Shown one piece after another: positions 1 through 64,000 of a stretch of 64,000 bases of DNA (positions within the stretch are counted from its first letter, which is position 1; each line of letters begins with the position of its first letter). Location: positions 393,021 through 457,020 of the forward strand of contig CAWGTN010000002.1 of NCBI GenBank assembly GCA_963825525.1. The letters are read 5' to 3'. The notes below the pieces were generated by a model. That model was not told where the DNA came from, made no database searches, and was given only the letters and a program-made list of their open reading frames with translations. Position numbers and translations under genes: made by a program. This DNA comes from an uncultured Chloroflexia bacterium (lineage in GTDB: Bacteria > Chloroflexota > Limnocylindria > QHBO01).

Positions 1-799
1 GACCCGCATCCTGGGACTCCGACCAGGTCGCGATTCCCTCGTTCAGCCAGCGGGCCGGTTCGTGGAACGCGTTATCGGTGGCGTCGGCGAAGACGATATG
101 GGTGACCTCGTGGACCATCGCGACCTCGAGGTAGTCGTTCGAGCCGGCTCCGAGCCACATGAAGATCGTCCGCATCTCGGAGAAGGCGGCCGCCCCGGTC
201 CACTCGCGGGCTCCGGGACCCAGCGCCTTGAAGAAGTCGTCACGCGACGCGTACACGAAGACGTCCACCGGCCCGGCCAGGCGGGTGCCGAGCAGATCCT
301 CCGCCTGGGCAACGCCATCCGCCGTCAGCTCCCCGAAGCGTCGAGCCTGCGCCTCGGCATCTCCGTACCAGTGGACGGTGGCCTCCCCGAGCTGCGCTCG
401 CTGCCACCCCAGGCTCTCGCGGTCGTCCTCGTAGCGAATGGTGGATGTCTCGCTCAGCTCAGCCGTTCCGTCGTCGGTTGTCGCCCGCCACCAGTACGTG
501 ATCAGGGTGTTGGGCGTCACGTAGTCGACCGACGTGTCCCACACGTAGGTCGCGGAGCTGCCGCTCGCCTCGACGGGAAGGACGACCGCGGTATCGCTGC
601 CGGGGAACCGTGCCAGCAGCTCGAGCCGATCCGGCTCGCCGCCCTGGAGCTCCACGTCGAAGCGAATCTCGACCTCGTACGTCGAATCGGCGCTCACCTC
701 ACCGAATCCGCTGAAGGCGGCCACGGGCGATGCGAGCACAAGGGTGGTCGCCGCCAGCGCGAGCACCGGAACGACAGCTCCTCGAATCAGCCGTCCCAT
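1..799 (-). CDS. secreted peptidase MA-family (gluzincin) zinc metalloprotease, partial; C-terminus lies beyond window start
   Basis: Manual minus-strand translation: ATG at 799 gives the signal peptide MGRLIRGAVVPVLALAATTLVLASPVAAFSG. An HEVTH motif followed 19 residues later by WLNEGIATWSE (HEXXH-X19-E) sits near position 100. G/C is strongly preferred at third codon positions. Absent from the ORF track only because there is no stop codon inside the window. The start overlaps the stop of the upstream binding-protein gene by 13 nt. Confidence 0.7.
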   Translation of the reverse strand, partial: MGRLIRGAVVPVLALAATTLVLASPVAAFSGFGEVSADSTYEVEIRFDVELQGGEPDRLELLARFPGSDTAVVLPVEASGSSATYVWDTSVDYVTPNTLITYWWRATTDDGTAELSETSTIRYEDDRESLGWQRAQLGEATVHWYGDAEAQARRFGELTADGVAQAEDLLGTRLAGPVDVFVYASRDDFFKALGPGAREWTGAAAFSEMRTIFMWLGAGSNDYLEVAMVHEVTHIVFADATDNAFHEPARWLNEGIATWSESQDAG

Positions 800-2340
800 G
801 ACACCCTCCCGAAATCGATCAGGCCGATCGTGAGGTTGCCCAGGCCGCGCAGGCCGTCGGCCACCAACCACCAATTCTCGTCATACGACCACGGAATGAC
901 CGGCGCCTCCTCCGCCACGCGCTCCTCGACCGCGTCGTACGCGCGGCCGACCTCGTCTTCGGCTGCCCCCGCGGCCGCGTCCAGCAGTCGAACGAAGTCG
1001 GCGTCGCGCCATCGCCCGTAGTTGCTCAGTGCGTCCGGCTCGAGGAGAAGGCCGTACAGCGCGTGCGGAGACGCGTAGTCGGCGATCCAGTTGATCGTGA
1101 AGATCTGCGGCGGTCTCGACTCCAGGTCCTGGAGAAATGCCCCGGCACCGGGAGTCTCCGTCTCGATGGTCACGCCCAGCTCTTCGCGCCATACGGCGAC
1201 AGCCGGGTCAACAAAGAGCCCGTAGGCGTTGACCGTGATCGTGCCCAGGTCCGCCCGATCCTCGTACCCGGCCTCGTCGAGCAATTGGCGGGCGCGGGCT
1301 GGATCGCTCGCCAGGCGCGGGCTGAAGCCCTCTGGCCAGATGGCGGGAGGCACGATGCTCGCCGCCGCCATCGATCCACCGCCCTCCGACAGCGGCACCA
1401 GGCGCTCCCGGTCGAGTGCAAGGCTGAACGCCAGGCGCACGCGGGCATCGTCGAACGGCGGACGCGACGTGTCGAATCCGAAGTAGCTGATGGTGAGCGG
1501 CTCGGCGGCATGCAGCCGCTTGCCGAGGTCGCGGTCATAGGCAATCCAGGTGGCGTCCGAGCCGGCCACCGGCGCCAGGTCGACGTTCCCGTCCGCGAAC
1601 GCGTTCACCGATCCGCCGTCAGCACCTCCCACCCACCGAACCTCGTCGATCGGAGGCGGACCGGCGACGTAGCGCGGGTTTGCCTTGAGCACGACATCGG
1701 CGCCATCGAGGCCATCGATGACGTAGGGGCCGCTGCCGACGAAGGCATCCGGGTTCTGCCAGGTCGGCGTCGCATCGGCCGTCGCCGGGACGACGAACGT
1801 GGTCGGAGTTGCCACGATGTCAAGAAAGTACGAGGCCGGGTGCCGAAGGGTGACGATCAGGGTTCGATCATCGGGCGCCGCGATCGCGACCTCGTCCGCC
1901 TCGATCTCCCCGGCGATGCGCTCCGGCGCGCCACGGATGATGCTCAGCACATCGGGCGCCGTTGCACTCGTGGCCGGGTCCAGCAGGCGAAGCCACGAGC
2001 GTCGGACATCCTCGGCCACCAGCGGATCGCCATCGCTGAACTCGAGATCGGGTCGAATCGCGAACTCATAGGTGAGCCCGTCGTCGCTGATCTCCCACCC
2101 GGAGGCGAGAGAGGGGTACGGCTCGCCGGTCTCGTCCAGCCGCGTCAACCCGGCATACACCTGGAGCAGGAACTGCACGTCGCCGGCGTTGATGATGAAC
2201 GCCGGATCGAGGGTGCTCGGCGCTCCGCCCAGGTAGCGGAGGGGCGGGCCGGCGGCGCGCGCGCTGCTGCCCGGAAGCGCCACGGCCAGCACGACAGCGC
2301 CCGCCGCGACCAACGCGGCTACCCGTGTCAGATGTCGCAT
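787..2340 (-). CDS. ABC transporter substrate-binding protein, family 5 (peptide/nickel, OppA/DppA-like)
   Basis: 517-aa ORF with an N-terminal signal peptide and length and composition typical of cluster C binding proteins; co-oriented with the metalloprotease. Confidence 0.85.
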   Translation of the reverse strand: MRHLTRVAALVAAGAVVLAVALPGSSARAAGPPLRYLGGAPSTLDPAFIINAGDVQFLLQVYAGLTRLDETGEPYPSLASGWEISDDGLTYEFAIRPDLEFSDGDPLVAEDVRRSWLRLLDPATSATAPDVLSIIRGAPERIAGEIEADEVAIAAPDDRTLIVTLRHPASYFLDIVATPTTFVVPATADATPTWQNPDAFVGSGPYVIDGLDGADVVLKANPRYVAGPPPIDEVRWVGGADGGSVNAFADGNVDLAPVAGSDATWIAYDRDLGKRLHAAEPLTISYFGFDTSRPPFDDARVRLAFSLALDRERLVPLSEGGGSMAAASIVPPAIWPEGFSPRLASDPARARQLLDEAGYEDRADLGTITVNAYGLFVDPAVAVWREELGVTIETETPGAGAFLQDLESRPPQIFTINWIADYASPHALYGLLLEPDALSNYGRWRDADFVRLLDAAAGAAEDEVGRAYDAVEERVAEEAPVIPWSYDENWWLVADGLRGLGNLTIGLIDFGRVSWDG

Positions 2341-2405
2341 GCGGGCTCCATTGGCGAGGCGGCCAGGATGAGAGCTCGACGCACGGCGGCTAGTATACGG
2401 TCGCC

Positions 2406-2942
2406 GTGCAGCCCGTCCATGAACACCGATTTCAACCCCAGCCCGCGGGCAGTCTGACCCTGCGCCAGTTCGTCGAATCTCTTCGCCGATGGACGCCGGA
2501 GATGCGCCAGATGGTGCAGATCGCGCTCACTCGCACGGCGGAAGAACGCGGGACCTACCTCCAGCAGTTCCATGCCGGCCATCACGAGCGGCAGCCCGGA
2601 CCACTCGACGGCTTCATGCGATGGGCGTACTCCGACCCGCGGCTGGAGGACATCCCCCTCCTGCTGGCCGAGCTGGACCGCACCGATGGGGACTACGCGG
2701 GCGCGCTGGAGCACGAGGCCGATGTCCTCGTCCGGGAACGCGCTCATGGCAAGTCGGCGGCTCAGCGCGTGGCGGACTACCTCGCCCTGCTCGGCATGGA
2801 GACGAGCGATCGCGTCCGCGCCGCGGTGGCAAGCCTGCTTCCGCCGGAGACGCCGGCCCCGGCCGTTACCGCCACCATCCGGCAGATGCGCCGCAGATGG
2901 CTCGAGCTGTATGGCGACGATCCCTTCTTCGGCGAGGATTGA
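2406..2942 (+). CDS. hypothetical protein
   Basis: 178-aa ORF with protein-like composition and strong G/C preference at third codon positions; the overlapping minus-strand ORF is Arg/Gly-rich nonsense. Confidence 0.55.
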   Translation: MQPVHEHRFQPQPAGSLTLRQFVESLRRWTPEMRQMVQIALTRTAEERGTYLQQFHAGHHERQPGPLDGFMRWAYSDPRLEDIPLLLAELDRTDGDYAGALEHEADVLVRERAHGKSAAQRVADYLALLGMETSDRVRAAVASLLPPETPAPAVTATIRQMRRRWLELYGDDPFFGED

Positions 2943-2943
2943 C

Positions 2944-3564
2944 GTGAGGTCGCGGCGCACGCTGGGGTGGGCGTTGATCGCCTACGGCATGCTCGGCATC
3001 GCACTCATCGTGGGCGGAGCACCGGCCGGCCTGTCGCTGGCGGCGAGCGTCGAACGACTCGCGGTCACGGCCGACGACACGCTCCGCGCGGCCGTGACGA
3101 GTACCGAGGCCGCCGCGGCAGCATTCGTGAACGTGGATGGCAGTCTCGCTCAGGCGGAGTCATCGGCAGGGTCGGCCGCCCAGCTCTCGCGCGACGCATC
3201 GGGCACGCTGGCCTCACTCGCGGCCGCCATGGAGCTCTCGGTGTTCGGCGTTCAGCCGCTGTTGCCGCTGGCCGGCGAATTCGAGACCAGCGCCAGCCAG
3301 GCATCGGCTCTGGGCGATGAGCTGGCGGATGTGGCGGGTTCGATGGGCGGAACCCGGGAGGACGTGGCCCGCATCGGCACCGAGCTCAGTGGGTTGAGCA
3401 CCGAGCTCGGCAAGCTCAGGGAAGCGGGCGGGAGCGGTAGTGCTCCCCCTCCGATCCGCGCGTTCGTCCTGCTCCTGCTCGCCTGGCTGATGGTTCCGGC
3501 GGTCGGCGGCATCGTGGGTGGCGCCGCGCTCCTCAGATCCGGGATGCCACGCTCAACGACCTGA
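2944..3564 (+). CDS. membrane protein (N- and C-terminal TM helices, Ala/Ser/Glu-rich central region)
   Basis: GTG at 2944 lies 1 nt after the stop of the preceding gene and is preceded by GAGGAT. The product begins MRSRRTLGWALIAYGMLGIALIVGG. The in-frame 5' extension of ORF 2572..3564 is non-protein-like. Confidence 0.55.
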   Translation: MRSRRTLGWALIAYGMLGIALIVGGAPAGLSLAASVERLAVTADDTLRAAVTSTEAAAAAFVNVDGSLAQAESSAGSAAQLSRDASGTLASLAAAMELSVFGVQPLLPLAGEFETSASQASALGDELADVAGSMGGTREDVARIGTELSGLSTELGKLREAGGSGSAPPPIRAFVLLLLAWLMVPAVGGIVGGAALLRSGMPRSTT

Positions 3565-3568
3565 AGGA

Positions 3569-4777
3569 TCAATCGGCGGTGCGGATCACCCGTCGCAGGC
3601 GCAGCAACGCCCCGACATACAACACCACGCCGATCCCGAGCAGCGCGAAGAGCATCCACGGTGTGGTCACCGACCCTCGGAGCATGAGGTCCTGGAGCGT
3701 GGCGATGCCGTGGGTCACCGGCAACGCGTACGCGATGTACTGCATCCACTCGGCGAAATCGCTGACGGGCAGAACGAATCCGGAGAAGAAGACGCTCGCC
3801 AGGAGGATGAGCATGCTCAGCTGCACCGCCTGCCGCTCCGAGTCCGCGACCAGGGAGATCAGCAGCCCGAACCCGAGCGACGCGAACGTCAGCAGCAGCA
3901 CGATCCCGGCGAACATCGCGATGCTCCCGAGCAGGGGAACCCCCAGCACCCCGACCAGCAGCGCGCCAACGATGCCGCTCACCACCAGGCTGAGTGCCGC
4001 GTAGGCCACGTACTTGCCGACAAGAAGCTCCATCGACGTCACCGGGGCCACCCTGAATCGGTCCATCTGGCCGGACAGCCGCTCACGGACCATCGACAGG
4101 GCGGTCAGCGTGATGGCCAGGTGCTGGATCACGAGCGCGAAGACTGCCGGGCCGAAGAAGTTCAGGACCTGCGGCTGCGAGGGCGCCACGTTCTCGGTCT
4201 CGGCCGTCGTGGGCCGCGCAATGACCTCGGGCGGAATGTTGGTGGCGGCCGGCCCCAGCTCACCCTCCGCGAAGTCGATCCCCTCGCCGGCCGCGCGCTC
4301 CACGATCTCGGCATTCAGGCTGCTCACCAGGATCGAGGTGGCCAACGTGGCCAATTGGTCGTAGACCGGGTCGACCTGGTTCCACGCCACGCGGATCGTC
4401 GTCTGGCGCCCAGCACGCAGCTCCTTCTCAGAGTCCTGCGGGACGATGACCAACAGGTCCATCTCGCCGTTGCGGAGGCGCTGTTCGGCCGCCGCACGGT
4501 CCTCGGACACCCGCGTCACTTCGAGGCGGCCGGGGGCCAGGCTCTCGTACGACTCGGCGGATCGCGAGAAGTCGCTTCCAACGGGCACCACGATCTCCGT
4601 GGCGAAGGGGGCGCGGTAGCCGCTGTAGCCGAGTCCGAACAGAAACATCACGAGGAACGGGCCGAGGATGAGGCTGAGGACGACCCCGGGGCGCCGGAGG
4701 ACCTCTCGGAGCTCCTTGCCCGTGAACGAGGCCATGCGGACCACGCTGTGCGAGATGCCCTGCCAGGCGCTACCCAC
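3569..4777 (-). CDS. ABC-2 family transporter permease
   Basis: 402 aa, with an N-terminal TM helix, a large extracytoplasmic loop and five C-terminal TM helices; overlaps the ATPase gene by 8 nt. Confidence 0.85.
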   Translation of the reverse strand: MGSAWQGISHSVVRMASFTGKELREVLRRPGVVLSLILGPFLVMFLFGLGYSGYRAPFATEIVVPVGSDFSRSAESYESLAPGRLEVTRVSEDRAAAEQRLRNGEMDLLVIVPQDSEKELRAGRQTTIRVAWNQVDPVYDQLATLATSILVSSLNAEIVERAAGEGIDFAEGELGPAATNIPPEVIARPTTAETENVAPSQPQVLNFFGPAVFALVIQHLAITLTALSMVRERLSGQMDRFRVAPVTSMELLVGKYVAYAALSLVVSGIVGALLVGVLGVPLLGSIAMFAGIVLLLTFASLGFGLLISLVADSERQAVQLSMLILLASVFFSGFVLPVSDFAEWMQYIAYALPVTHGIATLQDLMLRGSVTTPWMLFALLGIGVVLYVGALLRLRRVIRTAD

Positions 4778-5768
4778 GTGCCTGGTCCTCCAGCGGCTCG
4801 GGAGCGGGTCGTCCCTCGCGCGAGGCTCGCCGGCGCTCGACCAGCCCGGTGAAGACCTCGTCGAAGGTCGGCTGATGCTCCTCGAGACCGGTCACGCCGA
4901 TGCCGGCGCGGCGAAGGGTCTCGATGATCTGCGGCGTGGTGCTCGCGGCGTCCTCGGTCGTGACGATGAGCTTGCGGGCAGCCGGCTGGCGCACTCCGGT
5001 CACACCGGCCACGCTGGCCAGGACATCGGCGTCGACCGCGCGCTCGGTGTTCACCTCCAGCACTTCTCCGCCGAAGACGAGCCGGCGCAGGGCGTCGGGC
5101 GTGTCGAGCGCGACGAGTTCACCATCGGCAATGAGGGCCACCCGGTCGCAGTACTCGGCCTCGGTGACGTACTGCGTCGTGACCACCAGGGTTCGTCCGT
5201 CGTCTCGAAGCGCCCGGAGCTCGTCCCAGATCGCCTGGCGCAGGACCGGATCGATCCCGGCCGTGGGCTCGTCAACGAACAGCACATCCGGGCGGTGGAC
5301 CAGCGCGCAGGCGAGCTCGAGCCGGCGCTGCATGCCGCCTGAGAGGTCGCGCGCCAACCGGTGGCGAGCGTCATAGAGGTCCACGACCTCGAGCGCCCGC
5401 CGGATCTCGCGCCGACGTCGGAACGGCCCGATGCCGTAGAGGGCGGCAACGAACCCGACGTTCTCCTGGGCGGAGAGATCCTCGTACAGGCTGAACAGCT
5501 GGGGCATGTACGCGATGCGCCCGCGCGTCCTGCGGGTGAAGTCCATCGGGTCCTCGCCGAGAACGCTGATCTCACCTTCGTTACGGCCCAGCGTCCCGGT
5601 CAGCATCCGGATGGTCGTGGTCTTGCCCGACCCGCTCGGGCCGACGACGCCGAGGATGGTGCCGCGCTCAACCTCGAACGAGAGGTCATCGACGACGGTG
5701 CGGTCCTCGAAGGCGCGAGTCACGTGGGCGACCGAGATGATCGGTTGCGTGGCTTGTGGTGCGGTCAC
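4770..5768 (-). CDS. ABC transporter ATP-binding protein (ABC-2/DrrA-like with C-terminal extension)
   Basis: Walker A GPSGSGKTT, signature LSGGMQRR and Walker B LFVDEPTAGID. Start chosen at GTG 5768; the upstream 137 codons of the ORF are antisense-type nonsense. Confidence 0.85.
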   Translation of the reverse strand: MTAPQATQPIISVAHVTRAFEDRTVVDDLSFEVERGTILGVVGPSGSGKTTTIRMLTGTLGRNEGEISVLGEDPMDFTRRTRGRIAYMPQLFSLYEDLSAQENVGFVAALYGIGPFRRRREIRRALEVVDLYDARHRLARDLSGGMQRRLELACALVHRPDVLFVDEPTAGIDPVLRQAIWDELRALRDDGRTLVVTTQYVTEAEYCDRVALIADGELVALDTPDALRRLVFGGEVLEVNTERAVDADVLASVAGVTGVRQPAARKLIVTTEDAASTTPQIIETLRRAGIGVTGLEEHQPTFDEVFTGLVERRRASREGRPAPEPLEDQARG

Positions 5769-5903
5769 GGCCGTGCCGAATGCAAGTCGTGTGCCGCCCG
5801 CCGAGCAAGCCCTCGGCGCGAATTGGGATCCCCTGGTCCGGTCCGTTCCGGCATGCGATGTGCCAGTCGAAGCGGTGTAGCCGATGAGGAGACCAGCAAC
5901 CCG

Positions 5904-6155
5904 ATGACCAGCATGACCGCCGACGAGCGTGACGATCTTCGCAAGGACCAGTTCGCCTACGTCGACCGCGAGGGTGGCGAGCACCTGCCGATCCACGACG
6001 AGTCCCACGTGCGAAACGCCATTGCTCGCTTCAACCAGACCGATTTCGAGAGCAAGACGGCCAAGGAGGAGGCGCGCAAGAAGATCCTGCGCGCCGCCGA
6101 TCGGCACGGCATCGAAGTGGACGAGGACAGCAACGTCCGCCAACCGGTGCGCTGA
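5904..6155 (+). CDS. small acidic hypothetical protein, translationally coupled to ku
   Basis: ATG at 5904 preceded by GAGGAG. The 83-aa product begins MTSMTADERDDLRKDQFAYVDREGGEHLPIHDESHVRNAIARFNQ. Its stop TGA shares a base with the ku ATG (TGATG). Confidence 0.6.
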   Translation: MTSMTADERDDLRKDQFAYVDREGGEHLPIHDESHVRNAIARFNQTDFESKTAKEEARKKILRAADRHGIEVDEDSNVRQPVR

Positions 6156-6986
6156 TGCGACCGATCTGGAAGGGCGCAATCAGCTTCGGGATGGTCACCA
6201 TCCCGGTGAAGGTCTACACGGCCACCGAGGGGAAGGACGTGCGGTTCCGGCTCCTCCACAAGACGGACGGAGCGCCGATCGAGGAGAAGCGGTTCTGCAC
6301 CGAGGATGGGAAGGAAGTGGCCTGGGATGACCTCGTCCGTGGATACGAGGTCAGCAAGGGCGAGTTCGTGATCCTGGAGCCCGACGAGATCGACGCAGCC
6401 AAGCCTGAAAGCAGCACGACGATCGACATCGGCGACTTCGTGGAGGCTTCGGAGATCGACGCCGTCTACTTCGAGAAGAGCTACTTCCTCGAGCCGACCG
6501 GGGTCGGTGCCAAGCCCTTCAGCCTCCTGCGCCGCGCGCTCGAGGAGACCGATCGAGTGGCCCTGGCACGCGTGACACTCCGAACCCGGGAGCGGCTCGC
6601 CACGCTCCGCACGTACGAGGACACGCTGCTCCTCGAGACGATGTTCTGGCCCGATGAGATTCGATCGACCGGTGCGCTGGACCTTCCCGAAGGCGAGGAG
6701 GCGCGCGTCCGTGGCAAGGAGCTCGACATGGCGCGAACCCTCATCGGCGATCTGGCCGACCGGTTCCGTCCCGAGCGCTATACCGACACATACCGGACGG
6801 CGCTCGAGAGCCTGATCGAGCAGAAGATGCGGGGCGAGGTAAAGAACTCGAAGCGTCGAAAGGCCGAGCCCAAGGTCATCGACCTCATGGAGGCGCTCAA
6901 GGCGAGTGTTGCGGAGGCCGGCAAGAAGGGCACGAAGCGTCGCTCCGACCGCGGGCCGGCAGAAGAAGCGCCGCTCCGCCGCCTGA
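6155..6986 (+). CDS. ku: Ku family non-homologous end-joining DNA-binding protein; 3' end inferred assuming a 1-nt indel near 6953
   Basis: N-terminus MRPIWKGAISFGMVTIPVKVYTATE is diagnostic. As given, the frame has no stop until 7795 and runs antisense through the convergent gene. A 1-nt change in the GGG run at 6953-6955 yields the K/R-rich tail ...RRSDRGRQKKRRSAA followed by TGA at 6984-6986. Confidence 0.8.
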
Positions 6987-6991
6987 GTCGG

Positions 6992-7672
6992 CTAGAAGCG
7001 CTCCTGCTCTTCCTCGAGGTCGTCGCCGCCGACGCTCCCCGACCGCTCGGGTTCCGCGGATCCGCCGACACCGAGCGTGACGTCCGCCCGCGACGTCCCC
7101 TCCACTTCGCGACGCTCACCCGGAGTGAAGCTGTCGCTCGTGTCGTCGGGCGTCAGGTCGCCGGTGGCGCCGGTCATGCCGCCACCACCGGCGTTGCCGC
7201 GATCGGTCATCGCTGGCTTCCCGCCTCGACCTCGCCGCGCCAGGCGCCCGATCTCGGAGCCGCGGCTCTCGATGAACTCCTTGAAGCGTTCGAGGTCGCC
7301 CTTGACCTGACGGTCGAGGAACCCGAGCGCGCTTCCGACGGTCTCGACCAGTCCCTCTGGGTCAGCGTCCAGCTGCAGGGTCACCCGGGTCGTCTCGTCG
7401 TCGATGCGGTGAAAAGTCACGACGCCGGCGTTATCGGCGCCCGAGGTGGAGTTCCACGCCACGCGCTCGTCGGCATGCTGCTCGGTGACCTCGGCGTCCC
7501 ACTCCTTTTCCTTGCCCGCCACCTCGGCAACCCAATGGAGATGGGTGTCATCGGTCTGCGTGACCGACTTCACGCCTTCCATGAAGTGAGGGAAGTCCTC
7601 GAACTGGGTCCACTGGTTGTAGGCGGTGCTGACGGGCACCTTGACGTCGATGCTCTCTACGACGGAAGCCAT
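6992..7672 (-). CDS. SRPBCC (polyketide cyclase/dehydrase, START-like) family protein with Gly/Asp-rich C-terminal tail
   Basis: ATG at 7672 with GAGGAG 7 nt upstream; product begins MASVVESIDVKVPVSTAYNQWTQFEDFPHFMEGVKSV. Confidence 0.8.
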   Translation of the reverse strand: MASVVESIDVKVPVSTAYNQWTQFEDFPHFMEGVKSVTQTDDTHLHWVAEVAGKEKEWDAEVTEQHADERVAWNSTSGADNAGVVTFHRIDDETTRVTLQLDADPEGLVETVGSALGFLDRQVKGDLERFKEFIESRGSEIGRLARRGRGGKPAMTDRGNAGGGGMTGATGDLTPDDTSDSFTPGERREVEGTSRADVTLGVGGSAEPERSGSVGGDDLEEEQERF

Positions 7673-7840
7673 GGTCGATCTCCTCTGCGCGTGCGGCGCG
7701 ATGCGATACGTGGTTGCCTGACCACCTTGCAAGGGACGCGCCAGCGCGCACCTCCTCCCATCCCGGCTGAGGGCAAAGGGTCCGTATACTCATGAGGCCC
7801 GCCGCCACCCAGCCCGTCCCGATGTGCCCGCGGAGGCTCC

Positions 7841-10057
7841 GTGCAGTTCACTCCCCCGAGCGTCCCCCGTAAGCCGAGTGCGTGGCTCGCTCTCGGGTGG
7901 CTGGCCGCGATGATCCTGGTCGCCTCGATCGCGCCGGCGCGGGTATCGGCGCACGCCGAGCTCGTGACCTCCGACCCGATCGCGAACAGCTCACTTGTCG
8001 AGGCCCCGTCGACCCTGACGGTGACGTTCAGCGAACGGATCGATCCTGATCGGGCCAGCATCGAGGTACTCGATCTCCAGCTGCGCCCGGTCGCGGGCGT
8101 CGGGCCGGCGCGGGTCGACCCCGAGGGCGTCACCGTCACCTTGGACCTGCCCGTCCTGGATCCGGACGTCTACACCGTCCGCTATGACGTGGTATCGACG
8201 ACCGATGGCCACACGACCAGTGGGTTCTATGCGTTCATCGTCGATCCGACCGGTGCCCAGGCGCCGCCGAGCTCGACGCCCACCGCAACGTCCCCCTCCG
8301 CGGACGCGTTGGCGGTTGCTGCCCGCTGGCTGAGCCTGCTGGGCACGCTGATCGGGCTCGGCACCCTGGTGACCTGGTGGCACTCCGGCCGCCCGCTGGG
8401 CTTCCTGGTGCCCTGGCGCCTCGTGGCCGTGTCATCGTTCGTGGGCGCAGGGGCGCTGGCGGTCTACCTCATGCTCTCCGCCCGCACCATTCCCCCGGGG
8501 CCGGGTGGCCTGCCATTCGACCCTGCGGCCGCGTTCGGGTGGACGCCGTTTGCGGTGGCGATGCGAGTGGCCCTGCTGGGCGGACTGCTGGCCGGGTCGC
8601 TTGCCATCCTCGGAGCGATACGAGGGTCAGCCACCGGTCGGTGGTTGGTCGTCGCCGTGGCGCTTGCGGTCGGCACCTCGCTGGCGGGAATGAGCGCCGG
8701 CGGCCATGGATCGTCCCTCGGTGGACCCGTCAACGGGGCGATCGACTGGCTCCACCTGGTGGCGGCGGCTGCGTGGCTCGGGGGCATCCCGGCGATCTAC
8801 GTCATGGGGCGAAGAACCGCGACGCGGGACGTGCTGCGCCGGCATGGCAGGCTGGCCCTGGTTGCGGCCCCACTCGTCATCCTGACCGGGGTCGCCAACT
8901 CCCCCCTGGTCCTGGGCTCGGCGCGCGGCCTGGTGGCCAGCGAGTACGGCAACCTGCTGCTCGCCAAGGCCACGTTGGCCAGCATCGCGCTCGCAATCGG
9001 CGCTGTGAACCACTTCCTCCTCCGCGGTCGCGGGCGCGGGAGCGCGTCCCTCCTGGTCGCCGCCGAGCTCTCGGTGGCGGTGGTGGCCGTGCTGGCTGCC
9101 GCCACGATGGTGACGGTCCAGCCAGCTGCGGCCCGCCAGGACGTTGTGATCGGGCCGGCCATTCAGCCCGCGCACTTCTTCGGTGAGGCCGGTCCCACGT
9201 CGATCCATGCCTCGGTCAGCATCCCAGCCCCGGGCCGCCAGACGTACCAGGTCACCCTTCGCGACGCCGATACGGGAGCGCCCCGCGACGACATCCAGAA
9301 GGTCTTCCTCGAGTTCACGCCAGTGGAGACCATCGGGCTTGGCACCGAACGCATCGAGCTGGAGCCGAACACGCTCGAGGGTCTGTACTCGACGGCCGCG
9401 GCGGCCACCCCGGTCATCGGCGAGTGGCAGATGCGCGTTGTCGTCCGGCGCGCCGGTGCGCTCGACGAGTCCGTCGAGTTCGGGATGGCGGTACAGGAGC
9501 CCGGCCCCGCCCTGCGTGCCCCGCCGCCGGATACCGGCATCGGCGTCCCGTCACCGATGGCGGCGCTGTGGACGGCGCTGCCCTCGGGGTTGTCGGGCTG
9601 GATCCCGGCCTTCGCGTTGCTCGGGTTAGGCATATGGCTCGGCCGCGTTCATGCGGGACTCGCTCGCCTGCGCATCCCGGTCCTGGCGCTGGCCGTGATC
9701 CTGTTCCTCGGCGTCGGATCTCGTTCCCTGGTGGAGGGTGCGAATCGGCCGACGGTGTCGGACCTGGCGCCATACGCAAGTGCCGCCGCCGGGGATCCCG
9801 AGATCGGCGAGCGCATCTACCGGGCGAACTGCGCGGCGTGCCACGGGACCGATGGCACCGGCGACGGTCCGGTGCAGACGGCCGTGACACCGAGGTCGCT
9901 TGCCGATCGGGTCCCCGCCCTCTCCGACGCCGAGGTGTCGTACCGTATTGCGACGGGCACCGCGGGCACGCCGATGCCGGCCTTTGCCGCCAGCCTGACC
10001 GAACAGGAGCGCGATGACCTCGTGAGCTACCTTCGGGCCAGGTGGGGCACGCCGTGA
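7841..10057 (+). CDS. copper resistance CopC-CopD fusion protein with C-terminal class I cytochrome c domain
   Basis: Signal peptide followed by HAELVTSDP, which is the CopC N-terminal His after cleavage. A polytopic CopD-like region follows. The C-terminus carries CAACHG (CXXCH). Confidence 0.85.
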   Translation: MQFTPPSVPRKPSAWLALGWLAAMILVASIAPARVSAHAELVTSDPIANSSLVEAPSTLTVTFSERIDPDRASIEVLDLQLRPVAGVGPARVDPEGVTVTLDLPVLDPDVYTVRYDVVSTTDGHTTSGFYAFIVDPTGAQAPPSSTPTATSPSADALAVAARWLSLLGTLIGLGTLVTWWHSGRPLGFLVPWRLVAVSSFVGAGALAVYLMLSARTIPPGPGGLPFDPAAAFGWTPFAVAMRVALLGGLLAGSLAILGAIRGSATGRWLVVAVALAVGTSLAGMSAGGHGSSLGGPVNGAIDWLHLVAAAAWLGGIPAIYVMGRRTATRDVLRRHGRLALVAAPLVILTGVANSPLVLGSARGLVASEYGNLLLAKATLASIALAIGAVNHFLLRGRGRGSASLLVAAELSVAVVAVLAAATMVTVQPAAARQDVVIGPAIQPAHFFGEAGPTSIHASVSIPAPGRQTYQVTLRDADTGAPRDDIQKVFLEFTPVETIGLGTERIELEPNTLEGLYSTAAAATPVIGEWQMRVVVRRAGALDESVEFGMAVQEPGPALRAPPPDTGIGVPSPMAALWTALPSGLSGWIPAFALLGLGIWLGRVHAGLARLRIPVLALAVILFLGVGSRSLVEGANRPTVSDLAPYASAAAGDPEIGERIYRANCAACHGTDGTGDGPVQTAVTPRSLADRVPALSDAEVSYRIATGTAGTPMPAFAASLTEQERDDLVSYLRARWGTP

Positions 10058-10084
10058 TCGCGATCCAGACGAGGAGAAGATGAG

Positions 10085-10459
10085 ATGCAGAGACTTGTGC
10101 GCCCGCTGACCGCACTCGCCGCGGGGACGTTGCTCCTCGCCGGCTGCGCGGGGGGCGAATCGGGCTGCACGGACCTCCCGGACCGTGTCGAGATCACCGT
10201 GACCGCCGAGGCATTGGTTCCCGCCCAGCCCGCGGTGTGTGCAGGGCACGAGGTGACGCTGGTCCTGACCGCCGAGGTCGACGGAGTGCTCCACATCCAT
10301 GGCTACGACGAAGAGGCGCCGGCGACCCCGATCGTGGCCGGCGAGGTCAAGGAGCTCACGTTCACGGCGTCCCGCAGCGGTCAGTTTCCGGTGGAGCTCC
10401 ACAGCAATGACGACCCGCAGGGCGTCGATGTAGGGATCTTCACAGTCCATGAGCCCTAG
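10085..10459 (+). CDS. lipoprotein, putative cupredoxin-like metal-binding domain
   Basis: Lipobox LLAGC; HIHGY...ELHS motifs; overlaps the next gene by 11 nt. Confidence 0.65.
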   Translation: MQRLVRPLTALAAGTLLLAGCAGGESGCTDLPDRVEITVTAEALVPAQPAVCAGHEVTLVLTAEVDGVLHIHGYDEEAPATPIVAGEVKELTFTASRSGQFPVELHSNDDPQGVDVGIFTVHEP

Positions 10460-11978
10460 CCGACGGACTGCCGCGGTCGCCGCGGCCCTGGTCTTGCTGC
10501 TCATGCTCATCCCGGGTCGCGTGGCAGCGCACGCCGTCGGCGGGACGTTCGAGCTGCCGGTGCCGCTGTGGCTCTATCTGGCCGGTGCCGGCGCCGCCGT
10601 GGCTGCGTCGTTCGTCGTGCTGGCCGTGGCGTCGCGCGGGGCACCCAGGGCAGCGCCCATCATCCCGATTCCTGCGTCACTGGAGCACGTCGCCCGGCCC
10701 GTGCTCCGTGCCCTCGGGATGGTGTGGTGGTACGGCGCCATCGTGGTTGGGTTCGTGATCGGCGACATCTCGCCGCTGCCGGCCGTGCTGCTGTGGATCG
10801 GCATCTGGGTCGGTCTGCCCATCGTCTCGGTGCTGATCGGCAATCCATGGCCGTCGCTCAGCCCATTCCGCACGACCTTCGCGGGTCTCGAGTGGCTGGC
10901 GCGGCGTGCCGGCGCGGGTCGGCTGGACCTGGGCCTCACCTACCCTCCGGGCCTGGCGCGCTGGCCGGCATTCGCTCTTCTGGCGATTGCCATCTGGGTC
11001 GAGCTCGTGCTGCCGGGCGGCGAGGTGGCGGGCACCGTGGCGGTCCTCATGCTGTCGTACACGGTGATCACCTTGGCCGGGATGCTGTCCGTTGGACCCG
11101 CCGCATGGCTCCGTCACGCCGAACTGTTCGAGGTCCTGCTCGGTTGGTTCGGCAGGATCGGGCCGATCGGTCGCATCTCGACCGATCCCGCCCTGTGCGC
11201 CGGCTGCGGCGATGAATGCGATCCGTCCCGATGCGTTGATTGCCCCGAGTGCTCCACCACGGCCGATGATGGCGAACGCCATGCGGTGCTGCGGCCCTGG
11301 GCCGCCGGGCTGATGGACGCGGGCCGGTCCGGTCCGTCCGACGCGGCATTCATCATCCTGGCGCTGGCCGGCGTCACCTACGACGGACTGCAAGAGACCT
11401 CGATCGGTGGATGGCTGTTCGACCTCGTCTACGGTCCACTCGCCTCGCTGCTGGGTCCCACGGACGCCCGGACGTTCCTCCTCGCCGAGACGGCGCAGTT
11501 CGCGCTGGTCTTCGTCTCATTCATGGCGGCCTTCGTGCTGGTGATCGCGTCGGCCCGGCTCATCGGCGCATCTCAGCACCGGCGACCCCTCGGGTCGGAC
11601 CTCGGCCGCTACGCGATCACCCTGCTCCCGATCGCGGGCGGATACCTCATCGCGCACTACTTCACGCTGGTCATCCAGGGCATCGTCTGGCTGCCGTCGC
11701 TGATCGTCGATCCGTTGATGAGCCTGGCCCCCCAGCTCGACGCCATCCCGATTGCTCTCGTCTGGTACACGAGCGTCGGGGCGATCGTGGTCGGGCACGT
11801 CATCGGGATCGTGCTGGCGCATCGGCTTGCGAAGGCGGATGACCCGAGCCGCTCGACCATCGCCGGCCTACCCCTGGTCGGGTTGATGATCGGATACACG
11901 GTCCTGTCACTCTGGATCATCGCCGCGCCGCTGGTCGTCGAGCCCGGTATTCCGCCGGCCGCGCTGCTCCTTCCATGA
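10449..11978 (+). CDS. polytopic membrane protein of unknown function with a six-Cys loop and His immediately after the predicted signal-peptide cleavage site
   Basis: 509 aa with about 10 TM segments. Predicted signal-peptide cleavage at VAA/HAVGG. Cys cluster CAGCGDECDPSRCVDCPEC at 11195-11252. The stop overlaps the ccdA start (ATGA). Confidence 0.7.
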   Translation: MSPSRRTAAVAAALVLLLMLIPGRVAAHAVGGTFELPVPLWLYLAGAGAAVAASFVVLAVASRGAPRAAPIIPIPASLEHVARPVLRALGMVWWYGAIVVGFVIGDISPLPAVLLWIGIWVGLPIVSVLIGNPWPSLSPFRTTFAGLEWLARRAGAGRLDLGLTYPPGLARWPAFALLAIAIWVELVLPGGEVAGTVAVLMLSYTVITLAGMLSVGPAAWLRHAELFEVLLGWFGRIGPIGRISTDPALCAGCGDECDPSRCVDCPECSTTADDGERHAVLRPWAAGLMDAGRSGPSDAAFIILALAGVTYDGLQETSIGGWLFDLVYGPLASLLGPTDARTFLLAETAQFALVFVSFMAAFVLVIASARLIGASQHRRPLGSDLGRYAITLLPIAGGYLIAHYFTLVIQGIVWLPSLIVDPLMSLAPQLDAIPIALVWYTSVGAIVVGHVIGIVLAHRLAKADDPSRSTIAGLPLVGLMIGYTVLSLWIIAAPLVVEPGIPPAALLLP

Positions 11979-12688
11979 CCGAGGTCAGCATCGGGCTTGC
12001 GTTCCTTGCCGGCCTGATCTCGTTCATCTCGCCGTGCGTGCTGGCCCTGCTGCCGGTCTACCTTGCCTTCCTGGGCGATGCGGCTGCGCTTTCGACCATT
12101 CCGGGCGGTGCAACCGTCACCTCGAGGACGTCGGTTGTCACGCAGGCGCTGCTGTTCATCGGCGGCTTCACGGCCGTCTTCGTGATCCTCGGCACGTCAC
12201 TGGGCCTCGTCGGCGGGCCGCTGTTCCGGATCCCGGAGATCCGGCAGGTTGCGGGCGTGGCCGTGATCGTCCTCGGGGTCCTGACGACCGGCGTCTTCGG
12301 CCCGGTCCTCGATCGCGTGCGCGTGGGCCTGGATCCCGCCGCTCTGCCGGCGGCGCGTTCGGTTCGATCGTTGGCGCTCGGTGCGTTCGTGGCGGTCGGC
12401 TGGTCACCGTGCATCGGCCCGGTCCTGGGCGCCATCTTCACGATGGGGGTCTCCAGCGGCTCCGCGCCGGCGGTGTTCGTGCTGCTCGTGGCCTACTCGG
12501 CGGGACTCGCCGTTCCGTTCCTTGCGGCCGCGGTTGCGCTCCCCCGCCTCCGGCCGCTGCTCGACTGGCTGCGGCGTCACCACACGGCGGTCCAAGTGGT
12601 CTCCGGCGCGTTCATTATCGGCATCGGCATCATGATCTTCTTCAACGTCTTCGCCCAGCTTGCGGGGCTGTTCGTCTTCGTGCTGTAG
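11975..12688 (+). CDS. ccdA: cytochrome c-type biogenesis protein CcdA (DsbD-family thiol-disulfide transporter)
   Basis: Motifs SPCVLALLP and WSPCIGP; six TM segments. Confidence 0.85.
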   Translation: MTEVSIGLAFLAGLISFISPCVLALLPVYLAFLGDAAALSTIPGGATVTSRTSVVTQALLFIGGFTAVFVILGTSLGLVGGPLFRIPEIRQVAGVAVIVLGVLTTGVFGPVLDRVRVGLDPAALPAARSVRSLALGAFVAVGWSPCIGPVLGAIFTMGVSSGSAPAVFVLLVAYSAGLAVPFLAAAVALPRLRPLLDWLRRHHTAVQVVSGAFIIGIGIMIFFNVFAQLAGLFVFVL

Positions 12689-12744
12689 GACTGGCACGGG
12701 CCCTGCGTCGTCCCTCTGGCAAAGCCGAGTACCAGGAGAACCCG

Positions 12745-13317
12745 ATGAACCTCGACGGACTCAAGGTCGCCGTGCTGGTGACCGATGGTTACGAGCCAAG
12801 CGAGCTGACGGAGCCGGTCGCCGCCCTGCAGCAGGCGGGAGCGACCACCACGATCATCTCGAACCACGACGGCACCATCACTGGGAAGACTGATGCCGAC
12901 ACCGCGCAGGTCGACCTCACCCTCGACGGGGCCGATGCTGCCGAGTTCGACGCATTGCTGATCCCCGGCGGCACGAAGAATCCCGACACAATGCGACAGG
13001 AGCCGAAGGCGGTCGATTTCGTGCGCGCCATGTTCGACGCGAAGAAGCCGATGGCCTCCATCTGCCACGGCCCGTGGATGCTCATCGAGGCCGACGTCGT
13101 GCGCGGCCGCCGCGTGACGAGCTACCCCTCGCTGAGGACGGACCTGCGCAACGCCGGCGCCGAGTGGACCGATGAGGAGGTCGTCGTCGACCAGGGCCTC
13201 GTCACGGCCCGCACGCCGAAGGATCTCCCCGCGTTCAACGCCAAGATGGTCGAGGAGTTCGGCGAGGGCACCCACGACCGCCGATCGACGGCCGCCGAGC
13301 CCGTCAGCGCCGGCTGA
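12745..13317 (+). CDS. DJ-1/PfpI family protein (type 1 glutamine amidotransferase-like)
   Basis: ATG at 12745 with AGGAGA upstream; motif ASICHGPWMLIEA. The 5' two-thirds of ORF 12034..13317 are nonsense. Confidence 0.85.
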   Translation: MNLDGLKVAVLVTDGYEPSELTEPVAALQQAGATTTIISNHDGTITGKTDADTAQVDLTLDGADAAEFDALLIPGGTKNPDTMRQEPKAVDFVRAMFDAKKPMASICHGPWMLIEADVVRGRRVTSYPSLRTDLRNAGAEWTDEEVVVDQGLVTARTPKDLPAFNAKMVEEFGEGTHDRRSTAAEPVSAG

Positions 13318-13426
13318 CGATCGGGAGGCGGGATGTCGAGCGCGTCCTCGCCCGAGTCGCGCACCGAGGCACCGCAGCAAGCGCCTGCCGAGGGTCGTCC
13401 GGCGCCGTGATCGGTATCCTTGCGGC

Positions 13427-13772
13427 ATGCCAGCCATTCCCAGCGGGACGGTCACCTTCGTGTTCACCGATATCGAAGGCAGCACGCAGCTTCTGAAGCG
13501 GCTTGGAGACCGCTACGCCGAGCTCCTGGGCCAGCATCGGCGCCTGCTGCGCGCCACCTTTGCCGAGCATGACGGCCAGGAGATCGACACGCAGGGCGAT
13601 GCGTTCTTCTATTCGTTCGCACGTGCCCGCCAGGCAGTGGCCGCGGCGGTCCAGGCCCAGCGAGCGCACGACGAAGCCTCGTGGCCCGACGACGTCGTCC
13701 TCCGCGTCCGGATGGGCCTCCACACCGGTGAGCCTCTCGTCGGTGAGGAGGGGTACACCGGCCTCGATGTCG
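13427..13772 (+). pseudogene. 5' fragment of a class III adenylate/guanylate cyclase-domain regulator gene (cyclase-ATPase-LuxR type), truncated
   Basis: MPAIPSGTVTFVFTDIEGSTQLL...GDAFFYSF...RVRMGLHTGEP...YTGLDV matches the cyclase catalytic-domain N-terminus. Homology stops abruptly after about 115 codons. The ORF then runs on through a lower-GC tail into the convergent response-regulator gene. Confidence 0.55.
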
Positions 13773-13913
13773 TCCTGACCGACGATGACTTGGCAGTGGG
13801 CGCCCAGCCCATCCGACATGTTTGCGGTGCTTTCCACCGGATGGACCGCACTTGTCACGATGCTGCCAAAGAGTCGGGGCTCGGCCCTGCACGGACCAGT
13901 ACGTGGAACGCCG

Positions 13914-14507
13914 CTACTCGGTGCCCTCGAGCCAGCCCTCTCGCAGCGCCCTGGCCGTCAGCTCCGTGCGTGAGGCGACGCCCGTTCGTTCGAACAGTCG
14001 CCGCAGATGCGATTCCACGGTTCTCGAGCTGATGCCAAGCCGCCCGCCGATCTCATCGTTCGACGAGCCGCTGACGATGAGGTCGACCACCTCCCGCTCC
14101 CGGGCCGATAGCCGGACCCCACCTCCGGGCCTGACGCCGAAGGCCAGTCCGCCCGAGGCCGCCCGCCGAATCGCGTCCAGCAGCTCCGACGTGGGGGCGG
14201 TCTTGACCACAAACCCGGCCGCGCCGAGCCGCATGGCGGCATCGGCGTATTGAGGGTAGTCGTACGACGTCAGGCAGACCACGGCCGGCAATGCCGAGTC
14301 ACCGCGGTCGCGCAGGAGCTCGAATCCGGACTCCTGCCCGAGGCGGAGGTCGAGCAGCAGGACGTCGACCGAGCCATCGAGGAGCGGGCGCAGCTCGTCC
14401 AGCGATCCAGCCACTCCGGCGATCTGCATGTCATCGGCGCGATCGATGATGGCGGCCGTTCCCTCGCGCACCAGCGGATGGTCGTCGACGACCGCGACCC
14501 GGATCAT
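13914..14507 (-). CDS. two-component response regulator, NarL/LuxR family
   Basis: Receiver domain VAVVDDHPLVREG...LLLDLRL followed by a LuxR helix-turn-helix LSAREREVVDLIVSGSSNDEIGGRLGISSRTVESHL. Confidence 0.9.
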   Translation of the reverse strand: MIRVAVVDDHPLVREGTAAIIDRADDMQIAGVAGSLDELRPLLDGSVDVLLLDLRLGQESGFELLRDRGDSALPAVVCLTSYDYPQYADAAMRLGAAGFVVKTAPTSELLDAIRRAASGGLAFGVRPGGGVRLSAREREVVDLIVSGSSNDEIGGRLGISSRTVESHLRRLFERTGVASRTELTARALREGWLEGTE

Positions 14508-14519
14508 CGGCTCACTGGC

Positions 14520-15611
14520 TCATTGCGGGCGCCACTCGAGAGCGACACGCGTGCCGCCGCTCGGCCAGCGACGAACGTCGAGCAGGGCGCCGATCTGCTC
14601 CGCCCGCTGCTGCATGTTGACGAGCCCGAAGTGGCCATCGCCCGGCGCCTCCTCGGTGGCGTCGGAGCCGATCCCGTCGCCGGCGTCGTCGATGGCCAGC
14701 GTGACCCGTCCATCGGCGCTCACGTCGTAGCGGACCGCGATCGGCGGCTTGCCATGCTTGATCGCATTGGTCAGCGCTTCCTGGGCGACGCGGAAGACCG
14801 CCAGCTCCACGTCGGCGGGCGGGCGCGAGGCGTCGGAGCGCTCGAGCTTCACCACGCCGCCGGCAAGGGGCTCGACACGCTCGACGAGCCATTCGAGCGC
14901 GGCTCCGGCACCCAGATCGTCGAGGATCGGCAGGCGCAGGTCCCCGACCACGGAGCGCAGCTTCGTCGCGACCTCGCGTGCCTCGGCGGCTTCGGCTTCG
15001 TGGCCACCCTCGTCGAGGGTACGGACCAGCATGGTGAGCTGCTGGAGCGCGTCGTCGTGGAGGTCCGCGGCCAGGCGAGCGCGCTCCGTCTCCGCGGCCG
15101 CGACCGCGACGTCGCGCTGGAGCTGGGTCCTGACTGCCAGTCCAACGAGCGGATTGATCGCGAGGTAGCGCCAGACCACGATCCCGCCAAGCCAGCCGGC
15201 AAGGATCAGCCCGCCGGCCGAGTTCGGTACGAGGACCAGCGACGCGACAAGTGGTGTTGCGGCCACCGCAAGCGTCTCGAGGCGCCACGCCATCGCCCTC
15301 GGTTCGGTCCGATCAGCGAAGGCGACCGGGATGCCCGGGATGAGTGGGATCAATCCCACCAGAGGGACGAAGAAGCGGGATTGGAGCAGGGCGGTGATGA
15401 CGAACAGGCCGGCGAGGCCGACCGAAGCCATGAAGAGGCGTGCCGCAAGTGATGGATCGGAGTGGCGCGACGCGAGCAGATGCGCGACCGACAATCCGGC
15501 AAAGGCGGCCGGCAGCAACAGGATCGGTTGACCTTCGGAGTACGACCCCCAGGCGGCGGGCACCAGGAGGATCGGAACGGCGACGGCTGCTGCCAGACGG
15601 AATGGCCGCAT
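14520..15611 (-). CDS. sensor histidine kinase, HisKA_3/NarL-type, multi-TM N-terminus
   Basis: About five TM helices, followed by the H-box LAADLHDDALQQL and an HATPase_c region (DDAGDGIG, GLVNMQQRA). In this frame, TGA lies 20 codons upstream of the ATG. Confidence 0.85.
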   Translation of the reverse strand: MRPFRLAAAVAVPILLVPAAWGSYSEGQPILLLPAAFAGLSVAHLLASRHSDPSLAARLFMASVGLAGLFVITALLQSRFFVPLVGLIPLIPGIPVAFADRTEPRAMAWRLETLAVAATPLVASLVLVPNSAGGLILAGWLGGIVVWRYLAINPLVGLAVRTQLQRDVAVAAAETERARLAADLHDDALQQLTMLVRTLDEGGHEAEAAEAREVATKLRSVVGDLRLPILDDLGAGAALEWLVERVEPLAGGVVKLERSDASRPPADVELAVFRVAQEALTNAIKHGKPPIAVRYDVSADGRVTLAIDDAGDGIGSDATEEAPGDGHFGLVNMQQRAEQIGALLDVRRWPSGGTRVALEWRPQ

Positions 15612-16458
15612 CGGTCCAGTCGCTGCCGAACACGCCCTGGCGCAGCCCGATCCAGATCACGAGGCCGACGGCAGAACCGAGGACGATCGCCCACTCCGAC
15701 TGGTGGGTGAGAGAGATGACCAGTGCGAGGCCGATGAGCGCGAGGGTGAGCAGGTCCCGACGCTCGCGATCGAGCGGGGACGCCGTCGGATCCGGCGAGA
15801 TCCGCACCGATCGCATGCGCGCGAACCCCGCGCTGACCCGTCGCATTCCTCGCTCCCACGGAAGCGCAAAGCTGGTGGCAACAGCCCCGAACGCCACCAT
15901 GGGCCACACCGGCATGACGTCGCTCGGCACGATGGCAACGAGGCCGATGGCGGGCAGGATGCCCAGCGCAAACAGCTGCCCGCGCTCGCGTGCGCTGCGC
16001 TTCCCGGTCAGTCCGGCAAGCACCCCGGGCGCGAATGCAACGGCGCCATAGAGCACGGCGATCGGGCCTCGCTCGTCCGGTGACAGCGTCGGCGTCGTCA
16101 TGTGCTGCACCACGAGCAGCGCCGCCACCACGGCGGCTCCGCCAGTGATCGCCAGTCCCGCCCGCCTACGGCCCTGAGACGACATGTGGTCGACGAGTCC
16201 CATGCCCAGGAGCACGGCCACAGCAAGCGTGGTCGCCCAGGTCGCGGCGACGCCGACCCCGCTACCGACTTCGACGACCGGGACCAGCAGGAGCGGCAAC
16301 GCCACGGCCACAGCGGCGACGAACGCCAAGCGCCGTCCCGCAGCGCCCATCAGTCCGCGGAGGAGGAGATACGCGACGATGGCGGCCAGCAGCAGGCCGA
16401 ACCCCACGGCGTAGATGTCGGTGGCGAGCGTGCTCTCGAGCCACTGGCGCTCCATCAT
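15313..16458 (-). CDS. polytopic membrane protein (LiaF-position partner of the two-component system); true 3' end uncertain
   Basis: TM-rich sequence from MMERQWLESTLATDIYAVGFGLLLAAIVAYLL through to ...IWIGLRQGVFGSDWTD. After that the frame continues as Arg-rich nonsense for 300 nt over the HK N-terminal coding region. Confidence 0.5.
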   Translation of the reverse strand: MMERQWLESTLATDIYAVGFGLLLAAIVAYLLLRGLMGAAGRRLAFVAAVAVALPLLLVPVVEVGSGVGVAATWATTLAVAVLLGMGLVDHMSSQGRRRAGLAITGGAAVVAALLVVQHMTTPTLSPDERGPIAVLYGAVAFAPGVLAGLTGKRSARERGQLFALGILPAIGLVAIVPSDVMPVWPMVAFGAVATSFALPWERGMRRVSAGFARMRSVRISPDPTASPLDRERRDLLTLALIGLALVISLTHQSEWAIVLGSAVGLVIWIGLRQGVFGSDWTDAAIPSGSSRRRSDPPGARRLGVVLRRSTDPVAAGRLCRIVGRASARVAPLRSITCGTPLHGFGRPRRPVRHHRPAPIPLLRPSGGIDPTHPGHPGRLR

Positions 16459-16489
16459 TCCGTACCCGTACACCACGACCCCGCGCTGG

Positions 16490-16978
16490 TCGCCCTCGAA
16501 CGCGCCTGTCTTCGTAGACGTCGCCCACGATGATGCCGGCGATGCGGCCGGATGAGATCGCCTCGATCGGGATGGACATGGCGTCGCCGTATTCCGAGTG
16601 CATGACGACCTCCCCGACGCCAGGCGAATCCAGCGTCGATACGGACTCAACCGGGGCACCGTCGACCGTGGTCAGGGACACGACGCGCGAGCCGGGGTAG
16701 ATGCCGTTGCGCGCGGCGTTCCCATCAGGCGTGACGGACACGACGAAGACGCCCGGGAGGGTCGCATCCGCGAATCCGGGCAAGGGCATCATCGCGGCGG
16801 CCTGCGATCCCTCCGCGAGCTCGAGCCCGATGGCGACGCGGCCGTTCGCCCACAACGCGACGCTCGACAGCACGGCGCCGGTCGCGATGAGGATCGCCAG
16901 GACGTCGCGCCAGGTGGGTCGCAGCGGCATGCTCGGACCATACCAGCGCTCCATCGGCCCACCAATGCGGTAGATCAC
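16490..16978 (-). CDS. membrane-anchored PDZ domain protein, N-terminal part; reading frame lost near 16500 (possibly one gene with 15313..16458)
   Basis: Product begins MIYRIGGPMERWYGPSMPLRPTWRDVLAILIATGAVLSSVALW, followed by a PDZ-like GVFVVSVTPDGNAARNGIYPGSRVVSLTTVDGAPV. After IIVGDVYEDRR the frame turns to Arg-rich nonsense. Confidence 0.5.
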
Positions 16979-17182
16979 CTAATCGGAAGCGGTGAGCCAC
17001 CGGATGGGCGTCGGCTCATCTCACGGTCACCATTGGCTGCCGAGGAGGTGAATCGATGCAGACCCTTCGCGCGTCCGCCATCGCGGTCCCGTTCGTCGCC
17101 CTCGCCGTGCTGGTGGCGCTGCTCTCTCTGATCGTCGGGCCGGGGGCCTAGGCGTCTTTGCCGGCTAAGCACCGAGATTCGG

Positions 17183-17611
17183 CTAGGCGGGCGAGGCGTC
17201 CCCGATTTGACGGCCTTCACCTTCGCAGCCCCAGCCGATCCTTGGCTGCGGACGGCCACCGATCAAGGGTCCGTCGCGTTCGACGAACACGATGAGCTGC
17301 TCGTTCGGTGTCCCCGCGACGTCGCCAACTTCGCCGTCGGGCGGCGGCACGCACCAGCACTCGGAGTAGCCTGCGTTCCCGTTCATCGACGTCCCGTAGG
17401 AGTAGCGCCAGCTTGGACGGATGCCAGCAGCCTCGAGCGCCGCGCTCGCCTCTTCGGCGCTGAGTCCGGTGATCGGAGGCACTTCCCTGTCGCCAAGCAC
17501 CTCATCGGCAGCCGGCGGGTCCTGGCAAGCCAAACCGCTCTCTCCGATCCCGAGCCCGCACGCCGTCAGCACCGTGAACAGGCCGATGAGCAACCCGACT
17601 CGCACGACCAT
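17183..17611 (-). CDS. lipoprotein with PASTA-like domain
   Basis: Lipobox LTAC; motif ITGLSAEEASAALEAAGIRPSW. Confidence 0.6.
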   Translation of the reverse strand: MVVRVGLLIGLFTVLTACGLGIGESGLACQDPPAADEVLGDREVPPITGLSAEEASAALEAAGIRPSWRYSYGTSMNGNAGYSECWCVPPPDGEVGDVAGTPNEQLIVFVERDGPLIGGRPQPRIGWGCEGEGRQIGDASPA

Positions 17612-17612
17612 G

Positions 17613-17714
17613 CTACGAGCGGCGGAACGCGAAGATCATCACCACGATCACGATGATGACCACGACCAGCCCCACGATGAGCCCGACTGGCGAGCCAACA
17701 TCGACCGTATTCAC
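17613..17714 (-). CDS. candidate small single-TM peptide (33 aa)
   Basis: GTG start giving MNTVDVGSPVGLIVGLVVVIIVIVVMIFAFRRS; the stop TAG abuts the lipoprotein ATG. The complementary strand here reads as a His/Asp-rich low-complexity stretch. Confidence 0.3.
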   Translation of the reverse strand: MNTVDVGSPVGLIVGLVVVIIVIVVMIFAFRRS

Positions 17715-17739
17715 GCGGCGATCCTCCCCTGGGTCGTTC

Positions 17740-17815
17740 TGGCGCCCCCGGAGGGATTCGAACCCCCGACGCCCGCCTTAGGACGGCGGCGCTCTATCCA
17801 CTGAGCTACGGGGGC
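17740..17815 (-). tRNA. tRNA-Arg (anticodon CCT)
   Basis: Manual fold: acceptor GCCCCCG/CGGGGGC, D-arm GCTCAGTGGATAGAGC, anticodon stem CCGCC/GGCGG with loop GTCCTAA, T-arm GGGGGTTCGAATCCCTC, encoded CCA. Confidence 0.9.
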
Positions 17816-17849
17816 GGCGCCAGCTCAAGCCTACCGTATCATCCGCGCC

Positions 17850-18083
17850 ATGCCGTCCCGTCCCACGCTCTATGTCCGCCACGGGTGCCACCTGTGCGAG
17901 GACGCGAGCGTCCTTCTCGACGCCATGCTGGGAGCCGATGGATGGGACGCGGTCGACATCGAGGCCGATGACGACCTCCTCGTGCGCTACGCGCACCGAA
18001 TCCCCGTGCTCGCCGTCGACGGCGAGGATCGGTGCGAACTGATGATCACCCGTCCCGACGTCGAGGCGGCGCTGGCCCGATGA
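17850..18083 (+). CDS. glutaredoxin-like protein (DUF836 family)
   Basis: 77 aa with CHLC (CxxC) near the N-terminus; the stop overlaps the next start (ATGA). Confidence 0.8.
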   Translation: MPSRPTLYVRHGCHLCEDASVLLDAMLGADGWDAVDIEADDDLLVRYAHRIPVLAVDGEDRCELMITRPDVEAALAR

Positions 18084-18637
18084 TCCCCGCGGTGCTGCGG
18101 CGACGTCGGTGGAGCCTCGCATGGCTCATCGGCATCATCGGCCTGGCGATCGTATTCGGCGTGCTGGCGACCATCCCGCTGCTGCGCGGCACGCCCGACG
18201 GTCGGAGTGGGCCCCTGGTCGGCCAGCCGGCGCCTGAATTCCGGCTCGAGGACCTCGCGGGCCGCACCTGGTCCCTCGATGAGGCCGATGGCCGCCTGGT
18301 CTGGGTCAACTTCTGGGCCACGAGCTGCGAGCCATGCCGCACCGAGATGCCGGCCATGCAACGCCTGGCGGACGCCTACCCCGACGAGCTGCTCATCCTT
18401 GGGATCGATTGGGGCGAGGGACGCGACGCTGTCACAGACTTCGTCGACCGCTACGGCGTCGAGTATCCGATCCTGCTGGACCCCACTCTCGAGACCTACT
18501 ACCGCTGGGCGGGAACGGACGGCCTTCCACGCCACTACTTCATCGGCGCCGAGGGGACCGTCCTGCGAGAGGTGATCGGCCCGCTCGATCCGGCACGCAT
18601 GGTGACGATCGTCGAGGAGCTACTGGAGGGGGCGTGA
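18080..18637 (+). CDS. TlpA/ResA-family thiol-disulfide oxidoreductase (membrane-anchored thioredoxin fold)
   Basis: N-terminal TM anchor; active-site motif WATSCEPC. Confidence 0.85.
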   Translation: MIPAVLRRRRWSLAWLIGIIGLAIVFGVLATIPLLRGTPDGRSGPLVGQPAPEFRLEDLAGRTWSLDEADGRLVWVNFWATSCEPCRTEMPAMQRLADAYPDELLILGIDWGEGRDAVTDFVDRYGVEYPILLDPTLETYYRWAGTDGLPRHYFIGAEGTVLREVIGPLDPARMVTIVEELLEGA

Positions 18638-18693
18638 GCGCGAAACAGGCCGGGCGTCGCGCCCGGCCTGTTGGCATGTGGATCGGCTCGAGG

Positions 18694-19128
18694 TCAGCCC
18701 TCGACGACGATCGCCCCGGTCATCTCGGCCGGGTGCAGGTCGCACACGAAGAAGTACTCCCCCGCCTCGAGCGTGGGAACCTCGACCTCGACAGTCGCGC
18801 CGGCGTCGATGATCTCGCCGGTGACGATGGCCTCGCCACCCTCCTCGGTGTAGACGCTGAAGTTGTGCGGGACGGTGTCGTTGTTGACGAGGGTGACGGT
18901 GAACGCCTCGCCGGCCGTCGCCTGGATAACGTTGGCGTCGAACGCCAGGTCGGCCGCGGTGATCTCGGCGGCGCCATCGATGACGCCGATGGTGCCACCA
19001 CCTGTGTTGTCGTCATCGGCCGACGCGCCGTCGCCGCTCCCGGAAGAGCACGCCGCGAGCACGAAGGCGAGGGTAGCGAGGATGATCAGGAACGGCGCAC
19101 GACGCAGCGCCGATGGGTTGGTCTTCAT
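18694..19128 (-). CDS. blue copper (cupredoxin/plastocyanin-like) lipoprotein
   Basis: ATG at 19128; lipobox LAAC. Type-1 copper ligands ...PHNF... and C-terminal CDLHPAEM (Cys-x2-His-x2-Met). Confidence 0.8.
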   Translation of the reverse strand: MKTNPSALRRAPFLIILATLAFVLAACSSGSGDGASADDDNTGGGTIGVIDGAAEITAADLAFDANVIQATAGEAFTVTLVNNDTVPHNFSVYTEEGGEAIVTGEIIDAGATVEVEVPTLEAGEYFFVCDLHPAEMTGAIVVEG

Positions 19129-19226
19129 TCGAGGAATTGTCCTTTCGACGAAGTCGATGCGGCTTCGGAAGTGGCGTCTCGCATGATACCCGGGTGAGCG
19201 CGTCACGTCCGGTGCCGACCAAGCGC

Positions 19227-20105
19227 TCAGTCGGCCGCGCGGTAGCCCCTTTCAGTCGCCTCGATCCGGATCGGCAGCGCACCTGGGTCGTGCGTGAAGT
19301 AGCACCACCAGCCCTCCGTCGCGGCGCGCGCCACGAGCTCGTTGCGGACCTCGATGGCGTCGATCGGATAGTCGTCGTACGCGCTGGTCCAGCGCACGGG
19401 AATCTGCCATCGGGTCGGAATCAGGTCGCCCCAGAAGATCGCACGTTCGGTCGGGTCGCCGGCGCGCCCGCGCGCGCGCTCAGTGCCCAGCAGCACGGCC
19501 TGCGAGCCGCGGGTATGGCCTCCCGTGCGAAGAACCCGAACGCCTTCCACGAGCTCCACCTCGCCATTGACTTCCGCCAGCTGGCCGGCCGCCCGCACAG
19601 CGTCCAGCTGCTCGACTTCCATGACGCCCTGCAGCCGAAGCTCGTCGCCGTGGGCCGCTTCCGCCTCGTCGCGCTGGATGACGTAGCGCGCATTCGGAAA
19701 CGCGGGGGTTCCGTCCGCACCGAGCATCCCGCCGGCATGGTCGTAGTGAAGATGAGAAACGACCACGAAGTCGATGGAGGCCGGATCCTCGCCGACCGCG
19801 CGCAGGGCCGCCACCGGGTCACCGCCCTCGACGCCCTTGATGTCGCGATCCTTGTCGCTCATCCGCACGCCGGTCCCGGTCTCGACCAGGATTCGCTTGC
19901 CGCCGGCCTCGACGAGCAGAAGGTTCAGGCGACAGGTCAATCGGCCGCGATCGTCCACCTCGACCAGCCGGCTCCACAGCGGCTTCGGCACGACGCCGAA
20001 GAAGCCGCCGGCATCGGGCCGGAACCAGCCGGAGCGCAGGACCCGGACCGACACGTTGCCGGCGAAGACGCGCGCCTCGCCAAGATGGTGGAGCGGCTCG
20101 CTCAT
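19227..20105 (-). CDS. MBL-fold metallo-hydrolase
   Basis: Motif HLHYDHAGG. Confidence 0.85.
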
Positions 20106-20683
20106 CGGCTCACGCGGCCGCGATCGAAGTCGGCGTGGTAGCGGCTGGCCGTGGGATCCGTCTGGCCGCGGTACTTGCTCCCGATCCGCTTGTCGCCGTA
20201 GCCGATCTCGACCGGCGAGCTGAGGCGTTGGAAGCTGATCTGGCCGATCTTCATGCCGTCGTAGAGCTTGATCGGCAGGTTGGCCACGTTGCTCAGCTCG
20301 AGCGTCAGCGTGCCTTCCCAGCCCGGATCCACGTAGCCGGCCGTCGAATGGATGAGGAGGCCCAGGCGTCCCAGGCTCGACTTGCCCTCCAGCCGCGCGA
20401 CGAGGTCGTCGGGCAGGGCCACGCGTTCGAACGTGGCGCCAAGCACGAACTCGCCGGGGTGGAGGATGAATGGCTCGTCGCCGATGATCTCCACCAGCTC
20501 GGTGAGCTCCGGCTGGTCGGCCCTGGGGTCGATCACCGCAGTGCGGTTGTTCCTGAACACGCGGAAGCGATTGCCCAGGTGCAGGTCAACGCTCGATGGC
20601 TGGACAGCCTCAGGTGTGTATGGGTCAACGACGATTCGGCCCGCGTCGATCTCGGCGCGGATGTCGCGGTCGGACAGGATCAT
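20102..20683 (-). CDS. dcd: dCTP deaminase
   Basis: Product begins [22 protein letters not shown]...VDLHLG; full-length match to Dcd. Confidence 0.9.
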
Positions 20684-20695
20684 GCGTCGCTGATC

Positions 20696-21160
20696 TTACG
20701 ACCCCGGCCGCTGCTTGATGAGCCGATCGACTTCGCGCTGCAACGTCTCGATGTCGTCGTACGCGTGATAGACCGATGCAAAGCGGATGTAGGCCAGCTG
20801 GTCGAGCTCACGCAGGGCGTCCGTCGCCAGGCGCCCGATCTCGGTGGATGGCAGCTCGGCGTCGCCGCGGGTGCGCAGCTGGCTCTCGATGTCGTCGAGT
20901 GCGGCCTCTACCCGGTCGAGCGTCACCGGGCGCTTCTGGAGCGCCTTGAGCAGACCCGTGCGCAGCTTCTCGCGGTCGAACTCCTGTCGGCTGCCGTCAC
21001 GCTTGATGACGACGAGGCGCGCGCCCTCAGGCCGCTCGTAGGTCGTGAAGCGATATGAGCACGTCTCGCACTCTCGTCGTCGGCGGATGGTGCTCCCGGC
21101 TTCGAGGTCGCGCGAGTCGATGACGCGCGTGCCGGTCTCTTCGCAGCGTGGACATCGCAT
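20696..21160 (-). CDS. nrdR: transcriptional repressor NrdR
   Basis: Product begins MRCPRCEETGTRVIDSRDLEAGSTIRRRRECETCSYRFTTYE (zinc ribbon plus ATP-cone). The in-frame 5' extension of the ORF is nonsense. Confidence 0.9.
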   Translation of the reverse strand: MRCPRCEETGTRVIDSRDLEAGSTIRRRRECETCSYRFTTYERPEGARLVVIKRDGSRQEFDREKLRTGLLKALQKRPVTLDRVEAALDDIESQLRTRGDAELPSTEIGRLATDALRELDQLAYIRFASVYHAYDDIETLQREVDRLIKQRPGS

Positions 21161-21246
21161 GAGTCTGAGCGTGGCTCCGTTGCGGACTACACCAGTGGTT
21201 GTACCGTTCCGGAGAGTACCACAACATGTGGACCTCGAAGCGGACG

Positions 21247-21765
21247 TCAGCGCTGGCGAGTGCGCTCCAGACGCGCGGTGACGGATCCGTCGGCAAGCAG
21301 CCCCGGCTCCCAGTGAAGCAGGACATCCACGATCTCGGTCATGCGCAGCCGGGCGTGGGTGACGTTGGCGTGGGCCCGCTTGTAGTACGTGAACGGCTCT
21401 TCGTCGCCCGGGGGCCGATGCGGAAGCCGCGTCAGCGAGCATCCGCGCTCGGCGGTGACGATCCCGCGCAGCACGCGTTCCAGGTTGGCCTCGTACTCCA
21501 TGTGGAGCCCGTGGAGATCCTCGGGCGCCATCATGCCCTGCAGGCCCATGACCTCATCGTCGAGCGTGTCCTCCTGGGCGGTGAGCCGCTCGACCGCCTC
21601 GTCGGGGTCGAGATCCCGCCGCCGGAGCGCGTCGATCTCGTCGGCGACCGAGGCGATCTGGCCGTCGATGCGCGCGGAGCGATCCGACATCTCGTTGCGG
21701 TACGCGGCCAGCTCCTTGCCGGGTCCGAAGACACTCCGTCGCCGGCCGCCGAACAGCACCTTCAT
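21247..21765 (-). CDS. hypothetical coiled-coil protein
   Basis: 172-aa acidic, helical ORF with good G/C preference at third codon positions. The overlapping 641-aa plus-strand ORF is an antisense artefact. Confidence 0.5.
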   Translation of the reverse strand: MKVLFGGRRRSVFGPGKELAAYRNEMSDRSARIDGQIASVADEIDALRRRDLDPDEAVERLTAQEDTLDDEVMGLQGMMAPEDLHGLHMEYEANLERVLRGIVTAERGCSLTRLPHRPPGDEEPFTYYKRAHANVTHARLRMTEIVDVLLHWEPGLLADGSVTARLERTRQR

Positions 21766-21774
21766 GCTCGTAGC

Positions 21775-22764
21775 CTACCCGCTGGCCGACGATTTGCGGC
21801 GGCGAATCTCGGCAGTCAGGGCCGGCACGATCTGGAACAGGTCCCCGACCACGAACAGGTCCGCGAACTCGCCGATGGGAGCGTCCGGATCACGGTTGAT
21901 GGCCACGACGTGCTCCGCGGTCTGCATGCCGACCCGGTGCTGGATGGCACCACTGATTCCCGCGCCGATGTAGAGCGCCGGCTTCACGACCTTGCCGGTC
22001 TGGCCGATCTGGAGCTGGTACGGGATCCAACCCGCGTCGGCCGCGGCACGCGACGCGCCGACGGCACCACCCAGCGCCTCGGCCAGCTCGCGCAGCGGGC
22101 CGAAGCCCTCCTCGCCGCCGACACCGCGGCCGCCGGCCACGATGATCGTCGCCTCCTCGAGGTTGACGACCTTTGCATCGGCCTCGTGGCTCTCGGCGAC
22201 GGTTGCCTTCCCCAGTGCCGACTCGGCGGCCTCGGGCGCCCCGCTGACCTCTGCCGTGCCGGAACCGCCATCGGCGGGCGTGAACGTGTTGGCGAGCACC
22301 AGGACCACCGATGGCGTCGGGGCCCCGTCCGCCGGTCGGGCGGTGGTGATGACGCGCCCCTGCAAGGTCGCCTGCTCGGACTCGACCACGCCGTCGACGA
22401 TCCGCGCGGCGCGCACGGGGCCGAATGCCGGAAGGTCGAGCGATCCCACGAGCGCAGCAGCCAGGTCGCGTCCGTTGGGCGTTGCCGGGGCGAGGACCGC
22501 GAGGCCGGCGTCGCGTGCCGCCGCGATCGCTGCGGGCGCGTAGGTGATGGCCGGGCGATCCTCATTGCCCAGCACGATGGCGCGCGCGGCGCCATGGGCA
22601 CCCAAGGCAGCGGCACCTTCGGCGGCGCCGGCTCCGTACGCCAGGGCCACGGCGCTGCCGCCGGACTGAGATGCCAGCTCGGCCGCACCGGTTGCGAGCT
22701 CGAGAGCCGAGCGGGCCGGCGCTCCGCCGGTGAACTCGGCCAGGAACAGGATGTCGTTGCTCAT
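21775..22764 (-). CDS. etfA: electron transfer flavoprotein subunit alpha
   Basis: FAD-binding C-terminal region [31 protein letters not shown]. Confidence 0.9.
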
Positions 22765-22766
22765 GG

Positions 22767-23549
22767 TCAGATCAGCTTTCGTGAGGCGAGCCAGTCGGCG
22801 ATCTTGGCCGCGGCTTCGGGGGCTGGCAGGTCGGCGATCCGCTCCGTGGGAGGCTTCTCCTCCGGGGCGCGCGCATCGGTGACCTTGGTCAGGGCCGCGC
22901 CGTGGAGATCATCGGCCGAAAGGCCGACGTCACTCAGTGACCACGTCTCCATCGGCTTGCGCTTGGCGGCCATGATGCCCTTGAGGCTGGCGTACCGCGG
23001 CTCGCCGACCTGGTCGGTCACCGTGGCGACCACCGGCAGCGGTGCGGCGATCCAGTCGAATCCGGCTGCCGACAGCCGACGCACGCGCGCCTCACCGTCG
23101 GACAGCGCGAGCTCGGACCCGTAGGAGAGCAGCGGGACGTCGCGCATCGCGGCCACCGCACCGGGCACCAGCGAGCCGCGGGCGTCGTCCGAGGCCATGC
23201 CCATGAGCGCCACATCGGGCGCCAACTTGTCGAGCGCGGCCGCGAGCACTTTGGCGGTGGTCCACTCGTCCGCGCCGACCAGCGCCGCATCGGTGATGAG
23301 CACCGCATCGTCACCGCCCATGGCGAGCGCGCGTCGAAGGGCCTCCGACGCCTGGTCGGGCCCCATCGAGAGGTAGGTCACGGACTCTACGGTGCCGGCA
23401 TCCACGAGGCGCAGCGCCTGCTCGATGGCGTACTCGTCGAGAGGGTTGATGATGGCCTCGACACCGGTGCGGTCGAGGCGCAGGTCATCGGTATAGCGCT
23501 TGTCGGCGCTGGTTGCCGGGACCTGCTTGATACAGACGACGATCTTCAC
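22767..23549 (-). CDS. etfB: electron transfer flavoprotein subunit beta
   Basis: GTG at 23549 gives (M)[10 protein letters not shown]...; length ~260 aa as expected for EtfB. Confidence 0.9.
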
Positions 23550-23571
23550 GATCCGCTTGCACTGCTCCTGT

Positions 23572-24741
23572 CTACGAGCCCCGCTTCGCCACGCCGGCCC
23601 GCTGGAGGAGCTGGCGCGCGATGATGAGGCGCTGGATCTGCTGGGTTCCCTCGTACAGCTGCGTGATCTTGGCGTCACGCATCATGCGCTCGACCGGATA
23701 CTCGGTGATGTAGCCGTACCCGCCCAGAACCTGGACGGCGTCGGTGGTCACGCGCATGGCAGTGTCACCTGCCACCAGCTTCGCGCTCGACGTCCAGTAT
23801 GGGAGGTCGGGCGCATTCGCATCAACGCGAGCCGCGGCCGCGTAGGTGAGCTGCCGGGCCGCCTCGTTCTGGGATGTCATGTCGGCAAGCATCCACCCGA
23901 TGCCCTGGAAGTCGGCCACGCGTTGGCCGAACTGCTGGCGGTCGGCTGCATAGGCCACCGCGGCGTCGATGGCTCCCTGCGCGATGCCCACGGCCTGCGC
24001 CGCGATCCCGAGCCGGCTGCGGTCCAGGGTCTCCATCGCGATCCTGAAACCCTCCCCCTCCTCGCCGAGGCGGTTGGCGAGCGGCACGCGGACGTCGTCG
24101 AATGTGAGCTCTGCCGTGGGCGAGCCTCGGATCCCCATCTTGTGCTCGACCCGCGGAGCCGCGAAGCCGGGCGTATCGGCCTCGACGATGAAGGCGCTCA
24201 TGCCCTTGCGCCCGCCGGCCTCCGCATCGGTGATGGCGAATACGGTCAGAACGTTGGCCACGCTGCCGTGGGTGATGAAGCGCTTGCTGCCGTTCAGGAC
24301 GTAGACATCGCCATCGCGCACCGCGCGCATGTGGTTGCTTGCCACGTCGCTGCCGGCCGCGGCCTCGGTCAGCCCGAAGGCGATCAGCCACTCGCCCGAG
24401 GCGAGCCGCGGGAAGTAGCGGTCTCTCTGCTCGTCGGACCCGGCCAGGATGATCGGCAGGGCGCCGAGCTTCTGGACGATCGGGATGAGGCTGGTCGTCG
24501 CGTCCGCCCGGGCGATCTCCTCGACCAGGATGCTCTGCGCGACCGTGTCGAGGTTCGTGCCGCCGTGCCGCTCCTCGAAGCAGGTCCCGAGGAGGTCCTG
24601 CTGGGCGAGCAGCTGGCGGAGGTCCTCGGGGAACTCGGCCTTCGCGTCGATGTCGGCGGCGCGTGGCGCGATCTTCTCGTCGGCCAGCTCGCGCACCACG
24701 GCGCGCAGCTCATCGTGCTCTGCGGTCGGAAGGTAGGTCAC
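23572..24741 (-). CDS. acyl-CoA dehydrogenase
   Basis: 389 aa; motifs GSDVAS and YEGTQQIQRLIIARQLL. Confidence 0.9.
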   Translation of the reverse strand: MTYLPTAEHDELRAVVRELADEKIAPRAADIDAKAEFPEDLRQLLAQQDLLGTCFEERHGGTNLDTVAQSILVEEIARADATTSLIPIVQKLGALPIILAGSDEQRDRYFPRLASGEWLIAFGLTEAAAGSDVASNHMRAVRDGDVYVLNGSKRFITHGSVANVLTVFAITDAEAGGRKGMSAFIVEADTPGFAAPRVEHKMGIRGSPTAELTFDDVRVPLANRLGEEGEGFRIAMETLDRSRLGIAAQAVGIAQGAIDAAVAYAADRQQFGQRVADFQGIGWMLADMTSQNEAARQLTYAAAARVDANAPDLPYWTSSAKLVAGDTAMRVTTDAVQVLGGYGYITEYPVERMMRDAKITQLYEGTQQIQRLIIARQLLQRAGVAKRGS

Positions 24742-24837
24742 TCGGCTCCTCGGGCGCGGAGTTCTGCGGCAGGGGCTCGGGCGATTGAGTGTAGCGGATC
24801 GACGGCGCAGATCAGCCGAGCGGCGGAGCCGCCACGT

Positions 24838-25704
24838 TCAGTCGTGTGGCCCCTGGAGCTCCACCTGTCCATCGTGCACCCGGGCACGGTAGGTCACCTG
24901 GCGAGTCGACGCCGGTCCGTGGACCACGGCACCGTCGCGGAGACGGAACACCGATCCGTGCCAAGGACAGCTGATCGTCCCGTCGCGCAGCTCACCTTCC
25001 GAGAGCGGGCCACCGGCGTGCGAGCAGGTGTCCTTGAGCGCATGGACCAGGTCGCCACGGCGGACGAGGACCACCTTGGTCGCGCCGAAGCTCACCTGGG
25101 TGGCCTCGCCATCGGGCACCTCGGCGACCGGAGCGACCGCGGTGAACTCCTTCGCGCGCTTGCCACGGCTGAATGCGTTGTGGTTGACCATGTAGCCGTA
25201 CTTGAAGACGACATGGCCGCCGATGTAGGAGCCGACCGAGATGATCCCGTAGCCGATCAGCATCGGCCAGAACGCTCCGTCCACATTCCCGCCGAGCCGC
25301 AGCGCGAGCGAGATGCCGAATCCGGCCATCCCGACGAAGTTGATGATGCCGTGGAGCCCGACCACGTTGCGCTCGTTGCCCGATGCCGTGTCCTTGAAAT
25401 CGGTCCAGCCCGACAGGATGGATCCGACGCCCGCGGCATAGGTCAGCGCAAGTACCCAGGTCGCCGCGTCCTCCGTGCCGGACGCTCCGAACACGACGCG
25501 CAGCACGTCCAGGAAGACGACGGCCGTCGCGCCGCCGATGACGACGTCGACGAGCACCGGGTGGAGCGAATGGCCGAGCCACGAGCCGTTGAGGAGATCC
25601 TGGAGCAGCTTGCCGGGTCTCCCCAGGACGCGAAAGACCGCGTTGAGGAACCCGGCCAGCCAGTTCAACAGGCCGGCGAGTGGCTTGGCGGCACGCTCGA
25701 TCAT
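24838..25704 (-). CDS. DUF2231-type membrane domain fused to Rieske [2Fe-2S] domain protein
   Basis: ATG at 25704 shares a base with the stop of the upstream aminotransferase (TGATG). The C-terminus carries CSHAGGPL...CPWHGS. Confidence 0.8.
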   Translation of the reverse strand: MIERAAKPLAGLLNWLAGFLNAVFRVLGRPGKLLQDLLNGSWLGHSLHPVLVDVVIGGATAVVFLDVLRVVFGASGTEDAATWVLALTYAAGVGSILSGWTDFKDTASGNERNVVGLHGIINFVGMAGFGISLALRLGGNVDGAFWPMLIGYGIISVGSYIGGHVVFKYGYMVNHNAFSRGKRAKEFTAVAPVAEVPDGEATQVSFGATKVVLVRRGDLVHALKDTCSHAGGPLSEGELRDGTISCPWHGSVFRLRDGAVVHGPASTRQVTYRARVHDGQVELQGPHD

Positions 25705-27155
25705 CAGCCCGTCAGCTCGGCCGCGAACTCGCCGAAGACCTCGATGTAGCGATCGATGTCGGCGTTGGTGTGCTGCACCGAGAGCGTCCACTGGTCGTCC
25801 GGACCGGGCGGAAGCAGGATCCCGCGGTTCGCCAGGTAAAAGAAGCTGGCTGCCCACAGGTCGGAGTCCAGGTCGACCAGGGTTCGGTAGTTGGTGACGC
25901 GCTCCGGGGTGAACATCACGCAGCCCTTGGGACCGACGTTGATCGCGTAGCCCGGCAGCCCATGGTCATCGATCACGGACTGGCTGCCTGTCGTGAGCCG
26001 GTCGGCCATCGCGTTGAGCACCGGATAGGCGTCCTTGGTGAGGATCTGGGTGAGCGTCACGACGCCGGCGGTCATCGACAGCGGATTCCCGTTGAAGGTG
26101 CCCAGGTGTGCGACGCGGGTCGCACCGCTCGGAAGCGTCGAGCGCTCCATCCCCGAGCCGAGCGCCCCACTCATGCCGGCGAAGTGCTGGCTGCCCTCGA
26201 GCGTCTCGATGACGCGCATCACCTCGGCACGCCCGCCGAAGGCGCCGATCGGGATGCCGCCGCCGATGCTCTTTGCCAGGCAGAAGAGATCGGGCTTCAC
26301 GCCGTAGTACTCGTAGGCCCCGCCCCAGGCGATCACAACGCCGGTCTTGACCTCGTCGAAGATGAGCACGACGCCGTGCTCGGTTGCCAGCTCGCGAACG
26401 CGCTGCAGGAATCCCGGCTCGGGCGGGACGACGCCGATGTTGAACTGGACGGGCTCCACGATGATCGCGGCGATCTCGCCCTCGTGGGCCTGGAGGATCG
26501 CCTCGAGCATGTCGGGCTCGTTGAACGGAGCGATGACGGTCTCCGCGATCCGGCTGCGCGGGATGCCGGCACTTGCCGGCACGGTGGCCGGAGCGTCGAT
26601 CGGTCCCATGGCCTCGCGCGGCGGCTGAATGCTGACCAGCACGTCGTCATGGTGGCCGTGATAGCCGCCTTCGAACTTGATGATCTTCTCGCGTCCGGTG
26701 TAGCCGCGGGCCACGCGGATGGCGTCCATGGTGGACTCGGTGCCCGAGTTGCTGAAGCGCACGGAATCGGCGCCAAAGCGGGCTCGGATCTCCTCGGCCA
26801 GCGTCACGCCGTCCTCGACCGGGAAGGTGTAGCACGTGCCGTTCGCCACGCGCCGCTGAAGGGCCTCCGCCAGCAGCGGATGCGAGTGACCGGCGGCCAG
26901 CACGCCGAACGCCATGTCGAAGTCGATGTACTCGTTGCCGTCCGCGTCCCAGATCCGGCTGCCCCGGGCGTCGCCCATGAACAGCGGATATGGGTCGTAG
27001 GCCTGAAACGAGCTTGCGACGCCAAGCGGCATGGACTCGCGCGCGCGATCGAAGAGCGCCTTGCTCTTTGCGGTTCGCGCCCGATACGCCGCCTCTTCCC
27101 GCGCGCCGATCTCGTTGACGCGCGCCCGATCGATTTCGTGCCTGGTGACCGTCAC
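25704..27155 (-). CDS. class III (aspartate aminotransferase fold) aminotransferase, glutamate-1-semialdehyde aminomutase-like
   Basis: GTG at 27155 with AGGAGG 6 nt upstream. PLP-lysine region FDEVKTG. Confidence 0.85.
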   Translation of the reverse strand: MTVTRHEIDRARVNEIGAREEAAYRARTAKSKALFDRARESMPLGVASSFQAYDPYPLFMGDARGSRIWDADGNEYIDFDMAFGVLAAGHSHPLLAEALQRRVANGTCYTFPVEDGVTLAEEIRARFGADSVRFSNSGTESTMDAIRVARGYTGREKIIKFEGGYHGHHDDVLVSIQPPREAMGPIDAPATVPASAGIPRSRIAETVIAPFNEPDMLEAILQAHEGEIAAIIVEPVQFNIGVVPPEPGFLQRVRELATEHGVVLIFDEVKTGVVIAWGGAYEYYGVKPDLFCLAKSIGGGIPIGAFGGRAEVMRVIETLEGSQHFAGMSGALGSGMERSTLPSGATRVAHLGTFNGNPLSMTAGVVTLTQILTKDAYPVLNAMADRLTTGSQSVIDDHGLPGYAINVGPKGCVMFTPERVTNYRTLVDLDSDLWAASFFYLANRGILLPPGPDDQWTLSVQHTNADIDRYIEVFGEFAAELTG

Positions 27156-27165
27156 GGTCGCCCTC

Positions 27166-27690
27166 CTAGCGAGCTCCCCATTGGTAACTTTCCTTGACAA
27201 AGCGCAGCTCGACGAGCGTCTCGGTCGAACGGATACCGTCGATCCCCGCGAGTCGTTCGGTCAGCACGCGCAACAGGTGATCATTGTCCTCGCACACGAT
27301 CTCGCACACGAGGTCATAGCGCCCGGCGGTGATGACGAGGTACGTCACCTCGTCCAGCTTCGCGATCTCGTCGGCAACCTCCGTCAGGCGCGCCGCCTCG
27401 ACCTTGAGGCCGATGAGGGCCGGCTGCTGAAAGCCCATGGCCAAAGGATCGGTGACCCCCACGATCTGCACCACGCCTCGTCCGATCAGCCGCTCGGCGC
27501 GCTGCCGGACGGTGGCCTCGGGAACGTCAAGCTGACGTCCGATCTGAGCGTACGGCCGTCGACCATCCAGCTGAAGACACTGGATGATGCGCTTGTCGAG
27601 GTCGTCGAGAATGGGCCGCCGCCCCGGTTGCTGGATCGATCGCACCGCCATGGCGAGAAGAGTACTCAGCAGCTGGGAGACGGTCAACAT
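27166..27690 (-). CDS. Lrp/AsnC family transcriptional regulator
   Basis: Helix-turn-helix ILDDLDKRIIQCLQLDGRRPYAQIGRQLDVPEATVRQRAERL followed by a RAM domain. The start is ATG 27690 or 27651. Confidence 0.85.
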   Translation of the reverse strand: MLTVSQLLSTLLAMAVRSIQQPGRRPILDDLDKRIIQCLQLDGRRPYAQIGRQLDVPEATVRQRAERLIGRGVVQIVGVTDPLAMGFQQPALIGLKVEAARLTEVADEIAKLDEVTYLVITAGRYDLVCEIVCEDNDHLLRVLTERLAGIDGIRSTETLVELRFVKESYQWGAR

Positions 27691-27854
27691 TCCGCAACAT
27701 TCGAGGTCCGATTCTACGGATTCCGCGAGGTTTGACGGAATCCGTGGGGTTTCGAGGGTGCTGTTCAGTGGCGTTGGCTCAGGTGGGTGGGTTGGGGGCC
27801 GCGGACGGCGGCGGCGACGGCGGCAGCGACGCTTTGGGTGATCCGGTGCCGCTC

Positions 27855-28252
27855 GACTTGTCAACTGCACCCCACACGCGCATTAGCGGGGGCAGAGGCC
27901 GGCGGCGACCCGTGGCCACGCTCAGCAACGCCGCCCGAGACTCCTGATTACCCGCTAATGCGAACCAGGCGAGCAGTTGTCAGGGCGCGGCGCGGGGACC
28001 GGTGAGCTGCATCCGTGGTGCGCGCTACCCGGCCGCAGAGACCAGACGCGAGCCGGGCCAGACGACCCAGCGCCGCCCGACTTGTCAACTGCACCCCCCA
28101 CGCGCATTAGCGGGCGCCGAGGCCGGCGGCGAGCAGTGCCCACGCTCAGCAACGCCGCCCGAGACTCCTCACTACCCGCTAATGCGAACCAGGCGAGCAG
28201 TTGTCAGGGCGCGGCGCGGGGACCGGTCAACTGCACCTCACACGCGCATGAG
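27855..28252. repeat. tandem direct repeat of a ~150-bp unit (2 full copies + partial third; ~223-bp period), each carrying a 12-bp inverted repeat and a nested helix
   Basis: Copy 1 is 27855-28004, copy 2 is 28078-28227, and a partial third copy is 28228-28252. The copies are ~90% identical. Inverted arms cgcattagcggg / cccgctaatgcg lie ~65 nt apart, enclosing GGCGGCG...CGCCGCC. Confidence 0.8.
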
Positions 28253-28288
28253 CTGGCCGCGGAGACGCAACGCTCCAGCTCTCCAGCG

Positions 28289-30511
28289 TCAGTCCCCCCC
28301 GGTCTCCGCCGCACCCACCTCGCGCTTCCACGCCCCCGTCGCATCGGCGAGCAGCTCCGCGACATCGCGGACCGCGACATCGGTGCGGTCGAGGTCCGTG
28401 GTGCCATCTCGCAGCATGATCAGGCAGAAGGGACACGCGGTCGCGATCTCGTCCGGTGTCTTCTCGAGCGCCTGCTCCACGCGCTTGTGGTTGATGCGCG
28501 TGCCCTCGCGCTCCTCCATCCACATCCTCGCGCCGCCGGCGCCGCAGCACATCCCCTTGCGGTGGTGAAGGTCCATCTCGACCACGCTCTGGCCCGGCAC
28601 GGAATCCACCACGCGACGGCCCTCGTCGTAGACCTCGTTGTAGCGTCCCAGGTAGCACGCGTCGTGATACGCGATCACGGCGTCATGGTGCTCCTCGGGC
28701 ACCAGCCGGCCATCAGCGACCAGCCGATCGAGCAGCTGGGTGTGGTGGATGACCTGGATCCCGGTGAGGCCGAACTGCGGGTACTCGTTCTTGATGGTGT
28801 TGAAGCAGTGCGGGCAGGTGGCCACGATGGTCGAGATGCCGTGCTCGGCGTGCGCGGCAGACAGGGTCGCGACGTTCTCCTCGGCGAGCATCTGGTAGAG
28901 GTACTCGTTGCCGGCCCGCCGCGCCGGATCGCCCGTGCAGGTCTCCTGGGCGCCGAGCACCGCGAACGGTATCTCGGCCTGGTTCAGGAGCTGCGCCATG
29001 GCACGCACCACCTTCCGATTGCGATCGTCGAATGCGCCGGCGCACCCGACCCAGAACAGGATGCGCCCGCCGAGCACGTCGCCCGTGGGATCGGACTCGT
29101 GAATCGTCCTCCATGGCGTGGTGCCGTCCGTGCTGCGCCGGGGCGGATCGGCATCGGCCAACAGGGGAACGTCCAGGCCCTTTGCCCAGTCCATGCGCGA
29201 TGATTTCGGCTGGCCCCAGGGGTTGCCGGCGTTCTCCATGTTGCGAAATGCCGCATTGAGCTCCTTGGGGAATCGGCTCTCCTCGAGCACCGCGTTTCGG
29301 CGAATCTCGACGATCGTGTCAACGTGCTCGATGAGCACCGGGCAGCCCTCGACACACCAGCCGCAGGTCGTGCACTGCCAGACCGCCTCCTCCGGGATCA
29401 CGTTGTCCATGAGGGGCAGGGTGAGCGCCTCCTCCGCGCGGCCCCGGGCCAGCGACAGCGCATCCTCCGAGGCCGATGCACCACCGTTGGCTCCCCCCTT
29501 CCACGCACGCTGGGCCGATGCGGCCGCTGCCAGCGCCGTCTCGGCCGATGCGATCTGATCGCGCAGTCCTTCCATGAGGTGCTTGGGCGAGAGCGTCTTG
29601 CCCGTCATCGAGGCCGGACAGAACTCCATGCAGCGTCCGCACTCCGTGCACGCCAGGCCGTCGGAGAGGTGACGCCAGGTCAGGTCCTGCAGGCCCTTGG
29701 CACCGAAGACGGGAAGCTCCTCGCCTTCCTCGGGCTCCGCCTCGAGGTCCATCTTGCGGAGCGCGCCACGCGGCTCGAGGTTGCGGAAATAGACGTTGGG
29801 CTCGCTGCTGATGATGTGGAGGTGCTTGCTGTACGGCAGGTAGGCCCCGAATCCAAGGACCAGGATGATGTGCGACCACGCCATGACCCCGAAGCCGATG
29901 GTGGCGGCTTCCCGGCCGATCGGCTCGAGTGCCAGGCTCAGCGGGCCGGCCAGGGGCGCCCAGGCACGAGCCGGGTCCTCTGGCTCCAGCACGAATCCGA
30001 ACGCGTCCCCCAGCCACTCGGTGAGCACGATGCTGAAGATGAGGCCCAGGATGATGAAGGCGTCACGCGTGAGGGCCAGCCGCGCCGGACGAATCACGGT
30101 GCGACGAATGACGAAGTACGCGACCGAGGCCAGTACCAACCCGACGAAGACGTTGGCGAACAGGACGATCACGCTCCAGAAGAAGCCGCCCAGCGGCCAT
30201 CCGACGACGGTCTCCACCAGCCCGTTGGTCAGGTAGTTGCCGGTCGTGGCGAGGAGCACGATGAACCCCCAAAACACGAAGGCGTGCGTCAGCCCTGGAC
30301 CGGGGTCCTGGAGCAGCCGGCGCTGACCGAACACGAACACGCCGAGGGCCTTGATCCGCTGCGGGACGCGGTCAAAGCGATCGAGCGGCCGCCCGGCGCG
30401 CACCACGGCCAGGTGCCAACGGGCACGGCGCCAGAACAGAATGCCGGCCGCCACGATCGGGATGATGATCAGCGGATACGCCGGAATGGACGCTTCCATG
30501 AGTCGCGCCAT
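28289..30511 (-). CDS. membrane-bound Fe-S oxidoreductase (HdrD/GlpC-like: NarI-like TM domain + 2x[4Fe-4S] ferredoxin motifs + two CCG domains; Rv0338c-type)
   Basis: 740 aa. Six N-terminal TM helices; ferredoxin motifs [12 protein letters not shown] and [12 protein letters not shown]; CCG-type cysteines CPHCFN and CPFCLIM. Confidence 0.85.
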
Positions 30512-30532
30512 GGTAGCGGCGCGGGCAGGTGC

Positions 30533-31505
30533 CTAGTGGTCGCCCCCGGCCAGCTGGTCGAGCGCATGACGCAGGACGGGTGACAGGGCGTCGAACGACT
30601 CCAGTGGCACCCCGGGGCGAACCGGGCAGGTTGACGATGAGCGTGGCTCCACGCGAGCCGACAACGGATCGCGAGAGGGCGGCCATCGGCGTCGAGGCCA
30701 CACCAACCGACCGCATGAGCTCAGCGAGCCCAGGAGCCTCGCGGTCGATCACCCGCCGCGTCGCCGCCGGCGTGACGTCGGTGGGCGACATTCCGGTGCC
30801 CCCGGTCGTGAGGATCAACCGATGGCCGGCATCGGCCAGGGAGATGAGCAGCGCCGCGATCTCCGACTCGTCATCGCGCACCACGACGGCCTGCGGCGCG
30901 ACATCGAATCCCGCGCCACGCGCACGAGTGACCAGCTCCGGACCGGAGAGGTCGTCCCGCTCCCCTGCCGCGGACCGATTCGAGCAGGTCACGACGATCG
31001 CCTCGTGATCCGCTCGCGGGACGGGGGCAACGTCAAGCCGATAGTCCCCCGAACGACCCCCGTACTTCTCCAGCAGGGTCACGCCCCCAATGACGATGTC
31101 CCTCTGCAGCGCCTTCGCCATGTCGTACACGGTCAGTGCGGCCACGCTGACTGCGGTCAGCGCCTCCATCTCGACGCCGGTCCGTGCCGTCACGCTGACC
31201 TCGGCACGGATGACCACGGTGCCGGCGGCCGAGTCGGGCTCCAGCTCCACGCTTACCCTGTCGAGAGGGAGGGGATGGCAGAGGGGAATGAGCTCGCTCG
31301 TTCGCTTCGCCGCGCCGATGCCGGCCAGTCGCGCGGTGACGAGGGCGTCGCCCTTTGGCCCGCCACCGGCGAGGAGCGCTTCGAGCACATCGGGGCGCAT
31401 GTGGACCGTCGCCTGGGCCACCGCGCGGCGCGCGGTGATCGGCTTGTCACCCACGTCGACCATCCGCGGCGCCCCGTCATCGTCGAGATGGGTCGGGCGG
31501 GTCAT
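30533..31505 (-). CDS. moaC: bifunctional molybdenum cofactor biosynthesis protein MoaC/MoaB(MogA-like) fusion; apparent 1-nt frameshift near 30610-30617
   Basis: MoaC part [10 protein letters not shown]...LCHPLPL, then MoaB part ...[11 protein letters not shown]...[11 protein letters not shown]. The C-terminus [22 protein letters not shown] is encoded in the +1 frame and ends at TAG 30535-30533. Confidence 0.8.
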
Positions 31506-32699
31506 GCCAGCGCACCGAGCAGGATCGCGTCGTACTCGCCGCCGATGCGCGTCGCCGGCTCACCCTCGGGCACCACCAGCAGCCCGTTCGCCGACGCGAG
31601 GGGCAACAGCTGCGAGGAGCCCTGGCCCCCGGCCGAGGTTGCCCGATAGCCGGTTGCATCGGCTTCGACCCTGACCCGCAGGTAGGCGCGACGACCGGGA
31701 TCCTTGGCGATCTCCTCTTCGGTCCGCGCTCGCACACGAACGCGGTCGTCGACCGACAGGCCCAGCATGGCGCGGATCATGGGGCGCACGAACACCTCAA
31801 AGGTGACGAGGGCACTCACCGGGTTCCCCGGCAGGCCGATGAACGGCAGCACGCCGATCTTCCCATACGCGAGTGGCTTGCCGGGCTGCACCGCGATCCG
31901 CCAGAAGTCCAGGTCTCCGAGGCGCTCGATCACGGCTCGCACGTGATCGTGCTGGCCCACGCTCACGCCCCCTGATGCAACGAGCAGGTCCGAGCCACCG
32001 GTCGCGTCACGGATCCGCGCCTCGATGACCTCCGGATCATCGGGCGCCCGCTCAAGGATGTTCGGCATGCCGCCCGCCTCCTCGACCGCCGCGGCGAGCG
32101 CGAAGGCATTGGCATCGTAGATCTGGCCGTGGCCAAGGTGATCTCCGGGCGACCGCAGCTCGTCGCCGGTCGACAGGATCGCCACGGTGGGACGGCGGCG
32201 GACCGCGACGGTCGCGACACCCATGGCCGCCAGCAGCCCGATGGCCGACGCTGTCAGCGGCGTCGACCCGATGGGGACGCGCTGGCCACGGCCCACGTCC
32301 AACCCTGCAGGCCGAACGTGAGAGCCGGGCACCGGAGACAGCGAGAATTCCACGTGGCCGTCACGCTCGACGGCATCCTCGATCGGCACGATCGTGTCCG
32401 CACCGTCCGGGACGGGGGCCCCGGTCATGATGCGCACCGCCGTGCCCGGTGCGACGGCCGGTGCCGGTGGCCCACCCGCTCGCGACTCACCGATCACCGG
32501 ACGGCTCCGTCGGTCATCCGAGGAACACACGGCGTACCCGTCCATCGCCGAGTTGTCGAATGTCGGAACGTCGGCACTCGCGACGATCTCGCGGCTCGGA
32601 TGGCACCCGGCCACGGGCTTCCGACAGTGGCACCTTCTCAGAGTCCACGATGCTGACCGCACTGACGAGCCTGCGAAGCGCCTCGTCGACCGAGAGCAT
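31502..32699 (-). CDS. moeA: molybdopterin molybdotransferase MoeA; apparent 1-nt frameshift near 32585-32600
   Basis: The N-terminus [32 protein letters not shown] is in one frame (ORF 32514..32699). The body ...[14 protein letters not shown]...GDEL... is in the 386-aa ORF 31502..32662. Confidence 0.85.
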
Positions 32700-32703
32700 C
32701 GGC

Positions 32704-33828
32704 TCAGACGCCGAGCTTCATCCGCGCCTCGATGAGGCGCATGATCCCCCGTCGTGACACGAGCCCAACGGGGAGCCGCGCCTCGTCGCCGATGACCGGG
32801 AGCTGGCTCACCTCGTGCTCCTGGATGAGTCGCAGCGCCTCGACCAGGGGCTCATCCGGGCCGATGGTCGCCAGGTCGCCGTAGCGGGTCATGATGTCGG
32901 TCACGCGTGCCCCCTCCCACGACTCGCGGGGCAATCGCCGGACGTCGGAGAGGGTCACCACGCCGGCCAGTCCGCCGTCGTCGTGCCGAACCAGGAACGA
33001 TCGGTCGTCACCGCGCATGAGGTGCTCCGAGACGAGCTCGGAGACCAGCTCATTGGGTGCCACCGTTGCCGGTTCCAGCTCCATGGCGTCGCGGACCCGG
33101 ACGCCGCTCAACGAACGCTCGAGGCCAGCCTGCGCCTGTGACGACTCGGCGGCCGTCGCCAGGAACCAGCCGACCAGGGCCAGCCACAGTCCGCTGCCGA
33201 TGTCACGCGAGCGAAGGGCCCAGAACACGCCACCGGCCACCATGAGGTAGCCGACAACGCGACCCACAATCGCCGCCTGGCGGGTGGCCGTGAGCTGGTC
33301 GCCACGGATCCGCCACAGGACGGCGCGCAGCACGCGGCCGCCGTCCATCGGGTATCCGGGAACGAGGTTGAAGACGCCGAGCACGATGTTGATGAATCCA
33401 AGCCAGCCGAGCAGGGTCTGCGCCTCCCGCTGCGGAATGAGCGCGCCGACACCGAGCAGCAATGCGCCCAGCAGGAGGCTGGAGATGGGACCGGCGAGGG
33501 CGATGGCCGCCTCGTCACGCGGCCGCTTGCTATCGGCCTCGATGCTCGTCGCGCCACCGAAGATGAACAGGGTGATGCCCGACACCTTCAGGCCCAGGCG
33601 CCGCGCCAGGATGGCGTGCGAGAACTCGTGGATCAGGACCGAGACGAAGAAGAGGATCGCGGTCCCGGCCCCCAGCAGCCAGTACTGGGTGGTCGTCAGT
33701 CCGGGGGTGGTACTCGGGAAGAACGCATCGGCCAACGTGTAGGTGAGGAGGCCGGCAATCACCAGCCAACTCGGATGCACGGAGAGGTCGATTCCCGCCA
33801 CGCGTGCGATCTTCCATCCGTTGCCCAT
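32704..33828 (-). CDS. site-2 protease (M50) family protein with tandem CBS domains
   Basis: HEFSH motif; C-terminal CBS pair. Confidence 0.85.
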   Translation of the reverse strand: MGNGWKIARVAGIDLSVHPSWLVIAGLLTYTLADAFFPSTTPGLTTTQYWLLGAGTAILFFVSVLIHEFSHAILARRLGLKVSGITLFIFGGATSIEADSKRPRDEAAIALAGPISSLLLGALLLGVGALIPQREAQTLLGWLGFINIVLGVFNLVPGYPMDGGRVLRAVLWRIRGDQLTATRQAAIVGRVVGYLMVAGGVFWALRSRDIGSGLWLALVGWFLATAAESSQAQAGLERSLSGVRVRDAMELEPATVAPNELVSELVSEHLMRGDDRSFLVRHDDGGLAGVVTLSDVRRLPRESWEGARVTDIMTRYGDLATIGPDEPLVEALRLIQEHEVSQLPVIGDEARLPVGLVSRRGIMRLIEARMKLGV

Positions 33829-33837
33829 GGGCGGAGT

Positions 33838-34464
33838 CTAGATCAGGGCGGGCGGCGCGTCCCCGGAGGCGCCTCTCCATCTCGCGTAGCCGATCAAGGT
33901 GACGATCAGGGCGGTCAGGATGACGGCCAACCCAGCAAGCAGCGTCGCGTCGAACCAGAACCCGTCGGGGAACAGGACGATGAGCTGCGAGCCGGGCGCG
34001 AACAGGTAGGTGCCCGGTGGAAAGAAGATCGCGTGGAACGCTAGGAAGGCAGGCTCGAAGGCCACGCTGAACACGACCGCCAGGACGAGCGCGACGAGAC
34101 CGACCGAACCCGATGCGATCAGCATCACGCGACCCTGGCGTCGCCGTTCGCGGCGCAGCCACGAGCCGGCGACCCCGACCAGCACGAGCCCCATGATCGC
34201 CACGGCCGCCAGGACCTGCACCAGGCGCGACACATCGGCCATGTGCGAACGCTCACGCTCGTCCAGGAGCGGCTCCTGGCCGTCCAGGGCGGCATCGAAT
34301 GGTCCGTTGACGTAGATGTCAGCCAGGATCGCACCGGTCACACGATCGATCTCGGCCTGGGTCGTACCCAACTCGGCGGCGACCTGGTGGCGCTGCTGGA
34401 GCGCGGAGGTCAGCCACGGGTTGAACAGCAGCAACGGTCCGGCGAGCGTGATCGTGACCGCCAA
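33838..34464 (-). CDS. DUF1461-like integral membrane protein
   Basis: 208 aa with four TM segments. Confidence 0.6.
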   Translation of the reverse strand: MAVTITLAGPLLLFNPWLTSALQQRHQVAAELGTTQAEIDRVTGAILADIYVNGPFDAALDGQEPLLDERERSHMADVSRLVQVLAAVAIMGLVLVGVAGSWLRRERRRQGRVMLIASGSVGLVALVLAVVFSVAFEPAFLAFHAIFFPPGTYLFAPGSQLIVLFPDGFWFDATLLAGLAVILTALIVTLIGYARWRGASGDAPPALI

Positions 34465-34529
34465 CCCGAGTCCGAAGAGGATGCCGACCGCGCCCGGGGC
34501 GCGCGACGCCGGTCGGGGTTCGCCGACGG

Positions 34530-34907
34530 TCAGAGGACGCGACCAGCCATGCGGCTCGACCCGATGACCATGGAAAGCACCATGCCGACGATGCTGATCA
34601 CGATCGATCCCAGGAGGGCCGCGAAGAAATCGCCGACAACGAACCCGAGGGCCAGCTCAGACGAGATCGCGCTCGTGAGGAGCAGCAGCAGGGCGTTGAT
34701 GACGAGGAGAAAGAGCCCCAGGGTCATGATCGTGATCGGCAGGGTGAAGATCCGAAGCACCGGTCGCAGGAACGTGTTGACGGCCCCGAAGATGGCGGCG
34801 ACCAGCAGCAGCTTCCACCACTCGCCGGTGAACTCGAGGTTCGGCACGATGAGGACCGCCACGTACAGCGCGGCGGCGTTGACCAGGATCTGAATGACTC
34901 GGTCCAT
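34530..34907 (-). CDS. phage-holin-4-like (DUF360) small membrane protein
   Basis: ATG at 34907; product begins MDRVIQILVNAAALYVAVLIVPNLEF... Confidence 0.7.
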   Translation of the reverse strand: MDRVIQILVNAAALYVAVLIVPNLEFTGEWWKLLLVAAIFGAVNTFLRPVLRIFTLPITIMTLGLFLLVINALLLLLTSAISSELALGFVVGDFFAALLGSIVISIVGMVLSMVIGSSRMAGRVL

Positions 34908-34917
34908 GGCGCCTAGC

Positions 34918-36255
34918 CTAGCCGATGGTGTCCACGCCCGGCGGCCCGCCGAGCAACCGACCGCGTACCCAGGCGGCGCGGACCATGTTCGGGTGGGGCC
35001 GGAAGATGAGGCGGCTGGCAAGCTCGTCCGCGTCGGTGGGCGGCTCGTCCCCGGGAAGTGGCGTGGTCAGGCGCGGGTCGATCGCGATCAGGTCCGCCTG
35101 CTTTCCGACCTCCAGTGATCCGATCTCGGACTCGAGCCCCAGGGCCGTGGCGCCACCCAGGCTCGCGACCCGGAGCCAGTCGAGGGGTCGGAATGCTCCC
35201 CCGCTCGATGCTCGGCCGGTGAGCTCAAGTACTCGTTGGGTCACCGCGCCGGCCCGCATGACGCTGAACATCGAGACCTCGGGTCCGCCCGCCACATCGC
35301 TCCCCAGCCCGAGCACCATCCCCGCCTCCCGGTAGGCGGCCAGCGGCATCATCCCGCTCGAGAGGAACAGGTTCGACGCCGGACAGTGAGCCACCCGCGA
35401 GTCGCTGTCCACCAGGCGCGCCACCTCGTCATCGGAAAGGTGGATGGCGTGCGCCAGGATGGCCCGGGGTCCGAGGCCGCCGGCACGCTCGTACACGTCG
35501 AGATAGTCGCGCGAGCCGGGAAACAGCCGAAGGACCTCTTGGATCTCACCGGCGTCCTCGGAGATGTGGGTCTGCCAGTACGCACCGTGGCGGGTCGCCA
35601 GCTCCGCCGACTCGCGGAGCATCTCGGCGGAGCACGACACCGCAAATCGCGGCGTGAAGGCATAGCGCAGGCGTCCGTCGTCCCGACCGTGCCACCTTGT
35701 TGCGAGGTCGTCGGATTGACGCAGGCTGGTCTCGAGGATGTCGCCAGCCCCTATTTCGGCGTCGTAGGTCAGCCGATCCATCATCACCTTGCCGATGACG
35801 GCGCGGATGCCGTGCTCCTCGGCGGCCTCGAACGCCGCGTCCGTCGAATCCGGCCAGAGGGCGGCATAGGCAACCACGGTGGTCGAGCCGGCGGCCGCGA
35901 AGGCGCGCCACGCTGCCGGGGCCTGCCGCTCGGCGACGGATCGGTCGTACGCTCGCTCGAGCGGGAAGATGTAGCGGTCGAGCCACGCCAGCAGATCCAG
36001 CCCGCTTCCCAGGCCGGCGTTGGGCAGCTGCGGCAGATGGGCATGGAGGTCGACGAGACCGGGCATGAGCACGAGTGGGCGCAGGTCGACCGCCTGCTCC
36101 GCGGCGCGTCCTGTCCAGGCACCAACGTGGGAGATCCGGCCGGCAGCATCGACCTCGATGAGGCCGTCCACCTCGTCGAGCAGACCGCCATCATCGCGCG
36201 GCGAGAGCAGCCGGGCGCGAAGCGCGAACGAGGGATTCGGCGGAAGTACCGTCAT
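34918..36255 (-). CDS. amidohydrolase family nucleobase deaminase (guanine/cytosine/SAH deaminase-like)
   Basis: Metal-ligand motif LVDLHAHLPQ; 445 aa. Confidence 0.85.
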   Translation of the reverse strand: MTVLPPNPSFALRARLLSPRDDGGLLDEVDGLIEVDAAGRISHVGAWTGRAAEQAVDLRPLVLMPGLVDLHAHLPQLPNAGLGSGLDLLAWLDRYIFPLERAYDRSVAERQAPAAWRAFAAAGSTTVVAYAALWPDSTDAAFEAAEEHGIRAVIGKVMMDRLTYDAEIGAGDILETSLRQSDDLATRWHGRDDGRLRYAFTPRFAVSCSAEMLRESAELATRHGAYWQTHISEDAGEIQEVLRLFPGSRDYLDVYERAGGLGPRAILAHAIHLSDDEVARLVDSDSRVAHCPASNLFLSSGMMPLAAYREAGMVLGLGSDVAGGPEVSMFSVMRAGAVTQRVLELTGRASSGGAFRPLDWLRVASLGGATALGLESEIGSLEVGKQADLIAIDPRLTTPLPGDEPPTDADELASRLIFRPHPNMVRAAWVRGRLLGGPPGVDTIG

Positions 36256-36317
36256 CGACGCCGATGCTACATGCCCGGAGCGAGTATCCTTCCGGTTCTA
36301 CCGTTAGGAGGCCTCTC

Positions 36318-36524
36318 ATGGCCAGTGGCAGCATCAAGAAGATCGTGGCCGATCGCGGCTTCGGCTTCATCACCGGCGAGGATGGCAAGGATTATTTCTT
36401 CCACCGCGACGGGCTCAGTGAGACGATCGACTTTGATCGTCTCGTCGGCGGCGAGGCAGTAACCTTCGACGTCGAGTCCAACCCGCGCGGTCCGCGCGCA
36501 GCGAACATCAAGGCCGCCGAGTAA
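36318..36524 (+). CDS. cold-shock protein (CspA family)
   Basis: AGGAGG at 36306; motifs KKIVADRGFGFI and DYFFH. Confidence 0.9.
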   Translation: MASGSIKKIVADRGFGFITGEDGKDYFFHRDGLSETIDFDRLVGGEAVTFDVESNPRGPRAANIKAAE

Positions 36525-36547
36525 CTCACTCGACTTCCTTGCGACAC

Positions 36548-36592
36548 GGCGGCTGACGACGTCCCTCGGGCGCTCGTCAGCCGCTTCGTCAT
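36548..36592 (+). terminator. putative hairpin terminator downstream of csp
   Basis: 11-bp stem gcggctgacga / tcgtcagccgc with a 14-nt loop, followed by ttcgtcat, which is only a weak U-tract. Confidence 0.4.
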
Positions 36593-36753
36593 ACATGCGG
36601 GCACGACAGACGCCCCATGCCGATCCGAATTCGTCTTGTGAGTGCGGATGGCGCGAACGTTGTGGTTCGTCAACCCGGGGTGGCCCGGAGCGCCGCGTCG
36701 GATGTCCGCCGTCTCCAGCGCGGCGCGACGGCCGACAGCTCGGGATCGAAGGA

Positions 36754-36830
<77 letters not shown>

Positions 36831-36861
36831 GACCGACGGCGGTCAGTATAGCGGCCACCGC

Positions 36862-37875
36862 TCAGCCGCCGGCAATGCCCCCGAGCTCGTCCTTCGTGCT
36901 GCGCGCCATGAGCTCCGCGACGGCGGCCATCGGTGCGCGGCCCTCGAACACCACGGCACGCACCTGCTGGGCGATCGGCATCTCCACGCCATGCTCGGCG
37001 GCGAGCTCCAGCGTGCCGGCGAGGGTCGCGACGCCCTCCGCCACTCCGGTGAGGTGCTCCCCCGCCTCGGGCCACGGGATGCCGGACGCGATGAGCTCAC
37101 CGGCCCTCCGGTTCCGTGACAGAGGCGACATGCAGGTCGCGATGAGGTCACCCACCCCGGCCAGCCCGGCAAACGTGAGGGGGTGCGCGCCGGCCGCGAC
37201 GCCGAGACGGGTCATCTCAGCCAGGCCCCGGGTGATGATCCCCGCCTTGGCCGAGTCGCCGAACTCGAGTCCATCGACCATGCCGGCGGCGAGGGCGACG
37301 ACGTTCTTCAGCGCACCGCACAGCTCGACCCCCACCATGTCGGGGTTGGTGTAGATCCGGAACCGATCGGACGAGAGGAGCGCGGCCACGTCCGCGGCCA
37401 GCTCGGCATCATCGGAGGCAACCACCGAGCCCGCCGGCTTTCCGGCGCCGATCTCCCGCGCCAGGTTCGGGCCCGACAGTGCTGCCACTCGTCGACCCGG
37501 CAGCACCTGTTCGATGACCTGGGTCATCCGCAGATGCGTCCCCTCCTCGATGCCCTTGACCACCGAGACGATCGCGGCATCGGGGTCCAACAGAGAGCCG
37601 ATCGCCTCGAGAGTCGTGCGCACATGAGCTGATGGGACCGCGAGCACGTACAGGCGGTGCGGCTCCGACAGGAACGCATCGTCGGTCACGATCCGCACGT
37701 TCGGTGGAAACACGACACCCGGCAGATAGCGCTCGTTGGAGCGGGAGTGCGCGAGCCGTTCGGCAGCCTCCGTGGTGTGCGCCCGCAGGCTCACCGGCCG
37801 CTGGGCATCGGCCAGCAGGACGGCCAGGGTGGTGCCCCAGGCACCTGCGCCGATGATTCCGATCTGGTCACTCAT
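36862..37875 (-). CDS. gpsA: NAD(P)H-dependent glycerol-3-phosphate dehydrogenase
   Basis: ATG at 37875 with GAGGAT upstream; Rossmann motif [14 protein letters not shown]. The in-frame 5' extension is nonsense. Confidence 0.9.
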
Positions 37876-37885
37876 GGCTGCATCC

Positions 37886-39349
37886 TCACCGCCGCCGGTT
37901 CGTCGCTCGCTTTCGCGGTCGCACGGACTTCCGCGCCGCCTCCTCCGACTCCCGCTTGCGCAGGATGAGCCGGATCGGCGTGCCCAGGAAGCCGAACTTC
38001 TCGCGAACCTGGTTCTCGAGGTAGCGCTTGTAGCTGAAGTGGACGATCTCCGGGTCGTTGCAGAAGACCACGAAGGTCGGTGGCGCAACGCCCACCTGGG
38101 TCGCATAGAAGATCTTCGGCAGCCGATTCCGCACGTGCGACGGCGGATGCGCTCGGACAGCATCCATGATGAGCCGATTCAGCTCGCCCGTCGGAACGCG
38201 CCGATACCGCTCCTCGGCCACGCGCAGCGCCTCGCGGAGGATTCGCTCGAGTCGCTGTCCGGTCAGTGCCGAACCGAACACGATGTCCGCCCAGGCCAGG
38301 TACGGCGCGTCGCGACGGAGTCGCTTCATCCAGCGGTCGGCGGTGTTCTCGTCCTTCTCCACCGCGTCCCACTTGTTGAGGACCAGGACGATCCCCTTGT
38401 GCGCCTCGAGGACGTAGCCGACCACGTGGGCGTCCTGCGCGGTGTACCCCTCGATCGCGTCGATCATGACCACGGCCACGTCCGCCGAGTCGATGGCCTT
38501 CATGCTGCGCAGCACGCTGTAGCGCTCGATCCCGCGGTCGATGGAGCCACGGCGTCGGATGCCGGCCGTATCCACCAGCACGAGCGGCTGTCCGTCGAGC
38601 TCGATGGCCGTGTCGATCGGGTCGCGGGTGGTGCCCGGCGTATCCGAGACGATCATGCGCTCCGAGCCGAACACGCGGTTCACGAACGTCGACTTGCCCG
38701 TGTTCGGCCGTCCCACGATGGCGATCCGCGGCGCGCCGAGTTCCGTCTCGGCCAGCTCCGCCATCTCTTCCTCGGTCATGTCCTCCGGCTCGAGGATCAC
38801 GGCATCCTCGGCTTCGGTCTTCGGCGGAAGGCCCTCGACGATGAGGTCGGCCAGGTCGCCGGTATTGCGCCCGTGCTGCGCGCTGACCGTGATGGCAGGA
38901 TCGAATCCCAGGGCGTAGAACTCGACCGCATCGGCCTCGCGCGCCGGGTTGTCGCCCTTGTTGATGACCAGGATCACCGGCGCCTCGGCTCGGCGCAGGC
39001 GATCGGCCACGTCGTGGTCGAGAGGTGCAAGTCCGACATGGGCGTCGACCACGAAGAGGATGAGATCGGCTTCCTCGACCGCCACGCGCGCCTGGTCCTG
39101 CACCCGCTCCTCGATGTGCGTCCCGGGCTCGAGCTCCAGGCCCCCGGTGTCGACGACCGTGAAGGTCCGGCCATTCCATTCGGCCGTCCCGTAGACGCGG
39201 TCGCGAGTCGTGCCGGAGACGTCGGAGATGATCGCCACGCGCTCGCCGATCAGCCGGTTGAAGAGCGTGCTCTTGCCGACGTTCGGGCGACCGACGATGG
39301 CGACCACGGGAAGGGAGGACATCGACTGAGTGTAGCGGCGTGTCGCCAT
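37886..39349 (-). CDS. der: ribosome biogenesis GTPase Der (EngA), tandem GTPase domains + KH-like C-terminus
   Basis: Two G1 boxes, GRPNVGKST and GRPNTGKST. The start may be Met10 at 39322. Confidence 0.9.
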   Translation of the reverse strand: MATRRYTQSMSSLPVVAIVGRPNVGKSTLFNRLIGERVAIISDVSGTTRDRVYGTAEWNGRTFTVVDTGGLELEPGTHIEERVQDQARVAVEEADLILFVVDAHVGLAPLDHDVADRLRRAEAPVILVINKGDNPAREADAVEFYALGFDPAITVSAQHGRNTGDLADLIVEGLPPKTEAEDAVILEPEDMTEEEMAELAETELGAPRIAIVGRPNTGKSTFVNRVFGSERMIVSDTPGTTRDPIDTAIELDGQPLVLVDTAGIRRRGSIDRGIERYSVLRSMKAIDSADVAVVMIDAIEGYTAQDAHVVGYVLEAHKGIVLVLNKWDAVEKDENTADRWMKRLRRDAPYLAWADIVFGSALTGQRLERILREALRVAEERYRRVPTGELNRLIMDAVRAHPPSHVRNRLPKIFYATQVGVAPPTFVVFCNDPEIVHFSYKRYLENQVREKFGFLGTPIRLILRKRESEEAARKSVRPRKRATNRRR

Positions 39350-39409
39350 GGCATCGGACGATGGTCCCGGAGGCTACGACGGGCGGACGCCGCGCATTAG
39401 GATCAGGCC

Positions 39410-40675
39410 ATGAGGATCGGGTTCGTCGCCACGAGACTGTTCGGCGTCGACGGGGTGACCTTCGAAGCCGCGAAGTGGGAGGCCGTGCTCGGGCGCATGG
39501 GCCACGAGATGCGCCTGCTGGCGGGCGAGGTGGACGCACTCCGGCCGAACGCCACGATGGTGCCCCCGATGCACTTTGCCTATCCACCCGCCGCTCGTGT
39601 CACCGCCGCCGCATTCGACCCGGCCAGCGATCCCGACGCGGTGCGTGCCGAGATCCAGCGGCTCGCCAACCAGCTCCTGCCGGTACTGCACAGCTGGGTT
39701 CAGGTCCAGCACATCGAGCTGCTGGTGATCGAGAACGCCTGGGCCATCCCGATGCACCTTCCACTCGGCGTTGCGCTGCGACGGCTCGTCGAAGAGACGG
39801 GTCTTCCGGCGATCGGCCACCACCACGACTACTGGTGGGAGCGGGAACGGTTCGCAGGCTGCGTGGTTCCGGAGGTGCTCGAGGCGGCGTTTCCTCCGGC
39901 CATGCCCGGCGTCCGTCACGTCAGCATCAACAGCCTGGCGGCCGATCAACTGCGCCGGCGTCGAGGCATCGCGTCCTCGGTTGTGCCGAATGTCTTCGAC
40001 TTCGCAATGGGCCGACCGCGCCCGCATCCCGCCGTCCGTCGTCAGTTGCGTGCCGAGCTCGGCATGGGCGAGCGAGGCGTGCTCGTCGTTCAGCCGACGC
40101 GGGTCGTGCCGCGCAAGGGCATCGAGCTTGCGATCGAGCTCGTCGGACGCCTGCGCGATCGGCACGCCGTGCTTCTGATCACGAGTCCGGCCGGCGACGA
40201 GGGCCTCGACTACCTCGTTGAGCTCGAGCGCCGGGCCGATGGCGCGGGGGTGCGCCTGCGCTACGCGGCGGATCGGTTCACGCCTGACTTCGAGGGTCAG
40301 CCACTCCGACCGGCCCATTCGCTCCACGACGCCTACCTGGCCGCGGATCTCATCACCTACCCGTCGCTGTACGAGGGGTACGGCAATGCGCTGGTGGAGG
40401 CGATCTACTACGGGAAGCCGACCGTCGTGAATCGCTACAGCGTCTATGAGGCCGACATCCGGCCCCTCGGCTTTCGGCTCATCGAGATCGATGGCGCAAT
40501 CAGTGCCGACACCGTCAGCGAGGTCCGAGCCACGCTGGCGGACCCGCGCCGCCAGGCGAGGGTCGCCCGCAAGAACTTCGAGATCGGCAGGCGCCACCTC
40601 TCGTACGAGGTCCTTCGAAGCCGCCTGCGACGCTACATCGGCAAGCTGACCGAGACACGGGAGCAACCAGGATGA
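39410..40675 (+). CDS. glycosyltransferase, GT-B fold (family 4-like)
   Basis: C-terminal motif YPSLYEGYGNALVEAIYYGKPTV. Confidence 0.8.
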   Translation: MRIGFVATRLFGVDGVTFEAAKWEAVLGRMGHEMRLLAGEVDALRPNATMVPPMHFAYPPAARVTAAAFDPASDPDAVRAEIQRLANQLLPVLHSWVQVQHIELLVIENAWAIPMHLPLGVALRRLVEETGLPAIGHHHDYWWERERFAGCVVPEVLEAAFPPAMPGVRHVSINSLAADQLRRRRGIASSVVPNVFDFAMGRPRPHPAVRRQLRAELGMGERGVLVVQPTRVVPRKGIELAIELVGRLRDRHAVLLITSPAGDEGLDYLVELERRADGAGVRLRYAADRFTPDFEGQPLRPAHSLHDAYLAADLITYPSLYEGYGNALVEAIYYGKPTVVNRYSVYEADIRPLGFRLIEIDGAISADTVSEVRATLADPRRQARVARKNFEIGRRHLSYEVLRSRLRRYIGKLTETREQPG

Positions 40676-40687
40676 CCTGAGGCCCGC

Positions 40688-41569
40688 TCAGGCTGTCAGC
40701 GCGAAGACCCGTTCCCGGATTTCCTCGAGGTCAACCTCCGGCGTGGATGTGCCGCCGGTGATGCCGATGCGGGCCTTGCCCTGCAGCCAGCCGGCGTGCT
40801 CGGCGGCGAGCTCATCGGCATCGGCGACGTGAACCGTATCGGGCAGGATCTCGCGGCATTTCACGGCGAGCTCCTTGGTGTTCGAGCTGTTCTTGCCGCC
40901 GACCACGATCATGGCGTCGACCTCCTTGGCGAGCGCCACAGAGTCGTCCTGGCGCGTGAGCGTCACGGGGCAGACGGTATTCACCACCCGCAGGTCGTGG
41001 GCGCGGCGCAGGCAGAACGCGGCGAACTCTTCGAGCTTCTGCGGCAGGATCGTCGACTGGCTCAGCACGCCGATCTTCTTGGTGCGTGGCACGCGCTCCC
41101 AGGTGGATCGGTCCATGTCATCCACGACGACGTGCTTCTCGCCGGCGTAGGAGCGGACGCCCTTGACCTCCGGATGATCCTCGTGGCCGATGATGCAGAC
41201 CGTGTAGCCGGCCTCCGCAAGCTCCCGGGCCGCTTTCTGCGACTGGAGAACCCAGGTGCAGGTGGCATCGATGACCTCGAGGCTCCCCTTGCCCTTCACC
41301 GTCTCGAACTCGGACTTCGGCACGCCATGGGCACGGATGACGAGGGTGCCACCCTCGACCTGGTCGGCGAGGTCGGCGGTGCGGATGCCGCGGTCCGATA
41401 GATCGGCCTTGATACCGGGGTTGTGTACCAGCTGGCCGAGGGTGGTCACGTCCTTCCCCTCGCTTCGGGCGTGCTTGGCCTTGTCGATCGCCAGCCGCAC
41501 GCCGTAGCAGAAGCCGGCGCGCTCGGCGATGCGAACGTCGGGTCGGGTGGCCGTGGTCATGACATCCAT
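40688..41569 (-). CDS. ispH: 4-hydroxy-3-methylbut-2-enyl diphosphate reductase
   Basis: Motifs RAGFCYGV, ...HNP... and ...TVCPVT...; the start is Met42/Met45 of the ORF. Confidence 0.9.
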   Translation of the reverse strand: MDVMTTATRPDVRIAERAGFCYGVRLAIDKAKHARSEGKDVTTLGQLVHNPGIKADLSDRGIRTADLADQVEGGTLVIRAHGVPKSEFETVKGKGSLEVIDATCTWVLQSQKAARELAEAGYTVCIIGHEDHPEVKGVRSYAGEKHVVVDDMDRSTWERVPRTKKIGVLSQSTILPQKLEEFAAFCLRRAHDLRVVNTVCPVTLTRQDDSVALAKEVDAMIVVGGKNSSNTKELAVKCREILPDTVHVADADELAAEHAGWLQGKARIGITGGTSTPEVDLEEIRERVFALTA

Positions 41570-41667
41570 TCTAGAAGGGATACGACGCAGGTTCCGTACC
41601 GGCATCATGTGAATGACGGCGGCCCACCGTAGGATGGGTGTTACCCACCGTACTGGAGATGTTGCAA

Positions 41668-41868
41668 ATGTCCGGACACCACAACGAATCACCCCTCGAA
41701 ATGGCCGAGGATCTCCCGGCCGAGACGTTCATCGCCGCGACCGGCCTGTCCATCGCACTGTCGCTCGTGCTCTATGCCACCGGCCGCAAGCAGGCGGCGC
41801 AGTTCGTCGGCCTCTGGGCACCGACGATCATCAACCTCGGCCTGTTCCTGAAGCTCATCCGCAGGTAG
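41668..41868 (+). CDS. small membrane protein, hypothetical
   Basis: ATG at 41668 with GGAG 9 nt upstream; two hydrophobic helices. Confidence 0.45.
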   Translation: MSGHHNESPLEMAEDLPAETFIAATGLSIALSLVLYATGRKQAAQFVGLWAPTIINLGLFLKLIRR

Positions 41869-41876
41869 CCGTCGGG

Positions 41877-42515
41877 CTACTGCTGGGCCGGGGGGAGCAG
41901 CGCCCGCACTGCGGCGTGCATCCGGGCCGTTGCCTGCTCGAGGGCCTCGCGGTCGATACGTCCCGATGGCTGATGTGGAAGGGTGATCGGTTCCCCGATC
42001 CGCACGGTCAGGCGGGTCGCGTGAGGGATGCGGGAGCCGTCGGGGAAGAGCCGGTGTGATCCGGCGATCGCGACCGGCAGCACCGGAGCACCGGACCGGA
42101 TGGCGAGGAACGCTGCCCCGGACTTGAACTCCTTCAGGTGGCCGTTTCTTGATCGCGTGCCCTCCGCGAAGATCGCGATCGGGCGGCCGGAGGCCAATGT
42201 CTCGAGGCTGAAGCGCTGCGCGTTTCGGTCGCCTTCCCCACGCCGCACGAAATACGTGCCTGACTGGGTCGCCAGCCAGCCGATGAAGAACCAGCTGCGC
42301 ATCTCGATCTTGGCCATGAAGTGAATCACGCGCCCCACCTGGTGGCCGGTCGCCCAGCCGATGAAGGGCGGATCCAGGTTCGAGCAGTGGTTCGACACCA
42401 GGATGAACGACCCCGTGCGCGGCACGTGCTCGACTCCCTCTGCCCGCAGTCCCCACAGCAGGCGCGCCGCCCCAGCGATGAGTGCCGCACCGGGATGGAA
42501 GAACCAGCTACGCAT
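41877..42515 (-). CDS. plsC: 1-acyl-sn-glycerol-3-phosphate acyltransferase
   Basis: Motifs NHCSNLD (HX4D) and FAEGTRS; ATG at 42515. Confidence 0.85.
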   Translation of the reverse strand: MRSWFFHPGAALIAGAARLLWGLRAEGVEHVPRTGSFILVSNHCSNLDPPFIGWATGHQVGRVIHFMAKIEMRSWFFIGWLATQSGTYFVRRGEGDRNAQRFSLETLASGRPIAIFAEGTRSRNGHLKEFKSGAAFLAIRSGAPVLPVAIAGSHRLFPDGSRIPHATRLTVRIGEPITLPHQPSGRIDREALEQATARMHAAVRALLPPAQQ

Positions 42516-43183
42516 CGAGCTCCTCCAGGCGAGCCACCATGGCGTCGACGCATTGGGTGACGTCCAGCCGGCCCGTGTCAAGCACCAGGGCATTCGGAGG
42601 AACGCGAAGCGGGGCCACGGCTCGCTCCGAGTCCGCCGCGTCGCGGTCCCGAATCTCGGCCAGGTATGCGGCGACGCGATCCGGACGCCCCATCTCGTTC
42701 GCACGACGCGCGGCGCGGACCTCGGCATCGGCTGTCAGGAACACCTTGAGCGTCGCTTCGGGCAGCACCACGGTGCCGATGTCGCGCCCGACCATGACCA
42801 CGTCGCCGCGCATGCGCCGTCGCTCGCTGGACGCCGAGCATCGCCTCGCGAACCTCCGCGTGCCGGCTCACCGCACTGACGGCCCGGTCCACGGGTGGGG
42901 TGCGGACCTCGAGCGTCACGTCGCGCCCCTCCAGCCGCACCGTCTCGAGACGGTCCACCTGGTGGGCTGCGGGCTTCTCGACCGCGATCGCGCAGTCATT
43001 GGCGAGCCGTCCGAGTGCCGCGCCGTCATGCAGGTCAACCCCGCGCTCGAGAGCGGCGAGCGTCAGGGCCCGGTACATGAGCCCGGTGTCGACGAACGTG
43101 GCGTCGATGCGGCGCGCGAGCGCATGGCCCACCGTGCTCTTGCCTGCACCCGACGGGCCGTCGACGGCGATCGCCCGGCTCAT
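42508..43183 (-). CDS. cmk: cytidylate kinase; apparent 1-nt frameshift near 42800-42840
   Basis: N-terminal half MSRAIAVDGPSGAGKSTV...REAMLGVQR is in ORF 42578..43183. C-terminal half RGDVVMVGRDIGTVVLPEATLKVFLTA... is in ORF 42508..42813 in the +1 frame. Confidence 0.85.
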
Positions 43184-43926
43184 CGGCGCCGAGCGCCGGA
43201 GAGCGACGCCACCTCGTCCGGCCTGAGGTCACGCCACTGCCCTGACGAGAGGCCGCTGAGGCGCAGCGGACCGATCCCGATGCGGACCAGCCGATCCACG
43301 CCGGCGTCGAGGGCGGCGAACAGGCGCCGGACCTCTCGCTTCCTGCCCTCGCCGATGCGGACCTGGAGCCAGGCTCCCGATTCATCCCGCTCGCGCTCCA
43401 CCTCCCGCGGCGGCAGAGCGTACTTCGCATCGAGCACGTGGGCAGGGCCGTCATCAAGCTCCACGCCGACGCGGAGACGCTGGAGGTCCTCGCGGCTCGG
43501 GGGCGGATGCACCAGGACCGCGTACTCGCGAATCGTGCCGTAGCGCGGATGGAGAATGCGATTCGCCCACTCCCCGTCATTCGTCAGGATCATCAGGCCC
43601 TCCGAATCAACATCCAGCCGTCCGGCCGGCCACAGACGTTCCCCGCCGGTGTCGACGAGCGACACGACCGAGCGACGCCCGCGCTCGTCGAAGGCGGAGC
43701 TGAGGAAGCCTCGCGGCTTGTGAATGGCCAGGTGAACAGCCCGACCGGCCGTCGGCAGGCGCTGGCCGTCAACCTCGACGCTGTCGACTGCGGGATCCGC
43801 CGATTGGCCGATCTGCGCGACCGTCCCATTGACTCGAACGCGGCCGTCCACGATGAGCTGCTCAGCCCCACGCCGCGAGGCAAGCCCGGCGCGCGCGATG
43901 AGCTTCTGAAGGCGCTCAGTCGCCAT
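43180..43926 (-). CDS. rRNA pseudouridine synthase (RsuA/RluB family) with S4 domain
   Basis: S4 domain RLQKLIARAGLASRR; catalytic motif HLAIHKPRG. Confidence 0.85.
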   Translation of the reverse strand: MATERLQKLIARAGLASRRGAEQLIVDGRVRVNGTVAQIGQSADPAVDSVEVDGQRLPTAGRAVHLAIHKPRGFLSSAFDERGRRSVVSLVDTGGERLWPAGRLDVDSEGLMILTNDGEWANRILHPRYGTIREYAVLVHPPPSREDLQRLRVGVELDDGPAHVLDAKYALPPREVERERDESGAWLQVRIGEGRKREVRRLFAALDAGVDRLVRIGIGPLRLSGLSSGQWRDLRPDEVASLSGARRR

Positions 43927-44488
43927 CGGCCGAGACGGGCACTTCGGTGAGGGCGGCGAGCTGCGCCGCGTCGGATGAGAGCGGCGGCAGGTCCTCGAGC
44001 GACGTGAGGCCGAACCGCTCGAGGAATGTGAACGTGGTGCCGAACAGCACGGGCCGGCCGGGCGTGTCGCGGCGACCCACCTCGACCACCAGCCGCCGAT
44101 GCATGAGCGAGCGAATCACGTAGTCCGAGTCGACACCGCGGACGCGCTCCACGTCGGCGCGGGTGCACGGCTGGCGGTAGGCGACGACGGCGAGCGCCTC
44201 GAGGGACGCCGGCGACAGACGAGCCTCCTCGCGCGCGGCGTAGGCGGCAAGCCGGGCGCCGACCTCCGGCGCGGTCACGAGCTGCCACGCATCGTCGTGA
44301 TGCTGAAGCCGAATCCCCCGCTCGTCCTCGTCGAGGCGCTCGGCCAATGCGGCGAGCGCCGCCTCGGCCTGCAGCCGCGGGACCTCGGCCAGGTCGCCGA
44401 GCTCGGCAGAGCTCAGCGGTCGCTCGGCGATGAAGAGCAGCGCCTCGAGGAACACGCCGAGCTCGTGCGGCATTCCGTCGTCACTCAT
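43916..44488 (-). CDS. scpB: segregation and condensation protein B
   Basis: 190 aa, located downstream of scpA. Confidence 0.85.
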   Translation of the reverse strand: MSDDGMPHELGVFLEALLFIAERPLSSAELGDLAEVPRLQAEAALAALAERLDEDERGIRLQHHDDAWQLVTAPEVGARLAAYAAREEARLSPASLEALAVVAYRQPCTRADVERVRGVDSDYVIRSLMHRRLVVEVGRRDTPGRPVLFGTTFTFLERFGLTSLEDLPPLSSDAAQLAALTEVPVSADGD

Positions 44489-45279
44489 CGGCTCACCTCG
44501 GGCGCCATCTCGATGAGGATCGTGCCGAAGATGTCGTCCTGGTGGGCGGTCACCTGCCTGCGCCGGACGAGCTCGAGGGTGGCGAGGAAGGTGACGGCCG
44601 CCTCGGTGCGCGAGTGGCAGCGAGAGAGGATCGACTGCAGGATGACGCGGCCCCCCCGTCGCAGGGCCGCCCGCAGGACCTCGATCTGCTGGCCGATGGT
44701 GACCTCGCGCGCAACGATCTCGGGTGGCGGTGCCACCGGCTCGGGGATTGCGGCCAGCGTCTCGAGTGCGGCAACCAGCACGCCGACCGGAAGGGGCTCG
44801 GATGGGGCCTCGGGCAGATCGGACTCGCGCGGCTCGCGACGCATGACCGGCGCGACGCCGTCCCTCGCCCCGAGTGCGACCGCCGCGTCACGAAGGGCCC
44901 GGTATTCCAGGATTCGGCGACGGAGCTCGTCCTCATCGGGCTCGTCGAGTCCCTCGGGGATGGCAGGAAGCGGCTCGGCCGGCAGCATCCGCTTCGATTT
45001 CAAGAGAATGAGCTGGGCCGCAATCGCCACGAACTCGGACAGGTTGGCCGCGTCCACCGGATGCCGCGTCAGGTGCTCCACGTACGCGTCGGCGACGTCG
45101 GCCAGCGGGACGGAGAGGATGTCGAGCTGGCGCGATTCGATGAGATGCAGGAGGAGCTGCAGAGGTCCCTCGAAGACCGGCAGCGCGATCGAAAACTCGC
45201 CGTCGCCGACAGATACCGCCACCGGGACCTGCGGCTCGACCGGGATGGCGCGACGCGAGGTTCCGTCAGCTGGCGTCAT
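44485..45279 (-). CDS. scpA: segregation and condensation protein A
   Basis: ATG at 45279; motif LQLLLHLIESRQLDILSVPLADVADAY. Confidence 0.85.
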   Translation of the reverse strand: MTPADGTSRRAIPVEPQVPVAVSVGDGEFSIALPVFEGPLQLLLHLIESRQLDILSVPLADVADAYVEHLTRHPVDAANLSEFVAIAAQLILLKSKRMLPAEPLPAIPEGLDEPDEDELRRRILEYRALRDAAVALGARDGVAPVMRREPRESDLPEAPSEPLPVGVLVAALETLAAIPEPVAPPPEIVAREVTIGQQIEVLRAALRRGGRVILQSILSRCHSRTEAAVTFLATLELVRRRQVTAHQDDIFGTILIEMAPEVSR

Positions 45280-45751
45280 CGGCCAGGCGCAGTGCGCGTA
45301 GCAGGGGCTCGTCCACGTCGGACACGGTACCGCGGATGAACCCGGACGCGCGCGGCCCACAGCCCGCGCTGCTCGCCAGGTCAGCCGACAGGGCGTCGTG
45401 GTTGAGATACAGCTCGAATCCGTAACGCCAGGAGGCCGGATCGTCGTGCGCCAGCCGCCGGAGAAGCGAGGGCGCCGCAGCCTCGAGCAGCACCCCGACA
45501 ACCCTGTGCCAGAGCCGCATGCGATGTCCCTTGGCGGCATCGTGGAGAAGAGCCGCGGCCAGCAGGTCCGGATCGTCGTGGCCGGCACGCCGCAGCCTGG
45601 CGGCGACGTCCAGTGCATGGCGCCGGTCTGCGACCGGCATCCCCTCGAAGATGGCGGCGGCCCGATCGGGCAGTGCGCGTCGCACGAGGAGCGACTCCTC
45701 CGGTTCCACCCGCGCCCGCACGTGGGCGATGAACTGCCCGACCCTATGCAC
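45266..45751 (-). CDS. HD-domain-like hypothetical protein
   Basis: Motif LLHDAAKG. Confidence 0.55.
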   Translation of the reverse strand: MHRVGQFIAHVRARVEPEESLLVRRALPDRAAAIFEGMPVADRRHALDVAARLRRAGHDDPDLLAAALLHDAAKGHRMRLWHRVVGVLLEAAAPSLLRRLAHDDPASWRYGFELYLNHDALSADLASSAGCGPRASGFIRGTVSDVDEPLLRALRLADDAS

Positions 45752-46361
45752 CGATCAGGACCCGCGTGATGGGAGCGGAGAGGCCAAGGAGCGCGCGCAG
45801 GGGGCTGCCCGGCAGGAAGATGAGGAGCAGGAGCACGATCACGCCATACGGTGCGTACCGCGCGATGAGCATCGCCTGCGGCGCCGGCAGATAGGCGAGG
45901 GCCACGTTGTAGCCGTCCAGCGGCGGGATCGGGAGCAGGTTGAAGATCGCCAGCAGGATGTTCAGCTGGACGATCAGCGCGACGAGGTTCGGCCCGAAGC
46001 CACCTTCGGCGCCCGACAGCGTGATGACGCGGTAGATGACCGCGAAGACGATGGCGACCGCGACATTGGCGAGCGGCCCTGCGAACGCGACCGTGGCCAT
46101 CGAGCGTCGGCCGCCGCGCAATGCGGCGGGGTTGACCATGACAGGCTTTGCCCAGCCGAAGCCCGCGAACACGAGCATCAGCGCCCCGATCGGGTCGACG
46201 TGGGCGATCGGATTGAGCGTCAGGCGGCCCATCGCACGCGGCCGATGGTCTCCCAGCTCATCGGCAACGAACGCGTGACTGAACTCGTGGAATGTCAGCC
46301 CCACCAACAGGGCCACCGCCCCGGCGATCAGCCGCTCGAGCGAGATGTCGCCGAACAGCAT
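45744..46361 (-). CDS. site-2 protease (M50) family membrane protein, short form
   Basis: HEFSH motif; about six TM segments. Confidence 0.8.
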   Translation of the reverse strand: MLFGDISLERLIAGAVALLVGLTFHEFSHAFVADELGDHRPRAMGRLTLNPIAHVDPIGALMLVFAGFGWAKPVMVNPAALRGGRRSMATVAFAGPLANVAVAIVFAVIYRVITLSGAEGGFGPNLVALIVQLNILLAIFNLLPIPPLDGYNVALAYLPAPQAMLIARYAPYGVIVLLLLIFLPGSPLRALLGLSAPITRVLIGA

Positions 46362-47245
46362 CAGACCAGCCGCGGAAGCAGGTCGCCCAGCAGCGTTACG
46401 AGCCGACCGGCACCCAGGCGACCCATCTCGATCACCTCGGCGTGCGTTGCGCCTTCCACCACGTCGTCCGTCGCCTTGTTCGTGATGAGGCTGAAGCCCA
46501 GGACCGTGCGGTCGGCATGCCGCGCCACCTCCGTCTCATGTGCCGTGCTCATCCCGACGGCATCCGCCCCCAGCCCGCGCAGCATCCGCATCTCGGCCCT
46601 CGTCTCGTAGGCGGGTCCCGAGAGCATGACGTACACCCCCTGGCGCAGCGGCACCCCGGTTGCGTCCGCGGCGGCGAGGGCGGCGGACCGCAGCTCGGGA
46701 TCGTATGCGTCCGTCATGGGTGGGAAGCGTGGCCCAAAGCGGTCGAGGTTCGGGCCGAGGAGCGGGTTCTCGCCCGACAGGTTGATGTGATCGGTGATCA
46801 GCATCACGTCCCCAGGCTCGAAATCGGGATCGAGACCGCCGGCGGCGTTGGTGAGCACCACGATGTCGGCGCCGAGCGCGATCACGGCCCGCAGCAGGAT
46901 GGTCGCCTCCCGATGGGAGTAGCCCTCGTACGGATGTGCTCGGCCCGAGAGCACCATGACCGGCATCTCTCCCACCGTACCGGCGATCAGCTCACCGGCG
47001 TGGCCCTCGACGCCAGCGGGAGGGAGGTGCGGAATCTCACGGTACGGGATCCGCTGTCGTCCTTCGGGAGCGAGGAGCTCGGAAACGCCGCCGAGGCCCG
47101 AACCGAGGACCGCCACGACACGCGGGCGTGCCAGGGCCGGGGTTGCCGTGAGCCGCTCCTCGATCGCCTCGCTGGCCTCGCGGATCCGCCGATCGAGCTC
47201 GGGACCGTGGATCCCGTCGGGAAGCGCGCCGAGGTCCGTCACCAC
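46361..47245 (-). CDS. purine nucleoside phosphorylase (PNP/MTAP family)
   Basis: Motifs VLGSGLGG and GMSTAHE. Confidence 0.85.
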   Translation of the reverse strand: MVTDLGALPDGIHGPELDRRIREASEAIEERLTATPALARPRVVAVLGSGLGGVSELLAPEGRQRIPYREIPHLPPAGVEGHAGELIAGTVGEMPVMVLSGRAHPYEGYSHREATILLRAVIALGADIVVLTNAAGGLDPDFEPGDVMLITDHINLSGENPLLGPNLDRFGPRFPPMTDAYDPELRSAALAAADATGVPLRQGVYVMLSGPAYETRAEMRMLRGLGADAVGMSTAHETEVARHADRTVLGFSLITNKATDDVVEGATHAEVIEMGRLGAGRLVTLLGDLLPRLV

Positions 47246-47249
47246 CCGG

Positions 47250-48053
47250 CTACATCCGCTCCAGCAGATCGCGTTTCTTGGCCTCGTATTCGTCGGACGT
47301 GATGAGGCCCTTGTCGCGCAGGCCGGCCAGGCGTTCGAGCGTCACCGCGAGCTCATCCGCCGGGCTGCGCGGCTCTGCCGGCGCGGTGAGCGGGGCACTC
47401 GGATCGGCCGTGGGTGCAGCCTCGCTGTCGTGCACCGCCACGCGATCCGACCCCGCCCGCGGGGCCATCGGCTCGGCTCGCTGCATCTCGGCCACGGCAG
47501 CCGTGGACTGGTAGCGGGGGCGGGCGAGGTCCGGGCGCTCAAGCATTTCCTTCTGGTCGAGCATCGCCTTCTTGAACTCGATCGGGTCGGCGATCATCGG
47601 GAAATCGGCGACGTTCGAGCCGCTCACGGCCTCCTCGGCAGCCGTCAGGATGTCGAGCGTGCCGAAGCCGAAGATGCGCCCGAAGACACTCTGGTCGAGC
47701 CGCGCGTCGTTGATCTTCTCGAGGCTGGAGTCGGACATGCTCTTGTTCAGGACGCCTTCGGCCCGGATGACGCGGCGAGTGGTGATCAGCCACTCCTGGT
47801 TGCGCCAGTCCCAGAACACGAAGGCCACCCAGGCCGCCGCTCCGATGAGTGTCGCGACCGCGATGATGGTCAGGATGCCGTCGACGGTTTCGTTGGCCAC
47901 CACGCCGTTCGAGCCCATCCACAGGATGAGCGCCAGCGCCACGATGGCGAGCACGATCCACAGCCACGTCCGCGCGATGACCGCAAACCAGTGCTGGCGG
48001 CTCTCGTGGACGACCTCTTCCCCGCGACTCAGGAGGTTCCGGGCGTAACTCAT
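47250..48053 (-). CDS. membrane PH-domain (bPH_2/YdbT-like) protein with C-terminal SHOCT domain
   Basis: Two N-terminal TM helices; C-terminal LITSDEYEAKKRDLL. Confidence 0.75.
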   Translation of the reverse strand: MSYARNLLSRGEEVVHESRQHWFAVIARTWLWIVLAIVALALILWMGSNGVVANETVDGILTIIAVATLIGAAAWVAFVFWDWRNQEWLITTRRVIRAEGVLNKSMSDSSLEKINDARLDQSVFGRIFGFGTLDILTAAEEAVSGSNVADFPMIADPIEFKKAMLDQKEMLERPDLARPRYQSTAAVAEMQRAEPMAPRAGSDRVAVHDSEAAPTADPSAPLTAPAEPRSPADELAVTLERLAGLRDKGLITSDEYEAKKRDLLERM

Positions 48054-48073
48054 CGGCTTGGTGCGCTCCGCTT

Positions 48074-48997
48074 TCAGGCTCTCGGATGGGCCCGCGAGTA
48101 GACCTCGCGGACACGCTCGCCGGTCAGGTGGGTGTAGAGCTGGGTGGTGCTGATGCTAGCATGGCCGAGCAGCGCCTGGACCACTCGCAGATCCGCTCCG
48201 CCTTCGAGCAGATGGGTCGCGAAACTGTGGCGAAACGTGTGCGGAGTCACGTGGCCGCCCACCCCCGCGGCCTCTGTCCAGCGCCGGACCAGCCGCCACA
48301 CCGACTCACGACCCACCCGCGTGCCGCGCGGCCCCACGAAGACCGCCGGCGTCGGTCGCCCCGCCGTCCACTCGGTGCGCGGTCCTGACCGATAGCGGTG
48401 CAACCGCTCGCGCGCTTCGTCCCCCATCGGCACCCGCCGTTCCTTGTTGCCCTTGCCGATGACCCGCACCTGCTGGCTCGCGAGATCAACGCGATCGGTG
48501 TCCAGCCCCACGAGCTCGCTGACCCGCAGCCCGCACGCGTACAGCAGCTCCATGATCGCCCGGTCCCGGATGCCCATCGGATCATCGGCCGGCGGGGCAT
48601 CCAGGATGCGCACCACGTCGTCCGGTGCGAGGACATCCGGCAGGTAGCTGCCCGGGCGCGGCGCGTCGACGAGGGCGGGCACGTCGCGGGTCGCCAGGCC
48701 CTCACGCAGGGCGAACCGATAGAAGCTGCGCACGGCGGCACTCTTGCGCGCCTGGGTGCTCCCACGCGCTCCCTGTTCCTGAAGCCTCCGCACGAACTCG
48801 ACGAGCGGCCCGGAATCGTCGCGCCAGCGCGTCTCGGCTCGCTCGCCAAACTGCGCGAGATCGCGTCGATAGGCCGCGATGGTCAATGGCGACAGGCCCC
48901 GCTCGACCCGCAGCTCCAGCAGGAATGCCTCGATCGCCGATTCAAGGGCCGGATCGAGGGCCGGGTCAACGGCCAGGTCGGGCGCCGAGTCAGGCAT
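48074..48997 (-). CDS. xerD: site-specific tyrosine recombinase XerD
   Basis: ATG at 48997; catalytic motifs ...HTFRHSFATHLLEGGADLR...LGHASISTTQLYTH. Confidence 0.85.
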   Translation of the reverse strand: MPDSAPDLAVDPALDPALESAIEAFLLELRVERGLSPLTIAAYRRDLAQFGERAETRWRDDSGPLVEFVRRLQEQGARGSTQARKSAAVRSFYRFALREGLATRDVPALVDAPRPGSYLPDVLAPDDVVRILDAPPADDPMGIRDRAIMELLYACGLRVSELVGLDTDRVDLASQQVRVIGKGNKERRVPMGDEARERLHRYRSGPRTEWTAGRPTPAVFVGPRGTRVGRESVWRLVRRWTEAAGVGGHVTPHTFRHSFATHLLEGGADLRVVQALLGHASISTTQLYTHLTGERVREVYSRAHPRA

Positions 48998-50663
48998 CGA
49001 CGCCGGCTGTCGCCGCCGCCCGCAGCAGCGCATCGGCGGCGGCCCGCGCCTCGGTGCCCGGTTCAGCTCCCCCGAGCATGGCGGCGAGCTCCGCGGCGCG
49101 TGCCGGCCGGTCGAGAACCTCGGCATACGTCGTGGTGCGGTCGCCTCGAATTCGCTTTCCGACAACGATGTGTGTGTCTGCCAGTGCCGCGACCTGCGGC
49201 AGGTGGGTCACGCACAGCACCTGGTGATAGCGGCTCAGGGCGCGCAATCGCTCTCCCAGGGCCGCGGCATTTCGGCCACCAACACCAGCATCGACTTCGT
49301 CGAACACCAGCAGCGGCGTATCGTCCGCGGCGGCCAGCACGACCTCGAGAGCCAGTGACAGGCGGCTTGCCTCGCCTCCCGACGCGATCCGGGCCAGCGG
49401 ACGAGGCGGCTCACCTCGATTCGGCGCGAAGGTGAACACGACTCGATCCGCGCCGTCGGGTCCGACGTCGGATGCTTCCCGATCGATCCCGAATGCCCCG
49501 CCTTCGATGCCCAGTGGAGGCAGCTCGGCATTGACGTGCGCGCTCAACCGGGTGGCCGCTTCGACTCGAGCGGCCGACAGCCCCTCGGCCGCGGCGGACA
49601 GCTCCGATCGACGCGCGGCCTCCTCGACGCGCAGGCGCTCGCGCGCCCCTTCCTGGTTCTCGAGTGCCTCGAGCTCGGCCGCCGCCGCGTCGCCGAACGC
49701 CACCACCGCCTCGAGCGACTCGCCGTACTTGCGGCGCAGCTCGTAGAGGAGCGCGAGCCGCTCCTCTGCCGCTGCCCGGCTCCCCGGGTCGAGATCCACC
49801 GCCTCTGCCAGGCCGCTGGCATCGCGCGCCAGCTCCGCTGCCTCGGCCACCAGCGCCGACGCGCGATCGACCAGGGGTACGAAGCGCTCGTCGTGCTGCG
49901 CCGCGGTCGCCAGGTCGCGTTCGGCGGCGCCCAGGACATCGGTGGCGCCGGAATCCTCGCGCAGCGCCGCAGCGGCCGAGGTCGCCGAGCGGGCGATCGT
50001 TTCCGCATGCTCGGCAGCGCGCAGCTGCGCCTCGAGCTCCGCGTCCTCGCCGATCCGGGGGGCCGCCGCGCCTATCTCCTCGGCCTGGTGGCGCAGCAGC
50101 TCAACGCGGCGTGCCAGCTCGTGGGCATCGGTCAGCAGTTCGGCGGAGGCAGCCACGGTTGCCCGCCACGCCCGGAATCGATCACTCACCACGGCCCGGG
50201 CGGCGTCGAGGCCGCCGAATCCGTCAAGCAGGGCCAGCTGGCGGGCCGGCTGCAGAAGGCGCTGCTGGTCGTGCTGGCCGTGGATCTCGCCGAGATGCGC
50301 CCCGATGGCGGCCAACCCCCCGACCGTGACGGTCCGGTCGTTGACCCTCACGATCGAGCGACCGTCCGCACCCACCTCGCGGCGAATGACGACGCTCCCC
50401 TCTCCCGCCGCGACCACATCATGCATGGCGTGGTCGTCGGGCATTGCCGGCGCGTCGAAGATCGCCTCGACCCGCGCCGCATCCGTCCCGGAGCGCACCT
50501 GGTCGGTGGCAGCTCGGGCGCCGAGCACGAGTGCCACGGCATCGACCACCAACGACTTACCCGCGCCGGTCTCGCCGGTCAGGACCGTGAAGCCGTCGCG
50601 AAGTGGCAGCCGTACCGATTCCACGACCGCCAGGTTCTCTACGGTCAGCTCACGAAGTGCCAT
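48990..50663 (-). CDS. recN: DNA repair protein RecN
   Basis: 557 aa; N-terminal Walker A GETGAGKS and C-terminal signature region. Confidence 0.9.
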   Translation of the reverse strand: MALRELTVENLAVVESVRLPLRDGFTVLTGETGAGKSLVVDAVALVLGARAATDQVRSGTDAARVEAIFDAPAMPDDHAMHDVVAAGEGSVVIRREVGADGRSIVRVNDRTVTVGGLAAIGAHLGEIHGQHDQQRLLQPARQLALLDGFGGLDAARAVVSDRFRAWRATVAASAELLTDAHELARRVELLRHQAEEIGAAAPRIGEDAELEAQLRAAEHAETIARSATSAAAALREDSGATDVLGAAERDLATAAQHDERFVPLVDRASALVAEAAELARDASGLAEAVDLDPGSRAAAEERLALLYELRRKYGESLEAVVAFGDAAAAELEALENQEGARERLRVEEAARRSELSAAAEGLSAARVEAATRLSAHVNAELPPLGIEGGAFGIDREASDVGPDGADRVVFTFAPNRGEPPRPLARIASGGEASRLSLALEVVLAAADDTPLLVFDEVDAGVGGRNAAALGERLRALSRYHQVLCVTHLPQVAALADTHIVVGKRIRGDRTTTYAEVLDRPARAAELAAMLGGAEPGTEARAAADALLRAAATAGVDA

Positions 50664-51514
50664 CAGTACGGCAGCAACCCTGCCTTCGTGCGCAGCAGGT
50701 CGTAGAACGGAGTCGCACCGGTCGGCTCGAGCAACCTGAGGGGCTCGGCAAGGGCCCGAACGTCAACGCGATCCCCCGGATGCAGCTCCTCGTCCCACTG
50801 CCCGTCGATGCTGACGATGGCGGGGTCCGCCGCCTCTCGCAGGGTCAGGGTCACGACCTGGTCCTCGCCCGCCACCACGCTGTGGAGTGGGGAGAGATAG
50901 CTCGCCACCGGCGTGATGATCATGTTGCGCAGCCGGGGGTCGAGAATCGATCCGCCGGCGCTGAAGCTGTAGGCGGTCGAGCCGGTTGGTGTGGCGACCA
51001 CGACGGCATCGGCGACGTAGGTCGCCAGGTGGCTGCCCGAGACCTCCACCTCGAGCCGGATCATCCGAACGCGACGCCCCCTGGCCACGACGACCTCGTT
51101 CAGGCAGGCGTGGCTGGCGCCGGCCGATCCATCGGCGTGCACGATGGACGCCTCGATCCGAAACCGCTCCTCGATCGAGAAGTCGCCGCTGGCGACCTGG
51201 TCGAGCGCGCCCTCGAGACCCTCGGTCTCGACCTTGGCCAGGAAGCCAACACGGCCGAGGTTGATGCCCAGGGCCGGGACGCCGGTCTCGCCGATCGCCC
51301 GGGCACCACGCAGGAACGTGCCGTCACCCCCCAGCACGCAGACGAGATCCGTCCCGGCGCCGCACCCCGCCTCGATCACGTCGCGGTCCTCCGCCCGGGC
51401 ATCCCAGGCGTCGACGCCATGGGCGGCACACCACTGGTGGGCTCGTTCGAGAACGGCTCGAGCCTCCGCGTTGTACGGGTTGAAGACGAAGCCGATGCGC
51501 CGCAGGTCCATCAA
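50663..51514 (-). CDS. nadK: NAD(+) kinase
   Basis: Motifs GGDGT and ...ATPTGSTAYS... Confidence 0.9.
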   Translation of the reverse strand: MMDLRRIGFVFNPYNAEARAVLERAHQWCAAHGVDAWDARAEDRDVIEAGCGAGTDLVCVLGGDGTFLRGARAIGETGVPALGINLGRVGFLAKVETEGLEGALDQVASGDFSIEERFRIEASIVHADGSAGASHACLNEVVVARGRRVRMIRLEVEVSGSHLATYVADAVVVATPTGSTAYSFSAGGSILDPRLRNMIITPVASYLSPLHSVVAGEDQVVTLTLREAADPAIVSIDGQWDEELHPGDRVDVRALAEPLRLLEPTGATPFYDLLRTKAGLLPY

Positions 51515-51762
51515 CCCTCCTGGCCCGCGTCGCTACCGCGCAGCAGACGAGCGAGAGCGTCGATCCGCTCGGTGAGCGCCGCGAGCTCGGTCGAGACCTC
51601 CCGCGGGCCAGCGCCCTCGCGAACCGCCGCGTACGAGCGGTCGAGCCCCGCGGCGATCAGGGCTCGCATCAGGCTGGATGGCGACACGCCGCGAATCCTG
51701 GCGGCCTCCTCGACCCGCTCGAGCAGGGCGTCGGGCATGCGGAGGCTGACGATCTGGCGCAT
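51511..51762 (-). CDS. ribbon-helix-helix (CopG-like) domain protein, hypothetical; start uncertain (alternative GTG at 51798)
   Basis: Product begins MRQIVSLRMPDALLERVEEAARIRGVSPSSLMRALIAAGL. Confidence 0.4.
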   Translation of the reverse strand: MRQIVSLRMPDALLERVEEAARIRGVSPSSLMRALIAAGLDRSYAAVREGAGPREVSTELAALTERIDALARLLRGSDAGQEG

Positions 51763-51904
51763 CGTGTCAGGCGCGGGCTCGTGGACGGGCGGCTCCACGA
51801 CCTCGATTCCCTCGAAGCCGATGCCGAGCTGCTCGATCGGCGGCGACGCCGCGGCTCTGCGCTTCACCCCGTGATCGTAGTACGCGCGTCGTACAGCCGT
51901 GGCC

Positions 51905-52684
51905 TCAGGTCGTCTCGACCATCTTGAGGATCCACTCCGCCCACTCGTCGTCATCGCCTGGCTGGGTCCGCAGCTCCACGAGAAACTCGACGTTGCCGTC
52001 CGCGCCGGTGATCGGCGAGCGGATCACGTTCCAGGGATGGAGATCAACGTCCTCGGCCGCAGACGCCACGTCGCGCAGGACACGCTCCCAGACCGCCCGA
52101 TCGCGGACCACGCCCCCGCGCGGGACGTCATCGCGGCCGGCTTCGAACTGGGGCTTGACCAGGGCCACGACGCGGGCCCGATCGGCCATCAACGCTCGCA
52201 CTGCCGGAAAGACGAGCGCCAGGCCGATGAAACTCAGATCCAGCGTCACCAGGTCGATCGGCTCAGGAAGCTGACGGAGCTCGCGAAGGTTCGTGCGCTC
52301 CATGCTCACGACCCGCGGGTCGTCGCGCAGGCGCTGGATGAGCTGGGCTCGGCCCACGTCCACGGCGTAGACCACCCGGGCGCCCCGGGCAAGCAGAACG
52401 TCGGTGAAGCCGCCGGTCGATGCGCCGGCATCCAGGGTTGCCAGCCCGGTCGGGTCGATGGCGAAGGCATCCAGCGCACGATCGAGCTTCGCCCCCGCTC
52501 GACTGGCCCAGCGGGGCTTCTCGGCGATCGTCACCTCGGCATCGCTCGCCACGAGCTGTCCGGGCTTCAGGCGTCGTGTCCCGCCGAGCTCGACGTCCCC
52601 GGCATGGATGAGCGATTGCGCTTCAGCCCGCGAGCGCGCGAGGCCACGTTCGTGAAGCAGCTGGTCGAGGCGCAGACGAGGCAT
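51905..52684 (-). CDS. tlyA: TlyA family rRNA (cytidine-2'-O)-methyltransferase
   Basis: S4-like RLDQLLHERGLARSR; FtsJ fold motif LDAGASTGGFT. Confidence 0.9.
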   Translation of the reverse strand: MPRLRLDQLLHERGLARSRAEAQSLIHAGDVELGGTRRLKPGQLVASDAEVTIAEKPRWASRAGAKLDRALDAFAIDPTGLATLDAGASTGGFTDVLLARGARVVYAVDVGRAQLIQRLRDDPRVVSMERTNLRELRQLPEPIDLVTLDLSFIGLALVFPAVRALMADRARVVALVKPQFEAGRDDVPRGGVVRDRAVWERVLRDVASAAEDVDLHPWNVIRSPITGADGNVEFLVELRTQPGDDDEWAEWILKMVETT

Positions 52685-52690
52685 GCTGCG

Positions 52691-54646
52691 CTACGCGGCG
52701 GGAATCCTGGCGTTGCGCTTTGGCGGTGCATGCTCTGAGCCGAGCGCCTCGCGAACCTGCGCCAGGATGCCCGGCGCATCGATTCGCTGCTGGGCTCGCA
52801 GGTCCGTGACGGCGCCGTGGTGCACGAAGCCATCGGCCAGCGCGATCTTCCGGACCGGGACGCGGATGCCAGCCTGGTTGAGCGTGTCGAGCACCCCGTC
52901 ACCGAACCCACCTGCCGCGGCCGATTCCTCTGCTGTGACGACAAGCCGCTTCCCGGCGGCGTGCTCGACGATCAGGGCCTCGTCGAGCGGCTTGGCCCAG
53001 CGCGCGTTGATGACGGCGGCCGCGACGCCGTCCTGCTCGAGCGCATCGGCCACCGCGAGAAGGCGCTGCACGATCGGGCCGAATCCCACGAGGAGGACAT
53101 CGTCCCCGGAGCGAAGGAGCTCACCGCGTCCGATCTCGAGCTGGGTGCCCTCGCGATCGTCGAGGTCCTCGCCAGCGTCGCGGGGATAGAGCAGCGCCGC
53201 CGGACCGCCGTGGGCGTGTGCCGTCACCAGCAGATCCCGCAGCTCCTGTTCGTCCTTTGGTGACCCGATGACCAGGTTCGGCAACGAGCGCATTGCCGGC
53301 AGCATGAACATGCCCTGGTGACTTGTTCCGTCCTCGCCGACCAGCCCCGATCGGTCGAGCCCCAGGATCACCGGCAGGTCGTTCTGGCAGACGTCATGGA
53401 CCAGCCCGTCATAGGCGCGCTGGCTGAACGTGGAGTACAGCGCAACCACGGGCCGCATTCCGGCAAGCGCCATTCCGGCGGCCATCGTCACCGCGTGCTG
53501 CTCAGCGATCCCGACGTCATGGAAGCGACGTGGATAGTTGTCCGCAAAACGTGAAAGGCCGGTGCCCGTTGGCATGCCGGCGGTGATCGCCAGGACGCGA
53601 TCATCCGTTCCCCCGAGCCGGACGAGCTCCTCGACAAAGGTCTGCGTGTAGGACTTCGGCTTCCGCTTCCCGTTGCCCTCGGGCGGAAGTGGCTCCTCGG
53701 TGGGATCGATGAGGCACAGGTCGATCGGCGGCAGGCTGGCGCCATGGAAGCTCATCGAGTCTTCCTCCGCCGGTGCGTATCCCTTGCCCTTGACGGTCTT
53801 GACGTGCACCAGAACGGGAGCGCGGAGGTGGAACGCGGCCTCGAAGGCGGCCTCGAGCTCCTCGCGATTGTGACCGTCCAGCACCCCGATATACGTGATG
53901 CCGATGTCCTCGAAGAACCCGACCTTGGCCCAGCTGCGCTTGAACCCCTCCTTGGCCCACGCGAGGAGATCGAACGCCGGCTTGCCGATGAGCGGGATGC
54001 GCGGAAGCGCCCGCTGCGTCACCGACTTCGTCTCCTGATAGGCACGGGACAGCCGCATCTTGTTCAGACGCGTCGAAAGGCCGCCGACTGACGGGCTGAT
54101 GCTCATCTCGTTGTCATTCAGCACGATCAGCAGCGGATGGCGCGTGTGGCCGAGGTGGTTGAGCGCCTCCATGGTCAAGCCCGATCCGATGGCGGCATCG
54201 CCCACGCACACCGCGATCCGCTGGCGCGAGGCCGGTGCGGTTGCCGGGTGCAGGTCCCTGGCCGCCGCCAGCCCGACGCCGATGCTCACGCCGGTGCCGG
54301 CGTGGCCGCCGTCGAACACGTCGTGTTCGCTCTCGCTGCGCCTGGGGAAACCGCCGACTCCATCCAGCTGACGGAGCGTGTCGAATCGGTCCCAGCGGTT
54401 CGTCAGCAACTTGTGCGCGTACGCCTGGTGGCCGGTGTCCCACACGATTCGGTCACGCGGAGAATCCATGGTCCGATGCAGGGCCAGCGTGATCTCGACC
54501 ACGCCCAGGGAGCTTGCGAGGTGCCCGCCGGTCTGATGCACGGTCCGGATCATCTTCTCGCGCAGCTCGTCAGCCAGCGTTTCCAGCTGCTCGGGCGTCA
54601 TGCCGTGCAGCTGTGCCGGGTCGCGGATCGTCTCGAGCAGCGTCAT
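52691..54646 (-). CDS. dxs: 1-deoxy-D-xylulose-5-phosphate synthase
   Basis: ATG at 54646; thiamine diphosphate-binding motifs GGHLASSLGVVE and GDAAIGSG. Confidence 0.9.
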   Translation of the reverse strand: MTLLETIRDPAQLHGMTPEQLETLADELREKMIRTVHQTGGHLASSLGVVEITLALHRTMDSPRDRIVWDTGHQAYAHKLLTNRWDRFDTLRQLDGVGGFPRRSESEHDVFDGGHAGTGVSIGVGLAAARDLHPATAPASRQRIAVCVGDAAIGSGLTMEALNHLGHTRHPLLIVLNDNEMSISPSVGGLSTRLNKMRLSRAYQETKSVTQRALPRIPLIGKPAFDLLAWAKEGFKRSWAKVGFFEDIGITYIGVLDGHNREELEAAFEAAFHLRAPVLVHVKTVKGKGYAPAEEDSMSFHGASLPPIDLCLIDPTEEPLPPEGNGKRKPKSYTQTFVEELVRLGGTDDRVLAITAGMPTGTGLSRFADNYPRRFHDVGIAEQHAVTMAAGMALAGMRPVVALYSTFSQRAYDGLVHDVCQNDLPVILGLDRSGLVGEDGTSHQGMFMLPAMRSLPNLVIGSPKDEQELRDLLVTAHAHGGPAALLYPRDAGEDLDDREGTQLEIGRGELLRSGDDVLLVGFGPIVQRLLAVADALEQDGVAAAVINARWAKPLDEALIVEHAAGKRLVVTAEESAAAGGFGDGVLDTLNQAGIRVPVRKIALADGFVHHGAVTDLRAQQRIDAPGILAQVREALGSEHAPPKRNARIPAA

Positions 54647-54720
54647 CGAAAACCCATGCCTCCAGGATCGAAAAAGTATACGGGCGGTCGCACCGGCACG
54701 CCTGCGGACGGCCGATCCAC

Positions 54721-55158
54721 TCAGACGAGCGACTTCTCGAAGACGTGACTGCGCTTGGTCTCCACGAACCCCATACGTTCGTAAAAGCGATGCGCACGCG
54801 TCCGCGTGCTGCGCGAGCGGACGAGCATCGTGTCGAGGGCATGACCGCGCGCCCATGCCTCGCCGGCCGAGAGCAGCGCCGTCCCGGTGCCCACCGACCG
54901 TGCATCCTCGTCGACCACCAGGCCGGCGATGAGCGCGCGCTCGGGCTCCTCGAGGGTCGCGTGCCGAAGGACGTGGAGCCAGCCGATCGGGCGATCGGCC
55001 TCGTCAGTGGCCACGAGCAGCAGGTGATCGTCACGATCCATGATCGGCTGTGCGCGACGGAGCATCGCCACCGCGTCCACCGGATACCCGAGCTGCGTGG
55101 TCAGCGCAGCGACCGCCGGGGCGTCATCGGCGCGCATGGGTCGGATCCGCGTCGTCAA
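54721..55158 (-). CDS. GNAT family N-acetyltransferase
   Basis: 145 aa; motif ...RSVGTGTALL... plus C-terminal FYERMGF. Confidence 0.8.
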   Translation of the reverse strand: MTTRIRPMRADDAPAVAALTTQLGYPVDAVAMLRRAQPIMDRDDHLLLVATDEADRPIGWLHVLRHATLEEPERALIAGLVVDEDARSVGTGTALLSAGEAWARGHALDTMLVRSRSTRTRAHRFYERMGFVETKRSHVFEKSLV

Positions 55159-55427
55159 GTGGTGGACGCTGGCTCCGCATCGAGCTCCGCGCCGACCACG
55201 CCTCGCCGGCCGAGCTCGGTGATCGTGAGCTCGGCGTCACGCAGCCGGGTCTCGCATGCCGAGTGGAGCCGCAGCCCGCGCTGATAGAGCTCGATGCTCT
55301 CCTCGAGCCCGGCATCACCGCCCTCGAGCCGCTGGACGGTCGCCTGCAGAGCGACCACCAGCTCATCGAAGGGGCGCTTGGCGAGGTCCTCGTCGCTCAG
55401 TCCGTCGAGGGTTGCGTCATCGATCAT
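55155..55427 (-). CDS. xseB: exodeoxyribonuclease VII small subunit
   Basis: 90 aa, helical, immediately downstream of xseA. Confidence 0.85.
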   Translation of the reverse strand: MIDDATLDGLSDEDLAKRPFDELVVALQATVQRLEGGDAGLEESIELYQRGLRLHSACETRLRDAELTITELGRRGVVGAELDAEPASTT

Positions 55428-56719
55428 GAGAGGAGCTCCTCGGTGCCGTCGGCGCGGGTCTCTTCCACGCGCGTGTCCACGGTACCCCGCGCGACGATGA
55501 CCTGCAGCGGGTCGCCGACCGCGACGCTCGTCGCGTCCCGCACGATTCGCCCGTCCGCGGCGCGGGCCACGGCATAGCCCCGCTCGAGCGTGGCCAGCGG
55601 CGAGAGAGTACGGAGCGTGGCGTGGGCCGTATCGACCAGCATGCGGCGTTGCATCGTTCGCTGGCTGACGGCGCGAAGTCCACGCTCGAGGAGGTCCGAG
55701 GTTCGCTGGCGTGCAGACCCGATGTCCGGTGCGAGCCCGGCCAGTGCCCGGCGCTCGGCATCGAGCCGGCGCCGCCGCTCGGCCGCTCGGCCGGTGAGGG
55801 CAGCCGTGGACCGATCGCGCATGCGGCCGATGACCGAGGCGAGCTGGGTCGCGTCGGGGGTGGCGAGCTCGGCGGCAGCGCTGGGAGTCGGAGCCCGCAG
55901 GTCCGCGGCAAAGTCTGCCAGCGTCACGTCGGACTCGTGGCCGACGCCCACGATGATCGGCACCGGTGACGCGGCGACAGACCGCACGACCTTCTCATCG
56001 TTGAAGCACCACAGGTCCTCGAGCGAGCCGCCTCCGCGCGCCAGGATGATCGTGTCGAGATCCGGCTGGGCATACAGCCGCTCCAGCGCCCGCACCACGG
56101 CCGGGGCCGCCGTGACGCCCTGCACCACGGTCGGCGACAGGACCAGCTCGGCCAGCGGGTAGCGCCGCCGCAGAACGTTGGTGATATCACGCCAGACGGC
56201 TCCCACGGGCGATGTCACCACGCCGATGCGACGCGGCCAACGCGGGATCGGGCGCTTGCGCGATTCCTCGAACAGGCCGGCCGCGGCCAGCTCGACTCGC
56301 AGCGCCTCGTAGCGGGCGTGGAGATCGCCGGCGCCCGCGGCGGTGATGGTGTCGACGTACAGCTGGTAGACGCCCTGCGGCTCGTACGCGCGCACCCGAC
56401 CGTGGATGATCACGTTCATGCCATGGACCGGACGCATCCCGGACCGGGTGAGCTCCTCGCGGAACAGGGCCGCGCGAAGCTGGCTGTTGGCGTCCTTCAG
56501 GGTGAAGAAGCAATGGCCGGAGGCGGGAAACGATGGCTGGCTGATCTCACCCTCGACCCACACGTCGGCGAGGACCGCATCGCTGTCGAGCAGGCTTCGA
56601 ACTCGACGATTGAGGTCCGTCACGCGAAGGATGCGCGGGGTCGCCCGGATCGGCGTCGACTCCGGCTCCGTCTCGGGTTTCGCCTGGTCCCAGATGCTCG
56701 GCTGGTCCGGAGAGCCCAT
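55424..56719 (-). CDS. xseA: exodeoxyribonuclease VII large subunit
   Basis: OB-fold N-terminus followed by ...RGGGSLEDLWCFNDE... Confidence 0.9.
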   Translation of the reverse strand: MGSPDQPSIWDQAKPETEPESTPIRATPRILRVTDLNRRVRSLLDSDAVLADVWVEGEISQPSFPASGHCFFTLKDANSQLRAALFREELTRSGMRPVHGMNVIIHGRVRAYEPQGVYQLYVDTITAAGAGDLHARYEALRVELAAAGLFEESRKRPIPRWPRRIGVVTSPVGAVWRDITNVLRRRYPLAELVLSPTVVQGVTAAPAVVRALERLYAQPDLDTIILARGGGSLEDLWCFNDEKVVRSVAASPVPIIVGVGHESDVTLADFAADLRAPTPSAAAELATPDATQLASVIGRMRDRSTAALTGRAAERRRRLDAERRALAGLAPDIGSARQRTSDLLERGLRAVSQRTMQRRMLVDTAHATLRTLSPLATLERGYAVARAADGRIVRDATSVAVGDPLQVIVARGTVDTRVEETRADGTEELLS

Positions 56720-56724
56720 CGGCC

Positions 56725-57285
56725 CTACTGGACCCGGGTGACGTACTCGCCGGTGCGGGTGTCGATCCGCAGGAGGTCGCCCTCGTTCACGAACAGCGGA
56801 ACCTGGACCACGAGGCCGGTCTGCACGGTTGCGGCCTTCTTGGCGCCGGTCGCCGTGTCACCGGCAAAGCCCGGATCGGTCTGGGTCACGCGCAGATCGA
56901 CGGTCACCGGGAGGTCGACGCCGAGGATCTCGTCCTCGTGCGAGCTCACGAACACCTCGGTGTTCTCCACCAGGTAGCGCGCGTCATCGCCCAGCATCGC
57001 CCCGCCGACCGCGAACTGGTCGTACGTCTCGCTGTCCATGAAGTGGTAGACGTCACCATCGGCGTACAGGTACTGGACCCGACGCTGCTCGACCCGCGCT
57101 CGGGGCCAGCGGGTGCCAGCCTGGAACGTGCGCTCGACGATGTCGCCCTTGCGCACGTTCTGGAGCTTCATACGGACCTGGGCCGATCCCCGTGCCATCT
57201 TGATGTGGCTCCAGTCGAGGACCTTCATCAGCTGCCCGTCAAGCTCGATGATGACGCCCTTCTTGACGTCGCCGGTGCTGATCAA
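56725..57285 (-). CDS. efp: elongation factor P
   Basis: Product begins MISTGDVKKGVIIELDGQLMKVLDWSHIKMARGSAQVRMKLQN... Confidence 0.9.
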   Translation of the reverse strand: MISTGDVKKGVIIELDGQLMKVLDWSHIKMARGSAQVRMKLQNVRKGDIVERTFQAGTRWPRARVEQRRVQYLYADGDVYHFMDSETYDQFAVGGAMLGDDARYLVENTEVFVSSHEDEILGVDLPVTVDLRVTQTDPGFAGDTATGAKKAATVQTGLVVQVPLFVNEGDLLRIDTRTGEYVTRVQ

Positions 57286-57334
57286 TCGTGACTCCTGTTG
57301 GTGGACCGATGTGGTGCGCGCTCAAGGATAGCGT

Positions 57335-58432
57335 TCAGCCGATCACCAGCGCCTCACGCGGCGAGGTCGTCAGCAGCCGTGGGCCTGACTCCTCCAGCGC
57401 CACGATGTCCTCGATCCGGATCCCGGTGACGCCCGGGAGGTAGATCCCGGGCTCGACGCTGAACACCATCCCCGCCTCCAGCCTCGAGGGCGCGCTGCGC
57501 CGCAGGCTCGGCGCCTCGTGAGTCTCCAGCCCGATGCCATGACCCAGGCCGTGCCCGTAAGGCTCAACCCCCTCCTGCTCGATGCGCTCCCGTGACAGGC
57601 GATCGAGTTCCTGGCCGTCCGCGCCGACAGTGATTCCCTCGATCGCGATCTGCTGTGCTTCCCGAACCGCATCGTGGTATCGACGGACGTCGTCCGGCAC
57701 ATCGCCGACGAACAGGGTGCGCGTCATGTCCGAGCGGTAGCCATCCACCGCACAACCGAAGTCGATGAGGAGCACGTTGCCACGCTCGATCACGGCGTCC
57801 GATGGCCTGCCATGCGGCATCGCGGCCCTGGCGCCGGCCAGAACGATGGGCTCGAAGGCCAGGCCCTCCGCCCCGCTCGTCCGGAAGAATCGCTCGAGCT
57901 CAAGGGCGACCTGCCGTTCGGTCATGCCCGGTCGGATCCAACCGACCAGGTGGGCGAGACACGCGTCGGTCAACTCGCAGGCACGCTCGATGTCCGCGAT
58001 CTCCTGCGCGGTCTTCAGGAGGCGCAGCGGGATGAGCTCGTCGTCGATCGCATGCAGCTCGACGCCGGGTGCGGCCTCCGCCAGCAGCGACCAGTCCGCG
58101 TGGCTCATCACCCGCGACTCCATGCCGAGCGCCGCGACACGGTGTCGGAGGAGCACCTCCGGCAACTCGCCGTGGATCGCGCCGGCGGTGGCCACGAGCT
58201 CCCAGCCCGGAGCCTGGTCCGCCGCCTGCTCCACGTAGCGGGAATCGGCGAAGATCAGCATCTCATCGGACGTCACCAGGAGGGTGCCTGACCAGCCGGA
58301 GGTCGGGCCCTCGGCGTCGCCCAGCTGGAAGCCGCTGAAGTAGCGGCGATTCGCGTTCCGGCTGATGAGCACGGCATCCAGGGACCGAGCCGCGAGCACG
58401 GCCCGAAGGCGTTCGATGCGAGCGGCCGTCAC
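57335..58432 (-). CDS. Xaa-Pro aminopeptidase / M24 family metallopeptidase
   Basis: GTG at 58432 overlaps the stop of mltG (GTGA). Metal-ligand motifs DFGCAVDGYRSD and HGLGHGIG. Confidence 0.85.
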   Translation of the reverse strand: MTAARIERLRAVLAARSLDAVLISRNANRRYFSGFQLGDAEGPTSGWSGTLLVTSDEMLIFADSRYVEQAADQAPGWELVATAGAIHGELPEVLLRHRVAALGMESRVMSHADWSLLAEAAPGVELHAIDDELIPLRLLKTAQEIADIERACELTDACLAHLVGWIRPGMTERQVALELERFFRTSGAEGLAFEPIVLAGARAAMPHGRPSDAVIERGNVLLIDFGCAVDGYRSDMTRTLFVGDVPDDVRRYHDAVREAQQIAIEGITVGADGQELDRLSRERIEQEGVEPYGHGLGHGIGLETHEAPSLRRSAPSRLEAGMVFSVEPGIYLPGVTGIRIEDIVALEESGPRLLTTSPREALVIG

Positions 58433-59811
58433 AGGCCGGCACACTCCTGGTTGGCGCGCGCGATGTTGGCGTTGTGCTCGTCGAGGGTCGTCGAGAAATA
58501 GTGCGAACCATCCCGCACCCCGTTCGGGCAACCGGCCACGAAGAACAGATAGCCCTCGTCGAGCGGCGCACTGGCCACCGCGGCGATGGACCCGATGCGC
58601 GGCGCGGCGATCGGCATCGGCGGCAGGCCGGGCCGCGTGTAGGTCTGGAAGCCGAGCAAGGTTTCGTCCAGGGCGACATCGCCACCGCTCACCTGCAGCT
58701 GCGGCCACCAGTTCACGGTGCCCCACTCGTCCACCGGAAGGTTTCCGCCGCCCTCGCCCAGCAACGGATGCCCGACCGGCCGCAGCTCGCCCGTGGTCAG
58801 GCCGTATTGGAGCGTGGGATCGGCATTGAGGAGGCCCACGGTCTGTTGGTTGTCCGGCTGCAGGAAGCGGTTGGTATAGACCGCCGCGATGCGCGGGCGC
58901 TCCTCGTCGATCACGGCCTCGCGCTCGACGATGCTGGCGATGATCACCGCCTCGTCGATCGACAGGCCCTTGGCGGCGATCCCGTCGCGAATCTCCTGGG
59001 TCAGCGCCTTGCCGAACTCGTCGAGGAGGCGCCGCACCACGGCTCGCGGCGTGGAGCTCTCGCCGCTGATCTGGTATTCGAGCGTCTCGGGCAGGATGTA
59101 TCCCTCGAGTGATCGACCTGCCGGCAGATCGGCCAGGAAGTCGAACTCGTTGAGGAGTTCGGCCGGCGGCGCCTGCAGCAGCGAGGCGAACTCCTCCATG
59201 TTCATGGTCATCTTGCTCTCGGCGAAGGCCGCCACCACCTCCTCGATACGGAGGCCCTCGCGCAGGGTGACGCTGGTCACCTCGCCGAACGGCTGACCCT
59301 GGAGCGCGGCGACGATCTCCGATGGGCGCAGGGTGGGTGACAGGTCGAACACGCCTGCCGCAAGCGTTCCCTCTCTCCCGGAAGAGATGACGGCGTACTG
59401 GAAGGCGATCTGGTTGCGGACCAGGCCCTGTTCGAGGAGCAGCTGGCCGATCGAGGTGTCGGTGGCCCCCTGCTCGACAGTGACCGTCACGCGACGCTGT
59501 TCGGCGCTGGCTGGCTCATCGGCCAGGACGTCGGGCTGGTACCAGCGCACGAAGTCCTCGACGAGGCCGTGCTCGATCGCCCCGGGGTTGTCCTCGACCC
59601 AGGCCATGACCCGCGGTGCGAAGAACGTGGTGAAGCCGAAGAAGATGAGAAAGCCGAGCAGCGCGATGGATCCGGCGATCCAGACGACCAGGAGCAGAGG
59701 CTCGATGCGGCGTCGCCGGCGAACGGGGCCCTCGCGCTGTTCGCGCAGGCGCCGGATGCGTGCGTTGCGTCGCTCCTCGTACTCCCCCATGGGCGCCGGG
59801 CGTCGGCTCAT
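58429..59811 (-). CDS. mltG: endolytic murein transglycosylase MltG (YceG-like)
   Basis: N-terminal TM anchor followed by a YceG-type C-terminal domain. Confidence 0.85.
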   Translation of the reverse strand: MSRRPAPMGEYEERRNARIRRLREQREGPVRRRRRIEPLLLVVWIAGSIALLGFLIFFGFTTFFAPRVMAWVEDNPGAIEHGLVEDFVRWYQPDVLADEPASAEQRRVTVTVEQGATDTSIGQLLLEQGLVRNQIAFQYAVISSGREGTLAAGVFDLSPTLRPSEIVAALQGQPFGEVTSVTLREGLRIEEVVAAFAESKMTMNMEEFASLLQAPPAELLNEFDFLADLPAGRSLEGYILPETLEYQISGESSTPRAVVRRLLDEFGKALTQEIRDGIAAKGLSIDEAVIIASIVEREAVIDEERPRIAAVYTNRFLQPDNQQTVGLLNADPTLQYGLTTGELRPVGHPLLGEGGGNLPVDEWGTVNWWPQLQVSGGDVALDETLLGFQTYTRPGLPPMPIAAPRIGSIAAVASAPLDEGYLFFVAGCPNGVRDGSHYFSTTLDEHNANIARANQECAGL

Positions 59812-60233
59812 TCGGTCTCCTCAGGCGGTTGGGCGTCCAGGTATTGTTGCAGGATCACACGGGCCGCTGCCGAGTCGAGCTGCCCGCTGCGACGCGACGG
59901 CCGCGCCCCGGCGTCCGCCAGGCGCTCCCCCGCCTCCCATGAGCTGAGTCGCTCGTCCTGGTAGGCAATTCTCATGCCGAGAGCGGCCAACCGGTCTCCG
60001 AACGAGCGAGCGGCAGCGGCCTGCGAACCCTCGCTGCCGTCCATGTTCAGCGGGAGCCCGATCACGACCATGCTGGCATGCTCGGATGCGGCGAGAGCGC
60101 GGAGTGCGGCGAGGTCGGCATCCAGGTTGCTTCGGATGAGCGCGGGTCGTGCAAACGCCATCCGGGTTTCCGTGTCCCCCGCCGCCACGCCGATGCGACG
60201 ACCTCCGTGATCGAGGCCGATGACGGTTGTCAC
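59808..60233 (-). CDS. ruvX: Holliday junction resolvase-like nuclease RuvX/YqgF
   Basis: GTG at 60233; product begins (M)TTVIGLDHGGRRIGVAAGD. Confidence 0.85.
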   Translation of the reverse strand: MTTVIGLDHGGRRIGVAAGDTETRMAFARPALIRSNLDADLAALRALAASEHASMVVIGLPLNMDGSEGSQAAAARSFGDRLAALGMRIAYQDERLSSWEAGERLADAGARPSRRSGQLDSAAARVILQQYLDAQPPEETE

Positions 60234-61876
60234 GGAGCCGTCGACGGCACTGGTTCGCCCTCGACCGTGACGATGACGCGCCAATCCAGGGCGGGCACGT
60301 CTCCCACCCACCCCGGCCACAGCTCCACGGTCGCGTCGCCGAGCGGCTCCAGCGCGGCCTCCGCCTGTTCGGCCGACAGCCCGCGAACGAGGTCCACGAT
60401 GGCCTGCCGATCCACCGCCTCGACGATGGTCCCCACGACCTCAACCCGGACGACGAGCTCGGAGCCATCACGGTTGGCATCCACGATCTGCACCTGGTGA
60501 CTGCCCGGGACGAGCTCCGTTCCCTCGGGCAGGAGTGACCGGTCGCCGTTCACCCTGGACTCGGCGAGTGCATCGACTTCGCTCCGCTCGACGGTCATCC
60601 GGTCGTACTCGATTGATCCCTGGATCTCGGCGGTCTCCTCGTCGCGCGTCCCGACGAGCCCCTCCAGGCCGTCGACCAGGGGATCGGCAGCCCCCGTGCC
60701 CGATTCGACGACCTGGCCATCGGTGCCCCCGAACCGCTCGCTCAAGGCATCTTCGAGATCGGAGATGAGCTGTCCGCGCGCGGCGTCCACGTCGGCCTGG
60801 AGGATCTCGGTGCCGACGTCGTCGATCCCTCCCGATGTCGGTTCGGGGTTGATGACCAGCCGCTGCGTGTTGTTCGGGAATCCGCGGAGGCGCGCCGCCA
60901 CGTTCTGGCTCAGAACGGTGTCGATTGCCTCCGCCGCCACGTTGCCATCCGGCCCGGCAGCGGCGGCCCGCACGTCGACGGCCTCCTCGCCGGCACGGAT
61001 GGTTCCCTCGGCGGTGAGCGCGCCGGCGGGGACCACGATCTCCGCAACCGTCTCGTATGCCTGCTCTCCGGCCGCCACCAGCGCGCCGGCCCCGACGGAT
61101 ACCGCCACGGTGTTGAAGTTCCGGAACACCACGGTCCCGGTGGCCGGGGCCTGGATGGGATACGTGCCGGACGCCGTGACGGTGGCGGTGGCCTCGACGC
61201 TCCCCTGCAGGCGTCCCGGATCGGCGATGCGCAGCGCGTACGACGCCGGCCCGATCTGCCGGCTGGCTGGGACCAGGCGGATCGATGCAGCGGGGGCCAC
61301 CGCGAGGACGCCGACCGTACCGCCGACCAGGAGCAGCGCGATGAGTGCCACCGGAATGACGACCGCCCGACCTGCGCGTCGTTTCCGGGCCGCACCAGCG
61401 GCGGGCGGTGAGGGGACCCTCGCACGGGGCACCGTGACCTCGCGCGTCTCCTCGGCGTCGGCGAGGAGTGCGGGGCCGGGCATGCCGGCCTGCGGGGCGC
61501 TGACGACGGCGGCCGCCAGCCCGGTCGTCTCCTCGGACATGTCACCGCGAACCACCCGGATGGGGGCGCGTGCGGAGGGGGCCTCGGCGTCAGTCATCGG
61601 CTCGGCCGTCCGCGCATCGGCGATGGTCGCCCACGCGTCCAGACCGGCCTCGGCAGCCAGCGAACGAGTCAGCGGATCCCCCACCACGGACAACCCGCGC
61701 CCGGTGGCATCGGCGACGCGTGCCAGCAGGCGGAGAGCAACGACGCTCGATGTCGCGCGCGAGCGGCCGGGCGCCACGAGCACGATCCGCTCGGCGTCCA
61801 GCGCGCGGATACGACGCACGACGCTCGTCACCTCGTCATCCGACTCGAGGTACAGGAGTGCGACTGCGTCGGTCAC
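60230..61876 (-). CDS. bitopic membrane protein of unknown function (175-aa cytoplasmic N-domain, one TM, ~350-aa extracytoplasmic domain)
   Basis: 548 aa with the TM helix VVIPVALIALLLVGGTVGVLAVAPAA. Overlaps both flanking genes by 4 nt. Confidence 0.6.
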   Translation of the reverse strand: MTDAVALLYLESDDEVTSVVRRIRALDAERIVLVAPGRSRATSSVVALRLLARVADATGRGLSVVGDPLTRSLAAEAGLDAWATIADARTAEPMTDAEAPSARAPIRVVRGDMSEETTGLAAAVVSAPQAGMPGPALLADAEETREVTVPRARVPSPPAAGAARKRRAGRAVVIPVALIALLLVGGTVGVLAVAPAASIRLVPASRQIGPASYALRIADPGRLQGSVEATATVTASGTYPIQAPATGTVVFRNFNTVAVSVGAGALVAAGEQAYETVAEIVVPAGALTAEGTIRAGEEAVDVRAAAAGPDGNVAAEAIDTVLSQNVAARLRGFPNNTQRLVINPEPTSGGIDDVGTEILQADVDAARGQLISDLEDALSERFGGTDGQVVESGTGAADPLVDGLEGLVGTRDEETAEIQGSIEYDRMTVERSEVDALAESRVNGDRSLLPEGTELVPGSHQVQIVDANRDGSELVVRVEVVGTIVEAVDRQAIVDLVRGLSAEQAEAALEPLGDATVELWPGWVGDVPALDWRVIVTVEGEPVPSTAP

Positions 61877-63108
61877 AGCGCCATCTCCCGTACCACGCCA
61901 CGCATCGCGCGGTCGACCGAGGAGGCTCCGGCGTCGAGGATGAGTGCCTGGTGGGCCAGTGCCAGCGGGGTCACGTCCTGCCGGCTGCCGAGGTGCCCGG
62001 TGGCGTCACGCAGTCCGACGACCTCGTCCGGCGACATGGCGCGGACTTTTGGCTGCCGAGCGAACGGCAGGGCGCCCCACCAGCCGTCCTCGTCCAGGAC
62101 GCTCCTGACCTGGGCAAGGTCGGCGCCGCCACCGCACAGCAGGATGCGGCCGGGCAGCAGCTCGCCGGCGGCGAGGTCGCCGATCATGAGCTCGATCCCG
62201 TCACGCCAGATCCGGGCGTCCTCCAGGAGCGCATCGGAGACGTCGGGCCGCGCGGCATCGGCCGACGCGAGCTTGAGCGTCTCGGCCTCGGCGAACGAGA
62301 TCGCGAGTCGTTCCGCCACGCCCTTGGTGAACGCTCGTCCCCCGAGGGCCAACATCTTGGTACCGGCGATGCCTCCACCCCGGACCAGCGCAACGTCGGT
62401 CGTCCCGCCGCCGATATCGATGAACACGGCTCCCGCATCGCCCAGCTCACCCGGGTCCAGGCAGGTCGCGACAGCATACGGCTCGGCGATGACTCCCAGC
62501 AGCTCGAGGTCGAGGGCGGTGGCAACCGATTGCAGCGCCCCCAGGTGGACCATTGGCGCAAAGGCGTTGAACAGGTGCAGCTCGACCTGCGCCCCGGTGA
62601 AGCCGATGGGGTTGCTCACCGGATAGCCATCGATCTCCATCTCGACGATCGCGGCGTGAACGAGGCGCACGTCAAGGCGCTCCATCCCGGACTCCCAGCG
62701 GATGCGCTCCTCGGCCTCACGCAGCGCCGAGGTCTGGGCACGCGCCACGATCCGTTGCAGCTCATCCTCGTCGAGAGGCCTGCGCGGCGCGTCACGGCGC
62801 ATGACGAGCGTGCTGGTGGCCCCCTTGACGAGCTCGCCCGCGATGCCGATGACGGCCGCCGTCGGACGGCGCCCGGCCATGGCGCGTGCCTCGTTCATGG
62901 CCAGACGACAATTCTCGACCACGGCGTCGATGTCGCTCACCGTGCCCGATTGCATGTGCGCCAGGCCCTGCCGCTGACGGCCGCTGCCCAGCACGACGCC
63001 GGAGAGGTGGCCACTCGGATCTCGATCCACTGACAGGACGAGCGCCTTCGCGAACTCGGTGCCGATGTCGAGGGCCGCGATGGCCGGGCTCGCGCCACCG
63101 CGCGCCAT
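61873..63108 (-). CDS. FtsA/PilM-like actin-fold ATPase
   Basis: ATG at 63108. Motifs AIAALDIGTEFAKALVL, ...SGTVSDIDAVVE... and ...FIDIGGGTTDVALV... Confidence 0.7.
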   Translation of the reverse strand: MARGGASPAIAALDIGTEFAKALVLSVDRDPSGHLSGVVLGSGRQRQGLAHMQSGTVSDIDAVVENCRLAMNEARAMAGRRPTAAVIGIAGELVKGATSTLVMRRDAPRRPLDEDELQRIVARAQTSALREAEERIRWESGMERLDVRLVHAAIVEMEIDGYPVSNPIGFTGAQVELHLFNAFAPMVHLGALQSVATALDLELLGVIAEPYAVATCLDPGELGDAGAVFIDIGGGTTDVALVRGGGIAGTKMLALGGRAFTKGVAERLAISFAEAETLKLASADAARPDVSDALLEDARIWRDGIELMIGDLAAGELLPGRILLCGGGADLAQVRSVLDEDGWWGALPFARQPKVRAMSPDEVVGLRDATGHLGSRQDVTPLALAHQALILDAGASSVDRAMRGVVREMAL

Positions 63109-63169
63109 GCCGCGGATTCGATCCGCGACGCGGCCCCAGACCCCCTGCACGACCGTCACCGCCGGCGTG

Positions 63170-64000
63170 TCAGGCCGTCTCGATCCGACGGAGCGCCTCG
63201 AGCGACAGGCGCGCCGCCTCACGCAGGGCATCATCGAGCCGTGCCGTGTCACGCCCGCCGGCCTGGGCCAGCTCGGGCCGGCCGCCGCCACCACCGCCGA
63301 TGAGCGGTGCTGCCTCCCGAATGATCGCGCCGGCATCGAATCCCTCGGCTGCCAGGTCCCGGCTGGCCGCAACGAGCAGCGAGGGCTTGCCGTCCGCGCC
63401 GCCGGCCGCCACCAGGACGAATCGCCCGGTCATGCCGCGAAGGTCGTCGGCGAGCGCGCGGAGCGCGTTCGCATCGGCGTCGGGGAAGGTCTCGACGATC
63501 ACGCGAGCGTCACCGGCCTGCTGGGCGCCATGCAGGGCCGCCGCGGCATCCAGCCGCGACTCGGCCGCCCGGGGGGCCTTCGCGGCGCGCTCCGCCTCGC
63601 GCAACCGGGCCAGGAGCGCCTCGACGCGCTGTGGCACCTGGTCCTCCCGCTCCCCCAGCAGCTGGGCCGTGGCCCGCAGTGCCTCGAGCCGCGACCCGAC
63701 CAGCTCGTCGGCAGCCTCGCCGGTCACTGCCTCGATCCGCCGCAGGCCGGCGCCGATGCTCGACTCGCCGGTGATCACGAACTGGCCGATCTGTCCGGTG
63801 CTCGCCACGTGGGTCCCGCCACACAGCTCCTTGCTGTAGCCGTCGACTGACACCACCCGCACGGACTCGGGAATGTACTTCTCGCCGAAGAACATGTCGG
63901 CACCGAGCTCGCGTGCTGCGTCCATGGCCATCCACTCGGTCAGGACGACCGCATCTCGACGGATTTGCGCATTCACGATGCGTTCGACCTGGCGCAGGCT
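63170..64000 (-). CDS. alaS: alanine--tRNA ligase, C-terminal portion (N-terminus beyond window end)
   Basis: Motif FGEKYIPESVRVVSVDGYSKELCGGTHVASTGQIGQFVITGESSIGAGLRRIEAVTG is the AlaS editing / C-terminal region. The ORF is open to the window edge. Confidence 0.85.
   Translation of the reverse strand, partial: SLRQVERIVNAQIRRDAVVLTEWMAMDAARELGADMFFGEKYIPESVRVVSVDGYSKELCGGTHVASTGQIGQFVITGESSIGAGLRRIEAVTGEAADELVGSRLEALRATAQLLGEREDQVPQRVEALLARLREAERAAKAPRAAESRLDAAAALHGAQQAGDARVIVETFPDADANALRALADDLRGMTGRFVLVAAGGADGKPSLLVAASRDLAAEGFDAGAIIREAAPLIGGGGGGRPELAQAGGRDTARLDDALREAARLSLEALRRIETA

Follow-up and report, generated by a model that had tools for sequence, protein, structure and literature searches.

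What does a small gene whose stop codon overlaps the start of ku tell us about Ku in a bacterium that carries no ligD beside it? End joining in bacteria is commonly portrayed as the work of two proteins, Ku and LigD. In the stretch of DNA analysed here (64,000 nucleotides, hereafter the window), an 83-residue protein is encoded immediately ahead of ku, and a reading made from the sequence alone had taken it for a translationally coupled candidate accessory factor of Ku. The locus is a two-gene operon, a DUF6582 gene followed by ku, on the ordinary chromosome of a Limnocylindria-type Chloroflexota bacterium (Table 1). We asked whether the small protein is real, whether it is tied to Ku across genomes, and which function best fits its distribution.

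Table 1. Features at and around the ku locus; positions are those of the window.
Feature	Position	Strand	Basis or remark
DUF6582 (PF20223) gene, 83 aa	5904..6155	+	Pfam, homologues, GC3, dN/dS, AF2 model
Shine-Dalgarno site GAGGAG of the small gene	5886..5891	+	Sequence reading; GGAG-type sites at the same position in relatives
Promoter-like element GGCATGCGATGTGC	5850..5863	+	GG-N10-GC, sigma-54-like -24/-12 spacing; exact match
TGATG stop/start overlap	6153..6157	+	Sequence reading; identical junction in L001-L005
ku (bacterial Ku)	6155..6986	+	TIGR02772, PF02735; 276 aa without the extra base near 6947
1-nt insertion site relative to L002 and L003	6944..6955	+	GACCGCGGGCC versus ACCACCGGCC or AGCGCCGGCC; DNA alignment A1, three-frame translation
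Second, divergent element copy GGCACACGACTTGC, one mismatch	5782..5795	-	13 nt before the ABC ATPase GTG (5768)
Divergent ABC-2 exporter operon	3569..5768	-	ATPase 4770-5768, permease 3569-4777; Pfam ABC_tran, DrrA1-3_C and ABC2_membrane families
Convergent SRPBCC (polyketide cyclase-like) gene	6992..7672	-	PF03364, E = 6.7e-20
Weak element copy upstream of the SRPBCC gene, one mismatch	7729-7742	-	Exact copies at orthologues in L029, L058 and L066
Element GGCACGGGCCCTGC and DJ-1/PfpI gene	12693..13317	+	Element 12693-12706; gene 12745-13317, 38 nt later; PF01965, E = 1.4e-54

The 83-residue protein is the exact translation of its open reading frame, and the ribosome-binding site proposed for it is present 12 nt ahead of the ATG. 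The frame has a GC3 of 0.86 and a GC2 of 0.38, compared with a GC3 of 0.66 in its in-frame upstream extension (5361-5903), which is a coding signature for the 83-residue frame, and the gene is under purifying selection (dN/dS about 0.25). The family had gone unrecognised in the sequence-only reading; it is the catalogued Pfam family DUF6582 (PF20223), matched with 41.7 bits where the gathering cut-off is 27.3, with protein residues 3-75 aligned to positions 2-83 of the 83-position model. Searches returned 3213 homologues, and every one of the best 120 carries PF20223. An AF2 model (pLDDT 81.6) predicts a beta-hairpin and two helices. In three alignments (A2, A3 and A4), the window protein has the core motif F-A-Y-x-D ... 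L-P ... D ... R-N-A ... R-F-x-Q-T-x-F, in which A18, D21, L28, P29 and A65 are invariant and F17, Y19, G24, D32, R37, R42, Q45, T46 and F48 nearly so. Carrying the family motif as FAYVD..G..HLPI.D..HVRNA.ARFNQT.F and also matching PHROG 16160 (phrog_16160), it is a structurally plain member, labelled by NCBI simply as 'DUF6582 domain-containing protein'. We found no mention of DUF6582 or PF20223 in the literature searched, and PADLOC models gave no match for the small protein, Ku, the SRPBCC protein or the DJ-1/PfpI protein. The novelty of this copy is its context, an operon with ku.

At the junction, the TGA of the small gene (6153-6155) and the ATG of ku (6155-6157) have an A in common, as the sequence-only reading had described, and the 18 nt ahead of the ku ATG contain no purine-rich Shine-Dalgarno site. 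Gaps between DUF6582 and ku range from -1 to +22 nt in 22 loci; they are 2-22 nt in species other than those of L001-L005, which share the junction of the window, and several of these gaps have a GGAGG-like site. Measured from its 5' end, the promoter-like element stands 54 nt ahead of the start codon of DUF6582. Given this anatomy, namely a single promoter-like element, no ribosome-binding site for ku and an overlapping stop and start, Ku synthesis would depend on the element and on translation of the small protein. Ku would be made by ribosomes that have just completed the small protein, on transcripts from the element at 5850-5863, and the two proteins would be produced together in a fixed ratio.

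The Ku assignment is genuine (TIGR02772, 319.8 bits against a cut-off of 150; PF02735, E = 2e-51), although the end of the gene needs correction. It had been placed at 6984-6986, but the interval 6155-6986 is 832 nt, which is not a multiple of three, and the frame opened by the ATG runs without a stop until 7795. Two genomes that are 98-99% identical to the window and encode a Ku of 276 residues (L002 and L003) served as the reference for the frame. Compared with both, the window contains a single additional base at about 6947; it lies 13 codons short of the normal ku stop and shifts those last 13 codons (TAGRQKKRRSAA, then the stop). Either the assembly introduced this base as an indel, or the frame was shifted recently. 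In the window as given, no intact Ku frame ends at the usual C-terminal basic tail of the family; what it shares with Ku of canonical ku-ligD loci are the core domain, a conserved 'VIDLMEALKASV' segment towards the C terminus and a short basic tail.

The neighbourhood of ku differs from that of canonical ku-ligD loci of the Mycobacterium, Bacillus and Pseudomonas type in that DUF6582 is the neighbour of ku and no LigD is nearby. A tblastn search with four LigD sequences, taken from ku-adjacent metagenome loci and including one Pfam-verified full-length Pol-PE-Lig protein (L148), found nothing better than E = 0.13 in the 64 kb window, which bears out the absence already noted from the sequence. 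Nor did LigD match in the flanks of close Ku orthologues or in any Limnocylindria flank, whereas 24 of 28 distant Ku loci (at most 59% identity) have a LigD match beside ku. In a sampled Ku lineage of about 50% identity, the LigD match adjoins ku and DUF6582 is absent. LigD, the usual partner of Ku, must lie farther away in the genome or have a substitute. A whole Ku lineage in a class abundant in soil and freshwater is wired differently, with no LigD next door and with its translation coupled to that of a conserved DUF6582 protein.

The sequence-only reading had named, as the observation that would sink it, a small gene absent beside ku in relatives or lacking conservation. The proposal survived this comparison: of the 36 close orthologues of this Ku (Limnocylindria, Chloroflexota; at least 67% identity), 30 had DUF6582 directly upstream, all 30 with at least 73% identity. 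None of the 28 Ku loci at or below 59% did. The converse gives another picture: among Limnocylindria, ku lies downstream of only about 18 of 77 DUF6582 genes (species-level loci, adjacency), so that, judged by adjacency, DUF6582 shows no obligate co-occurrence with Ku. The genome scan behind these loci used a tight DUF6582 alignment and returned only Limnocylindria; a broad alignment lacked a sufficiently conserved stretch. Ku is missing from the same syntenic slot in six loci where SRPBCC comes next (L006, L013, L016, L017, L021 and L033) and in five where CopCD does (L059, L072, L075, L077 and L081), and in one (L020) only a remnant of ku is left. In the DUF6582 protein tree, ku-linked and ku-less members are interleaved, and dN/dS for DUF6582 comes to 0.247 in the ku-linked genes, 0.207 where ku is missing within the same synteny and 0.248 at other loci. 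Loss of ku from this slot has happened repeatedly while DUF6582 stayed under unchanged selection, and the linkage between the two is real but lineage-specific and asymmetric.

This distribution fits a co-regulated, DNA-damage-linked protein better than a dedicated Ku accessory factor. What stands of the earlier proposal is that the small gene is real, conserved and co-operonic with ku; the dedicated partnership it implied does not follow from where the two genes are found. Our preferred reading, to which we give an even chance, is that DUF6582 is a small stress- or DNA-damage-response protein co-expressed with Ku and is not an obligate Ku subunit. The window protein is a widespread domain in free-standing form and, by association, most likely a stress- or damage-induced factor that acts at or near damaged DNA or repair complexes. 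In Limnocylindria, ku would have been placed behind DUF6582 and later lost repeatedly, both genes answering the same signal. Several observations sit less easily with this: many DUF6582 contexts contain no repair genes, the viral copies described below, which lie in larger and mostly head-maturation protease frames, are left unexplained, and a true partnership would also account for an upstream occupancy of 83% in the close orthologues of Ku.

Such a partnership is possible, though on balance we doubt it. As a dedicated accessory factor, the small protein would bind the Ku dimer or Ku-bound DNA ends and either tune end binding and bridging or recruit a ligase in place of the missing adjacent LigD, with translational coupling enforcing the stoichiometry. 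The overlapping stop and start ahead of a ku gene without a Shine-Dalgarno site, the tight junctions in 22 loci and the 30 of 36 upstream occurrences are all as expected for a partner, as is the division between these LigD-less Ku loci and the DUF6582-free Ku lineages with an adjacent LigD match; on a Sphingomonas plasmid, DUF6582 even ends a ligD-xth-NUDIX gene string. Against it, roughly three in four Limnocylindria DUF6582 genes lack an adjacent ku, repeated loss of ku has not relaxed selection on DUF6582, and some close ku orthologues stand without DUF6582 behind the same promoter element. No Ku or LigD fusion to DUF6582 was found among 82 long family representatives scanned, neither Ku nor LigD occurs in 80 viral DUF6582 loci, and outside Limnocylindria no Ku lies near DUF6582.

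Outside this class, DUF6582 has repair neighbours of other kinds. A Sphingomonas psychrotolerans plasmid carries ligD (Lig and Prim-Pol domains), xth, NUDIX and DUF6582 in one direction, separated by small gaps, with two SRAP genes next in line. Five Sphingomonadales loci (L256 and L258-L261) have an SRAP-SRAP-DUF6582 arrangement beside ImuB (IMS/DUF6504) and DnaE2, which puts DUF6582 between the SRAP genes and that cassette, and three of the five also contain AlkB-like genes. A further independent pointer to DNA repair is the strongly basic C-terminal tail of some family members. The presence of DUF6582 beside LigD, translesion-synthesis and SRAP genes in unrelated bacteria offers a first functional lead, towards DNA damage or stress. 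Contexts without repair genes were seen on two Deinococcus plasmids, in S. daechungensis, in Novosphingobium G106 and at P0154; the contigs of three divergent stand-alone representatives (P0141, P0143 and P0146) are too short to inform on context. Upstream of the Sphingomonadales and Deinococcus copies, we found no LexA-box or RDRM-type patterns. In viruses, all 80 DUF6582 copies are inside larger open reading frames, most of those tested having a head-maturation protease domain; isolated phage genomes gave a single match and plasmids 4-6 records. The serine proteases that mature phage heads (prohead proteases, Peptidase_S78 / Mu gpI-like) carry the same domain of about 70 residues. The window protein, by contrast, consists of nothing but this domain, and neither a protease or capsid gene nor any other gene of phage type lies near it. 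The serine protease domain occurs only in phage or long DUF6582 homologues.

A broader role would join these settings. DUF6582 may be an unrecognised component of DNA-end or damage repair, a small adaptor that binds Ku, LigD-type enzymes, both, or broken DNA. Separate recruitments would have brought it to ku in Limnocylindria, to ligD-xth-NUDIX on the Sphingomonas plasmid and to the SRAP/ImuB/DnaE2 islands of Sphingomonadales. In phages, it would be a module of the head protease, enter the capsid along with the genome and, on infection, act on the end-processing of the host. In Limnocylindria, a sigma-54-type promoter would drive it together with Ku, within a regulon that has leaderless transcripts among its members. 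We consider this extended proposal unlikely.

At the other extreme, DUF6582 and ku could be functionally unrelated neighbours inherited together in one clade, DUF6582 being a generic stress protein. All ku-linked cases do come from one bacterial class and mostly from one clade of the DUF6582 tree, and the contexts of DUF6582 are heterogeneous (ALDH, DEAD-box helicase, GDE and CopCD). Mere inheritance is nonetheless quite improbable: the junction is held at -1 to +22 nt across proteins of 69-99% identity while the flanks change, ku inherits the same promoter element where DUF6582 has been deleted, and independent repair neighbourhoods exist in Alphaproteobacteria.

The promoter-like element, GGCAYG-N5-TGC, is invariant in 45 sites. 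In 45 of 80 Limnocylindria loci, it precedes the ATG of DUF6582 by 46-90 nt (mostly 49-64 nt); these are all 19 ku-linked and 26 of the 61 other loci. All 26 metagenome DUF6582-ku loci have it as well. At five loci that lack DUF6582 (L093, L103, L109, L120 and L124), it stands directly upstream of ku. A census of about 1.03 Mb gave 174 matches; reversed sequences yielded 49, and other spacings 22-68. Among 66 sites that are not upstream of DUF6582, 45 have a start codon 12-14 nt past the element, and the genes there encode ABC ATPase, DUF72, SRPBCC and DJ-1/PfpI proteins. Orthologous GGCACG-N4-TTGC sites precede the GTGAC start of the ABC ATPase gene by 12-14 nt in more than 25 loci, and the element-DJ-1/PfpI arrangement recurs in two relatives (L017 and L025). 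Only exact or positionally conserved copies carry weight; a scan of the window allowing one mismatch was uninformative (50 matches, 68 expected). Neither sigma-70 promoters nor intrinsic terminators were found in 5600-7200, and the convergent SRPBCC gene ends 5 nt away from where ku would normally stop.

Sigma-54 (RpoN) promoters have the -24/-12 consensus TGGCACG-N4-TTGCW. The element resembles them in its GG-N10-GC spacing, in GGCACG and, in the ABC-gene copies, in TTGC(A/T), and its fixed distance to start codons is consistent with transcripts that begin about 12 nt after the GC; many targets here would then be leaderless. It differs in that the T 5' of the GG is not conserved and in that the DUF6582 copy has a degenerate -12 region, (A/G/C)TGC(C/G). 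It is the geometry of the sequence that makes a sigma-54-type promoter a candidate assignment. RpoN-box, GAFTGA and Walker-A signatures were absent from six-frame translations of the window and the loci, which represent parts of genomes, and sigma-54 has been reported only in 'some Chloroflexi' (PMC3162934). Because the same element stands before the ABC-2 exporter and DJ-1/PfpI genes, with a one-mismatch copy at SRPBCC and copies at DUF72 genes in relatives, the operon looks like one unit of a regulon, which may be small and locally clustered. Its content would suit a stress response. If the element is truly of the sigma-54 type, it would also delimit a compact regulon, leaderless transcripts included, in a phylum that has received little study.

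This Ku lineage also lies behind a promoter-like element common to stress-type genes. In Sinorhizobium meliloti, induction of NHEJ reportedly proceeds through the general stress response. Stress-inducible NHEJ in that bacterium (PMC6379672) shares one idea with the present locus, that the genes for NHEJ are part of a programme switched on by stress and are not constitutive; the organism, regulator and promoter type differ and no DUF6582 is reported for it, which makes the comparison a conceptual one only.

An alternative that starts from the element is that DUF6582 is a small autoregulated regulator, such as a protein that modulates whichever sigma factor or activator recognises GGCAYG-N5-TGC, with ku as one of its targets. 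The position of DUF6582 as first gene of the operon, the element upstream of it in 45 of 80 loci and of several neighbouring genes, and a small, helical protein with many conserved polar residues would all be compatible with such a role. We nevertheless judge it very improbable: no DNA-binding or known regulator fold was detected in the protein, the element is missing at 35 of 80 DUF6582 genes of the same class, and the embedding of the domain in larger frames at 80 of 80 viral loci, most of those tested being head-maturation proteases, is hard to reconcile with it. That the small frame is no gene at all, but a leader peptide, a chance frame in GC-rich DNA, where overlapping chance frames abound in the window, or a prophage fragment, as the phage protease fusions of the domain might suggest, is effectively refuted by the Pfam score above its curated cut-off, the 3213 homologues, the coding GC3/GC2 signature, the dN/dS, the confident fold prediction and a window free of phage genes.

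The sequence-only reading had also called the small protein acidic. This holds for the copy in the window (pI 5.5) but not for the family, in which pI ranges from 4.5 to 11.5 and some members have strongly basic C-terminal tails with a net charge of +10 to +20.

The window (GC content 69%) is crowded with overlapping chance ORFs, from which the 83-residue ORF directly upstream of ku (5904-6155, forward strand) is set apart by its gene-like codon signature (GC3 0.86, GC2 0.38). Its in-frame upstream extension (5361-5903) has a GC3 of 0.66 and overlaps a minus-strand gene for most of its length. The sequence quoted for the small protein in the sequence-only reading is the exact translation of this ORF, and the ribosome-binding site ascribed to it was found as GAGGAG at 5886-5891, 12 nt 5' of the ATG. 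We found that the protein is a full-length member of the Pfam family DUF6582 (PF20223; 41.7 bits against a cut-off of 27.3) that also matches phrog_16160; the small gene is a real DUF6582 gene. At E <= 1e-3, 3213 homologues were found in a protein database clustered at 90%, with 1005 representatives at the 50% level, and dN/dS is about 0.25 across 85 orthologues. An AlphaFold2 model built from a 35-sequence alignment (pLDDT 81.6) places a beta-hairpin (residues 17-20 and 26-29) ahead of two helices (33-43 and 51-68). The acidity noted for this protein does not hold as a family trait, as the pI of the DUF6582 core spans 4.5 to 11.5 and the C-terminal tails of several members are strongly basic (net +10 to +20). 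No mention of DUF6582 or PF20223 was found in the literature searched; this is a known but uncharacterised family, here in a new and informative context.

The last base of the DUF6582 TGA (6153-6155) is the first base of the ku ATG (6155-6157), as had been claimed, and no Shine-Dalgarno-like stretch is present in the 18 nt preceding that ATG. The two genes are thus co-oriented, with a 1-base overlap and a ku that has no ribosome-binding site of its own, and they are probably co-transcribed from an upstream element and translationally coupled. The identification of ku is secure (TIGR02772, 319.8 bits against a cut-off of 150; PF02735, E = 2e-51), but its assigned end at 6986 is not: 6155-6986 comprises 832 nt, and the frame opened by the ATG has no stop before 7795. 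We compared the frame with two genomes, L002 and L003, whose small proteins are 98-99% identical to that of the window and in which Ku has 276 residues. Relative to both, the window ku carries a single additional base at about 6947 (site about 6944-6955), 13 codons 5' of the normal stop. This base removes the stop, so that the mechanical ORF reads through the SRPBCC gene in antisense for 270 codons, while the other frame ends in '...TAGRQKKRRSAA*', a typical basic Ku tail. Two explanations fit the extra base: an indel in the assembly or a recently acquired frameshift. In the nearest relative, L002 (ERZ25039476 contig_2968), the ABC-2 permease gene is split into 115-aa and 78-aa pieces and CopCD into 448-aa and 291-aa pieces; these split genes suggest indel errors in such long-contig assemblies, which bears on the ku frameshift.

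To survey ku neighbourhoods for the same small ORF, we scanned metagenomes with the window Ku and obtained 64 loci with upstream DNA sufficient for judgement. At 67% Ku identity to the query or above there were 36 loci, of which 30 had DUF6582 directly upstream, all 30 at 73% or more; at 59% or below there were 28, and none did. A LigD match adjoined ku in 24 of these 28 distant loci; those long enough to judge were encoded on the other strand, immediately upstream of ku. Several matches in one such lineage (L137-L169, Ku about 50% identical), a useful contrast set from which DUF6582 is absent, are full-length (about 860-920 aa) and in Pol-PE-Lig order, and the reference LigD, from the metagenome locus L148, has Prim-Pol, phosphoesterase and ligase domains in Pfam. 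Consistent with the earlier remark that the window has no LigD, the best of four LigD queries taken from ku-adjacent loci reached E = 0.13 there, and none of the four found a match in the Limnocylindria flanks.

Viewed from the DUF6582 genes, conservation of the pair is weak, and most members have no neighbouring ku. A scan with one genome per species gave 556 confirmed DUF6582 loci, and linkage was counted in the best 80 of these (66-86% identity; almost all from MAGs of Limnocylindria or other Chloroflexota). Among about 77 evaluable loci, 18 had ku directly downstream on the same strand, separated by -1 to +22 nt; in the rest the downstream gene varied. Six loci retain window-like synteny minus ku, with the SRPBCC gene next, five have CopCD in its place, and in L020 ku is reduced to a fragment. 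Members with and without ku are mixed within one clade of a neighbour-joining tree, and dN/dS is 0.247 with ku, 0.207 in the same synteny without it and 0.248 elsewhere. Together with the 30 of 36 close and 0 of 28 distant Ku loci, the 18 linked DUF6582 loci therefore indicate that the operon is a conserved feature of one Ku lineage, in which ku nearly always stands behind DUF6582.

DUF6582-ku shares a conserved upstream element with neighbouring genes. In 45 of the 80 loci the DUF6582 ATG is preceded, at a distance of 46-90 nt (mostly 49-64 nt), by this 14-nt sequence, GGCAYG-N5-TGC; among them are all 19 ku-linked loci. The sequence is also present in 26 of 26 metagenome DUF6582-ku pairs. 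Five close ku orthologues lacking DUF6582 (L093, L103, L109, L120 and L124) have it directly 5' of ku. In about 1.03 Mb of Limnocylindria DNA we counted 174 matches, against 49 in a reversed-sequence control and 22-68 for other spacings. The genes behind it are DUF6582 (69 sites), ku (8 sites), a divergent ABC ATPase, DUF72, SRPBCC and DJ-1/PfpI. The distance from element to start codon is 35-42 nt for DUF6582 against 12-14 nt for the ABC ATPase, DUF72 and others (45 of the 66 sites that precede genes other than DUF6582), which would imply essentially leaderless transcripts for these genes. Copies before the ABC gene read GGCACG-N4-TTGC(A/T), which is the sigma-54 -24/-12 consensus. The element is not established as a sigma-54 promoter: the 5' T of that consensus is not conserved in the copies here, and no RpoN-box or GAFTGA signature was found in the window or in the DNA of the collected loci. 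A published survey records sigma-54 in only 'some Chloroflexi' (PMC3162934). By the distribution of the element, the ABC-2 exporter, DUF72, DUF6582, ku, SRPBCC and DJ-1/PfpI genes seem to form a clustered regulon, and we infer a small regulon, defined by the element, whose genes are of stress type. The layout of this NHEJ locus is unusual, with ku lacking ligD, coupled to DUF6582 and placed behind a sigma-54-like element. In locus L111, a 60-aa highly charged protein (MPEEWSDKRERQYEHIKDSYEDRG...; 3330-3560, forward strand) that has no Pfam match lies behind the same element, 3' of a DUF6582-ku pair, and may be a further member of the regulon.

Copies of the upstream element and other features of the window
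Feature	Position	Strand	Remark
Element copy	5782-5795	-	One mismatch; before ABC ATPase (GTG at 5768)
Element copy	5850-5863	+	Before DUF6582-ku
Element copy	7729-7742	-	One mismatch, weak; before SRPBCC
Element copy	12693-12706	+	Before DJ-1/PfpI (12745-13317)
Exonuclease VII large subunit	55155-56719	-	Pfam-confirmed
CopC/CopD/cytochrome c			Named from synteny with L003
SBP_bac_5, ETF alpha + beta, acyl-CoA dehydrogenase, Der GTPase, Dxs, YceG, Xaa-Pro peptidase			Elsewhere in window

Outside this lineage, no Ku was found near the Sphingomonadales, Deinococcus, plasmid or metagenome copies of DUF6582. On the Sphingomonas psychrotolerans plasmid NZ_CP024924.1 (L088 21-3258, across the record origin), DUF6582 is the last of four co-directional genes, after ligD, xth and NUDIX, and is followed by two SRAP genes. 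The ligD carries ligase and Prim-Pol within one frame; this ligD section of the gene string does not appear in the PLSDB gene table, as it spans or adjoins the start of the record. In five Sphingomonadales loci (L256, L258-L261), DUF6582 is flanked by an SRAP pair and a cassette of ImuB-type (IMS/DUF6504) and DnaE2 genes. A 258-aa gene without a Pfam match separates DUF6582 from ImuB in L258, L260 and L261, and in L259 an IS110-type transposase gene is inserted ahead of it in addition; in L256, DnaE2 directly follows DUF6582 on the opposite strand. Past the cassette by a few genes, L258, L260 and L261 have DksA/TraR-like and AlkB-like genes; L256 has only the DksA/TraR-like one. As L256 also has an integrase close by, this arrangement may be a mobile DNA-damage island. 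All five loci keep GAAC-N17-CGTT about 30-55 nt 5' of the DUF6582 ATG in otherwise diverged upstream regions, a motif that resembles the alphaproteobacterial EcfG general-stress promoter (GGAAC-N16-17-CGTT), and no LexA-type box was seen upstream of DUF6582 there. Repair neighbours are absent in two Deinococcus plasmids, S. daechungensis, Novosphingobium G106 and one metagenome contig.

In viral contigs (L176-L255), all 80 DUF6582 matches lie inside larger ORFs (142-720 residues), at least 236 residues long except for one cut by a contig end. Of nine tested, seven matched head-maturation protease families in PHROGs and five matched Pfam Peptidase_S78. The 82 long cluster representatives of the family (P0129-P0269) include 15 with Peptidase_S78, 7 with Mu-like_Pro and 5 with an XkdF-type protease, and a few with zinc ribbons, ChaB or HNH. 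Ku or LigD domains occur in none of the 82, and no Ku or LigD genes lie within the 80 viral loci.

We favour, with about even confidence, the reading that DUF6582 is a co-regulated stress or DNA-damage response protein. What speaks most for a role in DNA damage is that repair neighbours recur in two phyla: Ku in Chloroflexota, and LigD/Xth/NUDIX, SRAP and ImuB/DnaE2 in Alphaproteobacteria. The operon link with ku would then come from common regulation, perhaps also from acting at the same site, and not from an obligate complex. The sequence-only reading had proposed a dedicated Ku accessory factor; this has in its favour that, seen from Ku and within one lineage, the pair is strongly conserved, but we consider it less likely, mainly because DUF6582 is distributed independently of Ku and is under the same selective constraint with or without ku. 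The phage protease fusions are left unaccounted for by a Ku subunit and a stress protein alike.

The remainder of the window is ordinary chromosome, in which no phage genes were found and PADLOC gave no match. Exonuclease VII is the sole other DNA-metabolism gene noticed among the scanned ORFs, and nothing evident connects it with the ku locus; a 90-aa ORF after its large-subunit gene occupies the position expected for the small subunit.

Follow-up and report, generated by a model that had tools for sequence, protein, structure and literature searches.

Seven frame breaks in conserved genes of a Candidatus Limnocylindria (Chloroflexota) genome are very probably insertion errors in a long-read metagenome consensus, a substantial share of which would come from collapsed strains, and the genes of the organism itself are probably intact. 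The breaks lie in the window, i.e. the whole 64,000-nt stretch of a 2.02-Mb contig that was analyzed, and each consists of one surplus base in a conserved gene (Table 1). All seven are +1 insertions, with a density of approximately 1 per 9 kb, among about 60 genes. An intact free-living genome carries a few percent of pseudogenes at most, and the frequency observed here is far beyond this level. The window was compared with four contigs that are 95-99% identical to it (contig_2968, contig_37013, contig_4305 and contig_34270), from three ENA metagenome assemblies (ERZ25039476, ERZ25039498 and ERZ25039530).

Break sites and corrected genes

The first-pass annotation of this DNA had reported at least five frameshifts in 64 kb, with a frame correction needed in the genes for Ku, a PDZ/membrane protein, MoaCB, MoeA and Cmk. 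All five breaks are present in the window sequence, and the sites at 7252 and 15598 bring the count to seven. No additional break was found in positions 1-6900 and 42900-64000. According to codon usage, coding-potential segments abut at the break sites and the signal runs on in the corrected frame. Removal of one base gives lengths that are normal for the respective families (Ku 276 aa, MoeA 398, MoaCB 323, Cmk 224 and the kinase about 800, precisely 810), and no second lesion, in-frame stop or deletion was detected in the broken genes, with one lesion per break. Frame switches of the coding potential at 2945, 37900, 48990, 54700-55430 and 58400 are ordinary gene boundaries. RNA folding of the intergenic tandem repeat gave no excess stability.

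Table 1. Surplus bases in the window, with corrected gene coordinates
Site	Strand	Gene	Surplus base	Coordinates	Relatives
6947	+	Ku	G	corrected gene 6155-6986	
7252	-	SRPBCC	T on + strand	SRPBCC 7207-7672, fused to ORF 6992-7210	
15598	-	histidine kinase	one base	gene 14520-16954	without the base
16510	-	histidine kinase	one base, between PDZ-like and membrane parts	gene 14520-16954	contig_34270 without the base
30602 (30601..30603)	-	moaCB	one base, near the 3' end	corrected gene 30533-31505	
32592	-	moeA	one base, 107 nt into the gene	corrected gene 31502-32699	
42815	-	cmk	one base, mid-gene	corrected gene 42508-43183	

The uncorrected Ku ORF extends to 7795 and encodes 546 aa, running antisense across the neighbouring gene, with a complete Ku domain; Ku homologs measure 271-300 aa among the 120 matches listed. 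The repaired protein is 99% identical to P0142, and contig_2968, contig_37013 and contig_4305 read CGCTCC-ACC without the extra G, each encoding a Ku of 276 aa. A GGG run had been proposed as the site of the error, but it is unchanged across the assemblies, and the insertion is found at TCC[G]ACC instead. The insertion at 7252, which had escaped the first reading, joins the 154-aa SRPBCC gene in frame to a 72-aa ORF; in three relatives the sequence is CCCGA-CTCGG, and the two genes are separate and overlap by 4 nt.

The gene coding for a PDZ-like/membrane/HisKA_3 histidine kinase is broken twice. Each of 38 homologs (742-835 aa) covers 91-100% of the repaired kinase in a single alignment, and one relative encodes a 692-aa kinase that reads through both break sites of the window. 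The coding potential switches at 16507, near the 16510 insertion, whose extra base is common to the window and contig_2968. The odd overlap at 15313-15611, for which a similar cause had been guessed, indeed reflects the second frame switch of this gene, at 15598. There contig_34270 reads CAGA-GG, contig_2968 CAG-CGG and the window CAGACGG, so that the two variants of a synonymous SNP in a Pro codon (CCT/CCG) both occur in the window.

In the broken moaCB gene, the MoaB part ends at profile position 133 of 144 and the ORF extends 140 nt into the next gene. The gene is 1 nt shorter in contig_34270, contig_2968 and contig_4305, which encode a 323-aa MoaCB with the alleles GCG and GCT, and at 30602 the window has ACTG and contig_37013 GCTG, T and G standing side by side in both. 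A C4G4 tract suspected earlier as the error site does not hold, as it is identical in all assemblies and the insertion lies 6-8 nt outside it. The break in moeA puts the N-terminal 32 residues in a different frame. Its extra base is absent from contig_37013 (intact 398-aa MoeA, P0123) and contig_4305 and present in contig_2968; the repaired length is that of 102 of the 120 homologs among the matches listed, and the repaired junction (GRVPSEP followed by EIVASADVP) agrees with P0001. Finally, two cmk ORF pieces match positions 1-111 and 112-209 of the Pfam Cytidylate_kin profile, with the junction at 42815; contig_2968 and contig_4305, which have CATG-GCCG at this point, code for a Cmk of 224 aa.

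The identical fix at all seven sites, one base skipped, is what programmed +1 recoding (ribosomal frameshifting or transcriptional slippage) would call for, with full-length proteins produced from the unaltered sequence. However, the seven sites have no motif in common, the affected genes are functionally unrelated, close relatives encode the proteins in a single frame, and class-wide homologs are single ORFs, so that the chance of such recoding is negligible.

Distribution of breaks among near-identical assemblies

Four of the seven sites (6947, 7252, 15598 and 42815) are private to the window, every relative that covers them being without the extra base, and the other three (16510, 30602 and 32592) are shared with just one relative each. 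Intact versions were found in three relatives for Ku, MoaCB and the SRPBCC pair (154 + 72 aa), in two for Cmk, and in one each for MoeA and the kinase. Breaks run in both directions and are for the most part confined to one assembly, each of the four relatives having lesions of its own in genes that the window has intact. Insertions break dxs, ispH/lytB, rluB, scpA, lit, an ABC permease gene, copCD and moeA in contig_2968; the breaks concern moaCB, lytB and etfA in contig_37013, which also has indel-dense stretches, moeA, lytB and the NAD kinase gene in contig_4305, and a CCG oxidoreductase gene in contig_34270. Across the assemblies, isolated 1-nt insertions outnumber deletions by approximately 32 to 9. 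The Logan short contigs located, L003 and L012, are confined to 43346-45978 and reach none of the seven sites; a search around the 72-aa ORF beside 6947 and 7252 gave no such contig.

Such a distribution bears on the possibility that the breaks are real mutations, reflecting gene loss by decay or streamlining, in which strains would differ in the frameshift alleles that they carry. The genome is a small one of 2.02 Mb, a second assembly, produced by another ENA analysis, also contains three of the seven surplus bases, and interruption of conserved genes by frameshifts is also what bacterial decay pseudogenes display. Unlike these, the window genes have single lesions, breaks that are mostly assembly-private and affect essential genes, and selection visible in the corrected frame. 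The enzymes encoded by dxs, ispH and cmk are normally indispensable in bacteria using the MEP pathway, and the set of broken genes, these three included, differs from one assembly to the next. Moreover, of 35 SNPs that are private to the window and lie downstream of the breaks, 24 (69%) fall on third positions once the frame is corrected, suggesting that purifying selection is still acting. The persistence of coding potential beyond each break, the lack of second lesions, in-frame stops or deletions, and the fact that all lesions are insertions, several with both alleles of a strain SNP, are equally at odds with decay, which we regard as very unlikely. The preference of the first-pass annotation for assembly or sequencing indel error over pseudogenes is thus supported by genes that are intact in the relatives where those of the window are broken, and vice versa, by the uniform +1 change, and by the persisting coding signal and third-position bias.

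The three shared sites need a specific explanation, since their presence in a second assembly makes purely random error insufficient and calls for strain mixture, a systematic context error or inheritance. The sequence around them is locally diverged (up to 4%), and the groupings that they suggest contradict each other and the overall relatedness of the assemblies, a pattern that recurrent artefacts fit better than inheritance.

Strain polymorphism and the origin of the extra bases

None of the seven sites lies in a homopolymer, and each of the seven insertions is next to a third codon position. When those of the other assemblies are added, this holds for 29 of 35 insertions against two-thirds expected (p = 0.03), whereas the other assemblies alone give a nonsignificant 22 of 28 (p = 0.13); an excess of C among the inserted bases is not significant either (17 C and 9 G of 35). 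Both alleles of a strain SNP are present at 15598 and 30602 and, by our own reading, at 16510, i.e. at two to three of the seven sites among the available relatives, in which no matching SNP was found for 6947, 7252 and 42815. Furthermore, 6 of 32 testable insertions are exact chimeras, made of a prefix of one haplotype and a suffix of another and unexplained by any single haplotype. Simulated random insertions give 0.8% exact chimeras, corresponding to an enrichment of about 20-fold. For contig_2968, where more data are available, 10 of 12 insertions are chimera-compatible.

The retention of both alleles at strain SNPs points to consensus errors arising from collapsed strains. Reads of co-occurring strains (95-99% identical) would be collapsed into a single consensus, which at a SNP, usually in a synonymous third codon position, may keep both alleles next to each other and thereby gain one base. 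Strain collapse would account for a substantial share of the errors, the remainder probably being ordinary residual insertion errors. This technical cause is one that we infer from sequence comparison. Two strains do co-occur in ERZ25039476, and contig_2968 resembles a mosaic of window-like and contig_4305-like haplotypes. Insertions on strain SNPs with both alleles recall the collapsed-haplotype errors that constitute the problem addressed by Strainberry and Strainy; no paper describing the both-alleles-retained signature was found in the literature, and the proposed link between the two is our own reading of the alignments.

Frameshift-causing indels are well documented in long-read assemblies (PMC9262707). 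Contig sizes and names, the sole indications here, suggest a long-read platform and a Flye-type assembler. The window resembles the long-read cases (PMC9262707 and bioRxiv 10.1101/2021.08.23.457338) in its break density of about 1 per 9 kb, intact relatives, megabase contigs and Flye-style names, and single-base indels interrupt or shorten its conserved genes as in Nanopore and PacBio CLR genomes and MAGs submitted to IDEEL-type tests or proovframe. That literature, however, stresses homopolymer deletions, whereas the seven errors here are all insertions outside homopolymers. A rival explanation, close to that of the first-pass annotation, is generic residual indel noise, mainly in homopolymers and due to low coverage or lack of polishing, without a link to strain mixture. 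Several relatives' insertions (41284, 28294, 45492, 54233 and 15186) are indeed simple base duplications or homopolymer changes, the three sites without a matching SNP are compatible with it, and the indel-dense stretches in contig_37013 and contig_2968 are typical of poor coverage. Against it stand the unchanged C4G4 and GGG tracts, the chimera enrichment, the recurrence of three sites in an independent assembly, and the third-position context of all seven insertions, and noise of this kind is a rather doubtful explanation. The assembly error proposed initially is supported, but its homopolymer origin is not, and several errors lying at strain SNPs with both alleles point to strain mixtures rather than to plain low coverage.

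Consequences for the reading of the genome

About one gene in nine is mis-called in the window. Among other cases, “Ku” comes out as a protein of 546 aa, cmk is split, the SRPBCC gene is falsely fused, and the public protein set has MoeA in a shortened version of 331 aa (P0002). With the same error rate throughout, the 2.02-Mb contig would hold roughly 200 such errors. Odd overlaps, fusions and truncated genes elsewhere in the window should be suspected first of having a similar cause. Since many of the insertions coincide with a strain SNP of which the two alleles have been retained, strain-aware polishing, not homopolymer correction, is the suggested remedy. There is a slim chance that certain surplus bases, in the first place those at 16510, 30602 and 32592, are real frameshift alleles segregating in a natural Limnocylindria population. 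Individual strains with a streamlined genome of 2 Mb would then be in the course of losing genes for molybdenum cofactor and signalling. Under the favoured explanation of consensus errors, the significance of the breaks concerns the quality of the data and not the biology of the organism, whose genes would be intact.

Gene content, related contigs and variable stretches

The window has a G+C content of 69%, and reading frames were therefore assigned by codon usage rather than by ORF length. Its named homologs assign it to Chloroflexota, Candidatus Limnocylindria. Pfam scans of about 60 ORFs portray an ordinary chromosomal stretch, with genes for Ku, copCD, a two-component system, etfAB, moaCB-moeA, gpsA-der, ispH, plsC-cmk-rluB-scpAB, recN, dxs, xseAB and efp; the contig carrying the window's own proteins is 2,018,507 bp long (NCBI, ENA). 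Two tRNA genes were identified (Rfam RF00005; 62 and 61 bits). Through exact-protein matches, three ENA metagenome assemblies yielded four related contigs; between them these contigs cover window positions 1-54,496. All four have the orientation of the window across three separate assemblies (chance about 1 in 16), and ERZ25039476 holds two co-occurring strains of the species. The megabase contigs and the "contig_N" names suggest Flye-type long-read assembly.

Related contigs compared with the window, and the genes broken in each
Contig	Assembly	Length	Identity to window	Broken genes
contig_34270	ERZ25039476	18 kb	99.0%	CCG/Fe-S oxidoreductase, PDZ-like part of the kinase
contig_2968	ERZ25039476	915 kb	about 98%	dxs, ispH/lytB, rluB, scpA, lit, ABC permease, copCD, moeA, kinase
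contig_37013	ERZ25039530	299 kb	98.7-99.1%; 94% in one noisy 1.7-kb stretch	moaCB, lytB, etfA; plus indel-dense stretches
contig_4305	ERZ25039498	2.32 Mb	95-97%; 93% in one 1.6-kb stretch	moeA, lytB, NAD kinase

Some stretches vary among these contigs. A block comprising an adenylate-cyclase-like gene, a response regulator and the PDZ-like kinase ends next to a tRNA gene and may be a variable region adjoining it. Its response-regulator and kinase part is found in contig_34270 and contig_2968, but the latter shows no alignment over positions 13318-13913 of the cyclase. In contig_37013 the block is rearranged, and in contig_4305 it is absent or replaced, with an alpha/beta hydrolase there instead. 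The window and contig_37013 both have a GT4 glycosyltransferase gene, in place of which contig_2968 and contig_4305 carry a shorter unrelated stretch (39340-40692); this looks like an islet, located between der and ispH, that varies by strain. Finally, an intergenic tandem duplication between the CCG/Fe-S oxidoreductase gene and an asnC/lrp-type regulator gene is made up of two units, some 210-224 nt long and sharing 86% identity; both contain an imperfect inverted repeat of 37-44 nt (TTGTCAACTGC...GCAGTTGTCA) whose arms are 60 nt apart. The duplication shows indel variation among related assemblies, has no Rfam match, and its fold stability as RNA is no better than that of shuffled sequence (z = 0.33).

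Seven frame breaks

The frame breaks that the first-pass annotation reported in Ku, a PDZ/membrane gene, moaCB, moeA and cmk were all recovered, and the total was extended to seven sites. At each of them the window exceeds the relatives with an intact gene by a single base, and deleting it gives a family-normal protein length for MoeA, Ku, MoaCB, Cmk and the kinase.

Coordinates of the seven sites and of other features of the window
Feature	Position	Strand	Relatives lacking the extra base	Repaired protein
Ku (start 6155)	6947	+	three, each with a 276-aa Ku	276 aa
SRPBCC gene	7252		all three
Kinase, second switch	15598	-	two	810 aa
Kinase, first switch	16510	-	contig_34270	810 aa
moaCB	30602 (30601-30603)		three, all with a 323-aa MoaCB	323 aa
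moeA	32592		two (398-aa MoeA in contig_37013)	398 aa
cmk	42815	-	two, both with a 224-aa Cmk	224 aa
Cyclase/regulator/kinase block	13317-17733
tRNA gene	17743-17815	-
tRNA gene	36758-36831	-
Tandem duplication	27840-28273
GT4 glycosyltransferase gene	39410-40675	+
Indel-dense stretch, fetched record L005 (1-800)	42695-41900
Indel-dense stretch, fetched records L002/L004	36567-36745
Indel-dense stretch, fetched record L008 (19101-20831)	17739-19461
Indel-dense stretch, fetched record L006	39341-39782

The uncorrected Ku ORF has a complete Ku domain and meets its first stop only at 7795 (546 aa), crossing the neighbouring gene antisense; the repaired protein is 99% identical to the homologous Ku P0142, the others among those listed being 271-300 aa long. 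The seventh site lies in that neighbourhood: the three relatives have a 154-aa SRPBCC gene and a separate 72-aa ORF overlapping by 4 nt, which the window reads as a single fused ORF. In moaCB, the MoaC domain is full, the MoaB match stops at profile position 133 of 144 and the ORF then overruns into the next gene. The GGG run and the C4G4 tract previously proposed as the Ku and moaCB sites are identical in all assemblies, the extra bases lying 6-8 nt off. The moeA match begins at profile position 31, and the true N-terminus (11 residues...EARGRV) lies in a different frame, shortly after the stop codon of the M50 protease; the repaired junction GRVPSEP/EIVASADVP agrees with the homologous MoeA P0001 (85% identical), and 102 of the 120 listed homologs have the repaired length. 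The cmk split is clean, with 42581-43228(-) matching positions 1-111 of the Cytidylate_kin profile and 42511-42867(-) positions 112-209. The kinase is one gene spread over three frames (PDZ-like segment, polytopic membrane segment, HisKA_3/HATPase kinase) with switches near 16507 and 15600, the second of which accounts for an odd overlap (15313-15611) already suspected of the same cause; 38 homologs (742-835 aa; JGI, NCBI, ENA, Logan) each span 91-100% of the repaired protein in one alignment.

Assembly artefact or pseudogenes

Judging from these alignments, the seven frame breaks are almost certainly an assembly artefact and not pseudogenes; apart from the homopolymer attribution, this bears out what had been proposed at first pass. 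Damage is reciprocal, each related contig having its own single-base insertions in genes that are intact in the window, several of them normally indispensable. Isolated single-base indels are biased towards insertions (about 32 to 9), and all seven lesions of the window are insertions. Moreover, codon usage shows a coding signal running uninterrupted over each break, and 24 of the 35 window-private SNPs downstream of breaks hit the third position of codons in the corrected frame, so selection has acted on that frame in the window's own lineage.

Three window sites are each shared with a single further assembly: contig_2968 has 16510 and 32592, and contig_37013 has 30602. Recurrence fits better than inheritance, because the groupings conflict with one another and with overall similarity, and local backgrounds differ by up to 4%. 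Two Logan contigs (L003, L012) are gapless against the window, but extend over none of the seven sites.

Window-private SNPs number 7-19 per broken gene (42508-43183, 14520-16954, 31502-32699) and 0-1 in intact control genes (37886-39349, 23572-24741, 25704-27155); part of this excess comes from the set of relatives covering each gene, and the pattern also fits errors clustered in strain-variable regions. The related contigs have short segments that differ from the window by dozens of dispersed one-base indels; there the consensus looks unpolished or based on very thin coverage.

Strain mixing as a likely source of some insertions

Frameshift-causing indels are well documented in long-read assemblies and MAGs (PMC9262707). 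Here, many insertions fall exactly on inter-strain SNPs, with both alleles present. At 15598 relatives have CCT or CCG (Pro) and the window CCG+T; at 16510 contig_34270 has GAA, the window GAA+G and the adjacent contig_2968 allele is GAG; at 30602 relatives have GCG or GCT (Ala), the window ACT+G and contig_37013 GCT+G. Of 32 testable insertions across all assemblies, 6 are exact composites, the prefix coming from one haplotype and the suffix from a second, and are unexplained by any single haplotype; among simulated random insertions the figure is 0.8%. Once contig_4305 had been extended, 10 of 12 insertions in contig_2968 proved compatible with such joins, here of a window-like and a contig_4305-like haplotype. 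All seven window insertions lie beside a third codon position, as do 29 of 35 when they are pooled with those of the other assemblies (two-thirds expected; p = 0.03). A mixed-strain long-read consensus would thus sometimes retain both alleles of a SNP, leaving an extra base, and since two strains co-occur in ERZ25039476 and insertions fall on strain SNPs, we infer that some of the errors probably arose in this way. No matching SNP was found at 6947, 7252 and 42815 among the relatives compared, and among the relatives' errors some are simply duplicated bases or altered homopolymers. Such an artefact calls for caution with every other call in the window.

Follow-up and report, generated by a model that had tools for sequence, protein, structure and literature searches.

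A putative copper acquisition and cuproprotein maturation locus in an uncultured Limnocylindria bacterium

The window analyzed here, a stretch of 64,000 nucleotides from an uncultured Chloroflexota (Limnocylindria) bacterium, contains a copper-handling cluster of five co-directional plus-strand genes, g1 to g5 (positions 7841-13317). We think it probable that the locus serves copper acquisition and cuproprotein maturation by two modules which became joined in this lineage. A YcnJ-like importer with its own cytochrome c is thereby joined, in a conserved cluster, to the undescribed g2-g3 pair and its apparently new membrane fold. The sequence data show the domain identities, the conserved residues, the conserved gene order and the lack of known g3 relatives; we infer the metal specificity, transport direction, electron flow and co-transcription given below. 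The copper theme of the original prediction is supported, the common strand of all genes is confirmed and all its domain calls hold, but it counted six genes where the window has five, as that prediction's own title lists.

The g1 gene (7841..10057, plus strand) encodes a 738-aa protein with a signal peptide, a CopC domain (aa 38-134), a CopD domain of eight transmembrane (TM) helices (aa 156-430), a YtkA-like beta domain (aa 435-560), a TM hairpin (aa 583-634) and a class I cytochrome c domain (aa 639-738). The matches to CopC, CopD, Cytochrome_CBB3 and Cytochrom_C score 61, 47.7, 47.2 and 45.5 bits, respectively, all above the Pfam cut-offs. The His-brace residues H38, D122 and H124 of CopC are invariant across 70 homologues, and the CXXCH...M signature of the cytochrome c domain (9755..10054, plus strand; C664-A-A-C667-H668 with distal M712) is invariant in 70-71 sequences. 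The middle domain (9143..9520, plus strand) is predicted to be periplasmic and all-beta, with 8-9 strands in the AF2 model. It has no direct match in Pfam even at E<=1; by hhalign (91.6%, E 8.2e-7) it is related to small membrane-anchored proteins encoded beside g3 homologues, of which 7/15 match Pfam YtkA weakly, the best with E 0.0024. Because two TM helices lie between this domain and the cytochrome, the AF2 model would place the cytochrome back in the periplasm. Judged from sequence and profile comparisons, g1 is a YcnJ-type architecture with an appended cytochrome c. The idea that cytochrome c had taken the place of YtkA was not borne out, since a predicted all-beta domain is kept at the YtkA position and the cytochrome is added after two extra helices. 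Nor is the fusion uncommon within its own lineage, as had been claimed: among the database clusters listed, CopC and CopD occur in 120/120 and a cytochrome c family in 119/120. The CopC-CopD-cytochrome c fusion was also found in one Dehalococcoidia genome.

Bacillus subtilis YcnJ (CopC-CopD-YtkA, ycnKJI operon) shares with g1 the His-brace CopC, the 8-helix CopD with its conserved histidines and an extracytoplasmic beta domain. YcnJ supports the haem-copper oxidases; CuA assembly is helped by the YtkA domain (PMC13344008). Unlike YcnJ, g1 belongs to a different phylum, adds the two-helix hairpin and the class I cytochrome c, and has a beta domain which is below the Pfam YtkA threshold and linked by profile-profile comparison alone; no YcnI or YcnK gene adjoins it. 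In the YobA-YebZ-YebY system of E. coli and the CopC/CtiP system of Corynebacterium, CopC and CopD are separate, whereas in g1 they are fused and followed by cytochrome c. There, a CopC whose Cu(II) site is His-Asp-His and the membrane protein CopD act together in copper uptake and delivery (PMC8689200, PMC9145763). As in the YobA and CtiP systems, an extra stand-alone CopC gene is found in 16/51 relatives of the g1 locus (e.g. L001), between g1 and g2, and is absent from the window. Unlike those systems, the g1 locus has no YebY or PCuAC partner, and Caa3_CtaG, to which the CopD-like region of CtiP is fused, occurs here solely beside a g3 paralogue.

In the first of the proposed modules, the periplasmic CopC domain of g1 would take Cu(II) through its N-terminal His brace, the CopD domain would transport the copper and the YtkA-like domain could hand it to oxidase-type clients. 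The cytochrome c, tethered by the two extra helices, may give one electron to reduce CopC-bound Cu(II) to Cu(I). Local one-electron Cu(II) reduction coupled to copper trafficking has been discussed as a missing activity of YcnJ-type systems (PMC13344008). CcoG/FixG of Rhodobacter capsulatus, a cupric reductase for cbb3 assembly, is a candidate for a protein that works like the g1 cytochrome c or g3. It shares no sequence or fold relationship with them, neither g1 nor g3 has a Fer4 or FixG_C match in Pfam, and its electron carriers are cytoplasmic 4Fe-4S clusters as opposed to the periplasmic haem c proposed for g1.

The cluster is very unlikely to be a copper resistance determinant which sequesters periplasmic copper or oxidizes Cu(I) with cytochrome c as acceptor. 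The g1 CopC domain contains no methionine and thus lacks the Met-rich site that binds Cu(I) in resistance-type CopC; its His-Asp-His Cu(II) site is that described for the uptake-type YobA and YcnJ. CopC and CopD alone, when expressed, give copper hypersensitivity (PMC8689200), and no CopA multicopper oxidase, CopB, CopRS or P-type ATPase was found in the Pfam-annotated neighborhood of L001 or in the scanned ORFs of the window. On the other side, NCBI names the homologues "copper resistance protein CopC", a cytochrome c could in principle take an electron from Cu(I), and the paralogue-type locus L085 (order Cupredoxin_1, g3, Caa3_CtaG) lies beside ArsR and CDF cation-efflux genes.

The g3 gene (10449..11978, plus strand) encodes a 509-aa member of an uncharacterized family with a signal peptide, about ten TM helices and a periplasmic C-terminus, a predicted topology which obeys the positive-inside rule and suits C-terminal fusions to periplasmic domains. 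It has zero matches in Pfam, no known fold relative and no recognizable transporter fold or energy-coupling element. All its homologues come from metagenomes and are annotated as "hypothetical". The predicted mature N-terminus is His28, and a His follows the AxA signal-peptidase site in 97/97 sequences. Further invariant His residues lie in helices 8 and 9, and the model places H403 and H450 at similar depth in neighboring helices. An invariant N-terminal His exposed by cleavage is also found in the "anglerase" domains (Ang-1/Ang-2) of HupE/UreJ permeases, where, by the authors' proposal, it captures a metal ion for transfer to the permease (PMC12537917). Unlike HupE/UreJ, to which it has no homology, g3 has about 10 helices and 500 residues and lacks a soluble domain set apart at its N-terminus. 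A separately encoded cupredoxin is its partner, and the g3 neighborhood points to copper, not nickel. The invariant N-terminal His of g3 would by itself equally fit nickel, another metal or a catalytic site.

A loop with six Cys residues (C250, C253, C257, C262, C265 and C268; 11196..11252, plus strand) is predicted to be cytoplasmic by the loop charge distribution and the predicted helices, and is well modeled (pLDDT 83-91). It is present in 149/149 Limnocylindria-type members and in 78/208 distant ones, with two or fewer Cys in 36/208 distant members. The sole match of its profile in the PDB, ribosomal protein eL40 (E 2.5), is not significant. It is a candidate zinc-ribbon-like or metal-binding accessory domain. 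Since this loop has a predicted cytoplasmic position and lacks family-wide conservation, it was rejected as a client of CcdA.

The g2 gene (10085..10459, plus strand) encodes a 124-aa lipoprotein (lipobox LAGC) with a predicted Cys-less cupredoxin fold. H70-x-H72-G-Y-D75 is invariant and is followed by conserved G99-x-F101 and H106, the last replaced by Glu in two distant members; a Cys28/Cys52 pair is clade-specific. The cupredoxin-like lipoprotein of the original prediction stands through its relatives, since the window protein by itself scores 17.7 bits against Cupredoxin_1, under the Pfam cut-off of 27. The L061 orthologue scores 33.7 bits, and the g2 profile matches nitrosocyanin (3.4e-6), two-domain laccase (4.5e-6), Cu nitrite reductase (1.3e-5) and oxidase subunit II (2.3e-5) in the PDB. 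By these comparisons, and solely through relatives and the profile, the cupredoxin fold is taken to be genuine. The profile resembles HxH cupredoxins (E 3e-6 to 1e-4), a group with the HWHG of multicopper oxidases, Cu nitrite reductase, nitrosocyanin and the CuB site of PmoB, the last mentioned in PMC12537917. Unlike these, g2 is a single 100-residue domain without the Cys or Met ligands of type-1 copper. In the profile alignment its HxHG sits where multicopper oxidases have type 2/3 copper ligands.

The copper theme around g3 recurs in unrelated lineages as SOD, YtkA-like and CtaG neighbors or fusions. Homologue P0287 carries a C-terminal Cu/Zn superoxide dismutase (Sod_Cu, E 6.6e-34), P0295 is fused C-terminally to a YtkA-like domain, and YtkA-like genes adjoin g2-g3 in Dehalococcoidia. 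The sequence comparisons suggest that g2-g3 is a widespread, previously undescribed pair which very probably handles copper. In the second module, g3 may bind copper and carry it through the membrane or along the outer side by way of H28, H403/H450 and H458, and g2 would be its periplasmic partner with the HxHGYD site. Permease-attached domains with an N-terminal His have been described to "fish" for metal ions (PMC12537917). The g2-g3 pair is the most unusual element of the cluster and had been missed by the original prediction.

It is less likely that the g2-g3 pair serves redox chemistry and does not move copper; its electron partners would then be cytochrome c and the downstream-encoded blue copper protein. 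In one version, g3 would be a membrane electron conduit or a cupric reductase like CcoG/FixG or FtrD, with the cytoplasmic six-Cys loop as Fe-S site and the membrane His residues as haem b ligands. The similar predicted depth of H403 and H450 and the well-modeled loop, present in all Limnocylindria-type members, are in its favor, and whether a dedicated cupric reductase is required has been raised as a question (PMC13344008). In many family members, however, the loop is absent or degenerate, which rules it out as the core function; no ferredoxin-type Pfam match or CX2CX2CX3CP motif was found, and the three invariant membrane His of g3 are too few for a two-haem relay. In the other version, the pair would form a new membrane-bound mononuclear-copper oxidoreductase. 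In PmoB, the N-terminal His and an HxH form one copper site. We hypothesize by analogy that such a site could be split between g3 and g2, which would recall CuB, and the g2 HxHG coincides in position with the interface-type copper ligands of laccases and nitrite reductases. Cytochrome c is encoded beside g3 in three arrangements: in the window, in L076 as a separate gene directly 5' of the g3 homologue, and in L079 (Dehalococcoidia) as a CopC-CopD-cytochrome c gene at the same position; the L076 and L079 orders also count for the copper acquisition reading. A type-1 copper protein is encoded nearby in 27/36 loci. Against a redox role, no substrate-related genes were found in the neighborhoods examined.

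Gene order was compared in 54 close, species-level Limnocylindria-type loci and up to 22 distant ones, with denominators that vary by gene. Within the class, g2-g3-ccdA is the conserved core and its order is beyond chance: g2 adjoins g3 in 52/54 close loci and in 15/21 distant ones, and ccdA lies directly 3' of g3 in 54/54 Limnocylindria-type loci. Outside the class just the g2-g3 pair persists, with ccdA beside g3 in 0/22. The linkage expected by the original prediction is kept throughout for this core and in part of the loci for the ends of the cluster, as g1 is upstream in 28/51 close loci and DJ-1 is present in 10/50. The absence of g1 from 23/51 loci and of ccdA beside g3 outside the class suggests that the modules can work independently.

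The g4 gene (11975..12688, plus strand) encodes a 237-aa CcdA-type thiol-reductant transporter (DsbD_TM 29.2 bits, cut-off 27.1) with just two Cys, Cys21 and Cys146, each in an SPC motif, in helices 1 and 4. The claim that ccdA is coupled to the copper importer and its cytochrome did not survive the comparison, because ccdA also follows g3 in the 23 loci without g1 and thus is linked to g2-g3 rather than to the cytochrome. The Cys pair of g2 coincides with the ccdA link, a covariation which amounts to one evolutionary event. A thiol-redox link is partly supported by the fixed position of ccdA, which is seen solely within the class, a single clade; the glutaredoxin-like and TlpA genes belong to a separate unit. 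In the proposed scheme, CcdA would export reducing equivalents and the TlpA/ResA-like protein encoded nearby would keep periplasmic cysteines reduced, with the g2 Cys28/Cys52 pair, the g1 CXXCH and cysteine ligands of copper centers as candidate clients. TlpA keeps CuA-site and Sco cysteines reduced in Bradyrhizobium (PMC9145763).

The glutaredoxin-like protein (17850..18083, plus strand; DUF836, CHLC motif, Pfam Glrx-like 54.8 bits) is encoded downstream, at a distance of up to 10 kb, in 28/36 related loci. The membrane-anchored ResA/TlpA-like thiol-disulfide oxidoreductase (18080..18637, plus strand; CEPC, AhpC-TSA 69.9 and Redoxin 51.2 bits) probably starts at ATG 18080, overlaps the Glrx-like stop by 4 nt, scores 93 bits against the ResA subfamily, below the cut-off of 170, and is found downstream in 17/36 loci by phmmer. 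The type-1 (blue) copper lipoprotein (Cupredoxin_1 59, Copper-bind 36.2 bits) has the full ligand set H...C-x2-H-x4-M (VPHNF...FVCDLHPAEM). All three had been correctly identified, but the copper protein lies on the minus strand (18694..19128), convergent with the cluster. A minus-strand tRNA-Arg(CCT) (17740..17815; Rfam 62.3 bits and ARAGORN) stands between the cluster and the Glrx-like/TlpA genes, so no transcript is shared; in L001 the same tRNA lies between DJ-1 and the Glrx-like gene.

The two-Cys DsbD_TM core with CEPC thioredoxin-like and Glrx-like proteins nearby resembles the CcdA-TlpA/ResA pathway, and the locus encodes both of its client classes, a CXXCH apocytochrome as well as copper-site cysteines. 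There is a small chance that the thiol genes serve cytochrome c maturation as housekeeping genes (System II redox branch) and merely neighbor the copper genes. CcdA with ResA is a known apocytochrome c reductant pathway (PMC9145763), the CEPC protein has ResA as its best NCBIfam match, g1 itself requires haem attachment, and the Glrx-like and TlpA genes beyond the tRNA form a transcription unit of their own. However, no ResB/ResC gene is present in the annotated L001 neighborhood, which includes ccdA. Unlike in CcdA-TlpA/ResA systems with resBC or sco, ccdA appears translationally coupled to the uncharacterized g3, as suggested by their ATGA overlap, and the oxidoreductase is in another transcription unit. 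The constant place of ccdA after g3, with or without g1, and its coincidence with the g2 Cys pair also argue against a housekeeping role.

The junctions g1/g2, g2/g3, g3/g4 and g4/g5 measure 27, -11, -4 and +56 nt. A candidate promoter element, CCGTATACTC (7782..7791, plus strand), with a -10-like TATACT, lies about 50 nt 5' of the g1 start. Of 29 orthologous g1 upstream regions, 10-12 have this or an overlapping 10-mer and up to 15 have overlapping 8-mers; the window has 4 matches with at most one mismatch vs. 0.93 expected. A consensus sigma-70 scan gave no match anywhere in the region, and the terminator-like count was not above shuffled sequence; in this phylum, scans for promoters or terminators carry no information. 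The tight or overlapping spacing, the conserved -10-like element and the terminator-like count make a single g1-g4 transcript plausible.

The gaps of 28 nt or less that had been proposed apply up to g4, as the one transcript plausibly does; they fail before g5 (12745..13317, plus strand), for which no ATG, GTG or TTG start nearer to ccdA exists. This gene encodes a 190-aa protein of the DJ-1/PfpI/YhbO family with Cys107-His108 (DJ-1_PfpI 184.8 bits; TIGR01382 183.4 bits, cut-off 139). It had been assigned to the operon; it is probably a neighbor and not a component of the cluster, being preceded by the largest gap and its own Shine-Dalgarno sequence, AGGAGA, and following ccdA in few related loci.

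The cluster at 7841-13317 consists of five plus-strand genes: g1, encoding a CopC-CopD-cytochrome c protein (7841-10057, 738 aa); g2, a cupredoxin-like lipoprotein (10085-10459, 124 aa); g3, a membrane protein of about ten helices (10449-11978, 509 aa); g4, ccdA (11975-12688, 237 aa); and g5, a DJ-1/PfpI protein (12745-13317, 190 aa). g1 and g2 are 27 nt apart, g2 and g3 overlap by 11 nt, g3 and g4 overlap by 4 nt (ATGA), and 56 nt separate g4 from g5. The original prediction had counted six genes with gaps of 28 nt or less. No sixth gene was found, the g1/g2 spacer being only 27 nt, and the 56-nt interval after ccdA contains no ATG, GTG or TTG that would bring the DJ-1 start (ATG 12745) closer. 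Shine-Dalgarno-like sequences precede g1 (GGAGG), g2 (GAGGAG) and g5 (AGGAGA). None precedes g3 or g4, both of which start within the stop region of the preceding gene, an arrangement that fits translational coupling. Two extracytoplasmic metal-handling modules are fixed in this tightly packed, conserved cluster. The window has a G+C content of 67-72%, and the top matches of its proteins are metagenome-assembled genomes of Chloroflexota, class Candidatus Limnocylindria. We rate the locus as a copper uptake and maturation cluster containing one component family of unknown kind; all individual domains of g1, g4 and g5 are already known. The observation in the original prediction is partly confirmed and its interpretation partly supported.

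A consensus scan of the region found no sigma-70-type promoter anywhere, a scan that is uninformative for this phylum. Terminator-like hairpins numbered 5 against 2.3 +/- 1.7 in shuffles, which we graded as no more frequent and as equally uninformative for the phylum; one weak hairpin lies within the end of g4. These scans speak neither for nor against an operon; indirect signs that g1-g5 may be co-transcribed are the overlaps and gaps at the junctions, the hairpin count and the kept order of g2-g3-g4. An Rfam scan returned tRNA only and no riboswitch. About 50 nt upstream of g1, the AT-rich element CCGTATACTC (7782-7791), which contains TATACT, recurs in 10-15 of 29 upstream regions of g1 orthologues, and this recurrence suggests a promoter in front of g1. 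Three more copies with one mismatch each lie at 2391-2400 (-), 23694-23703 (+) and 54674-54683 (-). The four found in the window compare with 0.93 expected, and four were reached in 1 of 100 shuffles. The element may be a -10-type promoter element in common use in this organism, or else a regulator site.

Gene order was examined at 80 loci from species-representative genomes, picked through g3 alignment, by scoring the window proteins against six-frame ORFs. At Limnocylindria-type loci (g3 at least 50% identical) the g2-g3-ccdA order is kept, with g2 adjoining g3 in 52 of 54 and ccdA directly 3' of g3 in all 54. The expected linkage did not extend to the flanking genes to the same degree: the CopC-CopD-cytochrome c gene is immediately upstream in 28 of 51 and DJ-1 follows ccdA in 10 of 50. 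An additional stand-alone CopC occupies the g1/g2 interval in 16 of 51, so that relatives such as L001 do have six genes. Within 10 kb downstream, a glutaredoxin-like gene was found in 28 of 36 loci, a blue copper protein in 27 of 36 and a TlpA-like gene in 17 of 36. Distant lineages (Rubrobacterales, Dehalococcoidia, Rokubacteria and other Actinomycetota; g3 identity 33-38%) keep only g2-g3, with g2 in 15 of 21 by phmmer and ccdA in 0 of 22. Copper-specific domains recur around g3 in unrelated lineages. At one Dehalococcoidia locus (L079) the gene immediately upstream of g3 is a CopC-CopD-cytochrome c gene of 743 aa; at another (L076) that place is taken by a separate cytochrome c gene. Dehalococcoidia loci typically have g3 preceded by a YtkA-like gene and a cupredoxin-like gene of greater length. 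A paralogue-type locus reads Cupredoxin_1, g3, a 63-aa ORF and Caa3_CtaG, with ArsR and CDF genes alongside.

The predicted CopC-CopD-cytochrome c fusion was borne out by domain annotation, in which g1 scored above the curated thresholds for CopC, CopD and two cytochrome c families. In an AlphaFold model (pLDDT 86, pTM 0.81) a beta CopC domain is followed by eight membrane helices at 156-430 (CopD), an all-beta domain at 435-560, a two-helix membrane hairpin at 583-634 and a helical cytochrome c domain at 639-735. The CopC domain combines a PF04234 match above the curated threshold with the CopC fold. Its H38 directly follows ...ARVSA, giving an N-terminal His after the signal peptide, and an Asp-x-His motif completes the site; among 71 homologues D122 and H124 are invariant and H38 is nearly invariant. 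There is no Met-rich site and no Met at all in residues 32-155, the CopC region, which places the domain in the Cu(II)-only His-Asp-His class known from YobA and YcnJ (PMC8689200). The database label would make the cluster a copper resistance determinant. This is unlikely with a CopC domain of the Met-free Cu(II) type, and neither the annotated neighbourhood of L001 nor the scanned ORFs of the window contain CopA, CopB, CopRS or an efflux ATPase. The CopD domain scores 47.7 bits against a PF05425 threshold of 32.1, has eight helices and carries conserved histidines, of which H305 and H335 are invariant and H289 and H391 nearly so in the same homologues; against the CopD NCBIfam equivalog it falls short of the cut-off (52 vs 195). 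The C-terminal domain is a class I c-type cytochrome by its CXXCH, distal Met, family profile and fold, and the haem c residues C664, C667, H668 and M712 are conserved among the 71 homologues, as are H445 and H456 in the middle domain.

It had been implied that cytochrome c replaces the YtkA domain of YcnJ-type fusions. Our results point to an addition instead. Residues 433-640 have no Pfam match at E<=1. In the AlphaFold model the all-beta domain occupies the YtkA (PF13115) position of YcnJ-type fusions, and its profile aligns with small Dehalococcoidia proteins encoded beside g3 homologues (hhalign probability 91.6%, E 8e-7). These small proteins have a signal peptide and a C-terminal anchor, and 7 of 15 weakly match Pfam YtkA, with a best E of 0.0024, below the cut-off. 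With a YtkA-like middle domain apparently retained, the most fitting description of g1 is a YcnJ-type protein of CopC-CopD-YtkA-like build to which a hairpin and a cytochrome c have been added. Databases already contain the CopC-CopD-cytochrome c architecture under generic names: CopC and CopD occur together in each of the 120 clusters listed, and a cytochrome c family is present as well in 119 of them. In the literature searched we found no published description of a CopD/cytochrome c (CXXCH) fusion.

By this likeness g1 would act like YcnJ, which needs its CopC and CopD copper sites and whose YtkA domain contributes to CuA assembly (PMC13344008). According to a 2026 study of YcnJ (PMC13344008), CopC binds Cu(II), YcnJ has no known reductase, and the system may call for a dedicated cupric reductase, CcoG being one example. 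A periplasmic cytochrome c tethered beside CopC would be an obvious candidate electron donor. This natural tether on a CopC-CopD-YtkA scaffold makes the electron source for CopC-to-CopD copper transfer testable with a single polypeptide.

The g2 protein has a lipobox, LAGC. Its prediction as a cupredoxin-like lipoprotein is upheld for the fold through orthologues and the family profile, the window protein itself being below the Cupredoxin_1 (PF13473) cut-off (17.7 vs 27). Orthologues pass it (33.7 bits at L061 and 30.7 bits for the g3 partner at L082), and the profile matches solved structures of nitrosocyanin, two-domain laccases, copper nitrite reductases and oxidase subunit II with E values of 3e-6 to 1e-4. 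Invariant residues of the family are H70, H72, G73, D75, G99 and F101; position 106 is His throughout the initial set of 64 sequences, with Glu in its place in two members that are more distant. We rejected a type-1 (blue) copper site because the family has no conserved Cys ligand, Cys28 and Cys52 being clade-specific and outside the ligand loop. The convergent blue copper lipoprotein gene at 18694-19128 (-) does encode the Cys thiolate, two His and Met of a type-1 site, which g2 fails to provide. The HxHG of g2 sits where multicopper oxidases and nitrite reductases have the ligands of their copper sites at domain or subunit interfaces, and by analogy with this position a copper site shared between g2 and g3 is conceivable. 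Long g2 forms in Dehalococcoidia have an extra domain with a GEGHAH(V/I)YVDG motif. In the same group, genes for small membrane-anchored His-rich proteins (DHH[FY]AER.P.H.H...; L063:7886-8380, with similar ORFs at L080, L082 and L083) precede the YtkA-like, cupredoxin-like and g3 genes. Both these proteins and the extra domain appear to be additional metal-binding components of this system.

No Pfam or NCBIfam match was obtained for g3, and 44 diverse members of its family had no weak recurring Pfam signal in common. Searches of curated families and solved structures (Pfam, NCBIfam, PDB) gave neither sequence nor fold similarity, and the g2-g3 pair has no counterpart among those searched. The family comprises 2206 representative clusters at E<=1e-3 and 1005 at E<=1e-10; these at least 2,200 sequence clusters spread over Chloroflexota, Actinomycetota, Rokubacteria and some Proteobacteria, and all named members, distant relatives included, are labelled 'hypothetical protein'. 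When g3 was considered as a divergent CopD or CtaG, hhalign aligned the signal peptides only; judged by its sequence, g3 is unrelated to CopD. An apparent g2-g3 fusion ('Rosetta stone'), P0278, was discarded as a frameshifted read-through of two overlapping genes, since its g2 sequence is followed by out-of-frame text and g3 fragments. Some homologues are 690-925 aa long (P0392, P0249, P0319, L065:9920-12643) and have a conserved soluble C-terminal extension, which had no Pfam match, an uninformative result; its sequence (e.g. VTNGPYxLKxW) recalls family-5 solute-binding proteins. Two others (P0254, P0302) end in TPR repeats.

Residue 28 of g3 is His in 97 of 97 sequences. It is preceded at -1 by Ala (91) or Gly (6), and 96 of the 97 sequences have Ala, Val, Leu, Thr or Ile, residues that are small or aliphatic, at -3; the model is disordered at residues 24-27. 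With such signal-peptidase-type residues before an invariant His, cleavage should leave His28 first in the mature protein, as in CopC. The n-region of the signal peptide (10449-10530) reads SRRTAAV, and its RR pair, also present in many homologues, recalls a twin-arginine motif, which would be unusual for a polytopic membrane protein; the pair may be ordinary positive charge. W116, W120, Y399, H403, W439, H450, H458, Y483 and T484 are also invariant, and E185, D312 and D421 nearly so. From the model helices and the loop charge distribution we infer that the N-terminus, D421 and the C-terminus are periplasmic and the 216-295 loop cytoplasmic. C-terminal fusions to Cu/Zn superoxide dismutase (P0287) and a YtkA-like domain (P0295) among the relatives fit a periplasmic C-terminus.

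The predicted cytoplasmic loop contains a six-Cys motif (C250-C268, CX2CX3CX4CX2CX2C), found in all 149 Limnocylindria-type sequences and in 78 of 208 distant ones; from this distribution it is an accessory feature. Its predicted location and lack of conservation led us to reject the loop as a CcdA client. A CcoG/FixG-type cupric reductase was also rejected as an identity for g3, there being no Fer4 or FixG_C match and the Cys loop being missing from many members. More generally, a redox role for g2-g3 as a cupric reductase, electron conduit or new copper oxidoreductase is weakened by the dispensable Cys loop, the few membrane His residues of g3 and the lack of a haem or Fe-S signature.

In the copper-handling role that we favor, the N-terminal His of g3 would bind copper near a cluster of conserved polar residues facing the periplasm, and g3 would relay it along H403/H450 and H458, inward or outward, to metallate periplasmic clients, with g2 as its periplasmic partner. 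A recent proposal holds that permease-attached proteins with an N-terminal His 'fish' for metals (PMC12537917). The joint proposition that g2-g3 form a new class of membrane copper machinery and that the g1-fused cytochrome c is the missing built-in cupric reductase of YcnJ-type importers is one we offer tentatively, with doubt outweighing confidence. Such a ten-helix, new-fold g3 would combine membrane His residues with an N-terminal His brace created by signal peptidase, and would share an interface-type copper site with the Cys-less HxHGYD cupredoxin g2. It might act as a non-ATPase copper permease or insertase that serves cuproenzymes of the periplasm; a new copper oxidoreductase of the membrane is a further, bolder possibility. 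The pair belongs to a large, phylogenetically broad, unannotated family whose members recur in the company of copper genes, with occasional fusions to Cu/Zn superoxide dismutase. Its characterization could reveal a new copper delivery route or a new histidine-brace metalloprotein, and would put a name to thousands of genes now called 'hypothetical' in Chloroflexota and Actinomycetota from soil and freshwater.

The assignment of g4 as CcdA held, with a marginal pass of DsbD_TM (PF02683; 29.2 bits vs 27.1) and two Cys only, C21 (ISPCV) and C146 (WSPCI), both in SPC motifs. The g5 protein is a DJ-1/PfpI/YhbO member (TIGR01382 183.4 vs 139.05; Pfam 184.8) with a C107-H108 nucleophile elbow within ASICHGPW; its family identity stands, and its predicted membership of the copper system does not, given its low synteny. 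The glutaredoxin-like (17850-18083, +) and TlpA/ResA-like (18080-18637, +) genes form a separate unit, because a tRNA-Arg(CCT) gene at 17740-17815 (-) lies between DJ-1 and the glutaredoxin-like gene in both the window and L001. The TlpA/ResA-like CEPC protein would be supplied by CcdA; pathways of this kind are known to serve the CXXCH motifs of apocytochromes as well as cysteines in copper sites and in Sco (PMC9145763). The Cys28/Cys52 pair of g2 is an additional candidate client; the two residues are present in 49 of 53 and 53 of 53 Limnocylindria sequences, respectively, and in 0 of 11 distant ones. This parallels the presence of ccdA, a correlation that is weak because it comes from a single clade. 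CcdA and ResA in general are accounted for by housekeeping maturation of cytochrome c, which leaves the strict g3-ccdA coupling in cytochrome-lacking loci unexplained.

Between DJ-1 and the 3' end of the tRNA-Arg gene, 4.4 kb (13318-17739) are specific to the window and absent from the syntenic L001. Encoded in the segment are a fragment of an adenylate/guanylate cyclase (13421-14032, +), truncated and covering profile positions 5-114 of 183, a response regulator of the LuxR type (13914-14507, -) and a histidine kinase (14520-15611, -); there are also membrane ORFs that have no Pfam match. No integrase was seen in it, and it looks like a small insertion beside a tRNA gene. Upstream of the cluster, a Ku gene (6155-7795, +; Pfam Ku at residues 10-192) is a 546-aa ORF running through a convergent polyketide-cyclase/SRPBCC gene (6992-7732, -). 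Since Ku is 291 aa in L001, the long ORF may reflect a lost stop codon or frameshift and not a real extension. In Rubrobacterales and Actinomycetota (L059, L061, L062, L064 and L069, ~8647-9561), the gene directly preceding g2-g3, on the same strand, encodes a protein of 304 aa that has an HxHxDH metallo-beta-lactamase motif. In the window (19227-20105, -) and in most Limnocylindria loci, a Lactamase_B gene different from this one is found just past the blue copper gene.
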